IMG/VR virus record: IMGVR_UViG_3300020196_000026
Coordinates: 5,102-69,101 of that record
Length of the DNA stretch: 64,000 nt
Reading direction: 5' to 3' (one strand)
Source of the DNA: a virus
In this document: positions 1 to 64,000 of the stretch, in pieces
Numbering within the stretch: position 1 is the first letter of the stretch
Layout: each line of letters opens with the position of its first letter
The notes under the pieces: generated by a model
What the model was told of the DNA's origin: nothing
Database searches by the model: none
Seen by the model: the letters and a program-made list of their open reading frames with translations, nothing else
Program-made: the position numbers and the translations under genes

Positions 1-2
1 AG

Positions 3-827
3 CGGTATCAACAGATTCAAGCTCTTAATTACATAAATCCTGGTGTATTTTCACAACCAAGTAGTTTTAATAGTCCTGAAGATTTTGCTATGGCTTTAAA
101 TACTTCTGGGGTTGGAAATTACATGAATCCAAAACAAATACAAACACAATTGGCTAGTGCCAGTAGAAATGTCATACCCTTTGGACAAATGACTCCAGAG
201 GAGCGTTATAGTGCAATAGACAGTTGGCGCCGACTTTCTCCTTTTCCCATCGGATCGGCTAGCGGTCCAAAGGCGCAGCCAGCTATTCAACCCAGGGGCA
301 TTTTGGACCAGATAAAAGCAAATCCGCAGAGCTACCCCCCACGATGGCAAAACAATGATCACAGGCCCAGTAATTTATACGAAGCTCCCTTCTACGGATT
401 TTACCATGACCAGAGGTATAATGACTACTTAAAGGCGCAAAACGCGATGTTGGCAGAAAGATCGGGTAACGATTGGCGGGATATTAAAGATTGGCAGGAA
501 GCGGAACGACAGGGGGCATGGGAAGTAATGCCAGGCGGACTCACGAACCCTTTCTTACACGCAGCATACGATGTAAGAAACAATCCATTGGGGTCAGAGG
601 AGGGCGGTCAGTATGTCGAAGGTTATAATCCTCTAGGCATTACTGCAAGGAATCCGACAAGCGATGCTCAAGTAGCAAATCTTGCAAGTCAAGAGCTTGA
701 ATCTGCTTATAAAATTTATATGGATAGGTTGCGTGAGCAGCAGCGCCAGGAGTCAGAGGATGCGAGAAGCAAAGAAAGAGCTCAGGCCGCAGGAAACATA
801 AGCCTAATGGGCGGCCAAAAACCGTAG
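3..827 (+). CDS. Hypothetical protein, 5'-truncated by the window edge (possible internal virion protein)
   Basis: The frame of ORF 90..827 is open back to position 3 (RYQQIQALNYINPG...). N/Q/P/Y-rich, like the neighbouring cargo-type genes. Confidence 0.6.
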   Translation, partial: RYQQIQALNYINPGVFSQPSSFNSPEDFAMALNTSGVGNYMNPKQIQTQLASASRNVIPFGQMTPEERYSAIDSWRRLSPFPIGSASGPKAQPAIQPRGILDQIKANPQSYPPRWQNNDHRPSNLYEAPFYGFYHDQRYNDYLKAQNAMLAERSGNDWRDIKDWQEAERQGAWEVMPGGLTNPFLHAAYDVRNNPLGSEEGGQYVEGYNPLGITARNPTSDAQVANLASQELESAYKIYMDRLREQQRQESEDARSKERAQAAGNISLMGGQKP

Positions 828-847
828 ATCAATTAAGAAGAAAGTCT

Positions 848-878
848 GAGTTAAAGTAATATTATGTTTTCAACTGAA
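848..878 (+). repeat. 31-nt direct repeat of 1878-1908 (partial third copy at 1581-1603)
   Basis: gagttaaagtaatattatgttttcaactgaa vs gagttaaagtaatattatgttttcatctgaa (1 mismatch); gtaatattatgttttcatctgaa at 1581-1603. Confidence 0.9.
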
Positions 879-879
879 A

Positions 880-1584
880 ATGATTAAAGTAGCAAACAAT
901 CTTCAACGTTTAGTAAAGAGCGCTAACAATCCATCACAGGAAGCAGCAACACTAAGAACTGATCATCCTTTTAATCTTCATTACGCAGGAACTCCGCATG
1001 CTTACTATTCTTACGGAAATTCTCCAGCAACGAGTATGGTACCAGAAGCTTTTTTTGCGGAATTGGTGGCGGACGGCGGGTACGGAGTCGCGCCGACCGA
1101 TACGGGTAATATGAGCCCTGAGGATTATGCTGCGTTTCAAAATACCTTACTTAGTTGGCACCGACAACATAATAACCCTTCTACGCCTTATAGCCCTTCT
1201 ACACAACCCGCGCCTGCAAGAGGGCGTGGCGGAAGAGTAGTTCGCGAAACTCCTGCTATGCATGGGCTGAATAATCCACATACCAGAAATCAAGAAATGC
1301 TATTTAGAGCAATGTTCCCGATTGGAAACCTTATACCCGGCTTCTTCAGCGGCGGCGGCAAGGCCTTCGCCACCGCACGCGATGGAAGTTATACTCCTCA
1401 TTACAGCTATCAAGAATCCAAAGTCCCATGGCCATACACATACCAAGCTGTGACCAAAAAAGAACCGTTCATGCCGTCTTTCCCGTTTTATAAAGCAGAC
1501 GGACAAGGTTATGATCAAGTTTTATCCCCTAGATCTATATCAGAGCAATATTCTGATTATTTAAATAGAGGTATGTCAAGGTAA
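880..1584 (+). CDS. MIKVA-leader protein, putative internal head (cargo) protein
   Basis: N-terminus MIKVANNLQRLVKSA, followed by an unrelated P/Y/G-rich body. Confidence 0.65.
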   Translation: MIKVANNLQRLVKSANNPSQEAATLRTDHPFNLHYAGTPHAYYSYGNSPATSMVPEAFFAELVADGGYGVAPTDTGNMSPEDYAAFQNTLLSWHRQHNNPSTPYSPSTQPAPARGRGGRVVRETPAMHGLNNPHTRNQEMLFRAMFPIGNLIPGFFSGGGKAFATARDGSYTPHYSYQESKVPWPYTYQAVTKKEPFMPSFPFYKADGQGYDQVLSPRSISEQYSDYLNRGMSR

Positions 1585-1604
1585 TATTATGTTTTCATCT
1601 GAAA

Positions 1605-1889
1605 ATGATTAAAGTAGCAAACAATATTCAACGTATGCTTGAGAAAAAATCTGAGCAGCCTTTAAAAGAAGTTTTACGTGATTTTATTGATGATCGGGAT
1701 CTTCCAATTTATATTGGAACCCCTCTTGGAGCTCTTTTAGGAGGAGTATTGGGTTATGGTGCGTATCGCTTAGGACTTAAGAATAAAGCAATAGAGAAAG
1801 ACAGCCTTTTGATGGCTCTTGGTTTACCTTTGTTGGGAGCGGCATCTGGCGGACGGCTAGGTTATAGTATTGGTAAAGAGTTAAAGTAA
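1605..1889 (+). CDS. MIKVA-leader glycine-zipper membrane hairpin protein
   Basis: MIKVANNIQRMLEKKS leader; two GxxxG hydrophobic helices (GTPLGALLGGVLGYG, GLPLLGAASGGRLG). Confidence 0.7.
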   Translation: MIKVANNIQRMLEKKSEQPLKEVLRDFIDDRDLPIYIGTPLGALLGGVLGYGAYRLGLKNKAIEKDSLLMALGLPLLGAASGGRLGYSIGKELK

Positions 1890-1893
1890 TATT

Positions 1894-2334
1894 ATGTTTT
1901 CATCTGAACTTATAAGTCTCGTTAGCGGCGGCCTTGTAGGTTTTCTTTTTAGGTATATGGCACAAAAAAGTGCCGATCAGAAGGAGCTGTTTAATCAGCT
2001 TATTCAGGCCAACAAACAGACTACTGATAACCAGAATCAGGCTGTTAAAAGAGTTCCGATAGATACAGGTAGAATAGTAAGACAGATTATTGTTTTGACT
2101 ATATTGTTTGGAGCTTTTGCTGCTCCTTTCATTTTGCCTTTCTTTGGCGTGCCTACATTTGTAGAGGTTGACGTAAAGAATCCTGAAGCTATCTTTGGTT
2201 TAATTCCCGCCACCGTAAAGAAGGCATTTGTAGAAATTAATGGCTTTTTCTGGACTTCTGAAAATAGAGAAGTGCTATTAAGTATCGTAGGATTTTATTT
2301 TGGTACCGCTGCTGCAACCCCTAATAAATATTGA
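1894..2334 (+). CDS. Holin-like membrane protein (about 3 TM)
   Basis: Three hydrophobic segments and a C-terminal LLSIVGFYFG motif resembling 3TM phage holins. Confidence 0.5.
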   Translation: MFSSELISLVSGGLVGFLFRYMAQKSADQKELFNQLIQANKQTTDNQNQAVKRVPIDTGRIVRQIIVLTILFGAFAAPFILPFFGVPTFVEVDVKNPEAIFGLIPATVKKAFVEINGFFWTSENREVLLSIVGFYFGTAAATPNKY

Positions 2335-2657
2335 TAGATATCGCTATGGCAATTTTAATTTTTATAATTTTGATGGCTTTGTCTTTTCTGACCGGTTGCT
2401 CCAGCAATCCAGTAATCATTCCTGATCCTACCTCTGATAATGGCGTGATGCTGGAGCTTAAGCACCGTATTGCGCAGTCAGAGATTTCAGGAGTTTATAG
2501 TTCTAGCTACGGTTGGCTATTTTGGTACATACCTTTAGCTGTATTGCTTATTTTTTGGGGTTACCGTAATTTAATTAAAAAGCCCCTTGATTGCATTGAA
2601 GAAGAGCCCGATTCCGTTAAACTGCAAGACAAGGTTGACGGGGATATTAAAACTTAA
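2331..2657 (+). CDS. Lipoprotein with a second TM helix (possible spanin-like lysis accessory)
   Basis: Signal peptide ending FLTG|C; second hydrophobic helix WLFWYIPLAVLLIFW; directly follows the holin-like gene. Confidence 0.45.
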   Translation: MIDIAMAILIFIILMALSFLTGCSSNPVIIPDPTSDNGVMLELKHRIAQSEISGVYSSSYGWLFWYIPLAVLLIFWGYRNLIKKPLDCIEEEPDSVKLQDKVDGDIKT

Positions 2658-2680
2658 ATTAAAACTTAGGGGTATTAACA

Positions 2681-3250
2681 GTGATTAAAGTAGCAAATAA
2701 TATTAAATCCATGTTAGAAAAACAGGCTTTATTTACTGTAGGCAGTTTTAGCCCGTTTGAGAGTCAGCTCGCTAACTATGGCGTCTATGCTGGCGGCGGC
2801 GGACTTGCTGGTGCTAGTATTGGTGCTCTGGTAAATGCACTGCGTGGTGAGTCTAAGCTTAAGGGCGCACTCATCGGTGGCGGTGTTGGTGTCGGTGCTG
2901 GTGTTGGTCTAAAGGGATTGGCCGATGTATTAGCCGGAAATGCACAAGGTATACTTCGAGATTACGGAAGAAGTGGCTATCTAGTAGCTAAGGGCAAAAA
3001 AGAGGATGAAGCAGACTTAGCGGCCTATCGAGCTCGCAAGCAAGACACTTGGACTAATTACTTCAAAGATAAAGTTTTTGGTGAGCCTACAGTAGTAAAA
3101 GGCGATGAAAACCAAAAAGCCTACGAGAAAGTTATAGAGGAGCTTGCATCAATGAGTATTCTCGAAGCTATCAAAAATGATGAGCAGAATCGTCATTGGA
3201 GAACCGTCATTGATGCAGCACACGGTCTACACGATCTTATCAAAGGATAA
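2681..3250 (+). CDS. MIKVA-leader glycine-zipper protein (module shared with 10941..11390)
   Basis: MIKVANNIKSMLEKQA leader (GTG start); YAGGGGLAGASIGALVNALRGESKLKGALIGGG module. Confidence 0.75.
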   Translation: MIKVANNIKSMLEKQALFTVGSFSPFESQLANYGVYAGGGGLAGASIGALVNALRGESKLKGALIGGGVGVGAGVGLKGLADVLAGNAQGILRDYGRSGYLVAKGKKEDEADLAAYRARKQDTWTNYFKDKVFGEPTVVKGDENQKAYEKVIEELASMSILEAIKNDEQNRHWRTVIDAAHGLHDLIKG

Positions 3251-3271
3251 AACTGCGAAAGAACACCAACA

Positions 3272-3637
3272 GTGATTAAAGTATCAAGCAACCTTCAACG
3301 TATGATCTTCGTCAAGTCTGCTGAGGACTATTGGTACGGAGCTGAAACAACAAACTATATTGATTTAAATGGAAAACCAACAAATCAATATGGCATTTAT
3401 CACGGTTTACCTATTAGAGAGTCTGATGAAGTTGGGTGGCTTCAAAATCCCAAAAAATCAATTCCACGTAGTCAGCTTGAAAGAATTATCAAAGAATTAG
3501 CTAAAATTAAGGGAATCGACGTAACCGGAGAAAACAAAGATACCGGTTATCTAGAGTTTGGATGGAGCACAAATAAAAATAGGGGTGTTGCCGACGAAGA
3601 AATGTCTAAGATGATAAATTCAATTTTGTATAAATAG
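3272..3637 (+). CDS. MIKVS-leader protein, putative head cargo
   Basis: MIKVSSNLQRMIFVKSA leader followed by a globular-looking body. Confidence 0.7.
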   Translation: MIKVSSNLQRMIFVKSAEDYWYGAETTNYIDLNGKPTNQYGIYHGLPIRESDEVGWLQNPKKSIPRSQLERIIKELAKIKGIDVTGENKDTGYLEFGWSTNKNRGVADEEMSKMINSILYK

Positions 3638-3652
3638 AGACGGAGTTAATAA

Positions 3653-4168
3653 ATGATTAAAATAGCTCATAATCTACAAAATCTTATTATAAATAAATTA
3701 TCAGAAGATCGTAGTCCAGGATACGTTGGAGTCCCAAAATCCACGGGGTGGGATGGGTATGGAGTTTACGAGCGGGAAGGTCAACCCCGTAGATACTTGC
3801 GTTTAACGCCTCCTGCAGCAGCTCCTATGCCTGTTATGCCAGGGCCTACATCTCCTCGAGTTCCTATGCCTGTTATGCCAGGGCCTACATCTCCTCGAGT
3901 TCCTATGCCTGTTATGCCAGGGCCTACATCTCCTCCAGTTCCTATGCCTGTTATGCCAGGGCCTACGCCTTCTCCAATTCCTATGCCTACTACGCCAAAG
4001 CCTCGTCCAAACGCAATGGATTACGCTAACGTATTACTAAGGCACCTTAATAGGCGGCGAGTTCGTACGCCTGCTACGCCAGCTCCTACGCCTTCTCCAG
4101 CTCCTACGCCTATTGAGGCTGAGTTTAGCGAGAAGATGCAGCGCCTTGATGACCCGAAGAGCGCATGA
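3653..4168 (+). CDS. MIKIA-leader Pro-rich protein
   Basis: MIKIAHNLQNLIINKLS leader; PMPVMPGPTSPRV repeats. Confidence 0.7.
   Translation: MIKIAHNLQNLIINKLSEDRSPGYVGVPKSTGWDGYGVYEREGQPRRYLRLTPPAAAPMPVMPGPTSPRVPMPVMPGPTSPRVPMPVMPGPTSPPVPMPVMPGPTPSPIPMPTTPKPRPNAMDYANVLLRHLNRRRVRTPATPAPTPSPAPTPIEAEFSEKMQRLDDPKSA
3824..3988 (+). repeat. 39-bp tandem repeat, about 4.2 copies (PMPVMPGPTSPRV)
   Basis: Unit cctatgcctgttatgccagggcctacatctcctcgagtt starts at 3824, 3863, 3902, 3941 and 3980. Confidence 0.95.
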
Positions 4169-4201
4169 CGCGCTCAATATCTTCTAACAGAAAGTAAAGC
4201 C

Positions 4202-4411
4202 ATGTTTTCGCCAGAACTTATAAGTCTTGTTGGCGGGGGCCTTACAGGCTTCCTCTTTAAATATATGGCTCAGAAGAGTGCTGATCAAAAGGAGATGTTT
4301 AATCAGCTCATTCAGGCTAATAAGCATCCATACCTTTCGTTGCACGGGCGATCTGAGCGACCTCCCGTTGCCAGTGCTTCTCCAATTCCCCCTTATAATA
4401 GAGTTTATTAA
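4202..4411 (+). pseudogene. Truncated, diverged duplicate of the holin-like gene 1894..2334
   Basis: First 41 aa (MFSPELISLVGGGLTGFLFKYMAQKSADQKEMFNQLIQANK) match MFSSELISLVSGGLVGFLFRYMAQKSADQKELFNQLIQANK; then an unrelated tail. Confidence 0.8.
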
Positions 4412-5145
4412 TTCGTTTCTTTAAGTACTAGAATTATCCAAGGGGCAATACGTTCTATTTTTGTAGCGGAGTTTTCATATAAGACTCCTCGCATAAAGCC
4501 TATTGAAGAAACAATTCCGACTATTTCATTATTTTGATTTAAAACGGGACCGCCAGAATCTCCGTACCAGATAGTTCCTTTGTAGCAAAGCATTTTGATA
4601 TAAAAAGGGTCTTCTTTTAAAGTACCGTAGTAGCAAAAAGTGTTAAGGTCACTTTTCTTTCTGTATTTGCCTCCGTGACCCACGACTGTAAGAGACTCTC
4701 CTCGAACTAAATCTTTAGTGCAGATCTGCATAGGCTCCTCTAAACACGGTTCATATAGTTTAGCTATAGCAGCATCAAGAATATAAATAGAGCCTATTTT
4801 AAATAGAGGAGGAAGTGCAATGCTATCTATGCAGTACCGCATTCCATTAGTTTCAAACCAATGGAATTCTGAATCATCTACTACATGTCCTGCCGTAAGT
4901 ATATGGTGTGAGTCTAAAAGAGTTGCGCTTCCAATTAACCTACCATCGTAATCAGTAATGCGACCCACAGCAGGCATTTCACTGTCTGTAATTAATGTAA
5001 ACCCTTTTAAATACGAAGGTTTATATTCTTGAACTTTTACAGGGTTTATGGTTGTTTCGTAGGTGGCGCATCCAGTCCAAAGCAAAACAAAAGCAGTCAG
5101 TACGTATATGCTAAAACTAACTAAATTTTTATGCAAAGTTTTCAT
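4408..5145 (-). CDS. Trypsin-like (S1) serine protease, predicted lipoprotein
   Basis: HILTAGHV (His), ILDAAI (Asp), WYGDSGGP (Ser); lipobox-like LLWTG|C. The only convincing minus-strand gene. Confidence 0.9.
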   Translation of the reverse strand: MKTLHKNLVSFSIYVLTAFVLLWTGCATYETTINPVKVQEYKPSYLKGFTLITDSEMPAVGRITDYDGRLIGSATLLDSHHILTAGHVVDDSEFHWFETNGMRYCIDSIALPPLFKIGSIYILDAAIAKLYEPCLEEPMQICTKDLVRGESLTVVGHGGKYRKKSDLNTFCYYGTLKEDPFYIKMLCYKGTIWYGDSGGPVLNQNNEIVGIVSSIGFMRGVLYENSATKIERIAPWIILVLKETN

Positions 5146-5368
5146 GATATAAACATCCGATATCTTTGACCTACATGCAAATTTAAGTTTAAAATATTTG
5201 AAAAGAAGCTATACAATGATACTGTCTTAAGAAAAATAAAGAATAAAAATAACGCCTAGGTTTTACTCAGAGTGCTATACCTTTGGCTCAAAATTTACAC
5301 TTAACAGTAGGAATGTCGTATATGCTTCTAGGGGTAGTTTTTACCGAGCTTCGTATTTTTATTTTAGC

Positions 5369-5374
5369 TATAAT
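5369..5374 (+). promoter_or_regulatory. Putative -10 element (TATAAT) upstream of 5399
   Basis: agcTATAAT in the AT-rich divergent intergenic region. Confidence 0.4.
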
Positions 5375-5398
5375 TTTTATGCTATTAGAGCTTAAACT

Positions 5399-5851
5399 AT
5401 GAATCTATTTCGCTCTTATTTAATCAAATACGCATATGGTTGTGATGCTGTAGGGTTTTTGAATTCTTCTGAGCTGTTACAGAAAAAATTGGAAGCTATT
5501 ATGTCTGATATGGAAAAGCCTGAGCTAGAACATGCAGCCCCGGTTGACGACAAAGTTGTCGAGATTACAGTAGTGAAGACATCTACTAACGATAAATTAA
5601 TAAAAACCCTTCTTAGCTATGGTCTAAAGTTTGCTCCAAAGATGATGCCTCTGTACAACGAGCTTGATCCTAAGGATTTAGCAGACATAAAGATAGACGT
5701 AGGGTACTCCTTACCTCAAAATAAAGATACTAAAGTTGATGATGTAGAGCAGGATTCAACTCAACAGTTAAATGGAGATAAGACTCTGTATCCGACTACA
5801 TCGGATCTTTTTAATTTTAACAATATTTCTAAAGACACCGCACTTGCATGA
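5399..5851 (+). CDS. Hypothetical protein with short KxA-ended leader
   Basis: Starts MNLFRSYLIKYA. Confidence 0.6.
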   Translation: MNLFRSYLIKYAYGCDAVGFLNSSELLQKKLEAIMSDMEKPELEHAAPVDDKVVEITVVKTSTNDKLIKTLLSYGLKFAPKMMPLYNELDPKDLADIKIDVGYSLPQNKDTKVDDVEQDSTQQLNGDKTLYPTTSDLFNFNNISKDTALA

Positions 5852-7653
5852 TTCCTTATAGCGCCTACATGAAGCGAGCGGCAGCGCCTACAAGACCAAG
5901 CCCTAGCTATACGTCTGCTACTGAGACGGGCCTTACTTCTACAGGCACTCCAAAACCTTTTCAAGCGCCTAGATACTACGATCGCCCAGGTGTTAATCCT
6001 GAACTTGCAGCACAAGGCAAGCAATTAGAAGCAGACTACGCTCGTCAGTTTCCATATGGAGACTACACCTATAGCACCAAAGGTTGGGGTTATCGAGGCG
6101 GTCAGCGTGCTCAAATGGATCAGGAACAAATAGACCTAAGGAATAGGTTTAGACTCTACGAGGCTCAAGCTAGGGGAATCAGCCCAAGTAATCCACAAGC
6201 TGTTGCGCCAAGCCCCAGTGCTGCAAGTGCATTTGTTGGGGACTTGGCTAGATCTCCTATTATGCCCACTGCTCCCTTTATGTACGCCTACGATGTTGGC
6301 ACTAAAGGTTTACAGCAAGCTACAGCCGATAAGATGCAATCCGATGCTGTCTACGGAAGCATGTTGGCAGATGCTGGAAAGCGCGTAGCCAATCGCTGGG
6401 GCGGCAACTTTGAGCTTCAGTACAACGATCCCTATTTAAACTATGCTAGTTACGCTTTGGAGGCTGCTCCAAGTCTACTTCTGGCAGCAGGTACCGGAGG
6501 CGGAAGTCTTGCAGCTCAAGGTGCCGCTCGTACTGGTGCCACAGTAGCCCCAAGTGCCTTTAGAACTCTAGGTCGTTTCGCCGCAACAGGTTTTCAACCC
6601 GCACTTCAAGGTTCAACTAATCCTGTAGTTAGATTTGCGGGACGCTCAATTCCTGCTTTCACTAACTACGCTATGTCCGGGCTTAATCCAGTACCGTTAA
6701 TCATGGGTACAATGCGAACAGCTGGGGTTGATAGAGTTCTTTCTCAATTAGGAGCACACCTTGCAACCCATGGTGCAGCTAACAACTATGCAAATGCCTA
6801 CAGGGATACAGCTGCGTTTAATGCAGCAAATCCAAATGTTGCCGGCACTCCAGAATCTCTTCAGCGTTTTGGTGAATCTCTATTGGCCGGAGGCATCCAC
6901 TTAGATCCAACTGCTTTAAACCCATGGGGTATTGGTGCAAGCAGTTTTTTACCTTCTATTGATGAGCAACGAGAATCAGCTATAGACAGAGCTACTGAGT
7001 TAAAAATATCTCAAATGTCACCAGAGAAGCAAGCCTTGGTGTTAAGTGATCCAGCACAGTATGCCGTAGTGAGAAAACAAATTATTGATGAGTTTTATCC
7101 GAATTCTTTTGTTCGCCATGCAACTGACGTAGTAACTCTTAATCCACTTAGAGCATTAGGTGCGACTAGTTATAGCGAAAATCTGGCTACAAATAAAGAT
7201 ACTGCAACTAATGTTGCTACAAGCGCAATGGGGTTTAAAAACACGGCTTTGCTAGACCCTAAGTTCTTTAAGGATTTAAATGATTTATCTTTTGACTTCG
7301 CTCAAAATCCAGAGTCTATTAACTCCAGTGGGCTTGGTAAGCACCTAATGCAATCTCCTCTAGCAGCTCAAGTAGGGGGAAACCCTCGAAACGTTATTGC
7401 AGCTGCACAAATGATGGCTGGTCTTAACAGAACGCTAGCTAACATGTATTACGCCTATCAGCAAACTGGCCAAGTACCTCCAGGCTATACAGAACTTGCG
7501 CAACAGGCTGATAATATTGCCAAGGCTCAGCAGCTGCCAGTGGAAGTTCAGGAATCAGGTAATACCCCCTTAGTAGATGCCTTGCTGCAACTACGACCAG
7601 TAATGAATCAGATATATCCGGGGGCGCAGCAAACTCAAGGAGCGACGCAATGA
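5848..7653 (+). CDS. Large A/G/Q/N-rich putative internal virion/ejection protein
   Basis: 601 aa; leader MIPYSAYMKRA; amphipathic Ala/Gly-rich helices. Confidence 0.6.
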   Translation: MIPYSAYMKRAAAPTRPSPSYTSATETGLTSTGTPKPFQAPRYYDRPGVNPELAAQGKQLEADYARQFPYGDYTYSTKGWGYRGGQRAQMDQEQIDLRNRFRLYEAQARGISPSNPQAVAPSPSAASAFVGDLARSPIMPTAPFMYAYDVGTKGLQQATADKMQSDAVYGSMLADAGKRVANRWGGNFELQYNDPYLNYASYALEAAPSLLLAAGTGGGSLAAQGAARTGATVAPSAFRTLGRFAATGFQPALQGSTNPVVRFAGRSIPAFTNYAMSGLNPVPLIMGTMRTAGVDRVLSQLGAHLATHGAANNYANAYRDTAAFNAANPNVAGTPESLQRFGESLLAGGIHLDPTALNPWGIGASSFLPSIDEQRESAIDRATELKISQMSPEKQALVLSDPAQYAVVRKQIIDEFYPNSFVRHATDVVTLNPLRALGATSYSENLATNKDTATNVATSAMGFKNTALLDPKFFKDLNDLSFDFAQNPESINSSGLGKHLMQSPLAAQVGGNPRNVIAAAQMMAGLNRTLANMYYAYQQTGQVPPGYTELAQQADNIAKAQQLPVEVQESGNTPLVDALLQLRPVMNQIYPGAQQTQGATQ

Positions 7654-8861
7654 GTACTCTAGGCGATCTTAAAAAGGCTAAGCAATACTCTGATGTCAAG
7701 CAGTACAGTCAGAAGCATCAACTTATTCATCAATTGGTAAGAGAGGCTCCTAAAGAGTTTTATGTAGACTCTGAGAAAGACGGCATTGTCGGTCTTACTC
7801 ATAGCTCTACTAACTTTAAGATCCATGTTCCAAAGAACGTAATCTCCGGATTGCAACTAAGCGATGCTCCTGAAAAAGAATCCGCAGTAGCCGACATTAT
7901 GTCTGCTGGGTCGGGAATGCCTAATATCACTGGTGGTGGTCAGGGTAGCTATATAAAGCTGCCTTCGTTGTTCGGCAGCATGAAGTCAAAGTTAACTAAA
8001 GCAACTAAACAAGTAGGCGAAGATGCTAAAAAGCCTTCAACAGGGGCTGCATCGAAACTATATCCAGCCACTGTAGAGTATATGAATAAAAAGATGGCCC
8101 CTACTCCATTTCCCTATAAGCACGCAGCGTTTACTTCAGACCTATCGAAGTCTTTAGGTTATAGCCCGGGCTTATGGTACGGCGAAGATGCATTTAGTCC
8201 AGCTGCTCAGACTCGATTTGGAAACTTAGTCGCAGGTGTAGGGTTGACTGGTTTAGGTGTTGCCTCTGTTCCTATTTTAAAATATTTATTTCCTGAGCGC
8301 TTTGCCGGTAAAGAGAAGGCTTTGATGGCTCTTGCTGCTATTGGCGGTATGAGCGCTCCTTGGTTGATTAACGCCCCCTCAACAATGGCAGATATCTCGA
8401 GACTAACTCTGCCTAAAAACGAAGACTACACAGACGATGATTGGAAAAAGATGCAGAGGGCTTCTCGTATACGCTCAGGGATTATTCCAACTGGAAATAA
8501 TGCTCTTATTGCAAAAGGGCAGGATCCAACTAAGGTTGGTTCGTATATTCCTATGGATATGCAAATTGCTAGGACTCATTTAGCAGACGTAGTTAGTGAA
8601 CAGATGCGTTCTGGCTACGTAGACTATGGTCAAGCTGCAGGGCTTATGCTGCGAGCCAGTCAGGAGTCTAACAAGCCCTGGTTTACTGTCCGAGACATCG
8701 CTCATGCTGCTATTGGCGCTGGAGCAGGTGCAGTTGCCGGTACTGCTGCTGCTAAGGGAATCGGCATGTTTATGAACCTTAGCCCCAAGGAGCAGACTGT
8801 TATGCAAGGCACAGGCGCTGCTCTTGGCACTTTAATTAACTTGGGCAAACTATCATTTTGA
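7650..8861 (+). CDS. Multi-segment membrane/glycine-zipper virion protein
   Basis: Soluble N-domain; internal KES, KMA and KHA motifs; C-terminal GxxxG helices (AAIGAGAGAVAG, GTGAALG). Confidence 0.6.
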   Translation: MSTLGDLKKAKQYSDVKQYSQKHQLIHQLVREAPKEFYVDSEKDGIVGLTHSSTNFKIHVPKNVISGLQLSDAPEKESAVADIMSAGSGMPNITGGGQGSYIKLPSLFGSMKSKLTKATKQVGEDAKKPSTGAASKLYPATVEYMNKKMAPTPFPYKHAAFTSDLSKSLGYSPGLWYGEDAFSPAAQTRFGNLVAGVGLTGLGVASVPILKYLFPERFAGKEKALMALAAIGGMSAPWLINAPSTMADISRLTLPKNEDYTDDDWKKMQRASRIRSGIIPTGNNALIAKGQDPTKVGSYIPMDMQIARTHLADVVSEQMRSGYVDYGQAAGLMLRASQESNKPWFTVRDIAHAAIGAGAGAVAGTAAAKGIGMFMNLSPKEQTVMQGTGAALGTLINLGKLSF

Positions 8862-8892
8862 GTAAGTTTCTTTTCTACGGTAGAATTACATT

Positions 8893-9261
8893 ATGACCAA
8901 TAAAGAATTACAAGCATTTCGTCAAGGCTTTTGTGAAAAGGCTGCAGAGTTAGGCATTCTGCCTTCTGAGCTTTTATCTTACAGTGGTTATAAGCAGTCG
9001 TTTTTAAACAATATTACAGGGGATGCTGCCAACGTTGCTAGCACTGCGACTCAAGCGGCGCTCTTACTGGCGATGGGTGGGCTTTCGCTGGGCGCAGCGG
9101 GCGGCGCACTAGGTAACTACTTGTACAACAAGGCAAAGTTTGAGCTGGATCCTGATGACTCTATTTTGCCAACTTACAATGCGTTAGACGAGGCAAAAAA
9201 TTTGCATATTCTTGCAAAATACCGTAATGCTAAAAAACTTGTAGAATCCGGGCTTTCATAA
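8893..9261 (+). CDS. Small glycine-zipper protein with KxA/S-ended leader
   Basis: AFRQGFCEKAA...YKQS, then MGGLSLGAAGGALG. Confidence 0.65.
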   Translation: MTNKELQAFRQGFCEKAAELGILPSELLSYSGYKQSFLNNITGDAANVASTATQAALLLAMGGLSLGAAGGALGNYLYNKAKFELDPDDSILPTYNALDEAKNLHILAKYRNAKKLVESGLS

Positions 9262-9262
9262 T

Positions 9263-9592
9263 ATGTATAAATACTCTAATTTAAATACAAATAGTTTACT
9301 GTACTCTTTACTCGGCGCTGGACTCGCAGGCAGTGGAACTTATGGGTTATATAAACTATTGACCCCCAAGAAACATCAAACAACTGGATTGGGGCTAAGT
9401 GCTACCCTCTTGGGAGCTCTAGGTGGTGGAGCCCTTGGCTATATGAAGCATGAGGATATTCATAAAGCTATGTTGGCTGCAGCTGAAAAGCTACAAAAAA
9501 GCATAAAAGCAAAAGTAGAAAAGCAGATACAAGATTCTGCTCCGAACCGTCCCGTAACTATGGAGAATGGTATACTACATATCACCAACTGA
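9263..9592 (+). CDS. Small glycine-zipper hairpin protein
   Basis: MYKYS; LLGAGLAGSG and LLGALGGGALG helices. Confidence 0.65.
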   Translation: MYKYSNLNTNSLLYSLLGAGLAGSGTYGLYKLLTPKKHQTTGLGLSATLLGALGGGALGYMKHEDIHKAMLAAAEKLQKSIKAKVEKQIQDSAPNRPVTMENGILHITN

Positions 9593-9661
9593 TCATGACG
9601 TGTATGTATCAAATTTTTACCAAGTAATACGAAACCTCGAGAACCCGTTTAATTAAATAAT

Positions 9662-10078
9662 ATGACTGTTGAGTCTCCAGCCGACGTACCTCTTTTTAGC
9701 TTTAAGCACCAGAACTTAAGCGACCCGCCATTCTTTGGCTCCGTGTCGCCTATAGTTAAAGAAAACGACGGTCAAGATAAGCGACCCCAAGAAACTCCAT
9801 TTTTTAATTCTAGGCAGTTCTGCCTTTGGAAAGAGGGGGAACTCTCTCAGTACAACCAATTAGTAGACGTTCTGGTAAAATGGAGAGATAGAGGTTGGTG
9901 CGAGTTCACGGAAGTTACAGAGTGGGTTGAGGCCAAAGAAAACTGGACCTCTTGGATTAAGTATTACGCCTTACTGCAAATTCCGGCAGAAGAAATGCAT
10001 CTTTATCTCTATGAAATGAATATTCTAAATATGCCGATGCAGATGAATGAAGACCAGTCAGACAAGGAGATATTGTAG
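9662..10078 (+). CDS. Hypothetical protein
   Basis: 138-aa ORF in operon-like context. Confidence 0.6.
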   Translation: MTVESPADVPLFSFKHQNLSDPPFFGSVSPIVKENDGQDKRPQETPFFNSRQFCLWKEGELSQYNQLVDVLVKWRDRGWCEFTEVTEWVEAKENWTSWIKYYALLQIPAEEMHLYLYEMNILNMPMQMNEDQSDKEIL

Positions 10079-10079
10079 T

Positions 10080-10871
10080 ATGGTTCCTTACAAAAATTAT
10101 ATTAAAAGTTTCAATGCGAAAACTATCAGAGATGTGGAGGCGGCAAAAGCGGTCAAGTATGGCGGCGTGCAGCTTTCTCCGAATGCGACCGCAGCTGGAT
10201 TGCCGTCCTTAGGAGATTTGAGTCAAAATCCTAATTTCTCCGAACTGAAACTTCCGCCCCGCCCAACCCTAGAGCAATTGCTAGGCCCTGGACGTGTGTG
10301 GGATGAAGAAAGGGGCGTAGTGATAAACCGTGCTCGGCAACTGCAAGAACTCCGTGACGCGATGCGCGCGAGTATGATTCCAACTTTTGACGAACAAGTA
10401 AGGGCGAGACAAGAACTTGAACAGCACCTTATTAACACTGAAAAAGACACCCAAACAGCTGCTATTAACGCTGTATCCGCCCTCGCCCCCGTCCCTCCTA
10501 TAGGCAGAGGCCCCCTTTTGCCAAATGCGGCTTCTGCTAGGCAGTACGGGCGAGAAAATTATGCAACTACCCCTGTTCCAACGCAATTAATCAATGTGAA
10601 TCCGCCTAAGCCTAAGTTTCCTGATAAAAGCCCGCTTCAATACCTTCTTAATCCAACTGATAATAATTATGCCAATTACGGTATTGCAGGCGGTATTGGA
10701 GCTCTTGCCCTTGGTGCTTTAGGTAGCCTTTTATCCGAACGCAAAAATAGAATGAGAAATACGCTACTGTATGCTTTGCTTGGTGGGGGTCTGGGTCTTG
10801 GAGCAAAGTATTTAGCGGATCGTTATGGAGTTGGCGGTGTAAATTCTGCTGACTCTAGTGTAAAAGCCTAA
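10080..10871 (+). CDS. PY-leader protein with C-terminal glycine-zipper hairpin
   Basis: Likely start ATG 10080 (MVPYKNYIK...), directly after the upstream stop; ANYGIAGGIGALALG...LYALLGGGLGLG. Confidence 0.65.
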   Translation: MVPYKNYIKSFNAKTIRDVEAAKAVKYGGVQLSPNATAAGLPSLGDLSQNPNFSELKLPPRPTLEQLLGPGRVWDEERGVVINRARQLQELRDAMRASMIPTFDEQVRARQELEQHLINTEKDTQTAAINAVSALAPVPPIGRGPLLPNAASARQYGRENYATTPVPTQLINVNPPKPKFPDKSPLQYLLNPTDNNYANYGIAGGIGALALGALGSLLSERKNRMRNTLLYALLGGGLGLGAKYLADRYGVGGVNSADSSVKA

Positions 10872-10876
10872 TAGCC

Positions 10877-10918
10877 GTGCCTGCTAAAACTAAAAAGCAA
10901 CAAAGATTTTTTCAGTAA
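10877..10918 (+). pseudogene. 13-codon remnant of the start of gene 11412
   Basis: GTG CCT GCT AAA ACT AAA AAG CAA CAA AGA TTT TTT CAG TAA = MPAKTKKQQRFFQ*, vs MPAQSKKQQRFFG at 11412. Confidence 0.8.
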
Positions 10919-10940
10919 ATTATATAAAGGGATAATAATA

Positions 10941-11390
10941 ATGCCTTACTCTCACTATCGTCCAATTCTTAAACAATCCAATATCACTGTTGGGGATGCT
11001 CTTGCAGCGTTGAATCCAACTAGCCACCAGGTCTGGCCCCAGATGAGTCTAACTACTAATCCTCTAGCAGACTACGGCATTTATGCAGGCGGTGGCGGAC
11101 TTGCTGGCGCTAGTATTGGTGCTCTGGTAAATGCACTACGTGGTGAGTCTAAGCTTAAGGGTGCGCTGATTGGTGGCGGCATTGGCGCCGGCCTTGGCGC
11201 TGGCGCAAAAGCTCTTGGCGACTATATGCTTTCAGACGAAGTTGCTGAACTTGCAAAACTTGATAGGGAAAGCGAGACTGAATTCCGCTGGCCATGGAAG
11301 ACCTTCCCGAGTGAGAAGGCTAAAGCAATCAAAGAAGAGTCGTTACTTAAAAACATTATGAGGAGTCTAGAGAACGCTTCAAGATCCTAG
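10941..11390 (+). CDS. PYSHY-leader glycine-zipper protein (module shared with 2681..3250)
   Basis: MPYSHYRPILKQS leader; LADYGIYAGGGGLAGASIGALVNALRGESKLKGALIGGG. Confidence 0.75.
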   Translation: MPYSHYRPILKQSNITVGDALAALNPTSHQVWPQMSLTTNPLADYGIYAGGGGLAGASIGALVNALRGESKLKGALIGGGIGAGLGAGAKALGDYMLSDEVAELAKLDRESETEFRWPWKTFPSEKAKAIKEESLLKNIMRSLENASRS

Positions 11391-11411
11391 CCTTCTTAAA
11401 GGAAGGAAAAT

Positions 11412-12413
11412 ATGCCTGCTCAGAGCAAGAAGCAACAACGCTTTTTTGGTTTAGTTAAGGCTATTCAAGAAGGCAAAGCTACTGGCTCTGGTAAGGCTGA
11501 GCAAGCTGCGGCAAGTATGTCTGAAGAGGATGTGCGTGACTTTGCCAAGACGGAGCATGAAGGTCTACCGGAAAGCAAAAAGGAATCCATGGATCCCAAC
11601 GTAAAACAACTACTTAACTATGCTGCCATCAGTGCAGGAGTAGGTCTTGGCGGCGTGGGGCTCTATGGCCTTGGTAAGTATCTGCATGATGAATCTATGT
11701 TTGGTTTACCTGGCCAAGAGAGTCGTTTAAAGAGTATGGAGAAGCGTATTGCTATTCCAAAGAGCCACAAGATAGAAAAGTATCTACCTAATGATATAGC
11801 TAGCCCTACTGATATGCTGCCAGAGAAAGCAGACGAAACCACTTCGGATCTTTCTCAGGAGACTATAGACGACATGGAGAATCCTAAGGAACTCAGTGAG
11901 AAGGCGTCTGGATGGGGTGAGTGGATCACAGAGCCGCTGGTGTATGGTATGGCTACCCCAACTGCAATGTTAGCTCCGGGTATTCTTACCTTCATGCTTG
12001 GCACTCGACTTATCGATAAAGCCCGTAAGGAAAAGATGGAATCTAAGATTGAAAAGGCTAAGAAAGAATTTGAAAAAGTTCTTTCAAAACAATCCTCTGA
12101 GCTTCAACTGCAGGTCGATGGTTTAGTAAAACAGGCTATTGATCCAATTCCCCCTGACAAGATTCAGAGAACGCCAGACCCCCATGGACCAGGATTGAAC
12201 ATTCCGGGTGCCGCTTTTGCTTTAGGCCTTACCCCCGGCATAGGGATGCTGCTTGGCTGGTGGTATATGCAAAACAAAATGAAGAACGATGAGGACAGAG
12301 CTAAGCTCAAGAGCATGCAGAGTTTGCTTAAGCGCGATATTGCTTCCGGTGCTTTTGCATCGGGTGTTGATCTTGAAGAAACCACCGAAGGTAAACCAAA
12401 ATTTAAACTTTAA
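11412..12413 (+). CDS. DUF3008-like N-terminal domain fused to three hydrophobic segments
   Basis: MPAQSKKQQRFFG...SMSEEDVRDFAKTEHEGLPE resembles DUF3008; segments are preceded by KES, KAS and KQA. Confidence 0.6.
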   Translation: MPAQSKKQQRFFGLVKAIQEGKATGSGKAEQAAASMSEEDVRDFAKTEHEGLPESKKESMDPNVKQLLNYAAISAGVGLGGVGLYGLGKYLHDESMFGLPGQESRLKSMEKRIAIPKSHKIEKYLPNDIASPTDMLPEKADETTSDLSQETIDDMENPKELSEKASGWGEWITEPLVYGMATPTAMLAPGILTFMLGTRLIDKARKEKMESKIEKAKKEFEKVLSKQSSELQLQVDGLVKQAIDPIPPDKIQRTPDPHGPGLNIPGAAFALGLTPGIGMLLGWWYMQNKMKNDEDRAKLKSMQSLLKRDIASGAFASGVDLEETTEGKPKFKL

Positions 12414-12430
12414 ATTAAAATAAAAGTTCC

Positions 12431-15400
12431 ATGCCTATGCCTGGTGCAGATGACTTAAATCAACTCGTAGCTCCCTCTGCTCCAGTACTGAGAGGCTTTA
12501 ATGATTACCGCATTACTCGTAAGAACATTTTTGACGGTGTAAAGAATGCGGTATTGTCAAAGTTTCCTTTGCAGAACACTCGATACACTGTCGAGCTCTC
12601 GGGCCTAGACTACAGCCGTTCAGAACCCTACAGTATAAAGGAACAGCAAGAAGCTTTGATGCAGAATCAGAGTCTTTATATTCCATTGCGGGGTCGCCTG
12701 GTAATGAAGGATAACGTTACCGGTGAGATTCTGGATAGGACTGATAAATCTATTACTCTCGCCAGAGTACCTTATCTTACAGATCGTGGTACTTTTATTA
12801 AATCAGGTAGTGAATACACTGTAGCCAATCAGTCTCGGCTGCTTGCAGGACCATACGTTCGTAAGCGTAAGTCTGGTGAATTTGAGGCGCACTTTAACAC
12901 TATGCCTGGCAAGGGTCGTGGTTTTCGTATGGCATTCATGCCAGATACCGGAAAGTTTGTTGCTGAGATTGGGCAGTCCGTTGCTCCTGCTTACCCAATG
13001 TTTAAGGCCTTAGGTATTGATGACTCTATTCTTGAGCGCACCTGGGGCAAAGAACTCCTGGAGTCAAACAAGATCGGCTCTACCTATGACGCAGCTCGTA
13101 TCTATGAACGACTAACCAATAGTCCTTCAAAGGGATTAGATGATGCCACAATCTATCAAGGCATCAAGGATGCTCTTTATAAGACTGAATTAGACCCCGA
13201 GGTTACTCGTCGTACTCTGAGCTACGCCGAAGCTATCAAAAAGCAGGCAGATGTACCTCTGCGCGGCACTCTTAAGATTGAAGACGAAGGTTATATTACC
13301 GTACCTGCAGGATTCGTGGACAGTGTTTTCTATGCACTCCGAGATTCTGACAAGGCTCCTGCTATCTCTCCCGTTGCCAATAAGAATAAGCTTATTGTCA
13401 TTACAGCAGAGGAGCTTAAACAGTTAAAAAAAGTCTTCCGTAAGAATTTTGAGACTACTTGCGGTTCTGGCCGCAGATTTACCTACAATATTCGCAACGT
13501 ACTGCCCCCCAGCAACGGCGAATATTGCATTGATATCGAGTGCCCAGAGCTAGAGCAACTGCGTAGAAGCCTCTTGCTCGATGCCAAGCCTCGTGGTGGG
13601 TTTAGACTAACTGTAGGTACAAAAGTTGCTGCTGATTTAAATGAATTGCTGACTGAGAAGGAAGCCGCTCCCCTGCCAACTATGCAAGACTTCGAGTATG
13701 AGCAAATGCAGCTTAACGACGAAGACCTAAGCAGAATTACCGGTAATACCTTACTACGCGTTTCTCAGAAGATTCTCAATGCTCAGCGTGGCCTTGAGGA
13801 TCAGGATGACCGTGACTCTTTGGCTTATCAGAAGTTTCTAGGCCCAGAGGACTTCTTCTCTGAGAGAATTCAGAAGGATGCTGGTGCAGCTGTCAGAACA
13901 GCTTTGTTTAAAGCTACCAATAAAGGTAATTTAAACTCTTTCCGCAATGGTGTATTCACACCAGTGCTTAACGGCGTACTTATAGGATCTGGTCTTGGCG
14001 CACCCATTGAGGAAGTGAACCCGATGGAGATTCTGGACCAGAATATGCGTGTAATTCGTACAGGTGAGGGAGGCATCGGTTCGGCTGCTCACGGCATCCC
14101 TGTTGACAGTCGTTCAGTGCAGCCTTCTCATCTCGGGTTTCTAGATCCAGTTCGTACTCCTGAGTCCGACAAAGTAGGTATTGATCTACGACTTACCGTA
14201 GGCTCCTACAAGGGCTCAGATGGCCAGATATACTCCAAGATGCGCAGAACTAAGACCGGTAAGCTAGAGCCTGTGGCGGCTCGTACGCTTATCGATTCTA
14301 TTGTTGCATTTCCTGGAGAACTTGCACGCTCGGCGAAGACAGGAGATCCAATCAGGGCGATGGTGCGTGGCCGCATTTCCTATGTCGATCCCACAGAGGT
14401 CGAATACGAAGTGCCTGCCCATAGCAACATGTTTAATATTAATTCCAACCTTGTACCTGGTATCTCAGGTGTCAAGGGTGGACGCCTGCTTATGGGCTCT
14501 AAATACTTCACTCAGGCGTTACCTGTCCAGGGTGCCGAAGCGCCCCTGGTACAGGGATTAGACCCTAATGACGCAGATGGTAGATCGTTTGAGGAACAGC
14601 TTGTGCCACACCTTGGTGCTGTTGCTGCTGAAACCGAACTTGGCAATGGTCTCGTTACTGCGATTACGCCAGAATACGTTGAGGTAAAGCACGGCAAAGA
14701 AAAACGTCGTTATGAGCTGTACAACAACTTTCCATTCAATCGCAAGACTTATATCCATAATACGCCAACGGTTAAGTTGGGAGATCAGATCAAACCGGGC
14801 CAGCTTCTGGCTAAGTCTAATTTTTCTGACGACCAAGGCAGACTTGCTATGGGTCGTAATCTAAAGGTAGCGTATACGGTTTGGGGTGACACTGAACTGG
14901 GCGGCTCTAACTTTGAAGACGGCGTAGTCATGTCTGAAACGGCCGCTAAAAAGATGTCCTCGGAGCATATGTACACTGTTGGCTATGACAGCAAAGATGA
15001 CTATGAAGCCAACTTTAACAAATTTATTTCTCTATTTCCAGGACAGTACAACAAAGAGCAGTTAGCCAACCTTGACTCTGCTACAGGTGTCGTTAGGCCA
15101 GGTACTGTTTTAAATCCTGGTGATCCTATTATTCTTGGTGTAGGTGAAAGGAGGTCTGATGTATTTGGCCTGATGAAGAAGGCCAGACCGAGCTATACGA
15201 ATAGAGCTCAGACCTGGGATCATAGCCAGCCAGGTGTTGTGACCGATGTTACCAAGAATCGCAGCGGATATCAGGTTGCAATTAAGTCCTATAAGCCAAT
15301 GTCCATAGGCGATAAGCTAGTCGGTCGTTATGGCGATAAGGGTGTTATTTCCACTATTATTCCAGACGAGGATATGCCAAAGGATAAGGAAGGCAATTCA

Positions 15401-17347
15401 TATGAAGTTATTTATAATCCCCTCGCTCTTGTCACTCGTGTTAATCCTGTGCAGGCCGTGGAAGCTGCAATGGGAAAGATTGCAGCCAAGACCGGCGTAC
15501 CTATCAAGCTTCCAGCATTCTTGGATGAAAGTTTTATAGATTTTGCACAACGAGAGCTAAAGAAAAACAAGCTTACCGATACAGAGACCCTTTATGATCC
15601 AAGACTCAATCGCAATATAGATAACGTATTTACCGGAAATCGCTATTTCCTAAACTTACATCATCAGGCAGAGAAGAAGTTGAGCGCCCGTGATGTCGGT
15701 GGCTACAGCACTGAAGAGACTCCAGTCAAGGGTGGAACAGAGGGCGCTAAGCGTATTTCTATCTCTGATATGAATGCTCTCCTTGCCCACGGCGCTATCG
15801 AAGTGATTAAGGATGCCAGACTTATCCGTGGTCAGAAGAACGACGAATACTGGCGTGCAATCAAGATGGGTACTCCGGTGCCTTCCGTTAATGTCCCCTT
15901 CGTATGGGATAAGTTTGTAGCCCAGCTCAAGGGTGCCGGAGTAAATGTAGAGCGTCAAGGCGGCGCCATAAACATTTATGGTATGACCGGTGAGGATGTA
16001 AAGAATTTATCTGGCGGCGAGGTTAAGGACTTTCGGGATATCGACTTTAAGACCGGTAAAGCCTATGACGGCGGCTTCTTCGACGAAAAGATCTTTGGCG
16101 TCAACCAGTCATTTTTCGGTCATTTCCCGCTTGCTGCCAAGATAGTTAACCCCGTCATGGAAGATGTGGTGCGATCTCTTACAGGCCTTACCAAGAAGGA
16201 TTTTGAATCCTTAGTCTCAGGCGATACGATTAAGGGCATTCGTGGTATGGGGGGACTGGAGCAGAAGCTTATTGGAATGAATGTTCCTGCGGAGATCGAG
16301 GCTACTCGTAGAGAAATCACGGGGTCTAAAGGTCAGAAACGCAGTAATGCTATTTCTAAGTTGTCATACCTGGAAGGCATGGAGAAACGTAAGATTAAGC
16401 CAAAGGATTTCTTCTGGGAAGACATGCCAGTACTGCCGCCTCGCTTTAGACCGATTACCGATACCGGCAATATGCAGATGATCTCAGATATGAACTATCT
16501 ATACAAAGAGCTGTTTAGCATGAACAGCAATCTCAAAGATCTGCAGAGTGAGCTCGGCAATGAAGCTACAGGCAAGGAGCAGCTTGCACTTTATAAGATG
16601 ATTAAGGCTACAGTTGGACTTGCAGATCCTGCTAGTGCAAAGCTTAAGCAAAAAAATGTCAATGGCATTATTAGACACATTCTAGGTAATAACCCGAAAT
16701 TCTCAATGTTCCAACGCAAAGTCTTGTCTTCTACAGTAGAAGGCGTAGGTAATGCTGTTATTACTCCAGACCCCTCGCTAGATATGGACCACGTCGGTGT
16801 ACCTGAGGATATGGCATTCTCTGTATTCCGCCCATACGTAGTTCGATCCCTCGTTGCCTCAGGGGCAAATCCTCTGGAAGCGATGAAGCAGGTTGAGAGT
16901 AGAACACCAACTGCCAAGCGAGCTCTACTCGCTGAAATGGAGAAGCGCCCGGTTATGATTACTCGAGCGCCCGTACTGCATAAGTACAACTTCATGGCAG
17001 CCAAGCCAAGATTGACCACGGGTAGCACTCTTAAACTATCGCCATCTGTTGTTGTTGGATTTAATGCAGACTTTGATGGTGATCAGATGCGGTTACACGT
17101 TCCTTCTTCTCAGAAGGCTATAGCGGAAGCCTATGATCGTATGTTGCCTAGTCGTAATCTATTGTCTGCCGCAACATTCCAGGCTCAGCCGTTTATTAAA
17201 AACGAGTTTTTATACGGTCTTTATTTAGCCAGCAAGAACTCACCAGATAAGAAAAACGTCAAGGTATTCCGCTCCAAGAATGACGTAATTCAGGCGTTTA
17301 ATCGAGGCGAGCTTAGCGCTACTGACACCGTAAAGATAGTAAGATGA
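12431..17347 (+). CDS. Phage multisubunit DNA-directed RNA polymerase: beta fused to the N-terminal half of beta'
   Basis: beta motifs GTFIKSGSEY, DPVRTPES, RLLMGSKYFTQA, NFEDG, GDKLVGRYGDKG, LHHQAEKKLSAR; beta' motifs PVLPPRFRP, RAPVLH and catalytic FNADFDGDQM (NADFDGD at 17063-17083). Confidence 0.95.
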   Translation: MPMPGADDLNQLVAPSAPVLRGFNDYRITRKNIFDGVKNAVLSKFPLQNTRYTVELSGLDYSRSEPYSIKEQQEALMQNQSLYIPLRGRLVMKDNVTGEILDRTDKSITLARVPYLTDRGTFIKSGSEYTVANQSRLLAGPYVRKRKSGEFEAHFNTMPGKGRGFRMAFMPDTGKFVAEIGQSVAPAYPMFKALGIDDSILERTWGKELLESNKIGSTYDAARIYERLTNSPSKGLDDATIYQGIKDALYKTELDPEVTRRTLSYAEAIKKQADVPLRGTLKIEDEGYITVPAGFVDSVFYALRDSDKAPAISPVANKNKLIVITAEELKQLKKVFRKNFETTCGSGRRFTYNIRNVLPPSNGEYCIDIECPELEQLRRSLLLDAKPRGGFRLTVGTKVAADLNELLTEKEAAPLPTMQDFEYEQMQLNDEDLSRITGNTLLRVSQKILNAQRGLEDQDDRDSLAYQKFLGPEDFFSERIQKDAGAAVRTALFKATNKGNLNSFRNGVFTPVLNGVLIGSGLGAPIEEVNPMEILDQNMRVIRTGEGGIGSAAHGIPVDSRSVQPSHLGFLDPVRTPESDKVGIDLRLTVGSYKGSDGQIYSKMRRTKTGKLEPVAARTLIDSIVAFPGELARSAKTGDPIRAMVRGRISYVDPTEVEYEVPAHSNMFNINSNLVPGISGVKGGRLLMGSKYFTQALPVQGAEAPLVQGLDPNDADGRSFEEQLVPHLGAVAAETELGNGLVTAITPEYVEVKHGKEKRRYELYNNFPFNRKTYIHNTPTVKLGDQIKPGQLLAKSNFSDDQGRLAMGRNLKVAYTVWGDTELGGSNFEDGVVMSETAAKKMSSEHMYTVGYDSKDDYEANFNKFISLFPGQYNKEQLANLDSATGVVRPGTVLNPGDPIILGVGERRSDVFGLMKKARPSYTNRAQTWDHSQPGVVTDVTKNRSGYQVAIKSYKPMSIGDKLVGRYGDKGVISTIIPDEDMPKDKEGNSYEVIYNPLALVTRVNPVQAVEAAMGKIAAKTGVPIKLPAFLDESFIDFAQRELKKNKLTDTETLYDPRLNRNIDNVFTGNRYFLNLHHQAEKKLSARDVGGYSTEETPVKGGTEGAKRISISDMNALLAHGAIEVIKDARLIRGQKNDEYWRAIKMGTPVPSVNVPFVWDKFVAQLKGAGVNVERQGGAINIYGMTGEDVKNLSGGEVKDFRDIDFKTGKAYDGGFFDEKIFGVNQSFFGHFPLAAKIVNPVMEDVVRSLTGLTKKDFESLVSGDTIKGIRGMGGLEQKLIGMNVPAEIEATRREITGSKGQKRSNAISKLSYLEGMEKRKIKPKDFFWEDMPVLPPRFRPITDTGNMQMISDMNYLYKELFSMNSNLKDLQSELGNEATGKEQLALYKMIKATVGLADPASAKLKQKNVNGIIRHILGNNPKFSMFQRKVLSSTVEGVGNAVITPDPSLDMDHVGVPEDMAFSVFRPYVVRSLVASGANPLEAMKQVESRTPTAKRALLAEMEKRPVMITRAPVLHKYNFMAAKPRLTTGSTLKLSPSVVVGFNADFDGDQMRLHVPSSQKAIAEAYDRMLPSRNLLSAATFQAQPFIKNEFLYGLYLASKNSPDKKNVKVFRSKNDVIQAFNRGELSATDTVKIVR

Positions 17348-17964
17348 CTCAGCCATATTCCCAACTCGTAAAGATTCACGGTAAACAGTCAATGGCTAAA
17401 CAAATGAACAAGCAATCCAAATATCATATGTTACGTCAATACCTCATGCAGAAGATTGCATACGATTCGAAGCAAGAGGAGGAGGCAATCCAGCGCCTTA
17501 AAGCGCAGGAGGCAATCATACAGAGACTAGGCCTTACAGGCCAAGTTAATTTTGTAGGTGCCTTCGGTAATAAACCTGGAATCGCCGTTCGTCCAGACGG
17601 TAAAACAGCAATAGATCCCCTAGAACAAGTTGCCTTAAATAACTTTTTGGCTAGCACTGCCCCGCTCCGTACGACCGGACAACCAGGTTATCAAGGCGGC
17701 CAGGGGGTTACTGGAACGCCGCCAGCTATGCCGCCACCAGCAAAACCTCCAGTTTCTGCAACTCCTACGGCATCAGCAAAACCTCCAGTTTCTGCAACTC
17801 CTACGGCATCAGCAAAACCTGCAATTCCAGCGTCTTCTACGCCACCACCAAAACCTCCAGTTTCTGCAACTCCTACGGCATCAGCAAAACCTCCTAAACC
17901 CGTAGTTACTAAACCTAAAGGTATTCCTAGTGGGACGGGCGGTGCAGGTATAGATGATCCATAA
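17344..17964 (+). CDS. Pro/Ala/Thr-rich protein with composite leader (alternative start 17392)
   Basis: MTQPYSQ...KQSMAKQMNKQS...YLMQKIA; AKPPVSATPTAS repeats. Confidence 0.65.
   Translation: MTQPYSQLVKIHGKQSMAKQMNKQSKYHMLRQYLMQKIAYDSKQEEEAIQRLKAQEAIIQRLGLTGQVNFVGAFGNKPGIAVRPDGKTAIDPLEQVALNNFLASTAPLRTTGQPGYQGGQGVTGTPPAMPPPAKPPVSATPTASAKPPVSATPTASAKPAIPASSTPPPKPPVSATPTASAKPPKPVVTKPKGIPSGTGGAGIDDP
17364..17411 (+). repeat. 48-nt direct repeat of 19112-19159
   Basis: actcgtaaagattca(c/t)ggtaaacagtcaatggctaaacaaa(t/a)gaacaa, 46/48 identical. Confidence 0.95.
17740..17893 (+). repeat. 36-bp imperfect tandem repeat (AKPPVSATPTAS)
   Basis: gcaaaacctccagtttctgcaactcctacggcatca at 17740 and 17776, recurring near 17850. 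Confidence 0.9.
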
Positions 17965-18005
17965 ATAAGTATTACTTAGTCCTAAAATCAAACTAAGAGT
18001 ATAAA

Positions 18006-19100
18006 ATGATTAAAGTATCAAACAGCCTTCAACGTATGCTTGAGAAGCGTGCTAATACTGGATTTCTAGGGGCTCCAACTGGGTCGCCTATTTCGGATCC
18101 GGATGATCTTAAGTTGAGGTTAGGGGTACGCCCAGAACACGATTGGGCGACAAGTAAAGCCCCTGATCCAGAATCCCGTGGTGAATACTACGGTACGAGG
18201 CCTACTCTACCGCCTGATAATAATACACCTGCCTCTAGGATGTATCCGAATTACTATACATTGCATCCTACCACCCCTAGAGCAGATTTTGAGCGGAACT
18301 ACGGCGATGAATTGACTGAGCGGCTAAGGCAAAACGCTAGGGCATACCAGGAAGCACACCCCCAGGCAATGGCTAGGTATGGGGCAACTAGCTATATGCC
18401 AAATTACTCTCTAGTAAACTTTGATGCGCCCCATTGGGTTAGGCAGTTAAGGGAAGTAGACGGGGAAGCATCAATGGAGGCTTATACTTATAACAGGGCC
18501 TTTCCACACCACCAGGCGATAGTCCATATGGCTCTGAATCCTTCTGATCCTGACTATGGTACCTTTGATAATCCGACAGATTATTACAACTCAATCTTAC
18601 AGCACGAGTCTACCCATAGATTGCAGCCTGCTGAGTATCTCGACAGCAGAGGGCGTCCAGTAAGGAAGCAAAGAGTACTGCCTGGAGAAGATCCGGCACA
18701 AGTTTATAATTACGGGCAGACGACTCCTCCGGCTCCAGTCGTCCCGCGGACTCTAGTCGGCCTCCTAAGCTCAGCTTTTGACCTAAGCCCAAGGGAGCCC
18801 TACAGGCATAGCCGCTTCCCTCAGGAGCTAGCACCCATGGTGTCTCAGGCTAAGTTACAGTACTATAACGATCTGAGAAGGACTTCATCGCTCAGCAATG
18901 TTGAGGAACTTATGAACTTTAACGACCCCAATAACTATGAACGGTTCTTAAGTTGGATGAAGTCCCAAAATGGCACGGCTGGCCAAGAAAACTATGCAAG
19001 AGACATCAATTGGATTCTCAAGCTTCCACCTGAAGAACGAGATCTTTACTTTAAAGGAATTGTTTCTCGTCAACCCATCTCTACTGAGTATAGGGTATGA
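18006..19100 (+). CDS. MIKVS-leader protein with zincin-like HExxH motif
   Basis: MIKVSNSLQRMLEKRA leader; ILQHESTHRLQ, with a downstream PQELAP glutamate. Confidence 0.65.
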   Translation: MIKVSNSLQRMLEKRANTGFLGAPTGSPISDPDDLKLRLGVRPEHDWATSKAPDPESRGEYYGTRPTLPPDNNTPASRMYPNYYTLHPTTPRADFERNYGDELTERLRQNARAYQEAHPQAMARYGATSYMPNYSLVNFDAPHWVRQLREVDGEASMEAYTYNRAFPHHQAIVHMALNPSDPDYGTFDNPTDYYNSILQHESTHRLQPAEYLDSRGRPVRKQRVLPGEDPAQVYNYGQTTPPAPVVPRTLVGLLSSAFDLSPREPYRHSRFPQELAPMVSQAKLQYYNDLRRTSSLSNVEELMNFNDPNNYERFLSWMKSQNGTAGQENYARDINWILKLPPEERDLYFKGIVSRQPISTEYRV

Positions 19101-19139
19101 TTCTAATCTTTACTCGTAAAGATTCATGGTAAACAGTCA

Positions 19140-19784
19140 ATGGCTAAACAAAAGAACAATATTAGCAAAGCCATTGAGCAGGCAGTCAATATATCCAAAC
19201 TGCCAGGGGGTGTGCTTGAGAAAGCTACAGTTACGGATGGCGGCTTAGATCAAACTCCACTTAGAAGCGCAGAAGATTTAAAGCAGCAATTCTTCGGTCC
19301 TACGTTATGGAACAAACAGCGCTTTTGGGAGCTGGGAGACTCTGCTCTATATCAGAGTGCCTATGGGCTACCTGCAGCTGGTCTTGGTGCTCTTGCTGCT
19401 GGCCCTGCGGGTATGCTTGCTGGCTTAGGTACAGGCAAACTGTTGGGACAGCTGCATTTACTTTCTAAGGAAGAAGATCGTATAGCTGTTGCTCTCAATA
19501 ACTTCAATAAAAAAGAAAAGGAGTTGCTGGAAGACATTACTAGCTCTGGTAGAAAATGGGGCATTACTGCCGCTATTCTTTCCGGACTTGGAGCTAGTGG
19601 TATAAGTTATTTATCTGGTCATGACCGTTTTGGTAAGATTATTACTCCAATACTACATGGCGGAGTTGCAGCAACTTTAGCTGGAGTTAGTGGAATGCTA
19701 TTAGGCCAACATCTGGCTAAGCAACGAGCTTTGAAGAATAAAAGGTTTAGAGATATAATTAAACATTACGATAAGTTTGAATAA
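19140..19784 (+). CDS. Glycine-zipper membrane protein
   Basis: GLPAAGLGALAAGPAGMLAGLGTG plus two more Gly-rich helices. Confidence 0.7.
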   Translation: MAKQKNNISKAIEQAVNISKLPGGVLEKATVTDGGLDQTPLRSAEDLKQQFFGPTLWNKQRFWELGDSALYQSAYGLPAAGLGALAAGPAGMLAGLGTGKLLGQLHLLSKEEDRIAVALNNFNKKEKELLEDITSSGRKWGITAAILSGLGASGISYLSGHDRFGKIITPILHGGVAATLAGVSGMLLGQHLAKQRALKNKRFRDIIKHYDKFE

Positions 19785-19806
19785 AGTAAATTATTAAAGA
19801 ACAATT

Positions 19807-19857
19807 ATGCAACCATATTCTCATCATTCCCCTTACTACAAGCAGCCGGTTGCATAA
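19807..19857 (+). pseudogene. Orphan PYSH leader mini-ORF
   Basis: MQPYSHHSPYYKQPVA*, paralogous to MTPYTHHSPEYRQVSA at 19877. Confidence 0.7.
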
Positions 19858-19876
19858 TGACTAGAGCGCCAAAGTT

Positions 19877-20563
19877 ATGACCCCGTACACCCATCACTCT
19901 CCTGAATACAGGCAGGTATCCGCTAGATCCAAGCAAGCCTTCATTGGTACAGGGCTCAGTGCTTTAATTCACGGTGCTGCTGCAGATGATAAAGAATCGC
20001 TCATGCGAGAAATCCTTCGCGGCGCAGCCAAGGGTTTAGGTGCAGACCTAGGCATACTACTCGGAGGCTTTGCAGGAGGGAGTTTAGGGGCGTATGGTGC
20101 GAACGCCGTATACGGTCCGGTAACTGAAGATGAGGATATTAAAAAACGTGTTAATGACGTTGCAATGTATGGTGCAGCCGGAATGGGTGCAGGCGGATTA
20201 GGTGGCGGCATCGCTGGATATCTTCTCGCGAATAAGCTGATCAATCAGATTGGCAAGAAGCCAGAAAAGACCTCTGCAGTAAAGACAGCGGGGATTTTAG
20301 ATTTTATAGAAGGGCTAGTTCGTAGCTATAGTGGCAGTTTGCCATATGCTTACGGGGCAGGCGGATTACTAACTGGGGGGTTGGTAGGAGCTGGGGTAGG
20401 CCCTTTGGTAGAGTACTTCCGGGACAAGAAGGAAAAAGACTATAAAAGAGCTTTGCTAATTGGGTTGGGGCTAGGTGCCGGTACTGGTGGCTTACTTGGT
20501 GCAGGTACTGGCATTATTGCAAAAGAGGGAATAAACTCTGCCCTAGACTCAATTAAACGTTAA
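19877..20563 (+). CDS. PYTHH-leader protein with two glycine-zipper hairpin modules
   Basis: Leader ends SKQA; second module starts after EKTSAVKTA. Confidence 0.75.
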   Translation: MTPYTHHSPEYRQVSARSKQAFIGTGLSALIHGAAADDKESLMREILRGAAKGLGADLGILLGGFAGGSLGAYGANAVYGPVTEDEDIKKRVNDVAMYGAAGMGAGGLGGGIAGYLLANKLINQIGKKPEKTSAVKTAGILDFIEGLVRSYSGSLPYAYGAGGLLTGGLVGAGVGPLVEYFRDKKEKDYKRALLIGLGLGAGTGGLLGAGTGIIAKEGINSALDSIKR

Positions 20564-20661
20564 TATTTACTATAAAAATCGGATTGGCAAGAAGCCAGAA
20601 AAACTTCTTTGGAATTGCTTTAAACAGTAGCAATTAAACACATTTTATAGATAATTTTTAG

Positions 20662-20691
20662 TCCACCAACTAATCATTGGTGGATTTTTTT
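20662..20691 (+). terminator. Rho-independent terminator ending the cargo/RNAP block
   Basis: tccaccaa-ctaatca-ttggtgga followed by a T tract. Confidence 0.75.
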
Positions 20692-20759
20692 ATAGCTAAA
20701 TAAAGGTCACTATATAGTTAAAATAACTAGTCGCATTCATTCGCCATTAGGATACTCTC

Positions 20760-21170
20760 ATGAAGATGAAAAACACCGTTAAAACTTTGGTTCTTAGCAG
20801 TCATTTATTTCCTCAAGGAATCAAAGCGTGCATAGTTTTGAATACTTGGGGATCTGTCGGCACGCGCTATTTCGGCCAGCACTATTGTGGATATTTGGAG
20901 CTTCCTAAAACTTATGGAACATTGGTTTTGGTTCCTCAAAGCAATATAGGCGTTCATGGTGGCGTGACATATGATAAGCTGTCGGAAGACGGCAAAAGAA
21001 TTATAGGCTTTGACTGCGGTCATAGCTGTGATTACACTTCGCATAAAGCAAACTGGCACGCTCCTATGAGCGCCATGAATTTTAGAACTCAAACTTACGT
21101 GATTAATGAGTTGCGTCACCTCGTGTCTTTGCTGGAAACTGACCGTCTTTTTGTTAACAAATCTTTATAA
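20760..21170 (+). CDS. Conserved phage hypothetical protein
   Basis: HYCGY...VHGGVTY...IGFDCGH pattern common in small phage proteins. Confidence 0.65.
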   Translation: MKMKNTVKTLVLSSHLFPQGIKACIVLNTWGSVGTRYFGQHYCGYLELPKTYGTLVLVPQSNIGVHGGVTYDKLSEDGKRIIGFDCGHSCDYTSHKANWHAPMSAMNFRTQTYVINELRHLVSLLETDRLFVNKSL

Positions 21171-21203
21171 AATATACCGGTCCGGGAATAATTCCTCTTT
21201 TAT

Positions 21204-21250
21204 GGGGGGGCTGACTTTTCTTGTAGGAAAGAACCAGCCTCCCCTTTTTT
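21204..21250 (+). terminator. GC-rich hairpin with T tract
   Basis: gggggggctg...cagcctcccc followed by tttttt. Confidence 0.6.
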
Positions 21251-21381
21251 CTTCAAATGCTAAAAAAAATAGAAGCAGTAATGGAGTGGTGGTTAAAGCA
21301 TACTCCACGTTGGATGCAGCCCAAGCTGTTCTGGGTTGTATATTACAAGGCTCTCAACATTCTTTTCATAGGACAGCACAG

Positions 21382-21753
21382 ATGAAACTGGAAGCGGTTA
21401 TATTGTACCCTGGTGGTAATACTGGAATCGTTCGTAAGGAGCTAAATTCCGTGGCCATTCACGGTTTCCCTGGCACCGGCCAAGGCCCCGTGACGGTGAC
21501 GGAGGATGCTGCAGTTAGTGAGGGTGATCAGACAGTGCGAGCAGAGAACCGTCACCGTCAACAGTCAAACATGGGTAGGTCTGCTCCGCCAACCCCTGTC
21601 TTTGCTCGAGATGTGGACTACGCGGTGTATGGCAAGGCCATTTTCTTGTCTGCGCAGAATGGCAAGGAGCAAAGTGTTCCTAAGTGGGTAGACTACACGT
21701 TTAGTCAGGCCCTAAATGAGCTCACCCTACGAAACTACGCAAAGAGATTTTGA
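21382..21753 (+). CDS. Hypothetical protein (likely true start of ORF 21106..21753)
   Basis: In-frame ATG (MKLEAVILYPGG) downstream of the terminator and an AGGA motif. Confidence 0.55.
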   Translation: MKLEAVILYPGGNTGIVRKELNSVAIHGFPGTGQGPVTVTEDAAVSEGDQTVRAENRHRQQSNMGRSAPPTPVFARDVDYAVYGKAIFLSAQNGKEQSVPKWVDYTFSQALNELTLRNYAKRF

Positions 21754-21857
21754 AGACTCAATAAATTTCAAGATTTTATGATCTTGAATTATTTTATCCT
21801 GAGGTATGTCAGGCTCATGATAATTGTTCATTGAGAGCGAGGTCTAAACTTTTCGTT

Positions 21858-21930
21858 GCGCTTGTAGCTCAGCTGGTAGAGCAAGTGACTTTTAATCACT
21901 GGGTCCTGGGTTCGAATCCCAGCGAGCGCA
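21858..21930 (+). tRNA. tRNA-Lys (anticodon UUU)
   Basis: Acceptor GCGCTTG/CGAGCGC, D-arm AGCTCAGCTGGTAGAGC, anticodon arm AGTGA-CTTTTAA-TCACT, T-loop TTCGAAT; no encoded CCA. Confidence 0.95.
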
Positions 21931-21932
21931 TT

Positions 21933-22015
21933 GCCCTGATGGCGGAATGGCATACGCAGCAGACTTAAAATCTGCAACCGTAAAAGGTATGTGGGTTCAA
22001 GTCCCACTCAGGGCA
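21933..22015 (+). tRNA. tRNA-Leu (anticodon UAA)
   Basis: Acceptor GCCCTGA/TCAGGGC, anticodon arm GCAGA-CTTAAAA-TCTGC, long variable arm, T-loop TTCAAGT. Confidence 0.95.
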
Positions 22016-22039
22016 CATCTTTTAAACATAGGAGGCACT

Positions 22040-22309
22040 ATGAGTAAAAAAGATTTTATTTTGAAGGTGAGGATAGCTAAATCTGAGGCTACAAATTTGA
22101 GTCGTTTACCCACTTTTCTTGATATCTTAGAGGAGTCTGATACAGCGCCCCCCGCTGAAGTAACAGTTGTATTTGGAACCAAAAGTTCGTACAAATTTTT
22201 AATACGTTTGGCGAATGGAATAAAAGCAGGAGATTACAATACTGCGCTTCCGACGTCTATGACCATAGAGTATCACGGGTCGTATGCAAATAATTCATAT
22301 TATAGATAG
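22040..22309 (+). CDS. Hypothetical protein
   Basis: GGAGG Shine-Dalgarno before ATG 22040; the longer ORF call overlaps tRNA-Leu. Confidence 0.6.
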   Translation: MSKKDFILKVRIAKSEATNLSRLPTFLDILEESDTAPPAEVTVVFGTKSSYKFLIRLANGIKAGDYNTALPTSMTIEYHGSYANNSYYR

Positions 22310-22315
22310 GCAACA

Positions 22316-22558
22316 ATGTTAAAAAGTAAATCCAGAAAATCAATAATAACTAATACGGACTACGAAACTCGTAGAAGTCGAGCATTGTTTTTTGTACGGA
22401 TAGTGGGGCTAATTTGTCTCGTAGCGGTTTTGGTGATCATTGGAGTGGCGCTGCCTATATATCTGATATGGCAAGGCGAATGGGTTGGGATATTGGGATT
22501 GTTACTTTACAGCATTCTTTTGTTATTTGGAAAGGTCATTAATAATTGCATTCAATGA
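22316..22558 (+). CDS. Small 2-TM membrane protein
   Basis: Two hydrophobic helices. Confidence 0.6.
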   Translation: MLKSKSRKSIITNTDYETRRSRALFFVRIVGLICLVAVLVIIGVALPIYLIWQGEWVGILGLLLYSILLLFGKVINNCIQ

Positions 22559-22585
22559 GTTAATATAATTTATTAGGAATTACTT

Positions 22586-22963
22586 ATGTATCCTAACTAT
22601 ACTTTTGTGAATGTAAAAAGAGTGAAGCTTCCAAAAGGCTGGGTAATGTTAGGGGTCGATCTTCTTCATGAATTTCATGACCTCAAGCAAAAACAGATTC
22701 TAGATGATTCATTTTTGGTGTGTGGAATGCAAGAAAGATTTGGAAAACTGGATGTGCAGTGCTGCAACGCTCCTTTAGTGGTAGAGCGTTTGATATCTGA
22801 ATTCTCTATTCAAGCTGAGAGTACGTGCCAAGACTGCGGTTATTTCTTAGCAGTATTACACAAGAGAAACAATTGGGTGAGAGTTTTGTGCGCAGATTGC
22901 GCTCTTAAATCAAACTATAGGCTTATGACTTCGAATTCTAATCTTACTCATCGACCCCGTTGA
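22586..22963 (+). CDS. Conserved phage protein with C-terminal Zn ribbon
   Basis: QERFGKL...TCQDCG...WVRVLCADC. Confidence 0.6.
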   Translation: MYPNYTFVNVKRVKLPKGWVMLGVDLLHEFHDLKQKQILDDSFLVCGMQERFGKLDVQCCNAPLVVERLISEFSIQAESTCQDCGYFLAVLHKRNNWVRVLCADCALKSNYRLMTSNSNLTHRPR

Positions 22964-22983
22964 GTGCGAACGGGCGTATTACC

Positions 22984-23032
22984 CAGGCCTGGGGCAGGAA
23001 GCGTCTCTTCTTCCCCAGGTCTGTGGTTTTTT
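22984..23032 (+). terminator. Long hairpin with T tract
   Basis: caggcctgggg...ccccaggtctg then tggtttttt; preceded by the hairpin cccgtt...aacggg (22956-22974). Confidence 0.6.
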
Positions 23033-23076
23033 AATGTTAGTCAAGACAAATATCTAAACAATTAAAAAGGACCTAA

Positions 23077-23325
23077 ATGAACAGATACAGTATTTTAGAA
23101 TATACATTTGCATGCTTTTACGTATTTGCTCTTTCTGCAATTTCATTTGCAGTTGGCGCAGGAATAATGTGGCTTTTCAGCGACATCTTAAAAGCTTCGC
23201 CTTATTGGGTTGCTGGTACGATGGGGGTTATATATGGCTTTAGTTATGCCCTTTGGTTCTTTGATAAATTAGAATCTAAATCATATAACGCCAGAAAGGC
23301 AGGCAAGTATGACGCAAGCAGATAA
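23077..23325 (+). CDS. Small 2-TM membrane protein
   Basis: AAGGA SD; two hydrophobic helices. Confidence 0.6.
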   Translation: MNRYSILEYTFACFYVFALSAISFAVGAGIMWLFSDILKASPYWVAGTMGVIYGFSYALWFFDKLESKSYNARKAGKYDASR

Positions 23326-23530
23326 CACTAGCAAGGTTCGCTATCCGAACATCAGTGTTAAACTGGTAGGACAGGACGGCAATGCGTTCGCAATCCTCGG
23401 TCGTGTTGGGGAGGCATTGAAGCGCGGCGGAGTATCGAAGGAGGAGCGCGACTTATTCTTCAAGCAAGCGACGGTGGGCGATTACAACCATCTGCTGGTA
23501 ACTTGCATGGAGTGGGTGAGTGATAACTAA
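23309..23530 (+). CDS. Conserved small phage protein
   Basis: LVGQDGNAFAILGRV...GDYNHLL pattern. Confidence 0.65.
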   Translation: MTQADNTSKVRYPNISVKLVGQDGNAFAILGRVGEALKRGGVSKEERDLFFKQATVGDYNHLLVTCMEWVSDN

Positions 23531-23700
23531 TGAAAACAAAACAATACCAACCACACCAACCCAAGACAGGACAACCGTGTCAGTGCAAACGCGGACAACA
23601 ACGTGATAACTGCCCACGATGTGAGGGCACTGGATGGGTGATTGACTTCCAAGCCATTCGAGTTGGCCACCAATCTAAACTCGTAGTTCAAGTCAAATAA
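23530..23700 (+). CDS. 56-aa Zn-finger protein (not in the ORF track)
   Basis: MKTKQYQPHQPKTGQPCQCKRGQQRDNCPRCEGTGWVIDF...; its ATG overlaps the previous stop and its stop abuts the next ATG. Confidence 0.65.
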   Translation: MKTKQYQPHQPKTGQPCQCKRGQQRDNCPRCEGTGWVIDFQAIRVGHQSKLVVQVK

Positions 23701-24216
23701 ATGTCTTCTATGAGTAAACGCAATCTCTTAATTGACCGCGATTGGGAACTACGTTTAGTGGATAAAGTATGCGACGACATACGCTCTACTTTCAATGTTG
23801 AGCACTGTGCCGTTCTGCAACTTAGTTACGAATACTCGGGTCTGCTAGCGCAACTCATGGCTCATAAACTAAGTTATGCAGATGGGCCACTTGATATAGA
23901 GCCAGTAAATATCCCGTATGCGAATGAGTTCTCTGTTCACATTCATCCTGATCAACTTGATCCGTATGAGAGGTTCATTGTGGTGGACTCAGGATGCCTC
24001 AGTGGTAAAAACTTTACCAACGTGGAACGCATATTGCTTGACTACGGGTTTGCTCGTAGCCATTTGTGTTTTTGTTGTTTGGCTACCGATTTGAACTCAC
24101 GCTTTAAGCCAGATGTTTGCCCCCTGTGGTTTAACGGAGATACTGATATGGTTCACTTTTGGTGGGAAACTAAAACTTCCCATTTCAATACTAAATATAG
24201 TGGAGACCGGCTATGA
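23701..24216 (+). CDS. Phosphoribosyltransferase-fold protein
   Basis: PRPP-loop-like FIVVDSGCLSGKNF; C-terminal FWWE. Confidence 0.6.
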   Translation: MSSMSKRNLLIDRDWELRLVDKVCDDIRSTFNVEHCAVLQLSYEYSGLLAQLMAHKLSYADGPLDIEPVNIPYANEFSVHIHPDQLDPYERFIVVDSGCLSGKNFTNVERILLDYGFARSHLCFCCLATDLNSRFKPDVCPLWFNGDTDMVHFWWETKTSHFNTKYSGDRL

Positions 24217-24446
24217 GATGTGTTATTTGCGCAGAGCCAATGCCTAGACTGTATTACGATTCTGGGCAGAGTGTATGTGAAGCGTGCTCTCCTAGAGATA
24301 ATACTCCGCAAACAATGGAGCGATTATGGGGGCCTAAATGTTCATCAAATTTTGATCAGGATTGCGTTATTTGCCATGCATGGAGATTCTTCGAGGCAAA
24401 GGGTTTAGTGCCAACTGTAGAGGACGTTTTTTTTGACTTTGACTAG
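24213..24446 (+). CDS. Cys-rich Zn-binding hypothetical protein
   Basis: CxxC...CxxC...CxxC motifs. Confidence 0.55.
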   Translation: MRCVICAEPMPRLYYDSGQSVCEACSPRDNTPQTMERLWGPKCSSNFDQDCVICHAWRFFEAKGLVPTVEDVFFDFD

Positions 24447-24470
24447 AGGCTGAGATATGCTTCTAAACAT

Positions 24471-24831
24471 GGGCCTGAACAGGTATCGACTGGTGAGTAG
24501 TTTCATGAAGAGCAAGCCGGAGTTGGTCGAAAGGCTCCGCAAAAAGTCGACTAAATTAAGACTGCCAATGAATGGTATGTCCCCTCTGAGTCCCCTGCTC
24601 TCGTAGCAGCCTGACTTGGAACCCTGGGCAGGACGCCTGCTAGACGTCCAGGGCTAATCAGCAGGATACGATGGTGGAGGCTTCGAACCAACCCCATTGA
24701 GAATTGATCTCGAATATGTTCTGAGCACCCTGTCCATGGGGGGCAAAGGAATGAAATTAAATCATGGAATAAGCTTGTAGCGCTTCATGTGATTTTCATA
24801 CAGCACGGGGGTTCGATTCCCCCCGGGTCCA
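24471..24831 (+). ncRNA. ssrA: tmRNA
   Basis: 5' GGGCCTG...TCGAC and 3' GGGGGTTCGATTCCCCCCGGGTCCA with a G3.U70 Ala identity pair; internal tag ORF 24564-24614 ANEWYVPSESPALVAA*. Confidence 0.93.
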
Positions 24832-24950
24832 CTAAGTCCATGTGTCGGAGCATGGCGGGAGGGCGCTGCGCATTCCTAAATAACGCAGCAATATTTTTAT
24901 CAAAAGAATCTAACGTAGATCTATGTTCGCATCTAACTAAGGATAGTTAA

Positions 24951-25181
24951 ATGTTAAAAGCTAAGGAAAATGTTAAAATTGGAAATTTGGCACTCACCAT
25001 CCGCTCTAATGAGATCTGCGTATTTACAGATTCAAGTGGAGCTGTTTTGGCTAAGATTTCTATTGGGCATAATTGTCGTATATCCAAAGCCCCAATTTTC
25101 ATTCAGGCTCCCGTGAATATTCGAGTGTCCCGAAAACCGGCACCAAGGGTGTCTAATGTGGCGGGAACACATGTTGTTTGA
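24951..25181 (+). CDS. CsrA/RsmA-like RNA-binding regulator (divergent)
   Basis: LALTIRSNE...KISI...IFIQAPVNIRVSR parallels the CsrA pattern LxLTRxxGE...IGIxAPxxVxIxR. Confidence 0.55.
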   Translation: MLKAKENVKIGNLALTIRSNEICVFTDSSGAVLAKISIGHNCRISKAPIFIQAPVNIRVSRKPAPRVSNVAGTHVV

Positions 25182-25214
25182 AAGTCAATAGAAAAATCTT
25201 TCAAAGGACAAAGA

Positions 25215-25901
25215 ATGAACATATTTGCAGTACATAACGATCCAATAGTATCAGCTTGCACTCTGTGCGATAAACATATATTAAAGATGATTGTGGAGAC
25301 CGCCCAGCTGTTGTCCACAGCAAAACGGCTATTGGATGGAACTCTAGTTATAGGTAAGAGCGCAACCGGCAGAAACGTCAAGCGTTGGAAGCTGGCTGAT
25401 GTAGACTTAGAGGCAGTAATCTACCAGGCTGGCTATGTAGACCACCCATCTGCAATCTGGTGTCGTAGCACAGACTCCAATTACTGGTGGCTACAAGCGC
25501 ACGGTTGGGCCATGTGTCAAGAGTACACTCGTAGGTATGGTAAGACGCACAAAACTCAAGCAGTGATGGAGGTCCTTAGCCGTAAACCGGATAATATCCG
25601 TATAGGTACTTTGGAATCGTTTGCCCTAGCTATGCCAGATGAATTTAAATTGCCTGATTCGGTAGATGCCTATCGAAATTATTACATCAAGGCAAAGTCT
25701 CGATTTGCTTACTGGAAAGACCAATACACGGTTCCATATTGGTTCTGGGAAGGCTGTAAGAAAGAAGGAGTAGTCTTTAAGAATGACTCTCCGGATCTGG
25801 ATTATCTGATGAGCATTACTCAAAATACGCAACACGAGCAAACAACTACTCAAAACCACAATCACTATTTGTCTAGGCTTAAACTATTAATTAATACTTA
25901 A
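25215..25901 (+). CDS. Pyrimidine-dimer DNA glycosylase (DenV-like family)
   Basis: MNIF...CDKHILKMIVETAQLLS...HPSAIW...EYTRRYGKTHK...AMPDEFK...AYRNYY. Confidence 0.8.
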   Translation: MNIFAVHNDPIVSACTLCDKHILKMIVETAQLLSTAKRLLDGTLVIGKSATGRNVKRWKLADVDLEAVIYQAGYVDHPSAIWCRSTDSNYWWLQAHGWAMCQEYTRRYGKTHKTQAVMEVLSRKPDNIRIGTLESFALAMPDEFKLPDSVDAYRNYYIKAKSRFAYWKDQYTVPYWFWEGCKKEGVVFKNDSPDLDYLMSITQNTQHEQTTTQNHNHYLSRLKLLINT

Positions 25902-25941
25902 AGACAACGCTAATATTGTTAAAATAATTTACGGACTATTT

Positions 25942-26193
25942 ATGTCAGAACTAACCCTAAAGCCGGATGGATTCGAAGACGCTTTTATTGGAACAATGAA
26001 TCGCTGCGGTCAGCCGACTGTACTGATTTACGACTACGACAAAGCTGTAGAGCTGCTCATAACTCGAGATAAGATGTCCTACGAAGAAGCCGAAGAGTAC
26101 ATGGAGTTTAATGTTATTGGAGCCTGGGTAGGAGCTGGCACTCCCGGCTTTCTGCGAAGATGCACTTTAGAAGAGGCGGAAGATAAAGAATGA
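25942..26193 (+). CDS. Conserved aquatic-phage hypothetical protein
   Basis: DGFEDAFIG...YDYDK...EEAEEYMEFNVIGAWVG.GTP.F. Confidence 0.65.
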   Translation: MSELTLKPDGFEDAFIGTMNRCGQPTVLIYDYDKAVELLITRDKMSYEEAEEYMEFNVIGAWVGAGTPGFLRRCTLEEAEDKE

Positions 26194-26387
26194 ATGACCC
26201 AATTGTGGTAATTATTGTCTGTATTATTGGAGTTATAACACTAGGGGTTTCAGTGTGGCGTATCAATCAAAAGATTAAACAGCTAGAGTCTAGTATTTGT
26301 CGCATAAATAAAAATACTCAGAACATCTGGACCATATTACCCCATGTCAAGGATTTTAATGATAAAACATCAAAGGAGAAAGTGTGA
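26190..26387 (+). CDS. Small single-TM protein
   Basis: N-terminal hydrophobic helix; overlapping start/stop. Confidence 0.5.
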   Translation: MNDPIVVIIVCIIGVITLGVSVWRINQKIKQLESSICRINKNTQNIWTILPHVKDFNDKTSKEKV

Positions 26388-26638
26388 ATAATGATACAAC
26401 GTGCAAGGACGAGTCGTTTTTGGAGCTGCAAAATGAATGCACCAAACTGGCGCAGCGAAATACGATATTAGTGTGTGAGATTGAAACGTTGAGAGATGAA
26501 GTCAAAAAGATTATCACCGAGCGTAACGAGGCGCGGCGGAAAGTGTGCAAGCTTCTTGCAAGTGACGTACCTCCGCCCTCTGTTCATGAACGAGATCCAA
26601 TCGTACACGCCGCTGCTTTTGGGTGGGACTGTTTTTAA
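26384..26638 (+). CDS. Coiled-coil protein with ERNEARR motif
   Basis: ITERNEARRKVC...GWDCF. Confidence 0.6.
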   Translation: MNNDTTCKDESFLELQNECTKLAQRNTILVCEIETLRDEVKKIITERNEARRKVCKLLASDVPPPSVHERDPIVHAAAFGWDCF

Positions 26639-26658
26639 TAAAATAGAAGGAAACAATA

Positions 26659-26862
26659 ATGCATCATTTATCTACAACAGAGATAGTCCAAAAGTTACAA
26701 GAGTCTTGTGAAACTCATTCAGACTTAAAAGACTTACTGAAACTTGCAGCAGATAGATTGATTTGGCAAGAGGATCGCTACAGGTCGTTGTCTACTTTGG
26801 TGTGGGGTTCTTCAACATCCAAACCAATCTTCACTTTAAGGTCAGTGCATGCAAAAAGTTAA
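26659..26862 (+). CDS. Hypothetical protein
   Basis: AAGGA SD; helical AADRL motif. Confidence 0.5.
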   Translation: MHHLSTTEIVQKLQESCETHSDLKDLLKLAADRLIWQEDRYRSLSTLVWGSSTSKPIFTLRSVHAKS

Positions 26863-27319
26863 AATTCTGGCTCGTAATGTCAAGCCTTATTTTTATGCAC
26901 TTAAGTGCTATATAAATGAAGATCAGGACAAACCCATCTATAATCAAATAGTTGGAATAAAGTGGTGCCGCCTTGGAGACAATATATTGTGGTTTATGTT
27001 GCAAACCCATAACTTTTTTTCTGCTGCACCCGATGATGAGCTGGAGCTGGTGGAGGTTGATCCAGGAGAGGACCATTGCAATAAACCCCCTTTTGAATTA
27101 CCGCCACGACCAGAGTTGTCAGAGTCTATCTTTGAGAGAGCTATAGTTGCTAAAAAAGGTAACGATATAGAGCTCCTAAAAAAGACAATACAAGAGTTTG
27201 AGGAGCTGGTGATCAAAGAGCGACATGAGCTTGCACGAACAAATAAAAAACTTGTTGAGATGGGCATTCTATTGACGCAAATTTTGCATGGAAAGACAGA
27301 TGTCAAAATATCAACTTAA
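26849..27319 (+). CDS. Hypothetical protein
   Basis: 156-aa ORF with C-terminal coiled coil. Confidence 0.55.
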   Translation: MQKVKILARNVKPYFYALKCYINEDQDKPIYNQIVGIKWCRLGDNILWFMLQTHNFFSAAPDDELELVEVDPGEDHCNKPPFELPPRPELSESIFERAIVAKKGNDIELLKKTIQEFEELVIKERHELARTNKKLVEMGILLTQILHGKTDVKIST

Positions 27320-27342
27320 CAGTTGGACTTATTGGATAATCT

Positions 27343-27663
27343 ATGAAAAGCCTCAAGGCAAAGGCTGAGTGCAAGATGGATAATCCCATGGAAGTAGATC
27401 CTATTGCTAAGGTTCTAAAGCGCCTAGCAGACATGGAGGATAAGATTCACGGTGCGCCTTGGAAATCCAATATTTTTCGCAGAGCCTATGAGCACATAAT
27501 TGCACAAGAGAAACAATTGATTACTTTAAAGCTAAAAATAGAGGACCTAGAAGGGGAGAAGCAGGGGTTAAAGCGTTGTACCCTCTGTGGTCTTATACGT
27601 ACTCCGGTAAATTGCCACAATGACTGCTACGGTTGTTCAAAAGCGCAATATGGAGATTTATAA
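27343..27663 (+). CDS. Hypothetical protein with C-terminal Cys cluster
   Basis: CTLCG...CHNDCYGC. Confidence 0.5.
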   Translation: MKSLKAKAECKMDNPMEVDPIAKVLKRLADMEDKIHGAPWKSNIFRRAYEHIIAQEKQLITLKLKIEDLEGEKQGLKRCTLCGLIRTPVNCHNDCYGCSKAQYGDL

Positions 27664-27729
27664 AATGCCGTTGTATAAATAAGTAGTTAGAATCAAAACT
27701 AAAGAACTCTGTAAAAAGTTAGGCAGCCA

Positions 27730-28035
27730 ATGAAACCATTCTCTTCATTTTGGACATATCTAGGCGGTATACGCTGGAGATTTCGATTTGTTAGATCGAA
27801 TGAAATTCCCAACGATCGGTGGGCAGACTGCAGCGATCCATCCGATCCTAAAAGGCAAATTAGGATCCGGCAAGTGCTTAGGGGCAAAGCTAAGCTCGAG
27901 ACAATACTACACGAGGCTTTGCATGCTCAGTGGCCAGAAGATTCAGAAGAACGAATTACGCGCCACGGCAAAGAGTTATCGCAGATTCTGTGGCGCTGTG
28001 GCTACAGACAGATAGAAGATCACGACGGACACTAA
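27730..28035 (+). CDS. Small HExxH metallopeptidase-like protein
   Basis: LETILHEALHA...SEE. Confidence 0.65.
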   Translation: MKPFSSFWTYLGGIRWRFRFVRSNEIPNDRWADCSDPSDPKRQIRIRQVLRGKAKLETILHEALHAQWPEDSEERITRHGKELSQILWRCGYRQIEDHDGH

Positions 28036-28057
28036 ATCAACAATCACAATCACAATT

Positions 28058-28372
28058 ATGGAAAAACCTTCAAAAACTCAAACTCTCAAAGATTGCTCTG
28101 GAAGTTTAACAGAATATAACTCGTTGCTGGAAGCTATGGCTAAATTGGAGGAAGACACACGTGTTATTGTTTACGAACGAGATATGCTTACAAAGGTAGT
28201 CGATGTTTTGCAAGAAGAGCTCAAAATTTGCCGTGATGAAAAGTTAAGTGTTAAAAACAGTTTGAGTGATTTAGAGCAAAAATTTGAAAAAATGTGTCAA
28301 ATTATTGAAGATCTTTTTGCTGCTCAGCTTAAATTGAGCACTCAGCTTGACAGTAACCCAAATCCAGACTAA
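28058..28372 (+). CDS. Coiled-coil hypothetical protein
   Basis: Heptad-like L/E/K pattern. Confidence 0.55.
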   Translation: MEKPSKTQTLKDCSGSLTEYNSLLEAMAKLEEDTRVIVYERDMLTKVVDVLQEELKICRDEKLSVKNSLSDLEQKFEKMCQIIEDLFAAQLKLSTQLDSNPNPD

Positions 28373-28745
28373 TGTTCAATCTATGCAAGCAAATAACTTT
28401 GATTCAAAAGCTGTTTACGATCCCAGAGATCCACATATTTATCGGACGTTTTATGCCCAGATGCTTACACAAACTATTGCCGCTAAGCTACATGAGCAGT
28501 GGTGCGAGTGGGCAGCAAGTATGATTGACCAGGGCTATATCGTTTCGACAGAGGTAGAGAACTTGATGAAGCTGTTTGTGCCGTTTAATCAGCTTAATCC
28601 GGAAGATCAGTACAACCATATGGTGCGGGCTGACAAGATCGTATCTGAGTTCCTAAACTGGAAGCTCGTAGATCAGGCCCTCAAGCGAGGCGGTCCTAAG
28701 AAGGGAGATAACAAAGGTGGCGAAATCAAAAAGCAGCGCAGTTAA
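28347..28745 (+). CDS. Hypothetical protein
   Basis: AAKLHEQWCEW...VPFNQLNPEDQ, weakly like RyR-type repeats. Confidence 0.5.
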   Translation: MTVTQIQTNVQSMQANNFDSKAVYDPRDPHIYRTFYAQMLTQTIAAKLHEQWCEWAASMIDQGYIVSTEVENLMKLFVPFNQLNPEDQYNHMVRADKIVSEFLNWKLVDQALKRGGPKKGDNKGGEIKKQRS

Positions 28746-29064
28746 TTTCGATACGCCTTTAAAGCCATTTGGTGCTCAGCTTTATTTCTTTGAGGAGGAT
28801 ACAAACCTCACTCCTTACTTAAAGCTTGCTGAAGCCCCAGTATGCAAGGACGAAATCTACGGCCAAACAATGGAACAATTATTAGCCCAGTTGGCAGTCA
28901 TGAACCAGCTGCTAGGATCTATTGAACTATTGCGTACTACCGTATTTGATAAGAATGATAAGCCCATCTCCCCTAAGGACAAGCTTACTCTACAGAACGT
29001 CATTGAAACAGTAGGCATCCTAAAGGATGTTATTGTTGAAAAATTTGGATCGAGGGTCCGATGA
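28717..29064 (+). CDS. Hypothetical protein
   Basis: GTG start with upstream GGAG; translationally coupled. Confidence 0.5.
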   Translation: MAKSKSSAVNFDTPLKPFGAQLYFFEEDTNLTPYLKLAEAPVCKDEIYGQTMEQLLAQLAVMNQLLGSIELLRTTVFDKNDKPISPKDKLTLQNVIETVGILKDVIVEKFGSRVR

Positions 29065-29531
29065 CTGCGCTCTTTCGAGATATGGAATTAGACCCTATCT
29101 GTCGGGATCTTAAGATTCGTCGTTTTGTTGAACAAGCTTTACCGGCTTGCTTAGAAATACCTCGTACCAAAAAGCACGTTAGTCTGATTGTGCGTAAGGG
29201 CAGAGTTCTGGCTGTAGGCACAAATGCTTTTAAAGGGCATCCTATAGCTAGCAGAATAGGTTATCGTTTTGGAGAGCAGCATAGTGAATTAAACGCTTTT
29301 CTTAAATGCGCAAAAAAGAATAAACTTACTTTAATTAATGTGCGATTTAATAAAAATCAGCAAATGCGCATGGCTAGACCGTGTGCATTATGTTTACCTT
29401 GGTGCTCGGGTATTTTTGAGGAAATCTATTACACTTGTCCAGATAGCACTATACGCAAACTTGACAATAAAGTAATAGTTGGGCATAATCTTGGCATTGG
29501 TATTGAAATGCCAGTTAGTGTAGGCTCTTAG
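29061..29531 (+). CDS. Cytidine/deoxycytidylate deaminase-like Zn enzyme
   Basis: HSE...ARPCALC (HxE/PCxxC) motifs. Confidence 0.8.
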   Translation: MTALFRDMELDPICRDLKIRRFVEQALPACLEIPRTKKHVSLIVRKGRVLAVGTNAFKGHPIASRIGYRFGEQHSELNAFLKCAKKNKLTLINVRFNKNQQMRMARPCALCLPWCSGIFEEIYYTCPDSTIRKLDNKVIVGHNLGIGIEMPVSVGS

Positions 29532-29546
29532 TTGGAGCCTTTTTTT
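29522..29546 (+). terminator. Rho-independent terminator ending the early block
   Basis: aggctc-ttagttg-gagcct followed by a T tract. Confidence 0.75.
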
Positions 29547-29555
29547 AGATATCAG

Positions 29556-29584
29556 TTGTTGTCGTTCACACATTTTGGTATAAT
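29556..29584 (+). promoter_or_regulatory. Sigma70-like promoter with extended -10
   Basis: TTGTTG-17 nt-TATAAT, with TGn immediately before the -10. Confidence 0.55.
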
Positions 29585-29619
29585 CCGCCTTTCAAGATAA
29601 CTTTTAGGAGACTTAAATA

Positions 29620-30345
29620 ATGGGTTCATTTACCTCAGCCACAGCAACATTAATTATGAAGGCCTTGTTCCCTGGTGATGCTAGTATTCCAACCAACGGA
29701 AGCCTCGTCCCGATTACCGCAAGTTCTACACAAAACACCGCCTACAAAATTTACAATAGCAACGGCAGCGCAGGCCAAATTGGTATTTTTTGTAGCTCTA
29801 GTGCTAATGTATATCACGCTTGCCATCTCATCAAAGGCTCTAATGATGCATCTAGCAATCCGACTCCGAACGGCATGACCGATTCGAACTTTACAACGAA
29901 TACGGCGTTAGGCGGCATCAGTGGTAGCGCCGGCAACGCGGGCAACCTGAGTTGGCCGCAGGATCTCGCAAGCAACTATAAAGATTATAAGGGTAGGTCG
30001 ATGGTCGCAAGTTCGCCAACGCCCTCCGGAAATCACACTTGGATTGGCTGGGCGCTGAGCGAGACCGGAAATAAGGGGCAAGCGATATCTACAGGTCAAA
30101 TCGGTTTCCCTACGCTCGCCACGACCGCCGGCCCCACGGATATTTGGGGATTTTGCATTACCGCTCAGGGTACATCTGCTGGCGCTGACGTAGCTGCTCC
30201 CGTCAGTGGTAGTAATCTTGTTAGTGCAAACTCCTCTGGCGCGCCAATAATTGTTGCTTACGGCGATCTCTCCTCTGCTCGTCGGCTGACGGCTGGCGAT
30301 ACCCCAGTATTTGCCACCGGTGCAATCACTATTACCCTTGAATAA
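29620..30345 (+). CDS. Putative tail/baseplate structural protein
   Basis: G/S/T/N-rich; C-terminal YGDLSSARRLTAGDTPVFATGAITITLE typical of phage minor tail proteins; AGGAG SD. Confidence 0.6.
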   Translation: MGSFTSATATLIMKALFPGDASIPTNGSLVPITASSTQNTAYKIYNSNGSAGQIGIFCSSSANVYHACHLIKGSNDASSNPTPNGMTDSNFTTNTALGGISGSAGNAGNLSWPQDLASNYKDYKGRSMVASSPTPSGNHTWIGWALSETGNKGQAISTGQIGFPTLATTAGPTDIWGFCITAQGTSAGADVAAPVSGSNLVSANSSGAPIIVAYGDLSSARRLTAGDTPVFATGAITITLE

Positions 30346-30351
30346 AGCCTA

Positions 30352-30759
30352 ATGCCAATAGATCCCGCTAAGCTTCTTGAGTTGCTTACAGCACTTGCTG
30401 CGGGAGGAATTGTAACAGTAATAGTCAAAGCTTTAGTGAATAGAAATAAGAATAAAGCTGAGGCTAAAAGGATTTCTGTGGAAGGCGAAGTGGCTATAGT
30501 TGAAGTTGCTATGAAGATGGCGGATAAGTTACAAAACTCTCTTAGGAATCTTGAAGAAAAAACTGAAGATCTTGCTCGTAAAAATTTAAAACTAGAACAA
30601 GAACTATCTGAACTTCGTATTTCAAACATTAATTTATTACGTGAAGTTGAGGCCCTTAAAAGACAGAATGATGATCTCGAGCGAACGTGTAGTGTGTTAA
30701 TTAAAGAAAATACTAACTTAAAGATTGAATTAGAAAACTGCATTAAAAAGGAAATATAA
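30352..30759 (+). CDS. N-terminal TM plus coiled-coil protein (holin/lysis-associated candidate)
   Basis: LLTALAAGGIVTVIV followed by heptads. Confidence 0.55.
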   Translation: MPIDPAKLLELLTALAAGGIVTVIVKALVNRNKNKAEAKRISVEGEVAIVEVAMKMADKLQNSLRNLEEKTEDLARKNLKLEQELSELRISNINLLREVEALKRQNDDLERTCSVLIKENTNLKIELENCIKKEI

Positions 30760-30761
30760 AT

Positions 30762-30890
30762 ATGGAAGTAATCTTTTCATCAGCACTTGGTACGGTTTTT
30801 TACACTGTCGCTGTTTTTGTAGCCGGTGCCCTTATTGGCAAGCCGCTTTGGGACTGGATTTCAGCTAAGTTGCCCTGGAATAAGAAGTAA
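30762..30890 (+). CDS. 42-aa membrane peptide (not in the ORF track)
   Basis: MEVIFSSALGTVFYTVAVFVAGALIGKPLWDWISAKLPWNKK*. Confidence 0.6.
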   Translation: MEVIFSSALGTVFYTVAVFVAGALIGKPLWDWISAKLPWNKK

Positions 30891-30918
30891 CTAGAGAGTT
30901 CAGTAAATTCTAGCTATA

Positions 30919-30952
30919 ATAGGGCCGTCTATTGGACGGCCCTATACTTTTT
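30919..30952 (+). terminator. Hairpin with T tract directly after a TATAAT
   Basis: atagggccgtc-tattg-gacggccctat followed by acttttt. Confidence 0.65.
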
Positions 30953-30965
30953 AGAAGATCCACAT

Positions 30966-31166
30966 ATGGCAAAGAAAAAGAGAAACAATATGTCAGAAAA
31001 CGAAATACCCGAAGAGCAAGTTGATACTGCTACACCGGAGGCTTCTGCAGTAGTAGAACCTGAGCCCACGCCAGAGCCAGAAGTTCAATCTGAACCTGCT
31101 GTTACAGAGCCTGCGCCTGTAGTCGTTAATAAGAACGCTGGTAAAATTATTCCAACTGTTTTTTAA
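30966..31166 (+). CDS. Small acidic Pro/Glu-rich protein
   Basis: EPEPTPEPE low-complexity segment. Confidence 0.5.
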   Translation: MAKKKRNNMSENEIPEEQVDTATPEASAVVEPEPTPEPEVQSEPAVTEPAPVVVNKNAGKIIPTVF

Positions 31167-31177
31167 GGTAGGTTTAA

Positions 31178-34100
31178 ATGCCTACGATTTATCTAGGCGT
31201 TAACCAAAGCTTTTCAGCCTCTGGTATAACAGCCCAAGGCTCTATTGATTCTACCTCAGGGTCGACGCTAGGCACTATTTTGCCATGCCCCGGGGTGTTT
31301 CCTTGTACTATACGTGCAAAGTCAACAGTAAAAGGATCTAGCACAGCTGTGGTCGAAGCTGTTTATTCTGGGCCAAATCATATAGTATTAAAAGAAACAT
31401 TACATGATTATATACCTGCATCTGGAGCTAGAATTCGAATTGAGAACAAGGGTATAGGTGTTAAGGTAGTCGGAGGGACCTATATAGAGAGTTTAAACTT
31501 CACTCTTACTCCTGTATTAAAACCTTACACTTATGAACCATATCGAAGCATTTCCCTCAACGGCTTGCCTGCGGAATTATTTGCTGGCACTCCTCCAACC
31601 GGGGCAGTTACCCTTAACGGAAACCCAAATAATCCAGATGATCCGCTTAACGTTTTTTCTAACTTTAATGGCTTTCAATATACTTTTGCTGAGGGTCAAT
31701 TAAGCGAAGCTTGCAATATTCTTTGGACCGGAGGAACTACAGGGAATCCACCATTAGCTATAAACGTTTCTGGACTTTGGACAAACGACCGCGCTCAATA
31801 TGTACTGGATTCAGGTGATACCCTATTACCTTATTACACTCCAGTAAATATTAAATATCCTCTCTTTACTGCAGGGGAAAGTCCAGAACTTTGGATTATA
31901 GACTACGATCCTGGAGGTGAGTCGTATTATGATCCTGAGGCAAATAATAGATCCGCCTCTAATCTTATTGCTGTTAATAATGCTCCAGATTTTAACTGTT
32001 TTGATTCTACTACTAAACGTTTAAAAGCATCTACTTTTGGTACTCAAAGTCATCCTAACTTTATTAAATCTCTGTGTGCTTTACGAACGGAAGAGTCTTC
32101 TTATGCAGGATTTTCATATTTAGGAATCAAATCAAATTTAAGTTTGTTTTTAGGGGCTTTTGCAAATATCGGAGTTCCTATAGATTCGGATTGGCCTATA
32201 AAGTTTTTTCAATTTTATGACTACGCTGCGGGTGGTACATCCCCAAAAAATATAGCTCCAACAAAGCCATCAATAGGCATTAATACAAATATAGTTAGTG
32301 TATACGCTAACATTGGAATCCCACAAACACTTAATGCCTTATGGGAAAAATCTAGTCCTACTGGTTTAAGACATAGTCGTTACAGCGACATTAAAGCTAC
32401 GCAATACGGCTATGTATTGCTTAACGAAGACACTAAACATTTAGAGTTTATGTTTACCGCACATGTAGATCCTTGGATGGAATCTGCTGAAGCACAAGTA
32501 ATAAATAAACTTATGCGTGCACCTCCAAGAAGTGCGGATCACCTTCCTGCTCTTAATATGATGCTAGGCTGTGATCCTCGTACTGGAACAGCGGGCGAAT
32601 CTTTATATAAGGTTAATGATGTAACTATACGTGGGTGGCTTGATACAGATCAGATTATACACGGCGGTGGAGGGCACGTCATTGCTCTTGGTACATACAA
32701 TGGCGCCATAGTCAACAACGGCAAAGTTACAGTTTGGGGCAGCAATAGATGGGGCCAACTAGTTCTTCCAGAGCCGATGCGGAGTACTTCATTTACAATT
32801 ACAGACGTAGCAGTATCCAATGCTCCTCCGGTTTTAACAAATTCAAATGACTCTAATTTTTATTACACTGTTTATTCAGAAGAAGCTGCAGAAAAAGCTG
32901 CTAGAAGTTTTATCTACGGCCTATCTGGCAACGAAAATAATGTTTTTAAATTTAGTTATCCTGAGAGCTTTGATTATAGATACGGAGGGCACATCAACTA
33001 CGAGAATCTTCCAGGGCACGTTGTAGTTGTTACTTCGACTGGCCGTGTTTATGCTTGGGGAAACAACAAGTATTATCAGTGCGAAGTTCCAGATGATATT
33101 AGCCTTGTTGACTCAGCTGGGAATATTAATACTACACAACTATTAGATCCCATTATAGAGGTATCTGCAGGCGCTTATCACACGGTAGCTCGCTCAAAGA
33201 CCGGCGTTATTTATGTGTGGGGGGCAGGAGGTCCTTGGGCGTCGCAGAATGATACGGCTATTATCGATGGCCGAGTTAGTATATCTAATCATAATGTACG
33301 TCCAAATACTGGAACTCTAGCTTTTAATGCAACAAATACGACAGTACACTTTGGCCAAAGTATGTTGAAATTGGGCAGCGCTAGCGAAACTACACAGGGA
33401 TATGTAGGTTTAGCTACTCCAAGTGCAGCACCCATAGGACTCAGTAGCTACGCGAGTGACACTCATGCCACTTCATTGACTCCAAATTATACCGCTGTTT
33501 TTACAATAACAAAAAGTATAAAAGGAACACCCGTCGATATCGGGCAAAAAACTAATGCTGGATTTGCCCCTGTAGTCACGGATGACGCTGGTGGGGAAAA
33601 TTCGTCAAGAAGAATGAAGGGTATGATTGCAGCGGGGGCCTTTCATACTGCAATAATAGACAACCAGCTTAAGATACAGTGTGTAGGGGCGGGGCGCGGC
33701 CCCACCACCCAGCAAATGGCCCACCCCAATTCTAGTTATAGTTTCAATAATTCTACAATACCGCAGTGGGGTAGTAGCTACACTGATGGCGATGGCGGTG
33801 AATCAAGATTCTCCACTTATCCACACTATTGCCAAAGTCTTAGTCAATATAGAATTCCCGCCCCTAACGCCGACAACACCACTACAAGTGCTGGTTTATT
33901 CAGGTATTCTGCCTTTGGCCAGAACAATCAGATACAAAGTAAATCCAAATACTTTCAAGATCTTCTATTTAAAAAAGTTATTTGTGGTCCATTTAGTACA
34001 CATGGAATAATTTACTCTGCTTCTAAAATACCTCCCAGCGGCGGCACTGAAGTTTTTACAGCTAAGGACAAGGTTTGGCTTCACGGCCGTGTTGTATCCT

Positions 34101-37100
34101 GGGGTTGTGCATTTAGCTTTAGATCGTTCCAAACGAATGGAACTAGTTCTACTGGAATTCTAGGTCCTAGGTACACCGCTAACGATAACACTGATCCCGC
34201 CACTTATAACGCCCAGCCCTCTAATAATCCTGCAGGTACTTTATCTGGGCTGGGATCCGTTCTTAGAATAGGAAACTCCGCGGGTAATGACGTAGACAGA
34301 ATGTTCGAAATTATAAATCGAGTACCTAACAGCACCGGCCAACCTGGAATATATCCGCTGGCCCCAGGCGCCGGCAACAACCATTTAGTTTTAGTTGGAG
34401 TGCCTTCTCCCAATTCAGAGGCAGTCTCTAATCCATCTGTTGGCGTTGTAAGCAATAATGCTAATGAAAGCCAACCTGCATACAATACTGACTGCCCAGT
34501 AACTATCAGTCGATTTAAAGTTAAGGATGTGGCAGTCTGCGGTGAATTTGCGACATACATTGGCTTTTATGATAAATTTACAAGAAGCTCGCTAAAGCTA
34601 GGTGCATCTGATAATGATTTAGTGTCAAGTGGTGCCACCTTTGATTATCAGGCATCAGTATTTTTTACTGGCAATGATCCGTATAGAGATTCAAACATCT
34701 TTTCTATTGCTGAGTCTGCCTATAGAGGTAGATTTAATGCTATAAACCCCTATGTAGGAAATAATGTTGCTAGAAGAAATAGAAAGAGAAATGAGACAGG
34801 TATATATTATTGGTTAGGAGATACCGGTCTTCCAATGAAGACCAGATCTTTTCACTTTGGGCCAGTTAAATATACAGATACAGGAACTGGAACTCCTCTT
34901 GGTGTAACTAATAGTATTAGTTTAAAGTATGTGCTTCCAACAACGGCTCTTGCTAGTGCTAATCTAGCGGTAGTCATAGTAAATATGGATAATAGGCCGG
35001 TTTCTTGGTTGGGATATATTTATTCGCCGACTTACCGAGCGCCGTTAGATTTATCCTTATTGCCCAGCATTCCAATACAGAGTTTTAAGACCGGTAAAGC
35101 GCATATATTGGCAGTATCCGCAGGCGATTGGCCTGTGGCTACATCTCTCAGGGAGCGTAAGGCAGTTCCAAAGCTAGCAAGCGAACTAAGTACCAGATTA
35201 TTTCAGTCAGTGACAGGTAATGGAATTGCTACAAAGCTTATTGCCGATGAGTCAAATTTTCGTTATTATCGTCCTGTATTACTTGCATGGGGTGCAGGTG
35301 ATGGCCGTGAATTTGGTTCAACTTTACTATCTTTGGCATCTCCATCCAACGCCTCTGCAAGTGGTATATTTGGTCCAGGATCAGGAGTTGATAGCGTATT
35401 TGGTTTAGGGTTCCTAGATACTCATGCTGTATCACGCTATGACGCAACATATACTACTGGTACAGTTCAAGGCCTTGCTGTCAATGCTGATGCTTGGGAA
35501 AACTATTACGGACATTATCGTTGGAATGTAAACAGTAGATCCGACGGGTTATATGACCGTCCGGAGCTTCCTGGTATTTCTTTAGGAAGCGCTTCTGGTA
35601 GTGCTTATTCCGCTATGTTTGGTCCTCCAGGACATCATGCAGTAGAAGCGTTACAGTCACTACTCGGATTCCAACACCATCTATACCCAAGTACCTTTAC
35701 CAATCCGGCGCTTGGTGCAAGAGGATTGCTTAACGGAGCTAATAAGTCTGCTATTCCTGCAGCAGCCTTTATGCCGTTTATCACATCTTCTAGTCAAACA
35801 GGCAACAAAGCAAGATGCTGTATTACAGCTGCGGAAGAGTCTCCTAGCTTTGAGTCCTTAAACTCTTTGCAAGAGTATCATTCTCCTCTTGGCTATACGC
35901 AGCAGACATATACGGACTTTGTCGTTGATTACGCAGCAGGATCTATGCACAGTGCTGTGCTCTTCCGATCAAGCTGCGCTAGTTGGACTCAAATCAACTC
36001 AAATGCCCACCTAGCCAACATGAATGCGTTTTCAACGCACTTCATGACAGACGTCAACGGATCTATATCGTTTGGCCAAAGAAAAGTTTGTAAACTTGGA
36101 ATCGTAGGCTATGGCTGCGAAGGGCAGACCGCAGGCTCTGCAAGAATACTGCAGGATGGTTCTGTAGCTCCCCTGGTGCCTAGATTGTTTGGCACTGACG
36201 CTAAAGTCTACTGCGGTGATTCCTACACTCTGGTCACTAACCCAATTAGAATCGTAGAGGCGTCAAGTGGAAGCGTAGCTCTTACAGGCTTTAACTCTGG
36301 CTCAGGATTTACCTCAAAGACTATTCCTATTTCTATCCCTAGCTCTGCCTATTCTAAGAGAATTCGAGGTCTAGATGTAAAGATACAGGTAGTGGCTTCT
36401 ACCGGCACAGTGAATTTACCTATGTCCTCTTGGGACATAACGATTCCCTATAAGCAAAATGAGTGGGTGGTCTTTAAGCGTCTAAAAGCAAATCTTGATA
36501 CTACTCCAGCGGACGCCTTTATTCAGGCCTCAACAATTGCAGCCACTTTTAGGATTTCCGATAGATTCTCTGCGGCTTCTGCCTATGCCTATAACGGAAC
36601 GTACGAAGCCTACACTGAGCGGGGCCTCGATCCAAACAATAGCTCATCCTATACAGGTACATCTCCTTATTTTTTAAAGCCCATAAGCACAAGTGCAGCT
36701 GTACCTGCTCTAGATAAGTCTGGATGCTACTATCCTGTAGCCGTAGACCCCTCAACATTCGCAGTAACAAATCAGACTTGGAGTGTCAACGGTACTACTC
36801 CGGCCGCCACGGTTCTTCCGTTTAATGAGCCGACAATCAATGTTATTATCAAGGATTACACCTCAACGTTAAATTATGCCGACTGCTCTATAAACATTAC
36901 CTTAGAGATTGAGGTAGATGCAGAGGAGTTGCCTTATATTTTATATGGTCCAGACAAAGCTGGAGTATGGAACGAACTGCCCGGAGTAAGCCCGTCTTTT
37001 GGTGCAGATATAAGTTCATTTAATCCAAACGACGATGTGAGCTCAGGTTCCTCAACTAAAAGTCGATGGATTAGAAACTGTCCTTGCGAAATAGACAATC

Positions 37101-37636
37101 AACTTTACCGAAGGAAATACCCGGTTGGTTATCCTGCAGATGCTCGTTTTATATGTGGTACTAAAAAATATGGCCCATCGGGAAATAGAGAAACCGCAGC
37201 TGCAGATGCTCTAAATAGTACCTTTAATTACTCGAATTTTTCTGAAGAGGCGCAACAATTAAAACATAAAATAACTGCAAATTTCTTTAGTGTTTTTGAC
37301 ACTATTCCACACAGGCCCTTTTTAGACATTAATAATCAAATAGCTGCACTGAATCCCTCTTTACAGGTTTTACCTCGAACGGCCTTTATAAACCAGGAAA
37401 TTAATTTAGGTACGCCGCCTAATATTAATACAAGGAGCAGCATTATCGGAGTAAATATTTCTATAAATAGAGTCCTTCGAACACCTTCACATAGTATCGT
37501 TCTTAATGTAGTTTCAGCCGCTCTTACAAAACCCACACTACAAACGTCTGTGGTTATATGTTCTGCAAATGTACGTATGACTATTAACTCTAACTTAGGT
37601 AGAATCAGCGGCTTAAACTCAACAAACTGCCAGTAA
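31178..37636 (+). CDS. Giant (2152 aa) RCC1-repeat tail fibre/adhesin-like protein
   Basis: VWGSNRWGQL, YAWGNNKYYQCEVP, SAGAYHTVA, AAGAFHTA and AAGSMHSA repeats separated by long inserts. Confidence 0.75.
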   Translation: MPTIYLGVNQSFSASGITAQGSIDSTSGSTLGTILPCPGVFPCTIRAKSTVKGSSTAVVEAVYSGPNHIVLKETLHDYIPASGARIRIENKGIGVKVVGGTYIESLNFTLTPVLKPYTYEPYRSISLNGLPAELFAGTPPTGAVTLNGNPNNPDDPLNVFSNFNGFQYTFAEGQLSEACNILWTGGTTGNPPLAINVSGLWTNDRAQYVLDSGDTLLPYYTPVNIKYPLFTAGESPELWIIDYDPGGESYYDPEANNRSASNLIAVNNAPDFNCFDSTTKRLKASTFGTQSHPNFIKSLCALRTEESSYAGFSYLGIKSNLSLFLGAFANIGVPIDSDWPIKFFQFYDYAAGGTSPKNIAPTKPSIGINTNIVSVYANIGIPQTLNALWEKSSPTGLRHSRYSDIKATQYGYVLLNEDTKHLEFMFTAHVDPWMESAEAQVINKLMRAPPRSADHLPALNMMLGCDPRTGTAGESLYKVNDVTIRGWLDTDQIIHGGGGHVIALGTYNGAIVNNGKVTVWGSNRWGQLVLPEPMRSTSFTITDVAVSNAPPVLTNSNDSNFYYTVYSEEAAEKAARSFIYGLSGNENNVFKFSYPESFDYRYGGHINYENLPGHVVVVTSTGRVYAWGNNKYYQCEVPDDISLVDSAGNINTTQLLDPIIEVSAGAYHTVARSKTGVIYVWGAGGPWASQNDTAIIDGRVSISNHNVRPNTGTLAFNATNTTVHFGQSMLKLGSASETTQGYVGLATPSAAPIGLSSYASDTHATSLTPNYTAVFTITKSIKGTPVDIGQKTNAGFAPVVTDDAGGENSSRRMKGMIAAGAFHTAIIDNQLKIQCVGAGRGPTTQQMAHPNSSYSFNNSTIPQWGSSYTDGDGGESRFSTYPHYCQSLSQYRIPAPNADNTTTSAGLFRYSAFGQNNQIQSKSKYFQDLLFKKVICGPFSTHGIIYSASKIPPSGGTEVFTAKDKVWLHGRVVSWGCAFSFRSFQTNGTSSTGILGPRYTANDNTDPATYNAQPSNNPAGTLSGLGSVLRIGNSAGNDVDRMFEIINRVPNSTGQPGIYPLAPGAGNNHLVLVGVPSPNSEAVSNPSVGVVSNNANESQPAYNTDCPVTISRFKVKDVAVCGEFATYIGFYDKFTRSSLKLGASDNDLVSSGATFDYQASVFFTGNDPYRDSNIFSIAESAYRGRFNAINPYVGNNVARRNRKRNETGIYYWLGDTGLPMKTRSFHFGPVKYTDTGTGTPLGVTNSISLKYVLPTTALASANLAVVIVNMDNRPVSWLGYIYSPTYRAPLDLSLLPSIPIQSFKTGKAHILAVSAGDWPVATSLRERKAVPKLASELSTRLFQSVTGNGIATKLIADESNFRYYRPVLLAWGAGDGREFGSTLLSLASPSNASASGIFGPGSGVDSVFGLGFLDTHAVSRYDATYTTGTVQGLAVNADAWENYYGHYRWNVNSRSDGLYDRPELPGISLGSASGSAYSAMFGPPGHHAVEALQSLLGFQHHLYPSTFTNPALGARGLLNGANKSAIPAAAFMPFITSSSQTGNKARCCITAAEESPSFESLNSLQEYHSPLGYTQQTYTDFVVDYAAGSMHSAVLFRSSCASWTQINSNAHLANMNAFSTHFMTDVNGSISFGQRKVCKLGIVGYGCEGQTAGSARILQDGSVAPLVPRLFGTDAKVYCGDSYTLVTNPIRIVEASSGSVALTGFNSGSGFTSKTIPISIPSSAYSKRIRGLDVKIQVVASTGTVNLPMSSWDITIPYKQNEWVVFKRLKANLDTTPADAFIQASTIAATFRISDRFSAASAYAYNGTYEAYTERGLDPNNSSSYTGTSPYFLKPISTSAAVPALDKSGCYYPVAVDPSTFAVTNQTWSVNGTTPAATVLPFNEPTINVIIKDYTSTLNYADCSINITLEIEVDAEELPYILYGPDKAGVWNELPGVSPSFGADISSFNPNDDVSSGSSTKSRWIRNCPCEIDNQLYRRKYPVGYPADARFICGTKKYGPSGNRETAAADALNSTFNYSNFSEEAQQLKHKITANFFSVFDTIPHRPFLDINNQIAALNPSLQVLPRTAFINQEINLGTPPNINTRSSIIGVNISINRVLRTPSHSIVLNVVSAALTKPTLQTSVVICSANVRMTINSNLGRISGLNSTNCQ

Positions 37637-37637
37637 A

Positions 37638-40600
37638 ATGCCTATTTGTAATCTTATTACCTCTTCCGTAGCTCCGAGCACTATTGGAAAACCCCCGCTA
37701 CAAAATGCTGCTATAGTGGGGGGGTTAAATTGCTCCGGTAGTTTAAAGGCAATATTAAAACTTTCATTTGCATCAGAGACTAACTCATACGCCTCTGTTG
37801 TAGCTCGTATTCCTGAAGAGAGTTTCATTGTTATACCCCCAGATATAACAATAACCGGGAGAGCTGTTAGGTGTAAATCTGATGTGGGTCGTTACGAAGA
37901 CCCCCTAATAATACCCCTCCCAAAAAACTTACTTCCTGCTTATCTTAATACAATCAGGGCACTCTCCGGCGTTCGTAACCGATCAATATCATCCGTCCGA
38001 AAGCCACAAATATTTGTATATCCTTCAACTTTTTTATCTACCTATAATGTAAGTACTGAGAGCCGTGTTGTTATAGGTACGGGGGGTTTTTCTGTATTTG
38101 TAGGCGCTAATAGTAGTAACTTACAAATTACGTGTAATGTAGCTAAATCAACAATAAATACGGGATTAGTTTTACGGCCTATTTCAAGTACTTTAAATAC
38201 TACAACAGGTTCTAATAAATTTGTACTTATAGGCGCACTAAATGGGTCTACTATTTCTTGTTCTTGTGGGTTAATTTCGCCGTCTCTGATCCGTACAGTT
38301 ACAGTTAGCTCAACCCCACAAATAACTTCAACACTTATCAGTATTGCTACTAGCACGGATAGGCAAGTTAGTCTCACTAGTCCGGCTAGTTGTATTCCAA
38401 CTAGCAGTACTACTGCTAGGCTGGGTATGCAACATCCTCTCACTAGTCCGGCTAGTTGTATTCCAACTAGCAGTACTACTGCTAGGCTGGGTATGCAACA
38501 TCCTCTCACTAGTCCGGCTAGTTGTATTCCAGCACTTTCTTTAAGTGCGGAGCTGAGTGAAATTAGTGGACCAATCCAAATAAATTCAACTCCACCAATA
38601 ACCCCAACACTTAGCAGTATTACTGTGGGGCTGCGTGTGGAATTTAGTCTTACTAGTTTAACTGGGTGTACTCCAAGAGCACTTTCTTTAAGTGCGAACC
38701 TACAAAGAATAAGTCCACCCCCTATAGTTTCACTATTATCAAACCCCGTACTATGCAGCTCTCTCTTACCTACAGGGGGCTATGCTGCACCTCTGTTTGT
38801 TCCTGGAAGTAATTCAAATTACTTTAATCAAGTTCAAGAGTATGTACGTTATCCTTTGCCTACCGCCACATCTGTAGCTGATGCATTAGACGAGAATGTA
38901 CTGCCAGTACAGTATTCTCACTCTGTATTTGGCTCTATGTTGCTCAGACTTACTCCTGGTTATGCTTCTAGCGCGGGTGTATCTTTTAGCTTATTTGCTA
39001 CTCAACTGGGTTCATCAGCCGCACAGTATGCGGTTACGCCCAATTACGACGCTAAAATAATTCTGCTGCGTACTTCTACACTGGATTCGCAGAGCGTACA
39101 GCAAACAGTATTTGGTAGTCTTGCAGTAGGTCCAGATGTAAATCGAGTTGCCCCTTACTCCTCATTTCCTCGATCTTACAATAGTTCTGTTGCATCTATG
39201 GGGTCTGGTGGATCGGCCTCTCTTGTCTCTGTGTCAGCAGACGTCACAGGTACATATTCTGCTCCAACTGTTCCTATGCTGTTTATGGGTTCCACGTTGG
39301 TTAGACACAACTACAATCAAGCACAAAGCACTCTAAAACCATCTGCCGTCGCTACAGACTACTACTATCCTGAAACCTCAGCTATAAAGATAACTAAGGC
39401 CAGAGTGGAGACAACCACAGGTATTTATAACGAAGGCCTATCTCCCATATACAGTTCTCCGGCATTTAGACTTTTAAGCCCAACAGAGTACTTAAATTAC
39501 TCTGCCAGCGGTGCTAATTTTAGTATTAATGCCGCGGTGATGGCCCAGGATGGCACAACCAATTCCCCAGCGCACATTCATGCATCAGATGCAATGATGA
39601 CATTCCTGCCTATTAAGACTGGTGCTCGCTATGCATATTCTCGCTATAGACCGTCTGCACTTAGTCTTTTTGCGACTGTAGCTGATGCAGGATTTGAAGG
39701 CGAAATTGGAGATATTTCGTTTAGCGCAAGTTTTATTGATATAGATGGAGGGGCCGTAGACCCTAATGAGCTATATTCCGGAGACGCTGATTGTATTTTA
39801 CGGGTATCTATTATTCCGTATGTACATTCCGAATTAGACTCTTTTATTTATATAGATATTCCTGTGTTAGGGATATCCACTATTAATCCAGATAGGGTGA
39901 TTATTGACTCATCTTATAGGTGGTTTATTGAGCAGTGTTTAATTGGCGGATCCTTTGTCAACACGCACGGTGTCAGATCGCTTAAAGATTTTTACAATGC
40001 CCCCAATAATGCTCCAACTCTTGTAACAAAAGCTGTGCTTGCAGTAACTCGTCCGATAGTTAATATTGCTACAGATCAAGGAGAATCGGAGCAACAAAAG
40101 CTATCCAACAGCGGTGACAGAAATTTGCTTATGGGCGAGTTCTCTGTAGATATTTCAAGGCAAGATTTGTCTTTTGATACAGCGCTAAAGGTGAATGTTG
40201 ACACTGCAAGTGGCTCTGCAATCAGTATATACACCTCAGACTCTAATCCTGCGGTACAGGCGTCTTCGTTTGATCCTAACAGTTTGCATTTGTTTGTTAA
40301 ATTTGATGGCACTTTGGGCTGCAGAAGAGTTGTGTCGGGCTATGCCGGTCCTCAAGTCCTTGATAATTTAGATCCAATTTTGCCAAAGAAAGTAAGAGAA
40401 TTTATAGATACTGGCGGCTTGTTCTCAGAAGTTAAGGTTGGAGAAAGTATCATCGCTTTGCTGTCTCAGGGTGTCACTGGTAAAAAGCTATTCTTATGGG
40501 GTTACAACACTTATGGACATTTAGATGTTCCTGCGGCTGTTGATGCGAATTTCTTAACCCAGGGATATATCGAAAATGTAAAACAGTTTGACTTTAATGC

Positions 40601-43600
40601 AGGTCATATTGCAGTCATTTTGGATAATGGAAAGTTATACAGTTGGGGTAATAAGAAATCCTCGGTTTGGGCCGATCCAAATATATCTCCAGTAAGTAAT
40701 TTAGATATCGGAGGAGATTTTTCTGTAGCTATTGTTAAGCGTTTTAATTCTGCTAATAATGGTGTAATCAATGTCATTGAACAATACGGAGATTGCCCCC
40801 CTTCGGTTAGCGTTCCTACTGCAGGAATAACTGTAGCAACTCGACAAGAGGTTTGGCCTTGCGATCCTAATGGGTCATGCGAGGCGGGAGAAGTCGTATA
40901 TGCCGGAAAAGTATTAGCGTGCGGCAAAGGTCATGTAGTGCTGTTAAAGAGCGATAACACCGTAGTTTGCTGGGGAGACAACGACTACGGTCAATCCACC
41001 GTGCCGTCTGGTTTGTCGAATGTAATTGCCGTCGACGCGGGCGACTATCACACTATCGCTCTTAAGAACGATAAAACTGTAGTTTGCTGGGGTCGCAATA
41101 ACCACGGCCAAACTGATGTACCAGGGGATCTTCGAGCTAAGAGCATTTCTGCCGGCGGTGATTTTTGCGTAGCTTTGCGCACAGCTCAGTCTACAGATGT
41201 GAGCTCATCTGTTGGTTCCATAAATGATGAGGAGATTGAAGATACTGCAGCCTGCTGGGGCAGAAACAACAGAGGTCAGTGCGACGTACCTACTTGCGAG
41301 GGTATTTCCTACGATCCAACTTTTCATAAATACAGAATGAGGTTTTGGGCTGTTTACTGCGGCTGGGATCACACCGTCGGCATACGACGAGACGACGTTC
41401 AGAGCAAATGGGTTACTCAGCACCCAGAGTTTAATAGATTTTTATTTTATAACTTAATTAAAATACCCCTTAAAACTTCGAGTGGGCAGACAATTTTTGA
41501 TTGCTTGAGAAGACTTATTGAGACCTATGAGCCAGGGTCAAATCCCCCAGTGTTTGATGGCATAGTAAGCTCTACGGGGGCTGAATATTCTTTTACACCT
41601 ATCTCCGGAACAAACCAGTATAGAACAGCAGAAGTCTCGGGCGGTTCAAGAGACTACAGACTTCTCTATACAGCCAGTCTGCCTCCGACGCTTGTTGTGC
41701 AATTTCGTAATACAGGTAGTACTGATTGGCAAGACCTTACATTTAGTAGAGATGTTTATAACTACGAACAAAACCTTATATCTACAGATAATTTTACAGA
41801 TATTTTAGTAGGTTTAGAATCTGGTTTCGATGTAGGATGGAATGGTATTCCAGTAATGCCTACATGGTGTGTTACAGTTGGTTGCCATTCGACGGGTGGA
41901 GGGGAAGGGGACGATGGCTGTTTTTTGGGGATGAGGATTGCAAAAAATGGGGCTAATAACGAAAATATAACAGTTAACTACATTACTTCGGATTCTTCAT
42001 CCCCTAATTTAGATCAAAGTTGGGTTGCTTGGGGTAACCCTATGGCTTGGGATGCCTCCGTAGATAAAACTAAATATTCCCCATACTATCCCCAGAGCTC
42101 CGCTTTAGACATAAGTGTTAGTGGAGATATAGTTCCAGCTAATATAAGGCGTAGTTCTAGTATTATCCTTAAAAATATTTTTAGTTATGTGGGCTGCGGT
42201 AAACAACTTGGTATTGGGACGAGTAGTTTTAATACACAGTATCCTGTCTTGAATTCATTAGAGGCCAATAGTGGCCCTTTACATACCACTATGTACCTAG
42301 GTCCTAGATCTTTAGAGATAATTGATACTGCTAATAATTTTCTTTCTATAACCTCTTCAGCATCAGGACAGTCACTAGATAGATATGAGTTAGGATCTTT
42401 TGCTATATTTATATCTGATCTGGGTCTTACTAGATTTTTTAATATACCTACTCCTGTAAATGCAGAGGCTATAAATCTATACGCTACTCCTGAAAAAAAC
42501 GAAGATTCAATAACCCCACCTAAGTATTTAAATAGGGATACCCTTGCTATTGGATTTAATAATAAATCTGTTTATGTAGAACGGTTTAAGGGCATTCTGC
42601 CGTCTGGTTATTCTATAGTAAGTAACGGTTCATCTTCTTTACCCTCCGGCACTCCAAACTCAGCAAGTGGTTATCACCTTCTATTTTCTGGTACGGTCGG
42701 TGGCTCTAGTATAAATTTAGTAATGACCGGCGCTTATAGTAGTAAATATGGCGCTGCAAATAGTATTTCAATTCCATTTGATCCTAACTATTCATCGTCG
42801 TCCTTAAATTCAGCCTGGCTTCCCGATCTAGGAATAACAATTAAGAGGGTTCGAATAATACGGCATCAGCTTGATGCACAAGCCGGAAATAACGGACGTA
42901 AGACTTACATTCCTAGTAAACATGTAACTGTGTTTAGAGATCAAAATTCTTTGAAAGCTTATGGTCTAGTTATCTCAAACTCTAGTGAGCAGCGTGTTGA
43001 TAACATTAAATCGCTTTATAGTATGAATTTATTTAGTACTCCTAATGCAGCTGTATATGTGAGTAAAGGTAATCGATCTGTAATAGCAGTTAAAAATCAT
43101 AATATTCATATTGAGAATAGCTATCCTTATTTCACTGAATGGGCAGGGAATAATACTAAAGGACAGCTTGATTTAAATTTATTTGGACCTTTTGCAATTA
43201 ATCCAAACCAAATGTTGCCTGGTGAGTATAACAGTTACTGGTTAATGAATTATAATCAAACTAATATAGGCCATACTCAACTTCCTGGTTTAGGTTATGG
43301 TTTTAAAAAAGTAGTTTGTGGTTCGTTTCATACTTTAGCTATCGACGAGGATGGCTTTGTGCATGCTTGGGGATTAAATACTGCAATTAATCCTCCTGTA
43401 TCAAGTATCATGCCATGGGATCCAATTTTGTTTTCAAAGACCGGTTGTGGTGATTATGTTCCAGCTAATCTTACAGGATACTTTATAAAAGATTCTAGTC
43501 TCCCGTTGTGTGAGGGTGAATCAATAGGGTTTGTATGTAACAGAGCTCCTTGTTCTTGGCCTGCAGGCTCTTCAAATCAAGACAGAAACTTACAGAATGG

Positions 43601-46600
43601 GTTGTTTAAATATCCGAAACGTCCAGTTGACGAGAGCGGATGCATGGGGAATTACCTTACTAACAGGGCCTTTTTCGTTAGTGCTGCTGGATTAGAAAAT
43701 ACAAGCGTCCATCTTTTAAGCCAGGCTATCTTCGGCATTACTACAACTACTCTTGCAGGTGGGTTTAGATTTTTTATAGGATTAGAACACGATGATACAA
43801 ACGGAGCTAGGATCTATGTAGATTGTTACTCTAGTGGACGAATATACTCTCAGCCGCTTGAAGTTAACCCTAAAATTATATATTTAGGTTTTTCAGCGGG
43901 TGCGGGCTATGGAGGGTTTACGACTATACGAGCAAAAATAAATACAAAGGATATAGTCTGGGATCAAGGCGGTAGCACTACTTTGGGAATAAACTGTATT
44001 CCTTATGATAAATTTTTAAATGTGTTTGGCGATTCTGACGCTTTGATTCCAACTTATAATAGAAGTGTTAAGCGATCCACGCAGCCAGTGAACCCCTTAA
44101 CCGGAGATGCTGTTAAAGCAAGTGAAATAATTGCGGGAGATAGTTTCTTTTTAGCATTATATAATAGCCAGACATCAGGTAAAATGAGAGGCAGTCTTGT
44201 AGTAGACCATTATAATGACGAAATTTCTATTGGTTTTGAAAATGCAATAGCAGCAGGTTCAATAGTTCCATTTTTAGCTTTATCAGGACCAAAAAACTAT
44301 TTTATAGCGCTAGTTGATAGAACATATATACAAGCTAATGTTACGGTTCCTGCTGATTCTATTTATAACGGAGCTCAAGTTGCAAGTATTAATTACAACT
44401 TTAACTCCGCAAGTCCTAATTTTAAAATATATTTAGGGCAAGAAGAAGTCTCCCCATATACTGATCCACTTGATTATTCAGACGAGACGGTAGATTCAAA
44501 TCCTCCATTTGGCCGTTGGCCTAAAGTAGTATTTCCCGGTGATCCAGAGTTTGATGTAGCAAGCCCGCCTGATGAAGTTTGGGGATACAGACAGATCGGT
44601 ATAACTTACAGCGCTAATCAATTTCAATTTAGTTTGGGAGTCGGCGCGCCGACGGTCCCCTCTGCGGCGCACGTATACCCAGCTTATCCGGTAGCAAAAG
44701 ATACTGCTAATCCGTTTTTGAAAATGGTTACTTACGATACAGTTTCACGTAGGCTGTTGCCTCAATCTTATGAACCTGAAACCATACCGACTTCTCCTAG
44801 TTCTATTGCATTAGGCCATTCAGCTGCATTTGCTATAAAAAGCGATGCAACAATATTTAGTTGGGGCCTTAATATTTTTGACCAGAGATCCGATATAGAC
44901 AATGACAACATTAGTTCTGCTATTATGATTGCCGCTAATTACAACGGGGCCTTAGTATTAGATAATTTACATAAGGTAAGAGTAATTGGAGCGCCGGGCG
45001 TTCCCATTTGTCTTGAGTCTGATGCGCAGCCTCCTTCTAATTTAGGAAATTGTATTTATGTTGCAGTTACTAATAATGGTGTTTTTGCTGCAATAAAACA
45101 AGGTGGGCAGGTTGTTTGCTGGGGTTGTGCTACAGGTCCATATGGTTCATCTTTAATAAACCCTCCAACTAACTTAGGGAATTGCACTCAGATATCAGGC
45201 GGTGTACAGCATTTTGCCGCATTGCAAACAGACGGTAAAGTCGTATGCTGGGGAGACAACACCAACGGCCAAACTGCTGTACCATCAGCAGCTTTGTCGG
45301 GAGTTGTTAAAGTTGTTTGTGGCGGATACCACACAGTAGCACTTAAGAGCAACGGTCAAGTCATATGCTGGGGTGCTAATGGTTATAGTCAATCTACCGT
45401 TCCTGGTAGTTTAGGCATAGGATGTCTGGATATAGCTGCAGGACTTACGCACACTGTAGCTATTAAATCTACCGGATCACTATCAGCTTGGGGCAATATC
45501 GCCGGTACTCCTACTACTGGATCTTATGTAAAGTTAGGTACAGGGTTATATTCAGAGTACGCCGTTGCTGTTCGTAGCCCTGAAACCGGAGGTGAGATGG
45601 TTGCTTGGGGAAATTTTGGCAACTTTAACGAGACAGCTATTCCAACAACTTCTAGCAGAAGAACACTTTCTTTTAATCCTAGCACATCTACCAATGTAGG
45701 CCCTTACAAACACGTCGCCATATCTGCTCCAACGCAGGAAGAATTTAATCATGCTTATGCAAATATACCTCTAAGTATTCGTGCCAGGAATCCAAATATA
45801 ATTTATACATCCGCAGAGCTTGCTGGTTTAGAGCATGCAATTGCTGTAGCATCTGGCAGTAATGCATATTATGCTATAAAGGCAAGCACTTATGGTGCTA
45901 CGCAGGGTTCTCTAGTTGCATGGGGTTTTGCAGGATCGGATAATGCCTTGCAGGTTCCTACTGGATCTAACTTTGTTTCTGTCCACTCCAGAAACCGCCA
46001 TGCTGCTGCTCGTAAAGTAGACAATACTGTAGTTTGTTGGGGTAGTAACTTAAACGGCCAAGCTGTAAGTCCCACTGGTACTTATTCCCGGGTAGCTTGC
46101 GGTGATGATTTTACTGTTGCCATCAATGCCTCCACTAACAAGTTAGCAATATGGGGTTCTATATCCTCCGTACCTGCGCCCTATTCAAACATTGCATTTT
46201 CTACTGTTAGTGCCGGTAAAGCTCACGTTGTCGGCAGCGCGCTGGGGGATTATTCTGAGAATACGTCATCTGGCGTATTTAAAGTATTTAATGGGGATGC
46301 ATTGGCGTTTGGTAATAATAATGCGGGTCAGTGCAACGTACCGGGCTTTAGCTATTCTGGTTCTAATATGGGCTTCGGGGTCTCGGTTGTAGCTGGCGGC
46401 GACTTCACTGTTTATGAACTTAAAACTGATGGCTTTCAGGTTTTTACGGAAGTTGATTCTATTGCTCTGTTGGATGATGACAGAGATATATCGTTATTCG
46501 AAGGATACTTTACTCACAAATACGACATGCTTTGCCCCGCTGTACTTCCTTCCGAGCATCCATGGAGTGTCAATCCGCCTGTATCGAGCCGAACGCCGCA

Positions 46601-49364
46601 AGGGGAAAGTATCCTTTCACTTGCTCAACCGAGTACTGGATTTACACAGCGATTAAACACAATAACAAATGCAACAAACGTGCCTGTAGCGTTACGTCGC
46701 GGAGGAACAAAACGAACAAAGTTGATTTCAGCAAGTAGATATGCCTATCACACGCAAGATTTGGGCAGACACCTATATGGTGCGGGCTATAGTGTGATTG
46801 TTACAGATAATCCGGTTGTACCTGAAATTATTATGTTTGGTGGCGACCTAAGGTCGAGTGGTTGTGCACAAGATACTTATACGCCTCCTGCGGAAGCTCT
46901 TGCTATTCGTAACACACCATCCCTAACGCCTGAAGACGACATTGTTCAAATTAATACTCATAGAGCACAGATTTATGCACTTAAGAGTACCGGAGATATT
47001 ATTAATTGGGGCTACGAGGATGTGTCAAATTTTTACCAAGTAGACTCCAATAAAAAACAGTATTTTTCTTTGCCAGATAATTCCTTACGGGACATACTGC
47101 CCCGACTCACTGATTACGAAGACTCTAATCTTGCAATGTCGTATATATCGGGCATTCCTGGGGTTACTGATTCCTGGTCCGTAGATGTTTCTCTCGATCG
47201 TTATTTTAATGGTCAGAAGACAAATATCAAAAGATTCTCTGCTGTAGGTAAGTCTTCAGTTTATTCAATAGCTAATCCAGTGCATTTTGCTGAAACTTTT
47301 CTAGCTATAGATACTTGGCCAGGAGAGGCGGAGTTTCTAGACTCACAATATATTCTAAGAATTATTCCTCGAGGCGTAGCTTGTAAAGTGAATTCGGCAT
47401 CAATGTTTGCGTTGAATTTAGACTCTAAGCTAGGCATACAAAGAGTATTTATAGATGGGGCCAATGCGGGCGCCGACATGACTCAGCCTGCAGACTTCTT
47501 AATTGCCTCAAAGCAGGGCACAAACTTTGGTTCTTCTACACTTACATCCTATCCACCCGTTCGGATTAATACAGTCGTTGATAGTTCCCAAGCAATTAGT
47601 TTAACCGCCTCCGCCTCCTCAACATTTACTTCACCAAGCTTTATAAAAAACTCTTATGGAAGTAGTGCTAAGCTTGAGTTTGTCGATACTGACGGCAGTA
47701 TTGCTCGTACTGGTGGGCGAGTGGCTGACGTGAATCCGATTGACCCTTCAGATATTGCTCAAACAAAAGCATGGTATAAATATGAAAACTTGCCTACTAC
47801 TACTGGTAATTCTATAGCGAGTTGGACTAACAGTATTGCAGCTGAGACGCTTTCTCTAGCAGAAAGTAACCCTAACCTCCAGCCCAATGTAGTTGTATTT
47901 AACACGTCTTTCCGTGGCGCTCAATTTGATCGCGACACATCGCAGATCGATCGACTAGCGGTGGCAGCATCTGTAAGCGAATCTAGCTTTACCTACTTCT
48001 TGGTATATAAAAAGGCCTTTACCACTCAGCAGACTCACTGTGTATTTGGTAAGTATGCTTTACCCTCGGCAACAAGTCCAAGAGTACAAGGTATAGGGTT
48101 TAGTCAAGGTAAACCGGTTCTATTTATAGGTCAAAACCACGACATTGTAAACACTAGCGTTGGGACTACTTCTCCTGGAATTATTTGTGGCTATTTTGGG
48201 GGTGGCACAGATAGGGGCATTAGAGTTAATGGCAGCACAACTATTAATGAATCTATTAATAATTCTACTAGTGTACCTCTGAATATAACTGTTGGTTATC
48301 ATTTAGGTGGTGCAATAATTGGCGCAACTGGTAGTGCCATTTTTCACGATACCAACGATATTTATGCTGAAGTTGTTGTCGTTGAAAGTCGATTGAGCAA
48401 TAATGATATAGAGGTTATTGAGGGTTATCTTGCACATAAATTTAATCTGCAGGGCAATTTGCCTCCAAGCCACCCTTATAAAACTGCCCCTGCTGCATGG
48501 GATTCTGTTAACTCTGTTTACCCCGCAGCATTTCTTGAAGATCCACTTATGTTACTTGAATCTAATCGGCTTGTTGGTAGTAGTGGTCAAAACCAGACTT
48601 GGCTTGGTATGTTTGAATTAAACATTAACCACAAATCTAAACGTACTTCATCTGACGGTACAACAGTGCTAGATCATCATGCACCCCTATTAGCAGAATT
48701 TGGGGTTACTGTAGGCATTACTAAAAGTTTTATTGTAATGCCTATCGTAGCTATAGCACATGCTGCAGCTGGCTTGACAGTAGATTCTGTTACAAATTAT
48801 TTGGTGGGTACGGCTGCTTGCAGCCTTAATGTTGTACCTGCAGTTAGTTTAAAACATAGAATACTATCTACAGCTTTAGTTAATAATAATAAATCTAAAG
48901 TCTTTGCTATTACTATGAATCCAAGAGTTGGTCTAAGGGGTTCTATTTTTAGCACTCTGGGTGTTTTTGGTTGCGGAGATTACGATTTTATTTATGGCTG
49001 TCTGGGTACCTCCAATTTGCCGCCAGATCTCCTTGTGTTGTCTCCAGGTATTCTGTCTAGACAAATTAATGCTATATTGGTTACATCTGCATCTATTGGT
49101 AGAATTATACCTTTAAAATTTGGCTTAATTAAATGCCAATTACAATTAGCAACAAATACCAGCAATTGCATTTGTAGTCTTAAGTCAGCTATACAGGGTT
49201 CTTGCCACGGTATAAGTGTTGTAAAGGGCGCAACGTTAAGTAATACAACGACGAGTCTAAATACTATTGCTATACTAAGTGCTTCTAATATCAAAGTCTG
49301 TGCACCAGATTTCTTTGTAAAATCACCCTCAGCACCAAAAATTAATAAAACAGGTAATTTATGA
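37638..49364 (+). CDS. Giant (3908 aa) RCC1-repeat and LamG-like tail fibre/adhesin protein
   Basis: Clusters of VVCWGxNxxGQxxVP...AGxxHxxAL repeats; LamG-like domain ending IEGYLAHKFNLQGNLPPSHPYK. Confidence 0.8.
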   Translation: MPICNLITSSVAPSTIGKPPLQNAAIVGGLNCSGSLKAILKLSFASETNSYASVVARIPEESFIVIPPDITITGRAVRCKSDVGRYEDPLIIPLPKNLLPAYLNTIRALSGVRNRSISSVRKPQIFVYPSTFLSTYNVSTESRVVIGTGGFSVFVGANSSNLQITCNVAKSTINTGLVLRPISSTLNTTTGSNKFVLIGALNGSTISCSCGLISPSLIRTVTVSSTPQITSTLISIATSTDRQVSLTSPASCIPTSSTTARLGMQHPLTSPASCIPTSSTTARLGMQHPLTSPASCIPALSLSAELSEISGPIQINSTPPITPTLSSITVGLRVEFSLTSLTGCTPRALSLSANLQRISPPPIVSLLSNPVLCSSLLPTGGYAAPLFVPGSNSNYFNQVQEYVRYPLPTATSVADALDENVLPVQYSHSVFGSMLLRLTPGYASSAGVSFSLFATQLGSSAAQYAVTPNYDAKIILLRTSTLDSQSVQQTVFGSLAVGPDVNRVAPYSSFPRSYNSSVASMGSGGSASLVSVSADVTGTYSAPTVPMLFMGSTLVRHNYNQAQSTLKPSAVATDYYYPETSAIKITKARVETTTGIYNEGLSPIYSSPAFRLLSPTEYLNYSASGANFSINAAVMAQDGTTNSPAHIHASDAMMTFLPIKTGARYAYSRYRPSALSLFATVADAGFEGEIGDISFSASFIDIDGGAVDPNELYSGDADCILRVSIIPYVHSELDSFIYIDIPVLGISTINPDRVIIDSSYRWFIEQCLIGGSFVNTHGVRSLKDFYNAPNNAPTLVTKAVLAVTRPIVNIATDQGESEQQKLSNSGDRNLLMGEFSVDISRQDLSFDTALKVNVDTASGSAISIYTSDSNPAVQASSFDPNSLHLFVKFDGTLGCRRVVSGYAGPQVLDNLDPILPKKVREFIDTGGLFSEVKVGESIIALLSQGVTGKKLFLWGYNTYGHLDVPAAVDANFLTQGYIENVKQFDFNAGHIAVILDNGKLYSWGNKKSSVWADPNISPVSNLDIGGDFSVAIVKRFNSANNGVINVIEQYGDCPPSVSVPTAGITVATRQEVWPCDPNGSCEAGEVVYAGKVLACGKGHVVLLKSDNTVVCWGDNDYGQSTVPSGLSNVIAVDAGDYHTIALKNDKTVVCWGRNNHGQTDVPGDLRAKSISAGGDFCVALRTAQSTDVSSSVGSINDEEIEDTAACWGRNNRGQCDVPTCEGISYDPTFHKYRMRFWAVYCGWDHTVGIRRDDVQSKWVTQHPEFNRFLFYNLIKIPLKTSSGQTIFDCLRRLIETYEPGSNPPVFDGIVSSTGAEYSFTPISGTNQYRTAEVSGGSRDYRLLYTASLPPTLVVQFRNTGSTDWQDLTFSRDVYNYEQNLISTDNFTDILVGLESGFDVGWNGIPVMPTWCVTVGCHSTGGGEGDDGCFLGMRIAKNGANNENITVNYITSDSSSPNLDQSWVAWGNPMAWDASVDKTKYSPYYPQSSALDISVSGDIVPANIRRSSSIILKNIFSYVGCGKQLGIGTSSFNTQYPVLNSLEANSGPLHTTMYLGPRSLEIIDTANNFLSITSSASGQSLDRYELGSFAIFISDLGLTRFFNIPTPVNAEAINLYATPEKNEDSITPPKYLNRDTLAIGFNNKSVYVERFKGILPSGYSIVSNGSSSLPSGTPNSASGYHLLFSGTVGGSSINLVMTGAYSSKYGAANSISIPFDPNYSSSSLNSAWLPDLGITIKRVRIIRHQLDAQAGNNGRKTYIPSKHVTVFRDQNSLKAYGLVISNSSEQRVDNIKSLYSMNLFSTPNAAVYVSKGNRSVIAVKNHNIHIENSYPYFTEWAGNNTKGQLDLNLFGPFAINPNQMLPGEYNSYWLMNYNQTNIGHTQLPGLGYGFKKVVCGSFHTLAIDEDGFVHAWGLNTAINPPVSSIMPWDPILFSKTGCGDYVPANLTGYFIKDSSLPLCEGESIGFVCNRAPCSWPAGSSNQDRNLQNGLFKYPKRPVDESGCMGNYLTNRAFFVSAAGLENTSVHLLSQAIFGITTTTLAGGFRFFIGLEHDDTNGARIYVDCYSSGRIYSQPLEVNPKIIYLGFSAGAGYGGFTTIRAKINTKDIVWDQGGSTTLGINCIPYDKFLNVFGDSDALIPTYNRSVKRSTQPVNPLTGDAVKASEIIAGDSFFLALYNSQTSGKMRGSLVVDHYNDEISIGFENAIAAGSIVPFLALSGPKNYFIALVDRTYIQANVTVPADSIYNGAQVASINYNFNSASPNFKIYLGQEEVSPYTDPLDYSDETVDSNPPFGRWPKVVFPGDPEFDVASPPDEVWGYRQIGITYSANQFQFSLGVGAPTVPSAAHVYPAYPVAKDTANPFLKMVTYDTVSRRLLPQSYEPETIPTSPSSIALGHSAAFAIKSDATIFSWGLNIFDQRSDIDNDNISSAIMIAANYNGALVLDNLHKVRVIGAPGVPICLESDAQPPSNLGNCIYVAVTNNGVFAAIKQGGQVVCWGCATGPYGSSLINPPTNLGNCTQISGGVQHFAALQTDGKVVCWGDNTNGQTAVPSAALSGVVKVVCGGYHTVALKSNGQVICWGANGYSQSTVPGSLGIGCLDIAAGLTHTVAIKSTGSLSAWGNIAGTPTTGSYVKLGTGLYSEYAVAVRSPETGGEMVAWGNFGNFNETAIPTTSSRRTLSFNPSTSTNVGPYKHVAISAPTQEEFNHAYANIPLSIRARNPNIIYTSAELAGLEHAIAVASGSNAYYAIKASTYGATQGSLVAWGFAGSDNALQVPTGSNFVSVHSRNRHAAARKVDNTVVCWGSNLNGQAVSPTGTYSRVACGDDFTVAINASTNKLAIWGSISSVPAPYSNIAFSTVSAGKAHVVGSALGDYSENTSSGVFKVFNGDALAFGNNNAGQCNVPGFSYSGSNMGFGVSVVAGGDFTVYELKTDGFQVFTEVDSIALLDDDRDISLFEGYFTHKYDMLCPAVLPSEHPWSVNPPVSSRTPQGESILSLAQPSTGFTQRLNTITNATNVPVALRRGGTKRTKLISASRYAYHTQDLGRHLYGAGYSVIVTDNPVVPEIIMFGGDLRSSGCAQDTYTPPAEALAIRNTPSLTPEDDIVQINTHRAQIYALKSTGDIINWGYEDVSNFYQVDSNKKQYFSLPDNSLRDILPRLTDYEDSNLAMSYISGIPGVTDSWSVDVSLDRYFNGQKTNIKRFSAVGKSSVYSIANPVHFAETFLAIDTWPGEAEFLDSQYILRIIPRGVACKVNSASMFALNLDSKLGIQRVFIDGANAGADMTQPADFLIASKQGTNFGSSTLTSYPPVRINTVVDSSQAISLTASASSTFTSPSFIKNSYGSSAKLEFVDTDGSIARTGGRVADVNPIDPSDIAQTKAWYKYENLPTTTGNSIASWTNSIAAETLSLAESNPNLQPNVVVFNTSFRGAQFDRDTSQIDRLAVAASVSESSFTYFLVYKKAFTTQQTHCVFGKYALPSATSPRVQGIGFSQGKPVLFIGQNHDIVNTSVGTTSPGIICGYFGGGTDRGIRVNGSTTINESINNSTSVPLNITVGYHLGGAIIGATGSAIFHDTNDIYAEVVVVESRLSNNDIEVIEGYLAHKFNLQGNLPPSHPYKTAPAAWDSVNSVYPAAFLEDPLMLLESNRLVGSSGQNQTWLGMFELNINHKSKRTSSDGTTVLDHHAPLLAEFGVTVGITKSFIVMPIVAIAHAAAGLTVDSVTNYLVGTAACSLNVVPAVSLKHRILSTALVNNNKSKVFAITMNPRVGLRGSIFSTLGVFGCGDYDFIYGCLGTSNLPPDLLVLSPGILSRQINAILVTSASIGRIIPLKFGLIKCQLQLATNTSNCICSLKSAIQGSCHGISVVKGATLSNTTTSLNTIAILSASNIKVCAPDFFVKSPSAPKINKTGNL
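38373..38531 (+). repeat. 66-bp perfect tandem repeat, 2.4 copies
   Basis: Unit starts at 38373, 38439 and 38505 (LTSPASCIPTSSTTARLGMQHP). Confidence 0.95.
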
Positions 49365-50017
49365 TAGATCCTTATTTTGAACTCTTTTCTAAAACTGCTT
49401 TTAAGCAAGCCGTAGTCGCCGCTCCTGGTGGGGCTCTATTACCACCTCCCCCTCCCCCCGGTGCCCCACCCATGAACCCAGCTATGATGGGGGGTATGCC
49501 CCCCATGCCCCCTGGTGCCCTACCCATGGATCCCGCTATGATGGGGGGTATGCCCCCCGGTGCTCCACCCATGGATCCCGCTATGATGGGGGGTATGCCC
49601 CCTATGCCCCCTATGCCGCCTATGCCCCCCGGTGCTCCACCCATGGATCCCGCTATGATGGGGGGTATGCCCCCCGGTGCTCCACCCATGGATCCCGCTA
49701 TGATGGGGGGTATGCCCCCCGGTGCTCCACCCATGGATCCCGCTATGATGGGGGCTGATCCTCCAATGGATATTCCTACGGAGATTGCCAATATTAAGGC
49801 TATGCTGCAGCAGCTCATGGATGCGCAGGTAGCAATGATGCAAGCGCTTGCTCCTGCTGGCGCCATGCCTCCACCCATGCCAACAGGTGCTCCTCCTATG
49901 GACCCAGCTATGATGGGACTTCCTCCAGCGCTTCCACCGGGTATGGTCGCTCAGGCTTCTGATGAATCCGAGGATTTTACAAACTTTATTCGTTCAGTAA
50001 CGGAGTTGCTGCGGTGA
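49361..50017 (+). CDS. Pro/Met/Gly-rich low-complexity head-associated protein
   Basis: Leader MIDPYFELFSKTAFKQA; repeated PPMDPAMMGGMPPGA. Confidence 0.7.
   Translation: MIDPYFELFSKTAFKQAVVAAPGGALLPPPPPPGAPPMNPAMMGGMPPMPPGALPMDPAMMGGMPPGAPPMDPAMMGGMPPMPPMPPMPPGAPPMDPAMMGGMPPGAPPMDPAMMGGMPPGAPPMDPAMMGADPPMDIPTEIANIKAMLQQLMDAQVAMMQALAPAGAMPPPMPTGAPPMDPAMMGLPPALPPGMVAQASDESEDFTNFIRSVTELLR
49468..49755 (+). repeat. Approximately 45-bp tandem repeats (PMDPAMMGGMPPGAP)
   Basis: cccatggatcccgctatgatggggggtatgccccccggtgctcca recurs several times. Confidence 0.9.
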
Positions 50018-50262
50018 GAGTCAGAACGCAAAAAAGAAATATCCTGATTCCGGCTAAGTATGAAAAAGAATTATCTTCGGTTTTAATTTACGACGATCAA
50101 GACAGAGTAATTTTTGCCGTTACTGAAACCCCTGCCGGTACCTATAAGTTTACGCATCTAGGATTACCGGAGTTTGCTGAGGAGGTCCAGCAGATCACAG
50201 GAATGAGTCCTGAAGAAGCAAAACTTCATATAATGGACTTAAAACATGGACCCGTTAGTTAG
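50014..50262 (+). CDS. Hypothetical protein
   Basis: GTG start overlapping the previous TGA. Confidence 0.55.
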   Translation: MRVRTQKRNILIPAKYEKELSSVLIYDDQDRVIFAVTETPAGTYKFTHLGLPEFAEEVQQITGMSPEEAKLHIMDLKHGPVS

Positions 50263-51091
50263 ACAATTTTTGACAAAAATGGCGAACACGGATTTCCAGG
50301 GTGACCTGGTGTATCCGGATATGAATTTTCAAGATCCTCAGTCTTGGGGTTCTCGCTGGGCTCAGGATGTTCAAGCCTACGGGCATTTACGACCAGGTAG
50401 CGCCGAGTACAACGCAGCAATGCAAGCACAAGGCTATAGCCCAGCCTATATGCAAGGCCTTACCTCTTTAGGTCAAAGAGCCTTAGCTCAAGCACAGGAT
50501 CCTGATGCGGTAAGGGCACTAGCCTCAGGGCAGGCTCCTAATTTTGGACAACTTATTACAGGTATAAATCCTATCCAAGCTTTAGGTGGCTACAGAAACA
50601 CAGCGACTGCTATTATGCCTTCTGTGCAGAAAGGACTCACAGCAGGGGCAAAACAGCTTAATGCAAATTCTTTTAATCTTTTTAATGCTGCGGCTTTTGG
50701 TGGAGGAGCAGTTGAAGCAGACCTTTCCAATACGGTTTCGCAGATCATGCAGCGTGCGAAGGGGCAACTTGATCGCAACTCTCCACTAATGCGGCAGTTC
50801 ATGTCCAATGCTGCTACTACCTATGCTGCAAATAAGATAGACGATTGGACATCGGGTATGGGATCCTTCGGCCGAGGCTTACGAGGTCTAGGTCACTTCT
50901 TGCTTGGAATGGGGTCTAGACTTCCAGGTTACGAAACATTTAGCAATAAGTTGGTAGACTGGTTTGGCCCCGATATGTCTAATTATTTTACCAAACGTTC
51001 TTCAATGGCTCTGCCAGCACCATATTCTCACTATGCTTCAGTTCGTATACCTTGTGGCACTGAGGTACTAACACCATGGATCCGTCGCTAA
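50246..51091 (+). CDS. Putative internal virion protein with KxA/S sites near both ends
   Basis: MDPLVRQFLTKMA...; C-terminal TKRSSMALPAPYSHY. Confidence 0.65.
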   Translation: MDPLVRQFLTKMANTDFQGDLVYPDMNFQDPQSWGSRWAQDVQAYGHLRPGSAEYNAAMQAQGYSPAYMQGLTSLGQRALAQAQDPDAVRALASGQAPNFGQLITGINPIQALGGYRNTATAIMPSVQKGLTAGAKQLNANSFNLFNAAAFGGGAVEADLSNTVSQIMQRAKGQLDRNSPLMRQFMSNAATTYAANKIDDWTSGMGSFGRGLRGLGHFLLGMGSRLPGYETFSNKLVDWFGPDMSNYFTKRSSMALPAPYSHYASVRIPCGTEVLTPWIRR

Positions 51092-52935
51092 CGACTGTAG
51101 GTCAAATACTTATCAACGAATCCTTACCCCAAGAGTACAGAGATCACACTCGTGTATGGGAAAAGTCTTCTATGCGTAAATTTCTTACGCAAATGGCTAC
51201 AACTATGAAGCCCGATGACTATAAGGATATGGTTCAAAAGCTAACGCTTATTGGTCTTAAGAGTGCTAGACAATCTCCGCTATCTAGTTTTACTTTAGAG
51301 AGTCTTAAGCCAACAAAAGCTAAAAGTAAGATTACAGATGCACTTAAAAAAGATGTTCGCAATATTCTGCGTACCACTAAAGATCCAGAACAGAGAGATG
51401 CTGCAATTATAGAAAATACACTTAAGTATCAGGGTGATCTTGTGGACTCAGTATATGACGAAGCACTTAAGTCCGAAAATCCATTTGCTATGCAGGTGTA
51501 CGCAGGTGCTCGTGGCAATAAGAATCAGCTGTCGTCGATGATCGGTACTGACCTTATGTACAGCGATAACAAGGGTCGCCCTGTACCGATTCCAGTAGTT
51601 AACTCTTACTCCGAAGGCGTAGATCCTGTTGAGTATTGGGCAGGCTCTTATGGCGCCCGCTCAGGCGCTATTGATGTAAAGCTTGCTGTAGGTGACGCAG
51701 GATACTTCGCTAAACGTCTTACTGGTGCTGCCCATAGACTTGTTGTTACTGATGAAGATATTGAAGACGGTCAAGGTATGATGGTCGATACTGATGACCC
51801 GGATAATATGGGCGCTATTCTTGCAAGAGACGAAGGAGACTTCAAGAAGGGCACCTATATTGATGCTACCGTACTTAAGTCTCTATCCCAGGCCGGTAAA
51901 AAGCGCTTAATGGTTTACTCTCCTATTTCTGCAATAAGCTTAATGAATGGCTTACCTCGTTGGGCCGCTGGAGTTCGTGAGCATGGCAAGCTTGCTGAAG
52001 TGGGTATGAACGTAGGCATCGCGGCTGCGCAAGCAATTGCAGAACCTGTCAGCCAAGGCATGCTTAACTCTAAACACGGTGGCGGTGTTGCTAAAGGTAA
52101 AACAAAACGTACCGTAACCGGGTTTAATTACTTAAATCAATTAGTAGAAGTTCCAAAAACTTTTACAGACGGTGCTCCTGTATCCACTACGGACGGTATT
52201 GTCGGTAAAGTTGAATCTGCCCCCCAGGGTGGTAATTATGTGCACATAAACGACACTAAATACTACGTACCTACGGATCAAGCCGTAATCGTAAAGCCCG
52301 GCCAGTCGTTAGAGGCAGGAGATTCTTTATCTGATGGTATCGTAAATCCTAAAGACATTGCAGAACTTAAAGGTATTGGTGAAGCAAGACGTCGCTTCGT
52401 ACAGCAGTTCAAGTCCGCTCTTCAGGAAAACGGCCTACCTGCTCATAGACGTAATGTTGAGGTTGTGGCCAGAGGTTTGATTAATCAGGTTGAAATTACT
52501 GAGCCTGACGTCATTCCTGGAACCTATCCGGAAGATTTGGTTAGCTACGATTATTTGGCTTCTCAATATGAACCTCGTCAAGGGTTTGTATCCGGAGCTG
52601 CAAGTAAATATTTAAATTACTATTTAGAGAAACCGATTTTGCATTATTCGATCGGAACTCGTATAACTCCTAGCGTTGCTAAGGATCTAAAAGAAAACGG
52701 ATTTGGAGACGTTGTTGCGCATAAGAATCCACCCCCATTTAAGCCAACTATGACAAGAGCTATGATGTCATTGATTGGCGATAGAGATTGGATGGTCCAA
52801 TTAGGTGGATTTAATCTTAAAAAAACATTTTTAGATAATGTTCAGCGAGGAGCAACGTCTCAAATTCACGGAACGTCTTGGATACCCGCTCTTGCAACAG
52901 GAGAAATATCTAAGGGCCCTAAAGGCACTTATTAA
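51076..52935 (+). CDS. RNA polymerase beta' C-terminal half (separate gene)
   Basis: TTVGQILIN, GARG, bridge helix EYWAGSYGARSGAIDVKLAVGDAGYFAKRL, trigger loop GIAAAQAIAEPVSQGMLNSKHGGG, HRRNVEVVAR. Confidence 0.92.
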   Translation: MDPSLTTVGQILINESLPQEYRDHTRVWEKSSMRKFLTQMATTMKPDDYKDMVQKLTLIGLKSARQSPLSSFTLESLKPTKAKSKITDALKKDVRNILRTTKDPEQRDAAIIENTLKYQGDLVDSVYDEALKSENPFAMQVYAGARGNKNQLSSMIGTDLMYSDNKGRPVPIPVVNSYSEGVDPVEYWAGSYGARSGAIDVKLAVGDAGYFAKRLTGAAHRLVVTDEDIEDGQGMMVDTDDPDNMGAILARDEGDFKKGTYIDATVLKSLSQAGKKRLMVYSPISAISLMNGLPRWAAGVREHGKLAEVGMNVGIAAAQAIAEPVSQGMLNSKHGGGVAKGKTKRTVTGFNYLNQLVEVPKTFTDGAPVSTTDGIVGKVESAPQGGNYVHINDTKYYVPTDQAVIVKPGQSLEAGDSLSDGIVNPKDIAELKGIGEARRRFVQQFKSALQENGLPAHRRNVEVVARGLINQVEITEPDVIPGTYPEDLVSYDYLASQYEPRQGFVSGAASKYLNYYLEKPILHYSIGTRITPSVAKDLKENGFGDVVAHKNPPPFKPTMTRAMMSLIGDRDWMVQLGGFNLKKTFLDNVQRGATSQIHGTSWIPALATGEISKGPKGTY

Positions 52936-52942
52936 TTTTTTG

Positions 52943-52951
52943 TGCTATAAT
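52943..52951 (+). promoter_or_regulatory. Extended -10 element
   Basis: TGCTATAAT upstream of the AAGGAG SD of gene 52975. Confidence 0.55.
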
Positions 52952-52974
52952 TACTTAAACCAAAAGGAGACTTT

Positions 52975-53457
52975 ATGATTAAACAAGCATTTCAATCGGC
53001 AGAAGTAAAGAAACCTCTCATCGCTGCAGCTCTTATTCGGTATAAGCAGGCAGAGGAAGAGAAGGGTACAATGGGCAAGGCACTTGATTCTGCAAAGGCA
53101 TTCGGAAACGATGCTCTTGAAGCAGGTAAGCGTTACGGCCCTGGCGTAGGTATTGGCGCTGGCGTTGGCGTTCTTGCCGGTCTGCCTATTTCCGTACTCG
53201 CTAACGCTGTCTTCGGCAAGGACAAGAGCCTTCGTGGTTATCTTCGTTCTGCACTCATGGGCAGCCTCATCGGTGGCGGTCTTGGTGCTCTCGGCGGTGG
53301 CGGTCTTCGCTACTACGGCGAATCCAGCCCAGAGCGTGGCGCTAAGGTTGATGCAGTCATTGATGCTCTCGGCGGCTACGCTAATCAGGGTGCCGCTGCT
53401 GTCGGCCTAGACGTGAATGCTGATGCTGTGGCCAAGTACCTCAAGGATACTTATTAA
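52975..53457 (+). CDS. Glycine-zipper hairpin protein with KQA sites
   Basis: MIKQA...RYKQA; GVGIGAGVGVLAG and GSLIGGGLGALGGG helices. Confidence 0.7.
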   Translation: MIKQAFQSAEVKKPLIAAALIRYKQAEEEKGTMGKALDSAKAFGNDALEAGKRYGPGVGIGAGVGVLAGLPISVLANAVFGKDKSLRGYLRSALMGSLIGGGLGALGGGGLRYYGESSPERGAKVDAVIDALGGYANQGAAAVGLDVNADAVAKYLKDTY

Positions 53458-53524
53458 ACAACACTAGTAGTAGATTGGGACTAGTCTAAAAAAGGCCCTT
53501 TCAATTTACAAAAGGAATTAAAAC

Positions 53525-54091
53525 ATGGCAAATGGTAACGAATTAACAGACTCGGCAACATATCGCAACGCTCTCATGACCACAGATGTGTTTAAAAACA
53601 CTTCTGGGGCTCTCAGATTCTTCGCTTACGTAGGTCCAAATGGCAAGGAACTTGCCAGTGGAGCAGTAGAGCTGGTTCAGGGCAGCTTTGTTCATCCAAT
53701 GGGCATTCTTGAGAAGCAAGCCATCCTCAGAGATCTTTCTGCAGGAAACATCAAGTATGGCAAGAGTGGTGTAAGATTTTACACCATTGCTAACTTGACC
53801 GGCAATACCGCAGGTACAGCAATTGTGCAATCTGCAGGTAGAGTTGTAGGCGCATGGTTTGTTCCAGTATCCGGCGCTGCCGGCACCGGAACTATCACTG
53901 TAGTTACAACTGCTGGCTCACTTGTTGCCAATACTGCAGGAACTCAAATTGGCGACACTAGCAATAAAGTCAAGGAGCTCACGATTGCAGCTGCTGGACA
54001 AGATGTAGCTGCCGGTGATGTAATTACTGCTACTCCTGCAATTGGTGGAAACGTAGCAAGAGTTGTCATTGCAGTTGCAGAGCACGGTTGA
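53525..54091 (+). CDS. Putative virion structural (decoration-like) protein
   Basis: A/G/T/V-rich beta-type C-terminal domain; strong SD; within the head module. Confidence 0.5.
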   Translation: MANGNELTDSATYRNALMTTDVFKNTSGALRFFAYVGPNGKELASGAVELVQGSFVHPMGILEKQAILRDLSAGNIKYGKSGVRFYTIANLTGNTAGTAIVQSAGRVVGAWFVPVSGAAGTGTITVVTTAGSLVANTAGTQIGDTSNKVKELTIAAAGQDVAAGDVITATPAIGGNVARVVIAVAEHG

Positions 54092-54102
54092 TTTAATCAT
54101 AC

Positions 54103-54133
54103 TTATCTGGCGGGGGAAACCCCGCCAGGTAAA
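54103..54133 (+). terminator. Stable GNRA hairpin (terminator or mRNA stabiliser)
   Basis: ttatctggcgggg-gaaa-ccccgccaggtaa. Confidence 0.6.
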
Positions 54134-54151
54134 TTCCCTTAAGAGATAACT

Positions 54152-56284
54152 ATGGCCAGAAAGAACATCATTAAGCTTGCAGATGATGCATCCTTTGAGC
54201 AGAATTTCTTTCAATTGGCTTTTGCCTATATTCGAGACAAGATCCCAAATCTGCTCGACTACATGCTTGGTTTTGAGGTAGTTAACAAGAATGACGATGG
54301 CACTCAAGCCATTGGTCTTTTTAAATTTGATATAAGCGGACGACAGCTCTTTGTTCCTGTGTTCTATAAGAACGGCGAGCTCAAAGGCGCTGAACTCCTT
54401 TATAATCAAAATCAGGACAAGTTTGTACCCAATAAGGAAAACTGGGTCGACTCTATACTTAACTCTCGTCCAGAAGAACTCGGCTCTCCATCAGAAATGT
54501 CGAAAAGCGACATCATGAACGGCATGCAGTCTGGTCTAGACCTGAGCAAGATCTACAACCCTACGATGAACACTAAGCTCAGCATGGACCGCATGCAGAG
54601 TCTTACTTCTTCCTTTGATTGGACACTGCCTAACTTCCTTAAGCAAGCAGACTGCAAGTTGTCTGAGATCTACACCCGTACTTTAATGCAGAATCCCGAA
54701 CTGCACAAGTTAGCTACTGAGGCTTACGGCGAGGAACTTTACAAAGCTCTCGAGTCTTGTAAGAAGTCTGAGGCTGTTATCCAGCTAGACAACGACAAAG
54801 TTCCAGAAGTCCAAGTGATCGACGCTAATAGTCCTCAGCCGGTATTTGACTCGATGAGTGATGCCGAGAAGAAGGAGTTGCTTGAGGAAGGCGTTGTCCT
54901 GCGCGACAATAGATCCGAGGGCAAAATTCCTTATAAAATTCAACGTCCAATGAAGCTAAATGCTGCAGAGGGCGCATGCGCATGCGACTTACTGATGAAG
55001 GGCGGCTCTTTTCAGCGCGGTGCAATTCTACCCGAACTAGGCGTAGATAACTTTAATAAACATGTTTTTATTCCTATGGGGAATAAAAATATCACGCCTT
55101 GCTGCATTGAGTCTTCAAAAGCTTTCGTATCTTCTTTTGATAATGCTCACGAGGAGTTTAAAAAGTTTATTGAAGCCCTACCGGATGCCAGCTCAGCCAA
55201 GGTTCAAGCTGGAGATTCCATCAATGTTTACAACACGGAAGTCCCATATACTATCTTTGTTGAAGCAGATGGCTCTCAGGGTTCAAGTGCAGTTTGCTTA
55301 AAGAATAAAGTCGAGTTTGATTCAACCGCTACTTATGAAGTAATGTGCGGTAACTACTCAATCGACAAGGTTGTAGTATCTCCTGCTTATAAGCGCATGA
55401 GGCTTATTGATAAAACTCTTTATGTTCCCGTGAAGGCTAAAGTACACTCCTTCAAAGCTAAAGCATACTCTTGCCCTAGGCTAGATATTGGTGACGCTAG
55501 AGATATCGATGCCAAGATCAAGGGCCTGTTTGATGAAGTAAAGGTTGCCAAGGATCGCAACGGATTTACTGTATCTTGCAATGGCAAAGTCTTGTTTAAG
55601 CAAGCAAGTCGTCGAGACACCTATATAAGTCTAGTTGCTGGTGTGGGCTTGGATATTGCTAGTGCTAAAGGCGCCATTAAACAAGCAGCTACCTTAGAGC
55701 CTGTAGTGTACATGTTGCAAAAGAGCGCTCAGGGGCCGTTCTTCGACCCGGGCCAGGTCTTTGCCCCGAATATTCCCTCAGTCCCAATGGGCATGAATCC
55801 CACCTTGGGTGTTCCAGAGCAGTATCCCCAGGCCGAGACAATGAACGCCATGACTGGCGCTCCCGGTAATGTCTTAAACCAGCGCATCATGGATGGCATC
55901 GGTGGCATGAATCAGGCTCAACCTGCTCTTAGCCAGCAGGCAGTCGATGAAATTATGCAGGCTGCTCAAGCCGGGGAGAAGGATGTTTTCGACGTCGCTA
56001 ATATTTCTCAGCTTATCAATCGTGCAGATATTGATACGCCCTTGGATCAATACCTTGTGGACCTTAACCAGGCTCTGGATCGTCTTGGTAGAATCTATTT
56101 CCTCATGCTTTTCCACGGCGATAAGTTTGCCGAGCGCTTTAGCCAAGAAGATATTCCCAGCATGGAAGAGTCTGTTCGTAATACCTTTACCCATCTCGGC
56201 GAACTAATTCTTAAACTGAAAGAGCGCAAGATTCAGTCTGACTCAGGATCTGCGGTAGAAACCGATCTTAACCAGCTTGTGTAA
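54152..56284 (+). CDS. Large head-morphogenesis/core protein, KxA-rich
   Basis: 710 aa; KLA, KLS, KQA (x3), KVA and KSA motifs; in the head operon. Confidence 0.55.
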   Translation: MARKNIIKLADDASFEQNFFQLAFAYIRDKIPNLLDYMLGFEVVNKNDDGTQAIGLFKFDISGRQLFVPVFYKNGELKGAELLYNQNQDKFVPNKENWVDSILNSRPEELGSPSEMSKSDIMNGMQSGLDLSKIYNPTMNTKLSMDRMQSLTSSFDWTLPNFLKQADCKLSEIYTRTLMQNPELHKLATEAYGEELYKALESCKKSEAVIQLDNDKVPEVQVIDANSPQPVFDSMSDAEKKELLEEGVVLRDNRSEGKIPYKIQRPMKLNAAEGACACDLLMKGGSFQRGAILPELGVDNFNKHVFIPMGNKNITPCCIESSKAFVSSFDNAHEEFKKFIEALPDASSAKVQAGDSINVYNTEVPYTIFVEADGSQGSSAVCLKNKVEFDSTATYEVMCGNYSIDKVVVSPAYKRMRLIDKTLYVPVKAKVHSFKAKAYSCPRLDIGDARDIDAKIKGLFDEVKVAKDRNGFTVSCNGKVLFKQASRRDTYISLVAGVGLDIASAKGAIKQAATLEPVVYMLQKSAQGPFFDPGQVFAPNIPSVPMGMNPTLGVPEQYPQAETMNAMTGAPGNVLNQRIMDGIGGMNQAQPALSQQAVDEIMQAAQAGEKDVFDVANISQLINRADIDTPLDQYLVDLNQALDRLGRIYFLMLFHGDKFAERFSQEDIPSMEESVRNTFTHLGELILKLKERKIQSDSGSAVETDLNQLV

Positions 56285-57183
56285 TGCGTAAAGCAAACGT
56301 CTCGTTATCCGGCAATCGCCAACCCGCTCCTCGACGGCTGAAGAGCCCCGACTGGAGATATAACTATGTCGTCAGCCTTATCGACGAATGGCGAGAGCCC
56401 CGCAAAGATGACGATAAATACGTGTGTGAGCTGTACGCTTTACTAAAGGCTATTAGGCAAGAGCCGGTAGATGTCGTAGAGAGTTATAAGGATTCTAATC
56501 CAAATATTGCGGATGCCTTGATGCTCTACGAGAATGGTCCGTCCTATCGAGTAGACGTAGATACACGCATCCTAGTAAATTATTCTTTTGAAGAAATTGC
56601 TCGAGTAGTCGGGCATAATCCAATAGTTATTGAATATTACGTAAAGTGTTTTTTTGATGTAATTGATAACCTTAATAATTACGGATACTTAAATCGCTGG
56701 GTTGTAGAGCCGATTATGCGCTCAGCTCCATTTAGTAATGAGGCTTTTTGGAAGCGTCTTGCTGTGTTTGGCGGACGGGAAATGTTGGAGTCTGTGGAGA
56801 AGTGCTCGCAACATCAAATGCAAAAGCTTTATGAAACTTTGTTTGACAACTTGGTTCTTTCCAAGGGTATCCAGGCTGCCAACGGTATTGTGCCTAATGC
56901 TAGAAATGCAACTGAACTTATCGGCCTAGCCAAAGACAATATAAATGAGCGTAAAAAGATTGAGGCAATCTTTGGTGGAGTAAAGGAAGATGATGCCTTT
57001 ACCTCTCAGATCGTTAGTGTAATGCTGAAATCTTTTACATTTGGTCTAATGAATAACAACGCACTGCCCGCAGATCCATTACGATCTGGTCAGTATTCTA
57101 ATGAAGATCTAGCCTCGCTACATCTCAATAATCCACCTCGTTTTGTTGAAAATCAAAATCAAGGTAAACTAGAGGAACAATGA
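56284..57183 (+). CDS. Hypothetical helical protein in the head module
   Basis: 299 aa, translationally coupled on both sides. Confidence 0.55.
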   Translation: MRKANVSLSGNRQPAPRRLKSPDWRYNYVVSLIDEWREPRKDDDKYVCELYALLKAIRQEPVDVVESYKDSNPNIADALMLYENGPSYRVDVDTRILVNYSFEEIARVVGHNPIVIEYYVKCFFDVIDNLNNYGYLNRWVVEPIMRSAPFSNEAFWKRLAVFGGREMLESVEKCSQHQMQKLYETLFDNLVLSKGIQAANGIVPNARNATELIGLAKDNINERKKIEAIFGGVKEDDAFTSQIVSVMLKSFTFGLMNNNALPADPLRSGQYSNEDLASLHLNNPPRFVENQNQGKLEEQ

Positions 57184-58490
57184 GTGAATTAAAGCATATT
57201 TCTTTAGAAAATAAAGAGCGGTTGGTGGAACTGGTTAACAAGACTGCCAGTTACGTCAACGACGGTATGGAGCCCACTGATGCTTTAGTAAAAGCTGCTA
57301 GTGATAGTGAGTATCCCAATGATTACGTTCTGCGTGCTGCAGAGGCTTATAATGGCGCTGCTCATCTTGCTTATTTTAAATCTGCGAGTCTTGATGAGCG
57401 GGGTAATTCTTTTGCTCTCGCTGATGGCCTAAGTGCAGTTGCCCGTATTTTAAATGCTACGAAGGTTGATACAAAGAAAGCTGAAAAGGTTTCTTTTTCT
57501 TATCTATCAGAGACAAGTGGCTATTTTGATACGGCAGAGGACGACAGCTTTCTTTTTGTAGAGAAGCAAGCAACTGCCCCCTCCTTTGATTCAATTAATA
57601 GGGCTGCAGCTGCTTTAGACAAGCAAGAAAAGCTAGCTATTGAAACAAATAGAAACTGTTACAATCAAGCCTGTGAAAGTTTGGCTAAAAGCATTATGTG
57701 TTTTAAGGAAAAGACTGCAACGGCGACCACTTATCGTAAAATGCACTGGGCTAGAGAAATGCTCGAGCGTCATGGTAAAGAAGCGCTTGACGTTATTAGT
57801 ATTGCTACTGGTGTGACTGGCGCAGAGTGTACCAAGTTAGCTGCTGATAAAGTCGGTTATTTTTCTTTAGGCAATGACGAACTTAATTCCTTGGATTCCA
57901 TCATTCAAAGATTCAACCAAGTGCGTTTACTAAATACTAAGCTTGCTCAGGTTGAGCATGACGCTTATGTCAATCGTTTAGAGCGCAACAACCTACTTAA
58001 TGATGCTTGTGGGGTTAAACCTTTTTATAAAAAAAAAGCTGGTAGAATAGCGGATTTTAACGATACTCTTGAAACCGTTATAAATAGAATGAATCCTAAC
58101 ATGGGTGCTTCTAGCGAATCAATTCAAAGAGGTATTTTAGAAGGTATGGCTGATCCTGACTTTATTGATAAGTCTTCTAAAATTGATAAAGCTCTAATTC
58201 TACATAAGCTTATAAAGTCAGATCCAATTATTGGTTCTCGTGCGCCCCACGAGATTGAGCAAGCATTATCTGAGATTAGTTCCATTGCTCCAACTGCAAC
58301 TCGCAGCGAACCCTTGCTTCGATCCATGCTTCGTCGTAGACTAGAAGCAGGAGAACAGATTGATGACTTCTCTCTCAATCAAATGCTTGCAATGGAAGAT
58401 CGAATGAGAGATCAGTATAGAGAGTATTCTGTTGTACCCAAGCTGACGGGTCTCAGCGAATCCGACCGAGGAGCAGGAAAAGGCAAATAA
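57180..58490 (+). CDS. Prohead core/scaffold-like protein
   Basis: KTA, KAA, KSA, KKA, KVS, KQA and repeated KLA motifs throughout. Confidence 0.6.
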   Translation: MSELKHISLENKERLVELVNKTASYVNDGMEPTDALVKAASDSEYPNDYVLRAAEAYNGAAHLAYFKSASLDERGNSFALADGLSAVARILNATKVDTKKAEKVSFSYLSETSGYFDTAEDDSFLFVEKQATAPSFDSINRAAAALDKQEKLAIETNRNCYNQACESLAKSIMCFKEKTATATTYRKMHWAREMLERHGKEALDVISIATGVTGAECTKLAADKVGYFSLGNDELNSLDSIIQRFNQVRLLNTKLAQVEHDAYVNRLERNNLLNDACGVKPFYKKKAGRIADFNDTLETVINRMNPNMGASSESIQRGILEGMADPDFIDKSSKIDKALILHKLIKSDPIIGSRAPHEIEQALSEISSIAPTATRSEPLLRSMLRRRLEAGEQIDDFSLNQMLAMEDRMRDQYREYSVVPKLTGLSESDRGAGKGK

Positions 58491-59659
58491 TGAATATTGA
58501 TCAACTTACAGCAAAGTTTGCCCAAGCTTATGTTAAGCGCTCCGAGGAGATGTACAATGGGCAGCCTATTGCCAAACTCTCTCCAGCAGAAGTAACAAGG
58601 GCCGTTGCGGGCGCTCAAAATGCAGCAGATTATCTTGCTGGATTGAACCCTAGCACTGCTGCAACAGCAGGCCAGATATATCAAACCCAGAGTGGTCCAA
58701 CTGGAGTTATGAGTGGAGCTCCACACCTGATTGCTAGACCTGTTGAAAGTCACCAAGATTACAACTCTGGTGCTCTCTACAACCCAGGCAATGCAGGTTT
58801 TTGGTCTCCACTTTTAGATGTTCCTTTTGTTGGAGAGGATCAAACTGGTTTTGGCACAGGCGGTGCCGCCCTCTCCTCCGCCGCCGCCTATCTAGGAGTT
58901 AAAGGAGGTCTAAATCGCGAATTGTTTTTTCCCAGCAGTTATAGAGAAGGTTTCCCGCGAAGCCCTGAATATATGACTCCAAAAGGAGTAGAGCGCTTTT
59001 TTGCAATATTAGGAGCCAGTCCACAAACATTAAATTCCAATTTAGGTAACTATGAGCATGTCCGTAATTACCCTCTAACGGCTAGGCAACTAGGCAGACC
59101 GTTAGTGACGTCAGATACAATGGACCCCGAACAATTTCGAGAGAAAATGGTAAAAGGCTTGGTGCCTGGTCCTGGGACTGCTGTAGATCTTCCACGAAAC
59201 TTAGTGCCTGAAGACGGACCTGTAAGCATAGTAGCAACGCATGCGGCTCCTAAGGGTGGCGGTGATGGTGACGATAAGGGGGCAAGACGTTTACAGACTA
59301 GAGCCGTTCTAGAACCATACACTCCTTTAGCTCGTTCTTCGAGACTCCCAATCCCAACTGCAGCAGGTTTTAAAACTCTTCTACCAGGATTTTTTGGTGG
59401 TCTTCCAACTGGCGCTAGAGGTACTTTCCGTGCCAGAGCTCCTAGGTATGCAGCTTTGGCGTCCCTTGCCGCTGCACCCATATGGAACTTTTTAAACCCT
59501 TATGCTACAACAGATCCAAACGGTAGCTGGTTATCTGGATTTACGCCTGAAGTAGGATATAATCCTGCTGTCTTAGGGGCAGAACCTGGCTTCTTCGGTG
59601 CCACTCCTATGATATACGAAAACGTTCCCGGTGAAGACATTCCGTACGTGCCAAGATAG
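58490..59659 (+). CDS. Gly/Pro-rich putative internal virion protein
   Basis: Leader MNIDQLTAKFAQAYVKRS...AKLS; hydrophobic Gly-rich segments. Confidence 0.55.
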   Translation: MNIDQLTAKFAQAYVKRSEEMYNGQPIAKLSPAEVTRAVAGAQNAADYLAGLNPSTAATAGQIYQTQSGPTGVMSGAPHLIARPVESHQDYNSGALYNPGNAGFWSPLLDVPFVGEDQTGFGTGGAALSSAAAYLGVKGGLNRELFFPSSYREGFPRSPEYMTPKGVERFFAILGASPQTLNSNLGNYEHVRNYPLTARQLGRPLVTSDTMDPEQFREKMVKGLVPGPGTAVDLPRNLVPEDGPVSIVATHAAPKGGGDGDDKGARRLQTRAVLEPYTPLARSSRLPIPTAAGFKTLLPGFFGGLPTGARGTFRARAPRYAALASLAAAPIWNFLNPYATTDPNGSWLSGFTPEVGYNPAVLGAEPGFFGATPMIYENVPGEDIPYVPR

Positions 59660-59668
59660 CTAATAACA

Positions 59669-61024
59669 ATGTTTATCAAAGCTTTTAGTCCTGATCACTT
59701 TAACCTCGGCAGCGAGGCTCCTTTTGAAATCCTACGATTTTCTGCAAAGGGCCTAGACTCCGGACAAGAGAAGCGTGCCAATATGTTCTCTCGTCTTATC
59801 GAAGGCTATACGCCAGCTAGGGGCAAGACGGCAGTACACACTATTGCCATGACGGCGTATGAAAAGTTTGGTTTTAATAGAAACGGGGATGGCTGGAAGC
59901 GAGCCAATTTGCAGAGAGACTACCCTACATTTATCAGTCATGCTAAGGTATTCCGACATCATAAGAATACCCCTATGGACTCTAGTTACGGTATAGTCAA
60001 GGCCGCCATGTATAATGAAGACATGGATAGAGTCGAACTGCTCATGGAGCTGGATAATTCTAAATGTGCTGAGGAACTCTCCTTACTCGAGCGCAATGGC
60101 AGCTACCCAGTCTCAATGGCTTGTAAGATTGCTCATGACGTTTGCTCTATTTGCTCTAATAAGGCAAAGACTCCTAAGGAATATTGTTGGCACGTCAAAG
60201 AGGCTTTAGGTAAAATTTTGGATGACGGTAGAGCAGTTGGTGTTGATAACCCCCACTCCACCTTCTTTGATATCTCTAGAGTTATACGTCCCGCAGATCG
60301 AGTAGCATATACTCTCAAGAAAGCTTCTGCCAGCATTATTGGCGGAGCTGCACTTGCAGAAGAGCTTGGATATTCTTTAAATGATATTCAAGGTATTGAG
60401 GCTACGCTTAATTGTAGTTTTAAGTCTGCAGAAGAAAAACGTAAAATTCTTGAAAAATTATCTAAGATGGAAAAACGCATCGATGGGGTGGTGCGCCCAA
60501 CGGTTCTGAATAATCAGGAAGAAGTTGACTCTACAATTAAAAAACTATCTTTCTACATTCCTACTTATTTAGATTCAGTTATGCGTGGATTATCGGACAA
60601 TGGCGTTATGCTACGTCCTGCAGAATTTTATACATTAATGACTGGATCTAAACTTAGCTCTAGCCAAGCTGCGACTTTCAATAAGTCCGCTGTAGCTGCT
60701 GGTTTAAGAGGGTTTATGACGGATGACTTGGTTTCTAGCTCTCTTTATGAGCCGGCTTCCCTCAAGATTTCAGGTAAAATTGCCGAACTGTGCTCCAGCC
60801 TTCGCTCTTATCGCTCAATTACGACTCCATTAATGGGTAGAATTTCCGGAACTCAAATTGGAAAATCTAATCCTATTAAGCTATCTTCCGACATTGACAC
60901 AAGTTGGGCAAAAGAGTATATTTGTTACCAGCTTGAAACATTTAAGTCAATCAAATCCGCTGCCTCTGTTAGTGATTTAGATAATTTACTTTTTTGCGCA
61001 TTTTGTCAGAATACTGTAGAATAA
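59669..61024 (+). CDS. Prohead (capsid maturation) protease with Zn-ribbon insert
   Basis: NRNGD, FRHHKN (His), VSMAC (Ser), DVCSIC..EYCWH, FFDISRV..PAD: an HK97/assemblin-like motif order; lies upstream of scaffold and capsid genes. Confidence 0.8.
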   Translation: MFIKAFSPDHFNLGSEAPFEILRFSAKGLDSGQEKRANMFSRLIEGYTPARGKTAVHTIAMTAYEKFGFNRNGDGWKRANLQRDYPTFISHAKVFRHHKNTPMDSSYGIVKAAMYNEDMDRVELLMELDNSKCAEELSLLERNGSYPVSMACKIAHDVCSICSNKAKTPKEYCWHVKEALGKILDDGRAVGVDNPHSTFFDISRVIRPADRVAYTLKKASASIIGGAALAEELGYSLNDIQGIEATLNCSFKSAEEKRKILEKLSKMEKRIDGVVRPTVLNNQEEVDSTIKKLSFYIPTYLDSVMRGLSDNGVMLRPAEFYTLMTGSKLSSSQAATFNKSAVAAGLRGFMTDDLVSSSLYEPASLKISGKIAELCSSLRSYRSITTPLMGRISGTQIGKSNPIKLSSDIDTSWAKEYICYQLETFKSIKSAASVSDLDNLLFCAFCQNTVE

Positions 61025-61051
61025 ACACAAACGTAAAGGAAATACACCATT

Positions 61052-62617
61052 ATGGCCACTAGCTTTGAACACCGCGCTCTAGTCGAACAGCTTCGCGCTC
61101 TTACTCAGAAGCGCGCTGAGAATCCCGGCGAGAGCATCCTCAATACGTCTCATCCCAGCGGCAGCAACTCTGCAGCTGATGATCATACTCGTCCAGCAGT
61201 CGTCGGCCATCGTTATGCCGAAAATACTGCTGACAATAAGGCAATGTATCCTATGGGTACTGACAGCGATACCCGGCTTGAAGCAGGTAGTCAGCAAAAG
61301 GACCCAGGCCACAACAAGGGCCTACACCCACGTCCATCGGGCGAGGCTCCTGAGGTTGAGCGTAAGTACGATCTGAACAATAATAACGATCCAGGTTCTT
61401 CTCACCCCTCGGGTAAGAATGCTACCGATTCTTTTATTGCTGAGGCTCGCAGTCTTGCTGCAGAACTTCGGAATATTGTTAAGGCTTCTCAAAGCGGCGA
61501 TTCTTATGTCACCGGTAATGTTGCTGAAGAAGCGACCGATGATAGCAAGAAAGATGCCAAGGGTACCGCTGCTTACCCTGTTAATGCCGATAACGACAAT
61601 AACATTTCTCTCACCGTTGAGCAGGGCAAGGACGCTGCAACAAAACTAGCGGCTATCCGAGAGATGGCAATTAAGGATCTCGTGACTATGCGCGAGGGTA
61701 TGAAGACATCTGCTGTTCTTGATGCTGAGTCTTTTATCCAGACTATAACAACTGTCATGGATAAGTTTGCCGCTCCTCACGTCCTTCCTGCAATCCAGGC
61801 TCAGAAGCAGGCCGCAGAGCATGCTGCTATTGATGATATGGCAGAGAAAATTGCAGCCTACGATATTCTTGCTGAGCTCGATGGTCTTCCAAAGTTTGCA
61901 GAAGAAATGATGAAAGACAAGAAGGAAACATCTAAGTCTGAGAAGAAGAAGCCTGATGCCGATAGCGACGGCGTTCCTGATTGGGCAGATAAGAAGGAAG
62001 GCCCAGATGAGGAAAAAAAGGAAGCTGCAAAGCTTGCCGCTCTACTTAAAAAGGCTGCAGAAATGTGCGCCTTTGAAGATGGCGACGACGATTCAGAAGA
62101 AAAGTCTGAACCTGCAAATAAGCAGGAGAAGAAGGAGGCCTCCCGTAAAGGGGGAGCCTTTCGTAAGCTCGCCGAAGAAGACGAAGTAGAAGAGGAGGAG
62201 TCCCCAGAGTCAGAAGAGGAGATTTCTTCTGACGAAGAGGATGCTGCCGAGCAGGCTCTGATGGATATGGCTGCTATGCCAGCAGGCGGAGGCGCCCCCG
62301 ATGAGATGGCTGCCATGATGGATCCTGCTATGATGGGCGGCGAAGCCCCAGCTATGGCTCCTGAAGAGGAGGCCGCACTGATGGCTCTTATGCAGCAGGA
62401 AGGCATGAAGGAGTCGGATATTCGCTCTTATGCGAAGATCTCTACTCTGATTGCCAACCGTAAGCTTGATCCAACCAAGCTTTCGGCAGCTCAGGTTTCA
62501 TTCATGCAGACTTGCGACGGCGCAGTAAAGCGCGCAGGTGCAAAGTTCCAGACTCTGCGCTCAGCTAGCCGTCTACGTAACGAACTAAACTCAATTTATA
62601 AAGGGATCCAGTCGTGA
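61052..62617 (+). CDS. Capsid scaffolding protein
   Basis: Acidic/low-complexity, dense KxA motifs, located between protease and capsid genes. Confidence 0.7.
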   Translation: MATSFEHRALVEQLRALTQKRAENPGESILNTSHPSGSNSAADDHTRPAVVGHRYAENTADNKAMYPMGTDSDTRLEAGSQQKDPGHNKGLHPRPSGEAPEVERKYDLNNNNDPGSSHPSGKNATDSFIAEARSLAAELRNIVKASQSGDSYVTGNVAEEATDDSKKDAKGTAAYPVNADNDNNISLTVEQGKDAATKLAAIREMAIKDLVTMREGMKTSAVLDAESFIQTITTVMDKFAAPHVLPAIQAQKQAAEHAAIDDMAEKIAAYDILAELDGLPKFAEEMMKDKKETSKSEKKKPDADSDGVPDWADKKEGPDEEKKEAAKLAALLKKAAEMCAFEDGDDDSEEKSEPANKQEKKEASRKGGAFRKLAEEDEVEEEESPESEEEISSDEEDAAEQALMDMAAMPAGGGAPDEMAAMMDPAMMGGEAPAMAPEEEAALMALMQQEGMKESDIRSYAKISTLIANRKLDPTKLSAAQVSFMQTCDGAVKRAGAKFQTLRSASRLRNELNSIYKGIQS

Positions 62618-62997
62618 GCACAATTAAAATTCCAATAAACGCACTTGAAAAGATCGCATCTTTTTTTGAGCGTGTACCTCAGATGGTTTCGACCATTTCT
62701 TCGTCCGCTCCTGTTTCAGCACTAAACCGCAAGGAAGCTGAAGCCCGAGTAGTCGATCTTGTCAAACACGCCGGTCTTGATCCGGCTCGTCAGTCTGAGT
62801 TCGCCAACTACATTCTTACGAATGATGGCGCGCTTAGGACAATCGCATCTCTTACCGGCAAGGTTGCTGCCCTCCAGTCCGAACTGGGTCAGGCTCGTAA
62901 TCTTGCAGTAGGGGTTCCTTCCTCTGTTTCCGCAAAATCCGCTGCAGTACCTGGCAACCAGGCTTCATCCGCTTGGTGCGAAGCTCTACTCAGCTAA
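62614..62997 (+). CDS. Small scaffold-associated protein
   Basis: KIA, KEA, KHA, KVA and KSA motifs; helical. Confidence 0.55.
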   Translation: MSTIKIPINALEKIASFFERVPQMVSTISSSAPVSALNRKEAEARVVDLVKHAGLDPARQSEFANYILTNDGALRTIASLTGKVAALQSELGQARNLAVGVPSSVSAKSAAVPGNQASSAWCEALLS

Positions 62998-63056
62998 TTG
63001 AAAAGAAAGTAATTCTGTTCTAAACTATATCGAATCCAAGATTCGGAGATTAAAAA

Positions 63057-63650
63057 ATGGCTTACAAGAACCTAACTCAAATGACCGCTAATATGCTTGA
63101 TCCCGTCCGTGGCTGGTGGGACGAGCGTCAGCTTTCTCGCGTTGTTCCCGTCAGCGGCTACGACGGCACCACTGCTACTGCAGTAGTCGCCGGCTCAGTC
63201 GGCTTCCTTAATGCTTCCGGCCAGTTCGTAAAGGGCGGCGGCGCTAGCGCTCGCAACAAGATGCCACTCTTTGCACGTGGCGGCATCGAAGAGAACGACG
63301 CTGTTCGCTACCAGGGCAACCTGGCTGCTCAAAAGGCCACTCAAGTTGCTCAGGGTGAAGTCGGCATCTCTTGCCTTGTTGGTACCGGCGCTTACGAGCT
63401 CGGCACCACTGAATATGCAGGCACACCTGCAGCAGGCGACCTACTCATGGCCAGCACCGCTGCCAATACCGCAGGCAAAGTCGCTACTTTTGCAACCTCT
63501 TCTGGCACCTCTCTATACATCGCAAACGCCGATGCCGCCATCGGCGCCAACACCAATCAGGTTGTCGGTATTGCAACTAGCGGCGTAGTAAAGAATCAGT
63601 ATGGCGTAAACATGGTTTACTTCTACGTCAACTGGTGGCCAGCAATCTAA
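63057..63650 (+). CDS. Head decoration/cement-like protein
   Basis: A/G/T-rich protein with YELGTTEY...AGDLL...VVG pattern, immediately upstream of the capsid gene. Confidence 0.55.
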   Translation: MAYKNLTQMTANMLDPVRGWWDERQLSRVVPVSGYDGTTATAVVAGSVGFLNASGQFVKGGGASARNKMPLFARGGIEENDAVRYQGNLAAQKATQVAQGEVGISCLVGTGAYELGTTEYAGTPAAGDLLMASTAANTAGKVATFATSSGTSLYIANADAAIGANTNQVVGIATSGVVKNQYGVNMVYFYVNWWPAI

Positions 63651-63689
63651 TTTCAAAATTCAAATTTAACCTACTTAGGAGTAACACAG

Positions 63690-63998
63690 ATGGCACTAGA
63701 ACATCTTTCAGATATGGAGAAGCGAGCAAATCAGGTTGTGCGTCAGCACATCGATCAGATGGAATTCAACCCCGAATCCACTATCAAGGTAGCTCGAGCA
63801 ACCTCCGATTATATTCGTATGAAGCTTCGTGAAGAAGGCTTTCTTCGTAAAATCCTCCCTGCTCAGACCATTACTGGTGACGACCTCACCAAGCAGGTCT
63901 CCACCGACAAGCCCTCCAAGGTTGTCGAACTAGAGCCAGATTCACCTGGCGCTATGTCGATCCCCTTCGGCGAGTTCCCAAGTGGCACCTACATTTAA
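63690..63998 (+). CDS. Major capsid protein, N-terminal part only
   Basis: AGGAG SD; DYIRMKLREEGFLRKILP...ELEPDSPGAMSIPFG resembles an HK97-fold capsid N-arm/E-loop; last gene of the head module; stop codon 2 nt before the window end. Confidence 0.65.
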   Translation: MALEHLSDMEKRANQVVRQHIDQMEFNPESTIKVARATSDYIRMKLREEGFLRKILPAQTITGDDLTKQVSTDKPSKVVELEPDSPGAMSIPFGEFPSGTYI

Positions 63999-64000
63999 AA

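Follow-up and report, generated by a model that had tools for sequence, protein, structure and literature searches.

We identified a short N-terminal leader, MIKVANNLQRML..K-x-A/S (15–17 residues; hereafter the MIK leader), that is common to many otherwise unrelated small proteins of an uncultured large phage represented by a fragment, a 69-kb contig; we consider it somewhat more probable than an even chance that this leader is an address-and-cleave tag for variable injected cargo, similar to the capsid-targeting sequence (CTS) of phage T4, which would direct packaging and then be cleaved off. The window (i.e., the whole stretch of 64,000 nucleotides analysed here) is part of a larger genome, whose size is probably about 180 kb. 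A six-frame motif scan found six ORFs in the window that open with MIKVANNLQRML…K-x-A/S (starting at 880, 1605, 2681, 3272, 3653, and 18006; Table 1); the six leader genes described in an earlier note are all present where that note had placed them, and all carry the leader. The earlier note had missed a seventh copy (MIKVANNIQNMLTKQAA), whose start is located at contig position 4927, 174 nt 5′ of the window, as well as a second leader class (see below) and the fragment status of the contig. Similarity at the DNA level, which had also been claimed, was seen across the first 27 nt; a degenerate pattern representing these nine codons presented six matches in the window and none in each of 100 dinucleotide-preserving shuffles. 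As had been proposed, similarity stops at K-x-A/S, both in the seven copies and in all 34 non-redundant leaders of this phage and its relatives, and the bodies are unrelated (best BLASTP E = 0.45 among the 21 pairs formed by the seven bodies minus their first 18 residues).

Table 1. Features of the window discussed in the text (coordinates refer to the window).
Feature	Coordinates	Strand	Length	Remarks
Seventh leader gene, body	1..827	+	333 aa	5′-open ORF 3..827; MIKVANNIQNMLTKQA leader upstream of window
Leader gene 1	880..1584	+	234 aa	Leader MIKVANNLQRLVKSA at 880-924; no match in Pfam/PHROG
Leader gene 2	1605..1889	+	94 aa	Glycine-rich hydrophobic body; leader MIKVANNIQRMLEKKS at 1605-1652
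Leader gene 3	2681..3250	+	189 aa	GTG start; glycine-rich body; leader MIKVANNIKSMLEKQA at 2681-2728
Leader gene 4	3272..3637	+	121 aa	GTG start; leader MIKVSSNLQRMIFVKSA at 3272-3322
Leader gene 5	3653..4168	+	171 aa	Pro-rich repeats; leader MIKIAHNLQNLIINKLS at 3653-3703
Truncated duplicate of gene 1894-2334	4202..4411	+	69 aa	Edge of second leader-gene island
PY leader gene	5848..7653	+	601 aa	MIPYSAYMKRAA...; conserved in G001 and G002
PY leader gene	10080..10871	+	263 aa	From internal start; MVPYKNYIKSF...
PY leader gene	10941..11390	+	149 aa	MPYSHYRPILKQS...; glycine-rich body like that of 2681
RNA polymerase beta fused to N-terminal part of beta′	12431..17347	+	1638 aa	Arash gp206 homolog
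PY leader gene	17344..17964	+	206 aa	MTQPYSQLVKIHGKQS...; G001 ortholog with MIK leader
Leader gene 6	18006..19100	+	364 aa	Motif HESTH; leader MIKVSNSLQRMLEKRA at 18006-18053, EKRAN within
PY leader gene	19877..20563	+	228 aa	MTPYTHHSPEYRQVSARSKQA...; G004 and G002 orthologs with MIK leaders
C-terminal part of RNA polymerase beta′	51076..52935	+	619 aa	Arash gp216 homolog
Prohead protease candidate	59669..61024	+	451 aa	N-terminal domain with T4 gp21-like fold; EKRAN at residues 34-38
Acidic scaffold-like protein (putative)	61052..62617	+	521 aa	QKRAEN at residues 19-24
Major capsid protein	63690..63998	+		Cut by contig end; MEKRAN at residues 9-14

An HMM of the leader, a check that the earlier note had suggested, was run on six related records and yielded 21 matches (at least 7.3 bits), all 21 of which are located at an ATG, GTG, or TTG start codon; scans of viral and metagenome contigs provided further cargos. 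In related metagenomic phages, the leader rides on many other cargos, always at the start codon. Seventeen metagenome N-termini were rejected, at least three of which resemble genuine leaders, although K-x-A/S is replaced in them by KKT or RQA or is missing altogether. A homologue search with residues 1–40 of one leader protein gave three candidates and two matches (E 0.5–0.85), one representing a new cargo and the other a fusion of two adjoining cargo genes. A scan covering a single genome for each prokaryote species produced 35 pattern matches, all dismissed as short ORFs, internal positions, or sequences without K-x-A/S, and thus neither a genuine leader nor a prophage or host clue. Literature searches on this leader or lineage found only work on T4, SPN3US, and P1, with no description of these tags.

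The second leader class (M-x-PYSH[HY]…K-Q-A/S; hereafter the PY leader) was found on several genes in the window (Table 1), and the complete relative G004 has both tags. The PY gene at 19877 shares 73% identity, from residue 15 on, with a G004 gene that carries a MIK leader (E = 3e-26), and the PY gene at 17344 matches a G001 gene with a MIK leader (E = 7e-47); a tag-less version of the same tag-swapped body is located at contig position 4511. Orthologous bodies thus occur with either tag, which indicates that the tags are portable and interchangeable.

The two classes differ in how widely their cargos are conserved; homologs in five related records (E<1e-5) were found for one of seven MIK cargos versus five of six PY cargos. 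MIK cargo genes occupy two insertion islands relative to G001, which has an ortholog of the 2681 gene elsewhere in its genome, and the truncated duplicate at 4202..4411 is probably a recombination scar. The islands also include one lipoprotein gene and one gene encoding a trypsin-like lipoprotein (4408-5145, minus strand). This trypsin-like lipoprotein was considered as the tag-removing enzyme but was rejected for two reasons: it carries an export signal, and G004 lacks it while still having both tags. With regard to the cargo bodies themselves, the translations bear out the glycine-rich and Pro-repeat bodies that had been claimed, whereas the claimed “HExxH domain” amounts to no more than the motif HESTH of the 18006 protein. 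This protein had no match in Pfam or PHROG, and its look-alikes in the ESM Atlas were viral hypothetical clusters only, the nearest one with a Pfam annotation (LPD23, 0.88) being under the lead threshold. Pfam scans of 35 cargos from relatives and the seven cargos of the contig identified no enzyme families; DUF5872, on two cargos, was the only family above the Pfam cut-off, and Gly-zipper matches on relatives’ cargos were all below it. No housekeeping enzyme domain was found on any cargo. An AF2 model of the 2681 leader protein, based on seven sequences, was uninformative (pLDDT 40).

The junction motif, with which every leader ends, is also enriched close to the start of neighbouring proteins. 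K-x-[AS] was found at positions 6–22 in 34/34 leaders and at positions 13–15 in 26 of these, compared to 26/334 internal control windows. Within the first 25 residues, K-x-A/S was present in 29 of 40 ORFs of the virion block, a class that we set from position and strand and that contains the seven non-independent leader genes, versus 5 of 42 other ORFs; the narrower pattern K[QRKS][AS] presented 20 matches per 800 residues at positions 6–25 versus 37 per 10,461 further in. EKRAN occurs three times in the 21,936 residues of the predicted proteome (0.013 expected), specifically in the leader of the 18006 protein, at residue 10 of the capsid protein, and at residue 34 of the protease encoded at 59669-61024. 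K-x-A/S also lies N-proximally in the capsid protein, the scaffold-like protein, and the protease, and the G004 orthologs retain it there. A variable linker follows the K-x-A/S motif. Glu is conserved nowhere in or after the leader, and many leaders are free of Glu over the first 25 residues. MIKVA itself contains K-x-A (residues 3–5). Tag-less relatives open with MNKQA, which is odd if the motif is purely a cleavage site; K-x-A/S could be a binding or helix-capping feature instead.

Capsid, portal-like, and protease genes are all encoded in the contig, the protease gene being located beside the head genes. Structure prediction indicates a T4 gp21-like prohead protease for the 59669-61024 protein; its model (pLDDT 85) aligned with T4 gp21 (5jbl) over 146/164 residues (Z = 11.0; rmsd 3.2 Å), with a score of 5.8 for the next-best structural match, and presented a Foldseek probability of 0.97–0.98. 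Among the 61 members of this protease family, H98, S149, and K35 are invariant, and conservation of A37 reaches at least 90%. Of these members, 41 match PHROG 18299 (“head maturation protease”); searches of the family with Pfam, PDB sequences, and PDB profiles returned nothing useful. Two complex predictions pairing the full protease with leader-protein residues 1–40 both scored 0.00 and were uninformative either way. A scaffold role for the protein encoded immediately downstream is suggested by its position and composition only. The full-length capsid ortholog in G004 comprises 325 aa.

The PY and MIK genes form, together with the RNA polymerase gene at 12431..17347, one co-oriented block, in which leader genes flank the polymerase gene. 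Pfam identified Rpb2 and Rpb1 domains in the 12431-17347 and 51076-52935 proteins; as tailed-phage DNA with both beta and beta′, the contig thus fits the definition of the multisubunit-RNAP-encoding Caudovirales (mReC; PMC7481178). Polymerase homology to the cultured Salmonella phage Arash, a distant relative, was confirmed in a homolog search over 140 of 181 kb. According to the available part of the Arash report, Gp206 had the highest spectral count of all proteins of the purified particles, at 3516, compared to 1210 for Gp216 (PMC10585845); the 116 proteins listed for this particle preparation include ribonucleotide reductases, indicating possible contamination (PMC10585845). Neither a MIK nor a PY leader was found among the 43 Arash N-termini examined, although Arash Gp226, Gp223, and Gp222 do have K-x-A motifs.

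Taken as a targeting tag, the MIK leader would probably form a short amphipathic helix that docks the newly made protein on the assembling prohead core. The gp21-like protease would then cut the tag off at or beside K-x-A/S, and may act likewise on the capsid and scaffold-like proteins and on its own chain. We infer that the freed cargo, mostly small glycine-rich or hydrophobic proteins along with proline-repeat proteins and one HExxH-motif protein, would remain in the head and, at infection, exit alongside the packaged RNA polymerase and the DNA. The PY tag may do an equal job on more conserved internal proteins, with the MIK tag serving a variable accessory set.

One could instead regard the conserved start as a nucleic-acid feature with a functionless peptide, either a cassette for translation initiation or a recombination handle duplicated along with each gene; the close likeness of the window copies over the first 27 nt and the 24 nt that 880 and 1605 share upstream of their leaders would fit this view. 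However, among 35 distinct leader genes, residues are kept while codons differ (ATT/ATC/ATA, AAA/AAG, GCA/GCC/GCG/GCT, AAT/AAC), with synonymous changes at most positions, including in the high-GC relative G004, which spells the leader ATC AAG ATC GCA GCC AAC CTC and in which the upstream DNA is also unrelated; apart from the 24 nt mentioned, DNA 5′ of the leaders is unconserved. The synonymous variation and the differing upstream DNA show that it is the leader peptide on which selection acts, and an unrelated second peptide tag substitutes for it on orthologous bodies. We consider the nucleic-acid explanation close to refuted and very improbable. As a peptide, the leader is amphipathic, with a mean helical hydrophobic moment of 0.53 over residues 1–14 (0.27 in shuffles). 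Sec, Tat, and lipoprotein signal peptides were ruled out, since charged and polar residues occur throughout and, at a mean hydrophobicity of about 0.06, there is no hydrophobic core of about 10–20 residues.

A peptide signal need not be removed, and the leader may act in virion incorporation or ejection as a helix that is retained on the mature protein and binds a fixed site (e.g., portal, internal core, tail channel, or packaged polymerase), with K-x-A/S contributing to the binding surface or capping the helix. Portability, N-terminal place, and genomic context would fit an unremoved signal equally well, and phage P1 DarB offers a precedent, with an N-terminal packaging signal of 30 residues in the available account (PMC9024508). 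The lack of a conserved Glu also favours it, as the gp21-like proteases of T4, phiKZ, 201phi2-1, and SPN3US all cut after Glu according to the portion of the review at hand (PMC9026906); cleavage at K-x-A/S would hence need a change in specificity. On the other hand, the short motif, down to the exact pentapeptide EKRAN, recurs N-proximally in the capsid protein and the protease as well as at the leader-body junction, and the linker after the motif is variable; for a motif on such different proteins, a common processing site is simpler than a common binding site, and we regard an unremoved signal as unlikely. Slightly less probable still is a role outside the virion, in which an amphipathic membrane-seeking or partner-binding helix would act in the infected cell (e.g., in envelope remodelling, superinfection exclusion, or lysis timing) and the polymerase neighbourhood would be coincidental. 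The amphipathic leader, the glycine-rich or hydrophobic stretches in many cargos, and the lipoprotein and trypsin-like lipoprotein genes inside the islands agree with such a role. However, the Pro-repeat protein and the 364-aa HESTH protein are unlike membrane proteins, the junction motif is also present in the capsid protein, scaffold-like protein, and protease, the tagged genes lie in one co-oriented block with a polymerase that has homologues among the abundant proteins of Arash particle preparations, and the trypsin-like protease is missing from complete G004, where both tags persist.

We thus retain the portable address-and-cleave tag proposed in the earlier note, which is partly supported. 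It fits the N-terminal-only occurrence, peptide-level selection, tag swapping, junction motif, protease fold, polymerase context, and lack of housekeeping enzyme domains on the cargos, while packaging and cleavage are what we infer from these features. The accompanying claim of independent evolution is not established; the leader is unlike the sequences given in the T4 reviews and has no conserved Glu, but with a protease of the gp21 fold the targeting principle could be inherited. A bolder version, which we find doubtful, is a two-address system with PY on a conserved core of internal or ejection proteins and MIK on fast-turnover injected accessories, in which the gp21-fold protease would have moved from Glu to Lys-x-Ala/Ser and the 45-nt leader DNA would serve as a recombination handle for gene capture.

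The T4 internal proteins IPI, IPII, IPIII, and Alt carry an N-terminal CTS of 10–19 residues, in the accessible parts of the sources (PMC9026906, PMC3012670, PMC5694885), which describe the internal proteins as variable, with the CTS alone in common (PMC3012670, PMC9026906). The leader reported here likewise is a short N-terminal peptide (15–17 residues) on unrelated mature parts that vary between related phages, it has a junction motif in common with other head proteins, and a gp21-fold prohead protease is encoded. It differs from the T4 system in that T4, like phiKZ and SPN3US, cleaves after Glu, whereas the junction here is Lys-x-Ala/Ser with no conserved Glu, and in presenting two interchangeable leader classes and an apparently packaged multisubunit RNA polymerase; it is known from sequence alone. 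Encapsulin cargo-loading peptides are also short and portable and bring diverse cargo into an HK97-fold shell, but are usually C-terminal and are not known to be removed by a protease or to serve an injection step. The phages phiKZ, 201phi2-1, and SPN3US similarly package a virion RNA polymerase and numerous internal proteins of the head, and a gp21-related protease takes off N-terminal propeptides, as described in the sections available (PMC5694885, PMC9026906). The same sections describe SPN3US gp53 and gp54 as paralogs with identical N-termini (PMC5694885, PMC9026906), while propeptides in these phages are mostly >100 residues, with no single short portable leader noted there and cleavage after Glu. 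For P1 DarB, 30 N-terminal residues are enough to bring a reporter into the capsid, but the available text reports this signal for DarB alone and mentions no proteolytic removal (PMC9024508).

If the tag reading is true, the leader would be a sequence handle for cataloguing which proteins are injected by a widespread, uncultured phage lineage that encodes its own RNA polymerase; none of the leader cargo proteins has a known family, and, by analogy with T4 internal proteins, they would be promising candidates for factors that counter host defences or breach the envelope. A second short tag for putting foreign proteins into capsids would also become available; as foreign-protein loading is already established for T4 and P1, this use would be an extension rather than a new concept. 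The two-address version, if true, would represent a “cargo cassette” system in a phage whose own RNA polymerase is injected as well. A leader cleaved as proposed would mean that a gp21-fold head protease can act at a site without Glu, and that T4-like phages are not alone in using the CTS principle.

The earlier note had named six genes with a shared N-terminal leader closing in K-x-A/S (the MIK leader); all six ORFs (880, 1605, 2681, 3272, 3653 and 18006) are present and open with it. A six-frame motif scan of the window recovered these six and a match at 20700, which is interrupted by stop codons and was taken as chance; a degenerate 27-nt pattern covering the first nine codons had six matches in the window and none in 100 shuffles. 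There is a seventh copy (MIKVANNIQNMLTKQAA), whose start at contig position 4927 lies outside the window. The bodies are indeed unrelated, as the earlier note had stated; with the first 18 residues removed, none of the 21 BLASTP pairs among the seven scored better than E = 0.45. No match to any of the seven was found in Pfam or PHROGs, and the reported HExxH domain amounts to a motif, HESTH. The fold predicted for one leader protein was of too low quality and counts neither way.

Many neighbouring genes begin with a second tag (PY tag; M-x(0-2)-PYSH[HY]…K-Q/S-A/S), which also ends in K-x-[AS]. A regular expression for this tag gave 34 hits in six records, about 20 of them real by eye, as compared to 2/2148 in a control with internal methionines. 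The alignment of 19877 (MTPYTHHSPEYRQV-) with its ortholog (MIKIAANLERLYGE-) in the complete relative G004 begins at residue 15, at RSKQA (73% identity, E = 3e-26); the ortholog in the related record G002 has an MIK tag, too, PY-tagged 17344 matches an MIK-tagged gene of another relative, G001 (E = 7e-47), and at contig position 4511 a related body begins directly with MNKQA. Since orthologous bodies carry different tags, the MIK and PY tags are portable and functionally interchangeable. Homologs in five related records (E<1e-5) were found for 1/7 MIK cargos versus 5/6 PY cargos; within the block, it is the better-conserved proteins that carry the PY tag. A public protein, P0001 (311 aa, from another contig), fuses two cargos that are adjacent genes in G001, and its second body begins …MNKQSQ…, without an MIK tag. 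The PYSHY motif also occurs at the C-terminal end (…ALPAPYSHYASV…, 51040-51091), rather than the N-terminus, of ORF 50246-51091, which extends into the beginning of the gene for the beta' C-terminal part. Another short N-terminal module common to phage proteins opens 11412-11580 (MPAQSKKQQRFFGLVKAIQEGKA); its match to DUF3008 stays below the Pfam cut-off (19.7 bits vs 24, E = 1e-3), and there are matches to several PHROGs without assigned function, with E as low as 2.5e-15.

Tagged genes, junction motifs and landmark ORFs (window positions unless marked as contig)
Feature	Position	Length	Remark
Seventh leader gene, body	3..827		ORF entering the window
PY-tag gene	contig position 4062		upstream of the window
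PY-tag gene	5848		
PY-tag gene	10080		
PY-tag gene	10941		
PY-tag gene	17344		
PY-tag gene	19877		
PY-tag gene	49361		less clear
Truncated duplicate of MFS(S/P)ELISLV… gene 1894-2334	4202-4411	69 aa	edge of second leader-gene island
Beta/N-terminal beta' fusion	12431-17347	1638 aa	
Beta' C-terminal part	51076-52935	619 aa	34 kb away, adjoining head genes
Giant ORF	31178-37636	2152 aa	RCC1-like repeats
Giant ORF	37638-49364	3908 aa	RCC1-like repeats
EKRAN	18044-18058		leader of 18006, position 13
EKRAN	59768-59782		59669 protein, position 34
EKRAN	63717-63731		capsid protein, position 10

Relative to G001, the MIK genes form two insertion islands. At the end of the second island, a truncated duplicate of gene 1894-2334 resembles the G001 version (75%) more than the full copy in the window (66%), suggesting that this island was acquired through recombination with another phage. 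Alone on the minus strand within the island, 4408-5145 encodes a trypsin-like serine protease bearing a signal of lipoprotein type (…LLWTGC), present in the related record G005 (96% identity) and G001 (69%) and absent from the complete G004. Directly upstream of 880 and 1605 lie stretches of approximately 24 nt (856-879 and 1581-1604) with almost the same sequence (GTAATATTATGTTTTCA[A/T]CTGAAA); evidently, duplication or exchange of the two cassettes took in their intergenic spacer as well.

The two giant ORFs probably encode fibre or host-recognition proteins; their repeats match PF13540 and PF25390 (E down to 1e-61). The 218-aa product of 49361-50017 consists mostly of PPMDPAMMGGMPPGA-type repeats, and the scaffold-like protein (61052-62617) has a similar Met/Pro-rich stretch close to its C-terminus. 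The non-structural middle region includes a pyrimidine-dimer DNA glycosylase gene (25215-25901; PF03013, E = 2.8e-10).

The window spans bases 5102-69101 of a single contig of 69,101 bases, which is a fragment: the capsid gene at 63690 is cut by the contig end. Among the relatives, retrieved via the RNA polymerase gene (78-93% identity in that protein), G004 (183,468 bp) carries direct terminal repeats and has a completeness rating of 100%; the rating is 26-40% for records of about 45-70 kb. The missing part of the genome may thus hold further leader genes. In gene content, the lineage fits the multisubunit-RNAP Caudovirales as outlined in PMC7481178.

K-x-[AS] occurs at positions 6-22 in 34/34 non-redundant MIK leaders (at 13-15 in 26/34) and in only 26/334 internal windows of these proteins. 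Counting residues 1-25, it was found in 29/40 plus-strand ORFs of two structural blocks, whose boundary was drawn by us and which include the seven leader genes, versus 5/42 other ORFs; for K[QRKS][AS], positions 6-25 had 20 hits per 800 residues and later positions 37 per 10,461. In the predicted proteome (21,936 residues), EKRAN is found three times (0.013 expected), and the scaffold-like protein contains QKRAEN at residues 19-24. The N-proximal motifs of the capsid, 59669 and scaffold-like proteins are retained in their G004 orthologs. In one cargo family, the alignment has a linker of variable length, up to about 30 residues, between K-x-A and the conserved body. Exceptions exist: KKT, RQA or no motif of this kind is seen in at least three metagenome leaders. 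The 59669 protein (451 aa; ORF 59669-61024) had 3,200 representatives at E ≤ 0.001 in a library of 1.84 billion proteins. Its family (61 members) had no Pfam match; PHROG 18299, "head maturation protease", matched 41/61 members. Residues H98, S149 and K35 are invariant, with at least 90% conservation at A37. The AF2 model (pLDDT 85) matched T4 gp21 (5jbl) with a Foldseek probability of 0.97-0.98 and, in a structural alignment of 146/164 residues, with Z = 11.0 and rmsd 3.2 Å; by Z, herpesvirus proteases came next (Z 5-6). The assignment of 63690 as the capsid gene rests on PHROG 2522, matched by the full-length G004 ortholog (E = 3e-4), and on homology to gp226 of the cultured Salmonella phage Arash.

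The leader HMM proposed in the earlier note found 21 matches (7.3 bits or more) when run on six related records translated in six frames; all of them start with ATG, GTG or TTG. Pattern scans gained further cargos in viral (27 stretches) and metagenome contigs (114 stretches); 30 of 47 distinct metagenome N-termini passed a filter for a true start and K-x-A/S, and 14 of these 30 were new. A nucleic-acid cassette is very improbable: across 35 distinct leader genes, residues are retained and codons vary at most positions, the high-GC G004 encodes the same peptide as ATC AAG ATC GCA GCC AAC CTC, and upstream DNA is unrelated, with the exception of the 24 nt shared by 880 and 1605 and of orthologous sites in some relatives. 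The conserved unit is thus the peptide rather than the DNA, which nearly excludes an element acting as nucleic acid alone. In residues 1-14, the helical hydrophobic moment averages 0.53 (0.27 in shuffles) and mean hydrophobicity is near zero, consistent with an amphipathic helix rather than a secretion signal.

The leader genes flank the fusion of RNA polymerase beta with N-terminal beta'; Arash (180.8 kb), a distant relative, has this fusion (32% identity over 1282 aa), and 140 of its 181 kb also yielded homologs of the beta' C-terminal part, portal-like protein, protease and capsid protein. The multisubunit polymerase is split in an unusual way, with identical architecture in Arash (gp206 and gp216); G004 has one beta gene. 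As given in PMC10585845, Gp206 was the most-detected particle protein (3516 spectra; Gp216, 1210) among 116 detected, in a preparation for which possible carry-over is mentioned. Neither MIK nor PY leaders were found among 43 Arash N-termini. We favour, with modest confidence, a targeting propeptide that would be removed at K-x-A/S by the gp21-like protease. An incorporation signal that stays uncleaved is an unlikely reading, and a function unrelated to the virion seems slightly less likely still.

Our literature search found no paper on these tags. The closest known system, as described in the cited sources, is the capsid targeting sequence of T4. This N-terminal propeptide of 10-19 residues brings internal proteins that evolve fast and are otherwise unrelated into the scaffolding core; gp21 then removes it, and it can carry foreign proteins, too (PMC9026906, PMC3012670, PMC5694885). 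Both systems have in common a tag-and-cargo logic, variable cargo and a protease of the gp21 fold; the leaders described here differ in lacking a conserved Glu, in their Lys-x-Ala/Ser junction and in forming two tag classes.

Follow-up and report, generated by a model that had tools for sequence, protein, structure and literature searches.

RNA polymerase genes of the window and their neighborhood

The window, i.e. the whole 64,000-nucleotide stretch of viral DNA that was analyzed, contains two genes of a multisubunit RNA polymerase (RNAP) and the beginning of a capsid gene. The larger RNAP gene carries an insertion in which several elements can be distinguished (positions are those of the window):

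12431..17347, + strand: fusion gene for RNAP β and the N-terminal half of β′, 1638 aa, NADFDGD present (Pfam, BLASTP with Arash)
13226..13735, + strand: clade-specific insertion, residues ~266–435, between 'ELDPEVTRRTL' and 'ITGNTLLR' (alignment, BLASTP with Arash)
13241..13258, + strand: N-flank motif K271-Q-A-D-V-P276, of the form K-x-[ASG]-x-[VI]-P (33/33 insert-bearing homologues)
13256..13627, + strand: folded 2H-SAK-like domain, residues 276–399, predicted to be catalytically degenerate (hhalign, AF2 model)
13388..13396, + strand: K320-L321-I322, at the site of the first H-x-S/T motif, which is lost (alignment of 'NKLIV' to 'AHISV')
13604..13612, + strand: R392-L393-T394, at the site of the second H-x-T motif, which is lost (alignment of 'FRLTV' to 'FHITV')
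13622..13630, + strand: K398-V399-A400, immediately past the last strand of the domain (K-x-[ASN] in 33/33)
13628..13735, + strand: variable linker, residues 400–435, with the conserved island K410-E411-A412 at 13658–13666 (identity, pLDDT)
51076..52935, + strand: partner subunit, C-terminal half of β′ (tblastn with Arash gp216)
63690..63998, + strand: major capsid protein gene, 5′ part, truncated by the window end (tblastn with Arash gp226)

The product of the first gene matches the Pfam families Rpb2_6 (E 2.1e-43), Rpb2_3, Rpb1_1, and Rpb1_2, and it aligns with gp206 of Salmonella phage Arash, the closest named phage, at ~31% identity with 87% of the length covered. Arash gp216, used as a tblastn query, located the partner subunit (residues 1–606 aligned, 25% identical, E 4e-49). 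The RNAP of Arash is organized likewise, with a β/β′-N fusion (gp206), a separate β′-C subunit (gp216), and a neighborhood of structural genes. In the window, as tblastn showed, the RNAP genes are accompanied by homologues of the Arash proteins gp218, gp222, and gp226 (the major capsid protein); gp218 and gp222 are structural proteins according to the annotation of the Arash record, and the N-terminus encoded by the truncated capsid gene is identical to that of a 325-aa homologue in a complete relative (G001). By this gene content, the RNAP genes of the window sit within a structural module.

The earlier note had inferred that the RNAP is virion-packaged. This is partly supported. In the passages of PMC10585845 that concern it, Arash gp206 is the protein most detected in virion mass spectrometry. 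Presence in virions is known for gp206 and gp216 of Arash only, and the clade of the window is linked to them by its synteny with structural genes. However, gp206 (1525 aa) lacks the insertion and is only ~31% identical to the window's subunit.

A clade-specific insertion in the β lobe

The extent and distribution of the insertion were defined in an alignment of 59 rows (the query, limited to its N-terminal 700 residues, and 58 database homologues), in which it is present in 33 rows. Between query residues 255 and 450 these 33 rows have 188–216 residues and another 24 rows have 30–31, with P0038 (70 residues) and P0055 (365 residues) as outliers. Arash gp206 is among the proteins that lack the insertion, since its BLASTP alignment skips from the N-terminal block directly to query residue 436, which corresponds to Arash residue 265. 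The insertion site maps to approximately residues 401–418 of Salmonella RpoB, ~25 aa before DDIDHLGNRR. This position was obtained by local alignment of insert-less relatives, because global hhalign alignment of the insert-bearing family with Salmonella RpoB was unreliable over query residues 217–430 and forced the insert onto the SI1 region. A lobe loop thus holds an additional domain that related RNAPs lack, the core on either side being intact, and the alignments confirm a real insertion in the lobe region of RNAP β. The earlier note had recognized a segment interrupting β and had given its size as ~130 aa; the interruption is real, but it is larger, ~165 aa, consisting of a folded part of ~125 aa and a linker of ~35 aa. 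The K-x-A sites that the note had placed on either side are at the correct coordinates (13241–13249, K271-Q272-A273; 13622–13630, K398-V399-A400; 13658–13666, K410-E411-A412).

Homology of the insert to 2H-SAK proteins

A phmmer search with the insert against 1.84 billion representatives matched P0065 (E 7.4e-4), a 2H-SAK protein according to Pfam (PF22547; E 3e-15), and BLASTP of the insert against the two 2H-SAK copies of P0065 gave E-values of 2e-9 and 2e-8. An HMM built from the insert matched 2H-SAK proteins directly in hmmsearch, and hhalign comparison of the insert family (26 rows) with 104 free-standing PF22547 proteins gave 98.8% (E 6.9e-17) over 114 columns. The PF22547 model itself matched neither the 1638-aa subunit nor the insert at E ≤ 1 (the Pfam cut-off is 27 bits). 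PF22547, the 'Swiss Army Knife' (SAK) 2H phosphoesterase domain, which in phages acts on RNA ends or cyclic nucleotides as a phosphodiesterase, comprises solo phage proteins of ~180 aa and domains of polyvalent proteins. Over the 114 aligned columns their conserved blocks follow one another as in the insert (L-x-G, VP, a loop G-[KR]-x-F-x-[YF], PEL..LRRS..L..P, and a last strand followed by a basic residue), and they share with it the flanking K-x-A motifs. The insert differs from them in the loss of both H-x-S/T motifs, in a score below the Pfam reporting level, in its location within an RNA polymerase subunit, and in invariant residues of its own (R278, R304-D305-x-D307, and C344). Taken together, the profile and pairwise comparisons demonstrate homology of the insert to 2H-SAK at the sequence level. 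The degenerate, His-less relative of 2H proteins that the earlier note had discerned in the β lobe is thereby borne out. The check that it had proposed, for free genes with intact histidines, was positive: relatives encode the domain as free genes of ~180 aa that carry both His motifs.

Other searches were less informative. Sub-threshold Pfam/PHROGs matches of the insert alone to DUF6996 and RPC3 were dismissed as chance. In P0064 (3712 aa, with FN3-type repeats) a 38-residue stretch of the insert was matched nine times, which was attributed to a chance similarity amplified by the repeats ('TVPxGxFDSF' versus 'TVPAGFVDSV'). The ESM Atlas search with the insert gave no usable match, and a sequence search of the PDB found no relatives of the insert or of a free-standing 2H-SAK protein. 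PF22547 had no match in the contig of the window or in G001, and no other 2H-SAK was found in G001, which is 100% complete, or in the Arash genome. The free-standing 2H-SAK protein P0067 had no tblastn match in 50,697 phage records, which leaves the 2H-SAK family without an available cultured phage.

Catalysis by 2H enzymes depends on two histidine residues. When the insert is aligned to 2H-SAK proteins, the first histidine is replaced by K320, its serine partner by I322, and the second histidine by R392, in agreement with the replacements and the motif placements proposed in the earlier note. In alignment A2, the last ~8 query columns, which lie outside the folded core, are misaligned. Among the 33 members of the clade, position 320 is occupied by Arg in 19, Lys in 7, Phe in 3, Asn in 2, His in 1, and Gln in 1; position 322 by Val in 14, Ile in 11, Ala in 3, Glu in 3, and Thr in 2; position 392 by Arg in 30 and Lys in 3; and position 394 by Val in 11, Ala in 9, Ser in 5, Ile in 4, Thr in 3, and His in 1. 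Both catalytic histidines are therefore retained in none of the 33 proteins, and the Ser/Thr partners are hydrophobic in most of them; both His motif patterns were matched in 107 of the 119 listed relatives of P0065. As read from these positions, the insert is a catalytically dead copy of 2H-SAK.

Predicted structure, conservation, and phylogeny

The AF2 model of the folded domain had a pLDDT of 84 and a pTM of 0.73, and the C-terminal linker (pLDDT 48–65 in model 1) is predicted to be disordered. A second model was based on an alignment dominated by 2H-SAK rows, which biases it towards the fold of that family. Foldseek comparison of either model with the PDB gave nothing at E ≤ 0.001. Known 2H proteins recurred among the weak matches (drCPDase 5h7e, rotavirus VP3, AKAP18, CNPase, and plant CPDase; TM 0.25–0.38, the best 2H matches reaching only 0.36–0.38), and none of the matches shown was a chain described as bacterial RNAP β. 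In BFVD a single match was found (E 1.6e-4), an uncharacterized phage protein. The models thus lend weak support to a 2H fold.

Bacterial RNAP β subunits also contain lineage-specific insertions, such as β-i4/SI1 in the lobe of the E. coli protein, which are built of BBM2/SBHM repeats. Like insertions of this type, the insert is a clade-specific, dispensable-looking domain in a surface loop of the β lobe that close relatives lack. Unlike them, it appears as a homologue of a phosphoesterase family and not as a repeat of RNAP-type modules.

Mean pairwise identity within the clade is 0.68 for the folded domain, the same as for the adjacent N-terminal core of β, compared with 0.38–0.41 for the linkers (0.38 for the C-terminal linker, residues 400–435). 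These values indicate that the domain is under purifying selection as strong as that acting on the neighboring β core. The polar residues R278, R304, D305, D307, R348, R378, S380, and K398 of the domain are invariant in the clade, and C344 is present in 32 of 33 members. With a median net charge of +2.5 and a pI of 8.7, the domain is mildly basic and differs by a small margin from free-standing copies (−1 and 6.5). In a FastTree phylogeny of 63 rows, which excluded P0003 (Arash) and P0043 for want of a match to the anchor pattern, the 33 insert-bearing rows form one clade with a support of 100. The tree thus indicates a single origin of the insert in a monophyletic clade of uncultured phages, and it leaves open whether this clade is the sister of a lineage with intact His motifs.

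2H-SAK copies in other RNAP lineages

2H-SAK copies with both His motifs were also found within the same RNAP family (P0038, P0062, L013, L014, L016/L017, L019, and L060). They belong to other RNAP lineages, lie ~15–20 residues upstream of the insert site, and are accompanied by HAD-like, DUF5661, and SET-like modules. Outside the clade, the insert HMM scores highest on the copy in L014 (48.6 bits), which shares a loop with the insert ('TACGNGRKF' / 'TTCGSGRRF'). These cassettes thus occupy the same host protein and the same lobe region as the insert. However, they precede the 'ELDPEVT' helix, whereas the insert follows it, and they keep both His motifs and are found on other branches of the tree than the dead clade. 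A closer relationship of the insert to RNAP-borne than to free-standing copies was considered and not adopted, as free-standing copies score nearly as high and the deep nodes of the RNAP tree are open. The idea that P0062 represents a natural split of β at the insertion site was dropped: at the related locus L016, a single 2358-aa ORF also includes the N-terminal part of β, which makes a gene called too short, or a variant, the likelier account of P0062.

Known systems offer partial parallels. According to passages of Iyer et al. 2017 (PMC5512222), such 2H domains occur in polyvalent phage proteins, which are multidomain and probably packaged in the capsid and among which effector domains also occur in inactive form; a 2H domain inside a multisubunit RNAP is absent from the passages on polyvalent proteins. 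The protein of the window has a single dead domain, whereas polyvalent proteins contain arrays of effectors. A literature search, with subscription journals and supplementary files outside its reach, found no description of a 2H-SAK domain within a phage RNAP and no papers on 2H-SAK or 'Swiss Army Knife' phosphoesterases in phages or RNA repair.

Fate and possible function of the domain

We consider it fairly likely that the insert is an exapted, non-catalytic module of the lobe, derived from a dead 2H-SAK copy and retained in the mature enzyme. An effector-type 2H-SAK domain may once have been delivered with the virion RNAP and would then have lost catalysis and been exapted. The domain resides in a surface loop of a much reduced β lobe, held by a short N-terminal linker and a disordered C-terminal linker of ~35 aa, and, as judged only from its conservation, would stay in the mature enzyme. 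The level of conservation, which equals that of the β core, fits a retained part. The dead domain is probably now a non-enzymatic binding module, and its putative ligand, bound through a retained basic cleft, may be a phosphate-bearing molecule or nucleic acid; alternatively, it may bind a phage-specific partner protein.

The earlier note had instead interpreted the subunit as a packaged precursor that a maturation protease would cut at K271-x-A, K398-x-A, and/or K410-x-A, so that the dead domain, previously a packaging handle or an auto-inhibitory plug, would be removed and β would persist as two associated fragments. The motifs are indeed conserved islands in variable linkers (33/33 and 33/33 members for the first two; 28/33 for the third, counted as K-x-[AST]-[AE] located 6 aa or more beyond the last strand). 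2H-SAK proteins, both free-standing and tandem, likewise have a K-x-A-A(-V-P)-like motif ahead of the domain, the free-standing ones having an N-terminal leader of ~25 aa that ends in K-x-A. K-x-A-A also recurs where domains meet in 2H-SAK polyvalent proteins and in RNAP-borne cassettes ('SKTAAVP' between the P0065 copies, 'LKVAADLNE' in L008, 'TKVAAD' in P0038, and 'SKTAAKIP' in L016). The N-arm of the capsid protein has K-[VA]-[ASQ]-x-A behind a leader of variable length, with the lysine in 99 of 117 sequences, which is suggestive but no evidence of cleavage, and the abundance of the Arash homologue in virions, as given in passages of PMC10585845, would agree with a packaged precursor. On the other hand, searches of the contig of the window, the 100% complete relative, and Arash revealed no prohead protease of the S78 or ClpP type; a search for S77 proteases in the same three sequence sets also detected none, but its control gave no signal anywhere, which makes it uninformative. 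A protease specific for K-x-A is not known to us. The domain equals the core in its degree of conservation, surface polar residues included, which would be unexpected for a discarded piece. Free-standing 2H-SAK proteins end 1–7 residues past their C-terminal K-x-[AGS], and in the alignment with 2H-SAK proteins K398 falls on the basic residue of 'HITVAVR'. K398 may thus belong to the domain itself, and at least this C-terminal motif may be a domain element and not a cleavage site. Moreover, linkers rich in Ala, Lys, and Glu yield K-x-A by composition alone. Excision of the domain by a head protease is thus not supported so far, and we regard it as unlikely. A broader version, in which the lobe loop is a cargo site, appears quite unlikely to us: 2H-SAK, HAD, SET-like, and DUF5661 cassettes would enter the host inside the polymerase and be released by a protease at K-x-A-A, leaving a split functional β, and in the clade of the window the cargo would be dead and the processed domain, or the cleavage, would serve as a maturation switch.

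The domain could also be a structural relic, devoid of a ligand or partner of its own and kept because folding or assembly of the reduced lobe depends on it. Its long retention after the loss of catalysis would be accounted for in this way, and in a lobe much smaller than the bacterial one an added domain could become a structural part. We nevertheless find this decidedly improbable, as the clade-specific invariant residues of surface type (R278, R304, D305, D307, R348/R349, and R378) and the basic residue that is always present at the position of the second histidine suggest a conserved interaction surface, and the long flexible C-terminal linker suggests a module that is tethered and not integral. 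Scarcely credible is a domain that is still an enzyme, with Arg/Lys in place of His, or that acts as an Acb1- or Tad-like cyclic-nucleotide sponge against host signaling defenses. In most members, both positions once held by His do carry basic residues, and 2H domains of polyvalent proteins have been proposed by Aravind and colleagues, in passages of PMC5512222, to degrade nucleotide signals. However, none of the 33 proteins keeps both histidines, and the Ser/Thr partners are hydrophobic in most. A sponge would in addition be needed in many copies, and virion-borne RNAP is likely present in few, which argues against such a role.

The tripeptide K-x-A is common in itself, and the non-random part of the pattern is its conservation at fixed positions (33/33, 33/33, and 28/33). 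Retention of the domain as a lobe module does not account for these strictly conserved islands amid variable linkers; the islands would fit a processing site instead.

Implications

Lineage-specific insertions of multisubunit RNAPs are usually polymerase-type modules. In the clade described here, a domain of a phosphoesterase family that belongs to the RNA-repair or counter-defense toolkit of phages would have been taken into the β lobe, inactivated, and kept under selection across a diverse group. The His-intact copies and enzyme-like modules in sister lineages suggest that virion-type phage RNAPs can carry effector domains, and the conserved K-x-A-A junction is a candidate processing or docking signal common to these polymerases, 2H-SAK proteins, and perhaps the capsid protein. 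The series from active cassette to pseudoenzyme to RNAPs with no insert would provide natural material for studying the exaptation of pseudoenzymes.

Domain organization of the RNAP gene and the site of insertion

The window makes up most of a 69-kb viral contig whose completeness was judged to be about 40%, and genes for both parts of its RNA polymerase (RNAP) are present:

12431-17347 (+), RNAP beta/beta'-N fusion gene, 1638 aa; Pfam Rpb2_3, Rpb2_6, then Rpb1_1, Rpb1_2
51076-52935 (+), C-terminal half of beta', encoded separately

In the fusion protein, Rpb2_3 and Rpb2_6 correspond to beta, and Rpb1_1 and Rpb1_2 to the N-terminal half of beta', which contains the NADFDGD motif. Salmonella phage Arash encodes the nearest named relative, Gp206 (1525 aa; ~31% identity over 87% of the query). 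Directly upstream lies an ORF (11412-12413, +), the first ~58 residues of whose product ('MPAQSKKQQRFFGLVKAIQEGKATG...') resemble parts of five function-unknown PHROGs; in these, the shared stretch is N-terminal or internal and protein lengths are very different, which suggests a small shared module fronting variable proteins. The downstream ORF (17344-17964, +) overlaps the RNAP stop codon and encodes a Pro/Ala/Thr-rich product with three near-identical 'KPPVSATPTASA' repeats.

The interruption of the beta lobe region described in the earlier note is a real insertion, skipped both in the BLASTP alignment with Arash gp206 (query 40 to ~270 matching Arash 29 to ~260, and query 436 matching Arash 265) and in 24 homologue rows. 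The homologues, 58 in number, came from a search of residues 1-520 against 5.8 billion proteins and were aligned with query residues 1-700. Across the columns of query 255-450, 33 rows (query included) contained 188-216 residues and 24 rows 30-31, while the database proteins P0038 and P0055 contained 70 and 365, respectively. The insertion comprises residues ~266-435, bounded by 'ELDPEVTRRTL' and 'ITGNTLLRVSQK'. Local profile alignment of insert-less relatives placed the site at about residues 401-418 of Salmonella RpoB, ~25 residues before DDIDHLGNRR, within the part of the subunit named the beta2/lobe region in E. coli. Local profile alignment to the same protein also indicated that the phage RNAP lobe is strongly reduced and lacks the SI1 region; a global alignment to it was unreliable over the insert itself. 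In a FastTree analysis of 330 residues downstream of the insertion (63 rows, after two rows with an unmatched anchor pattern had been dropped), the 33 insert-bearing proteins formed one clade with a support of 100.

Relationship of the insert to the 2H-SAK family

The insert was recognized by neither Pfam nor PHROGs, and a phmmer search of residues 265-440 against 1.84 billion representatives matched only two proteins outside its own family. One of them, P0065 (293 aa; E 7.4e-4), consists of two tandem domain copies assigned to Pfam PF22547 (2H-SAK, the 'Swiss Army Knife' 2H phosphoesterase domain; E 3e-15), the second of which carries the motifs 'KAHISV' and 'FHITCA'. The other, P0064, is a eukaryote-like FN3-repeat protein (3712 aa, fibrinogen-ended, tenascin-like). 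Its nine matching stretches depend on a short pattern, 'TVPxGxFDSF', and we attribute them to chance similarity amplified by the repeats. When proteins of 161-513 aa were searched, 295 were related to P0065 at E <= 0.01; of the 120 listed, most are free-standing, ~180 aa long and annotated as PF22547. Comparison by hhalign of an insert profile (26 rows, residues 271-404) with a profile of 104 free-standing 2H-SAK proteins gave a probability of 98.8% and an E of 6.9e-17 over 114 columns, and the insert HMM also matched free-standing 2H-SAK proteins directly. The Pfam model misses the dead version of the domain.

The earlier note had read the segment by eye as a 2H domain with both histidines replaced, and it assigned the motifs correctly: 'NKLIV' stands in the place of 'AHISV' (H to K320, S to I322) and 'FRLTV' in that of 'FHITV' (H to R392). 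Free genes with intact histidines exist, and of the 119 P0065 relatives listed, 107 fit both motif patterns. The description of the insert as catalytically dead was borne out by the clade, in which no member (0/33) keeps both histidines. This rules out an active 2H enzyme of the conventional type.

Residues at the 2H motif positions in the 33 clade members
First His (320): R 19, K 7, F 3, N 2, H 1, Q 1
S/T partner of first His (322): V 14, I 11, A 3, E 3, T 2
Second His (392): R 30, K 3
T partner of second His (394): V 11, A 9, S 5, I 4, T 3, H 1

AlphaFold2 with the family alignment alone gave a pLDDT of 73.5, exceeding 70 in one of five models. With 2H-SAK rows added, values of 84 (pLDDT) and 0.73 (pTM) were reached, in a model that leans on the 2H-SAK family because those rows were in its alignment. 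Foldseek found nothing in the PDB at E <= 0.001 for either model. The weak PDB hits repeatedly included known 2H proteins (TM 0.25-0.38), among them Deinococcus CPDase 5h7e (E 0.24, probability 0.60), rotavirus VP3 phosphodiesterase, the AKAP18 central domain, CNPase and Arabidopsis CPDase. Viral models yielded one match, an uncharacterised marine-phage protein (E 1.6e-4, TM 0.72), and weak hits, some of them to proteins annotated as cyclic phosphodiesterase-like, RNA ligase domain or VP3. By sequence, no PDB chain was related to the insert or to a free-standing 2H-SAK protein. As there is no significant PDB match, the 2H assignment rests on homology to the 2H-SAK Pfam family, the family's two H-x-S/T motifs and a consistent, non-significant structural signal.

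Conservation of the domain within the clade

Mean pairwise identity within the clade was 0.68 for both the folded domain (276-399) and the beta N-terminal core (1-264), compared with 0.41 for the N-flank (265-275) and 0.38 for the C-linker (400-435). The residues invariant in all 33 members include R278, R304, D305, D307, R348, R378, S380 and K398; C344 is present in 32. This core-level identity, together with the invariant residues, shows that the domain has been under purifying selection long after catalysis was lost. The clade domain is mildly basic, with a median net charge of +2.5 versus -1 in free-standing copies. PF22547 had no match anywhere in the genomes of G001, a relative (100% complete, 174.5 kb), and Arash.

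2H-SAK copies in other RNAP lineages

In other lineages, the same polymerase bears 2H-SAK copies that retain both His motifs. P0038 contains a HAD-like module, DUF5661 and 2H-SAK ('AHITV', 'FHISFA') just before 'GLDPEVT', ~15-20 residues upstream of the window's insertion site, and a copy with both motifs is also found in P0062; precomputed Pfam labels on these two proteins show that fusions with intact motifs were implicit in databases. The RNAP of locus L016 combines SET-like, HAD-like and 2H-SAK modules with an intein, each cassette match (SET, LNS2/HAD-like, 2H-SAK) falling slightly below the curated Pfam cut-off. Both-His copies also occur in the RNAPs of L013, L014, L019 and L060, giving 7 of the 41 RNAP-like ORFs from loci L013-L060 when L016 and its twin L017 are counted, and the L014 copy is the best match of the insert HMM outside the clade (48.6 bits). 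Outside the clade, these lineages occupy two or more regions of the tree, which gave no firm branching order at its deep nodes. P0055 carries, at the window's own site, a degenerate 2H copy and a further domain. Within its residues ~270-610, where Pfam found no match, part resembles the C-terminal domain of the 2H-SAK protein P0072 ('THDG..YDL...LEHATP').

Inteins recur in this RNAP family: P0026 and P0028, two members of the clade (2034-2045 aa), bear the precomputed Pfam labels LAGLIDADG_3 and Intein_splicing, and the L016 intein occupies residues about 1124-1498 of its ORF (L016:4369-11445).

Flanking motifs and virion association

The K-x-A coordinates in the earlier note are exact: 13241-13249 encodes K271-Q-A273, 13622-13630 K398-V-A400, and 13658-13666 K410-E-A412. 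By our estimate, a lone K-x-A tripeptide would occur by chance several times in a protein of 1638 aa. K-x-[ASG]-x-[VI]-P ahead of the domain and K-x-[ASN] immediately after its last strand are each present in 33/33 clade members, and the variable linker has a further K-x-[AST]-[AE] in 28/33; on these counts, conservation at the insert flanks is not due to chance. K-x-A-A also separates the two copies of P0065 ('SKTAAVP') and recurs at domain junctions of polyvalent proteins and RNAP-borne cassettes. In free-standing 2H-SAK proteins it is found both ~10 residues ahead of the domain and at the C-terminus. One polyvalent protein of 625 aa (L008:9866-11743, 62-kb viral contig) joins 2H-SAK with both His to a GNAT acetyltransferase and a HAD-like phosphatase, and its linker 'ALKVAADLNEK' is almost the same as the window's 'TKVAADLNEL'. 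A related pattern was seen in the capsid protein:

63690-63998 (+), 5' part of the capsid protein gene (P0185; compared with 116 relatives)

Following a leader that varies in length and sequence, the N-arm carries a conserved K-[VA]-[ASQ]-x-A (K in 99/117), possibly a maturation site or an N-arm helix feature.

The recurrent K-x-A-A pattern would fit a processing or docking signal. It would also fit a motif that is part of the domain itself, as K398 aligns with the basic residue next in line after the second His motif and the chains of free-standing proteins stop shortly beyond their C-terminal motif, or tripeptides arising from the composition of Ala/Lys/Glu-rich linkers. Searches of the window's contig, G001 and Arash revealed neither an S78 nor a ClpP prohead protease; the S77 search matched nothing anywhere, control genomes included, and was hence uninformative. 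Excision of the domain at the K-x-A sites, which the earlier note ascribed to the head protease, we regard as an unlikely but live alternative.

The same note had the RNAP packaged in the virion. In the Arash study, virion mass spectrometry detected Gp206 most (3516 spectra; Gp216, 1210), and the authors caution that abundant enzymes may merely co-purify with virions (PMC10585845). The window's RNAP genes sit among homologues of Arash gp218, gp222 (both annotated as structural in the Arash record) and the major capsid protein gp226. Given the Arash proteomics and this neighbourhood, the proposal is supported for the homologue and is plausible for the clade's own RNAP. The window also contains two adjacent giant ORFs (31178-37636 and 37638-49364, +; 2152 and 3908 aa) with RCC1-repeat/RCC1-like beta-propeller matches, the larger having WD40_RLD (1.1e-61) and seven RCC1_2 stretches; in Arash, the same module includes gp229, a structural protein of 2548 aa.

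Proposed history and function of the insert

Neither the 2H-SAK family nor lineage-specific insertion into RNAP beta is new. Aravind and colleagues discuss 2H domains in phage polyvalent proteins (PMC5512222), and their jumbo-phage survey mentions 2H enzymes and a 'Swiss-army-knife' HAD family (PMC7824862). Our literature search found no account of a 2H domain, dead or alive, within a multisubunit phage RNAP, and queries on 2H-SAK, 'Swiss Army Knife' and related terms gave no matches.

We propose that the lobe loop of an RNAP, itself probably virion-borne, took up a 2H-SAK effector domain of the sort that other RNAP lineages still show intact, that catalysis was lost in the ancestor of the window's clade, and that the dead domain was retained as a non-catalytic module remaining part of the enzyme. 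We are highly confident of the insert's identity and history; the whole statement, with its functional part, we consider more likely than not. A retained non-catalytic module is suggested by the replacement of both histidines by Arg/Lys, the other invariant arginines, the mildly basic character relative to free-standing copies and the position in the lobe, beside the DNA-binding cleft. Its function would most likely be the binding of a phosphate-bearing ligand or nucleic acid, with docking of a phage-specific factor as the alternative. Should processing be shown to occur at the K-x-A-A junctions, the finding, of moderate interest as it stands, would gain in interest.
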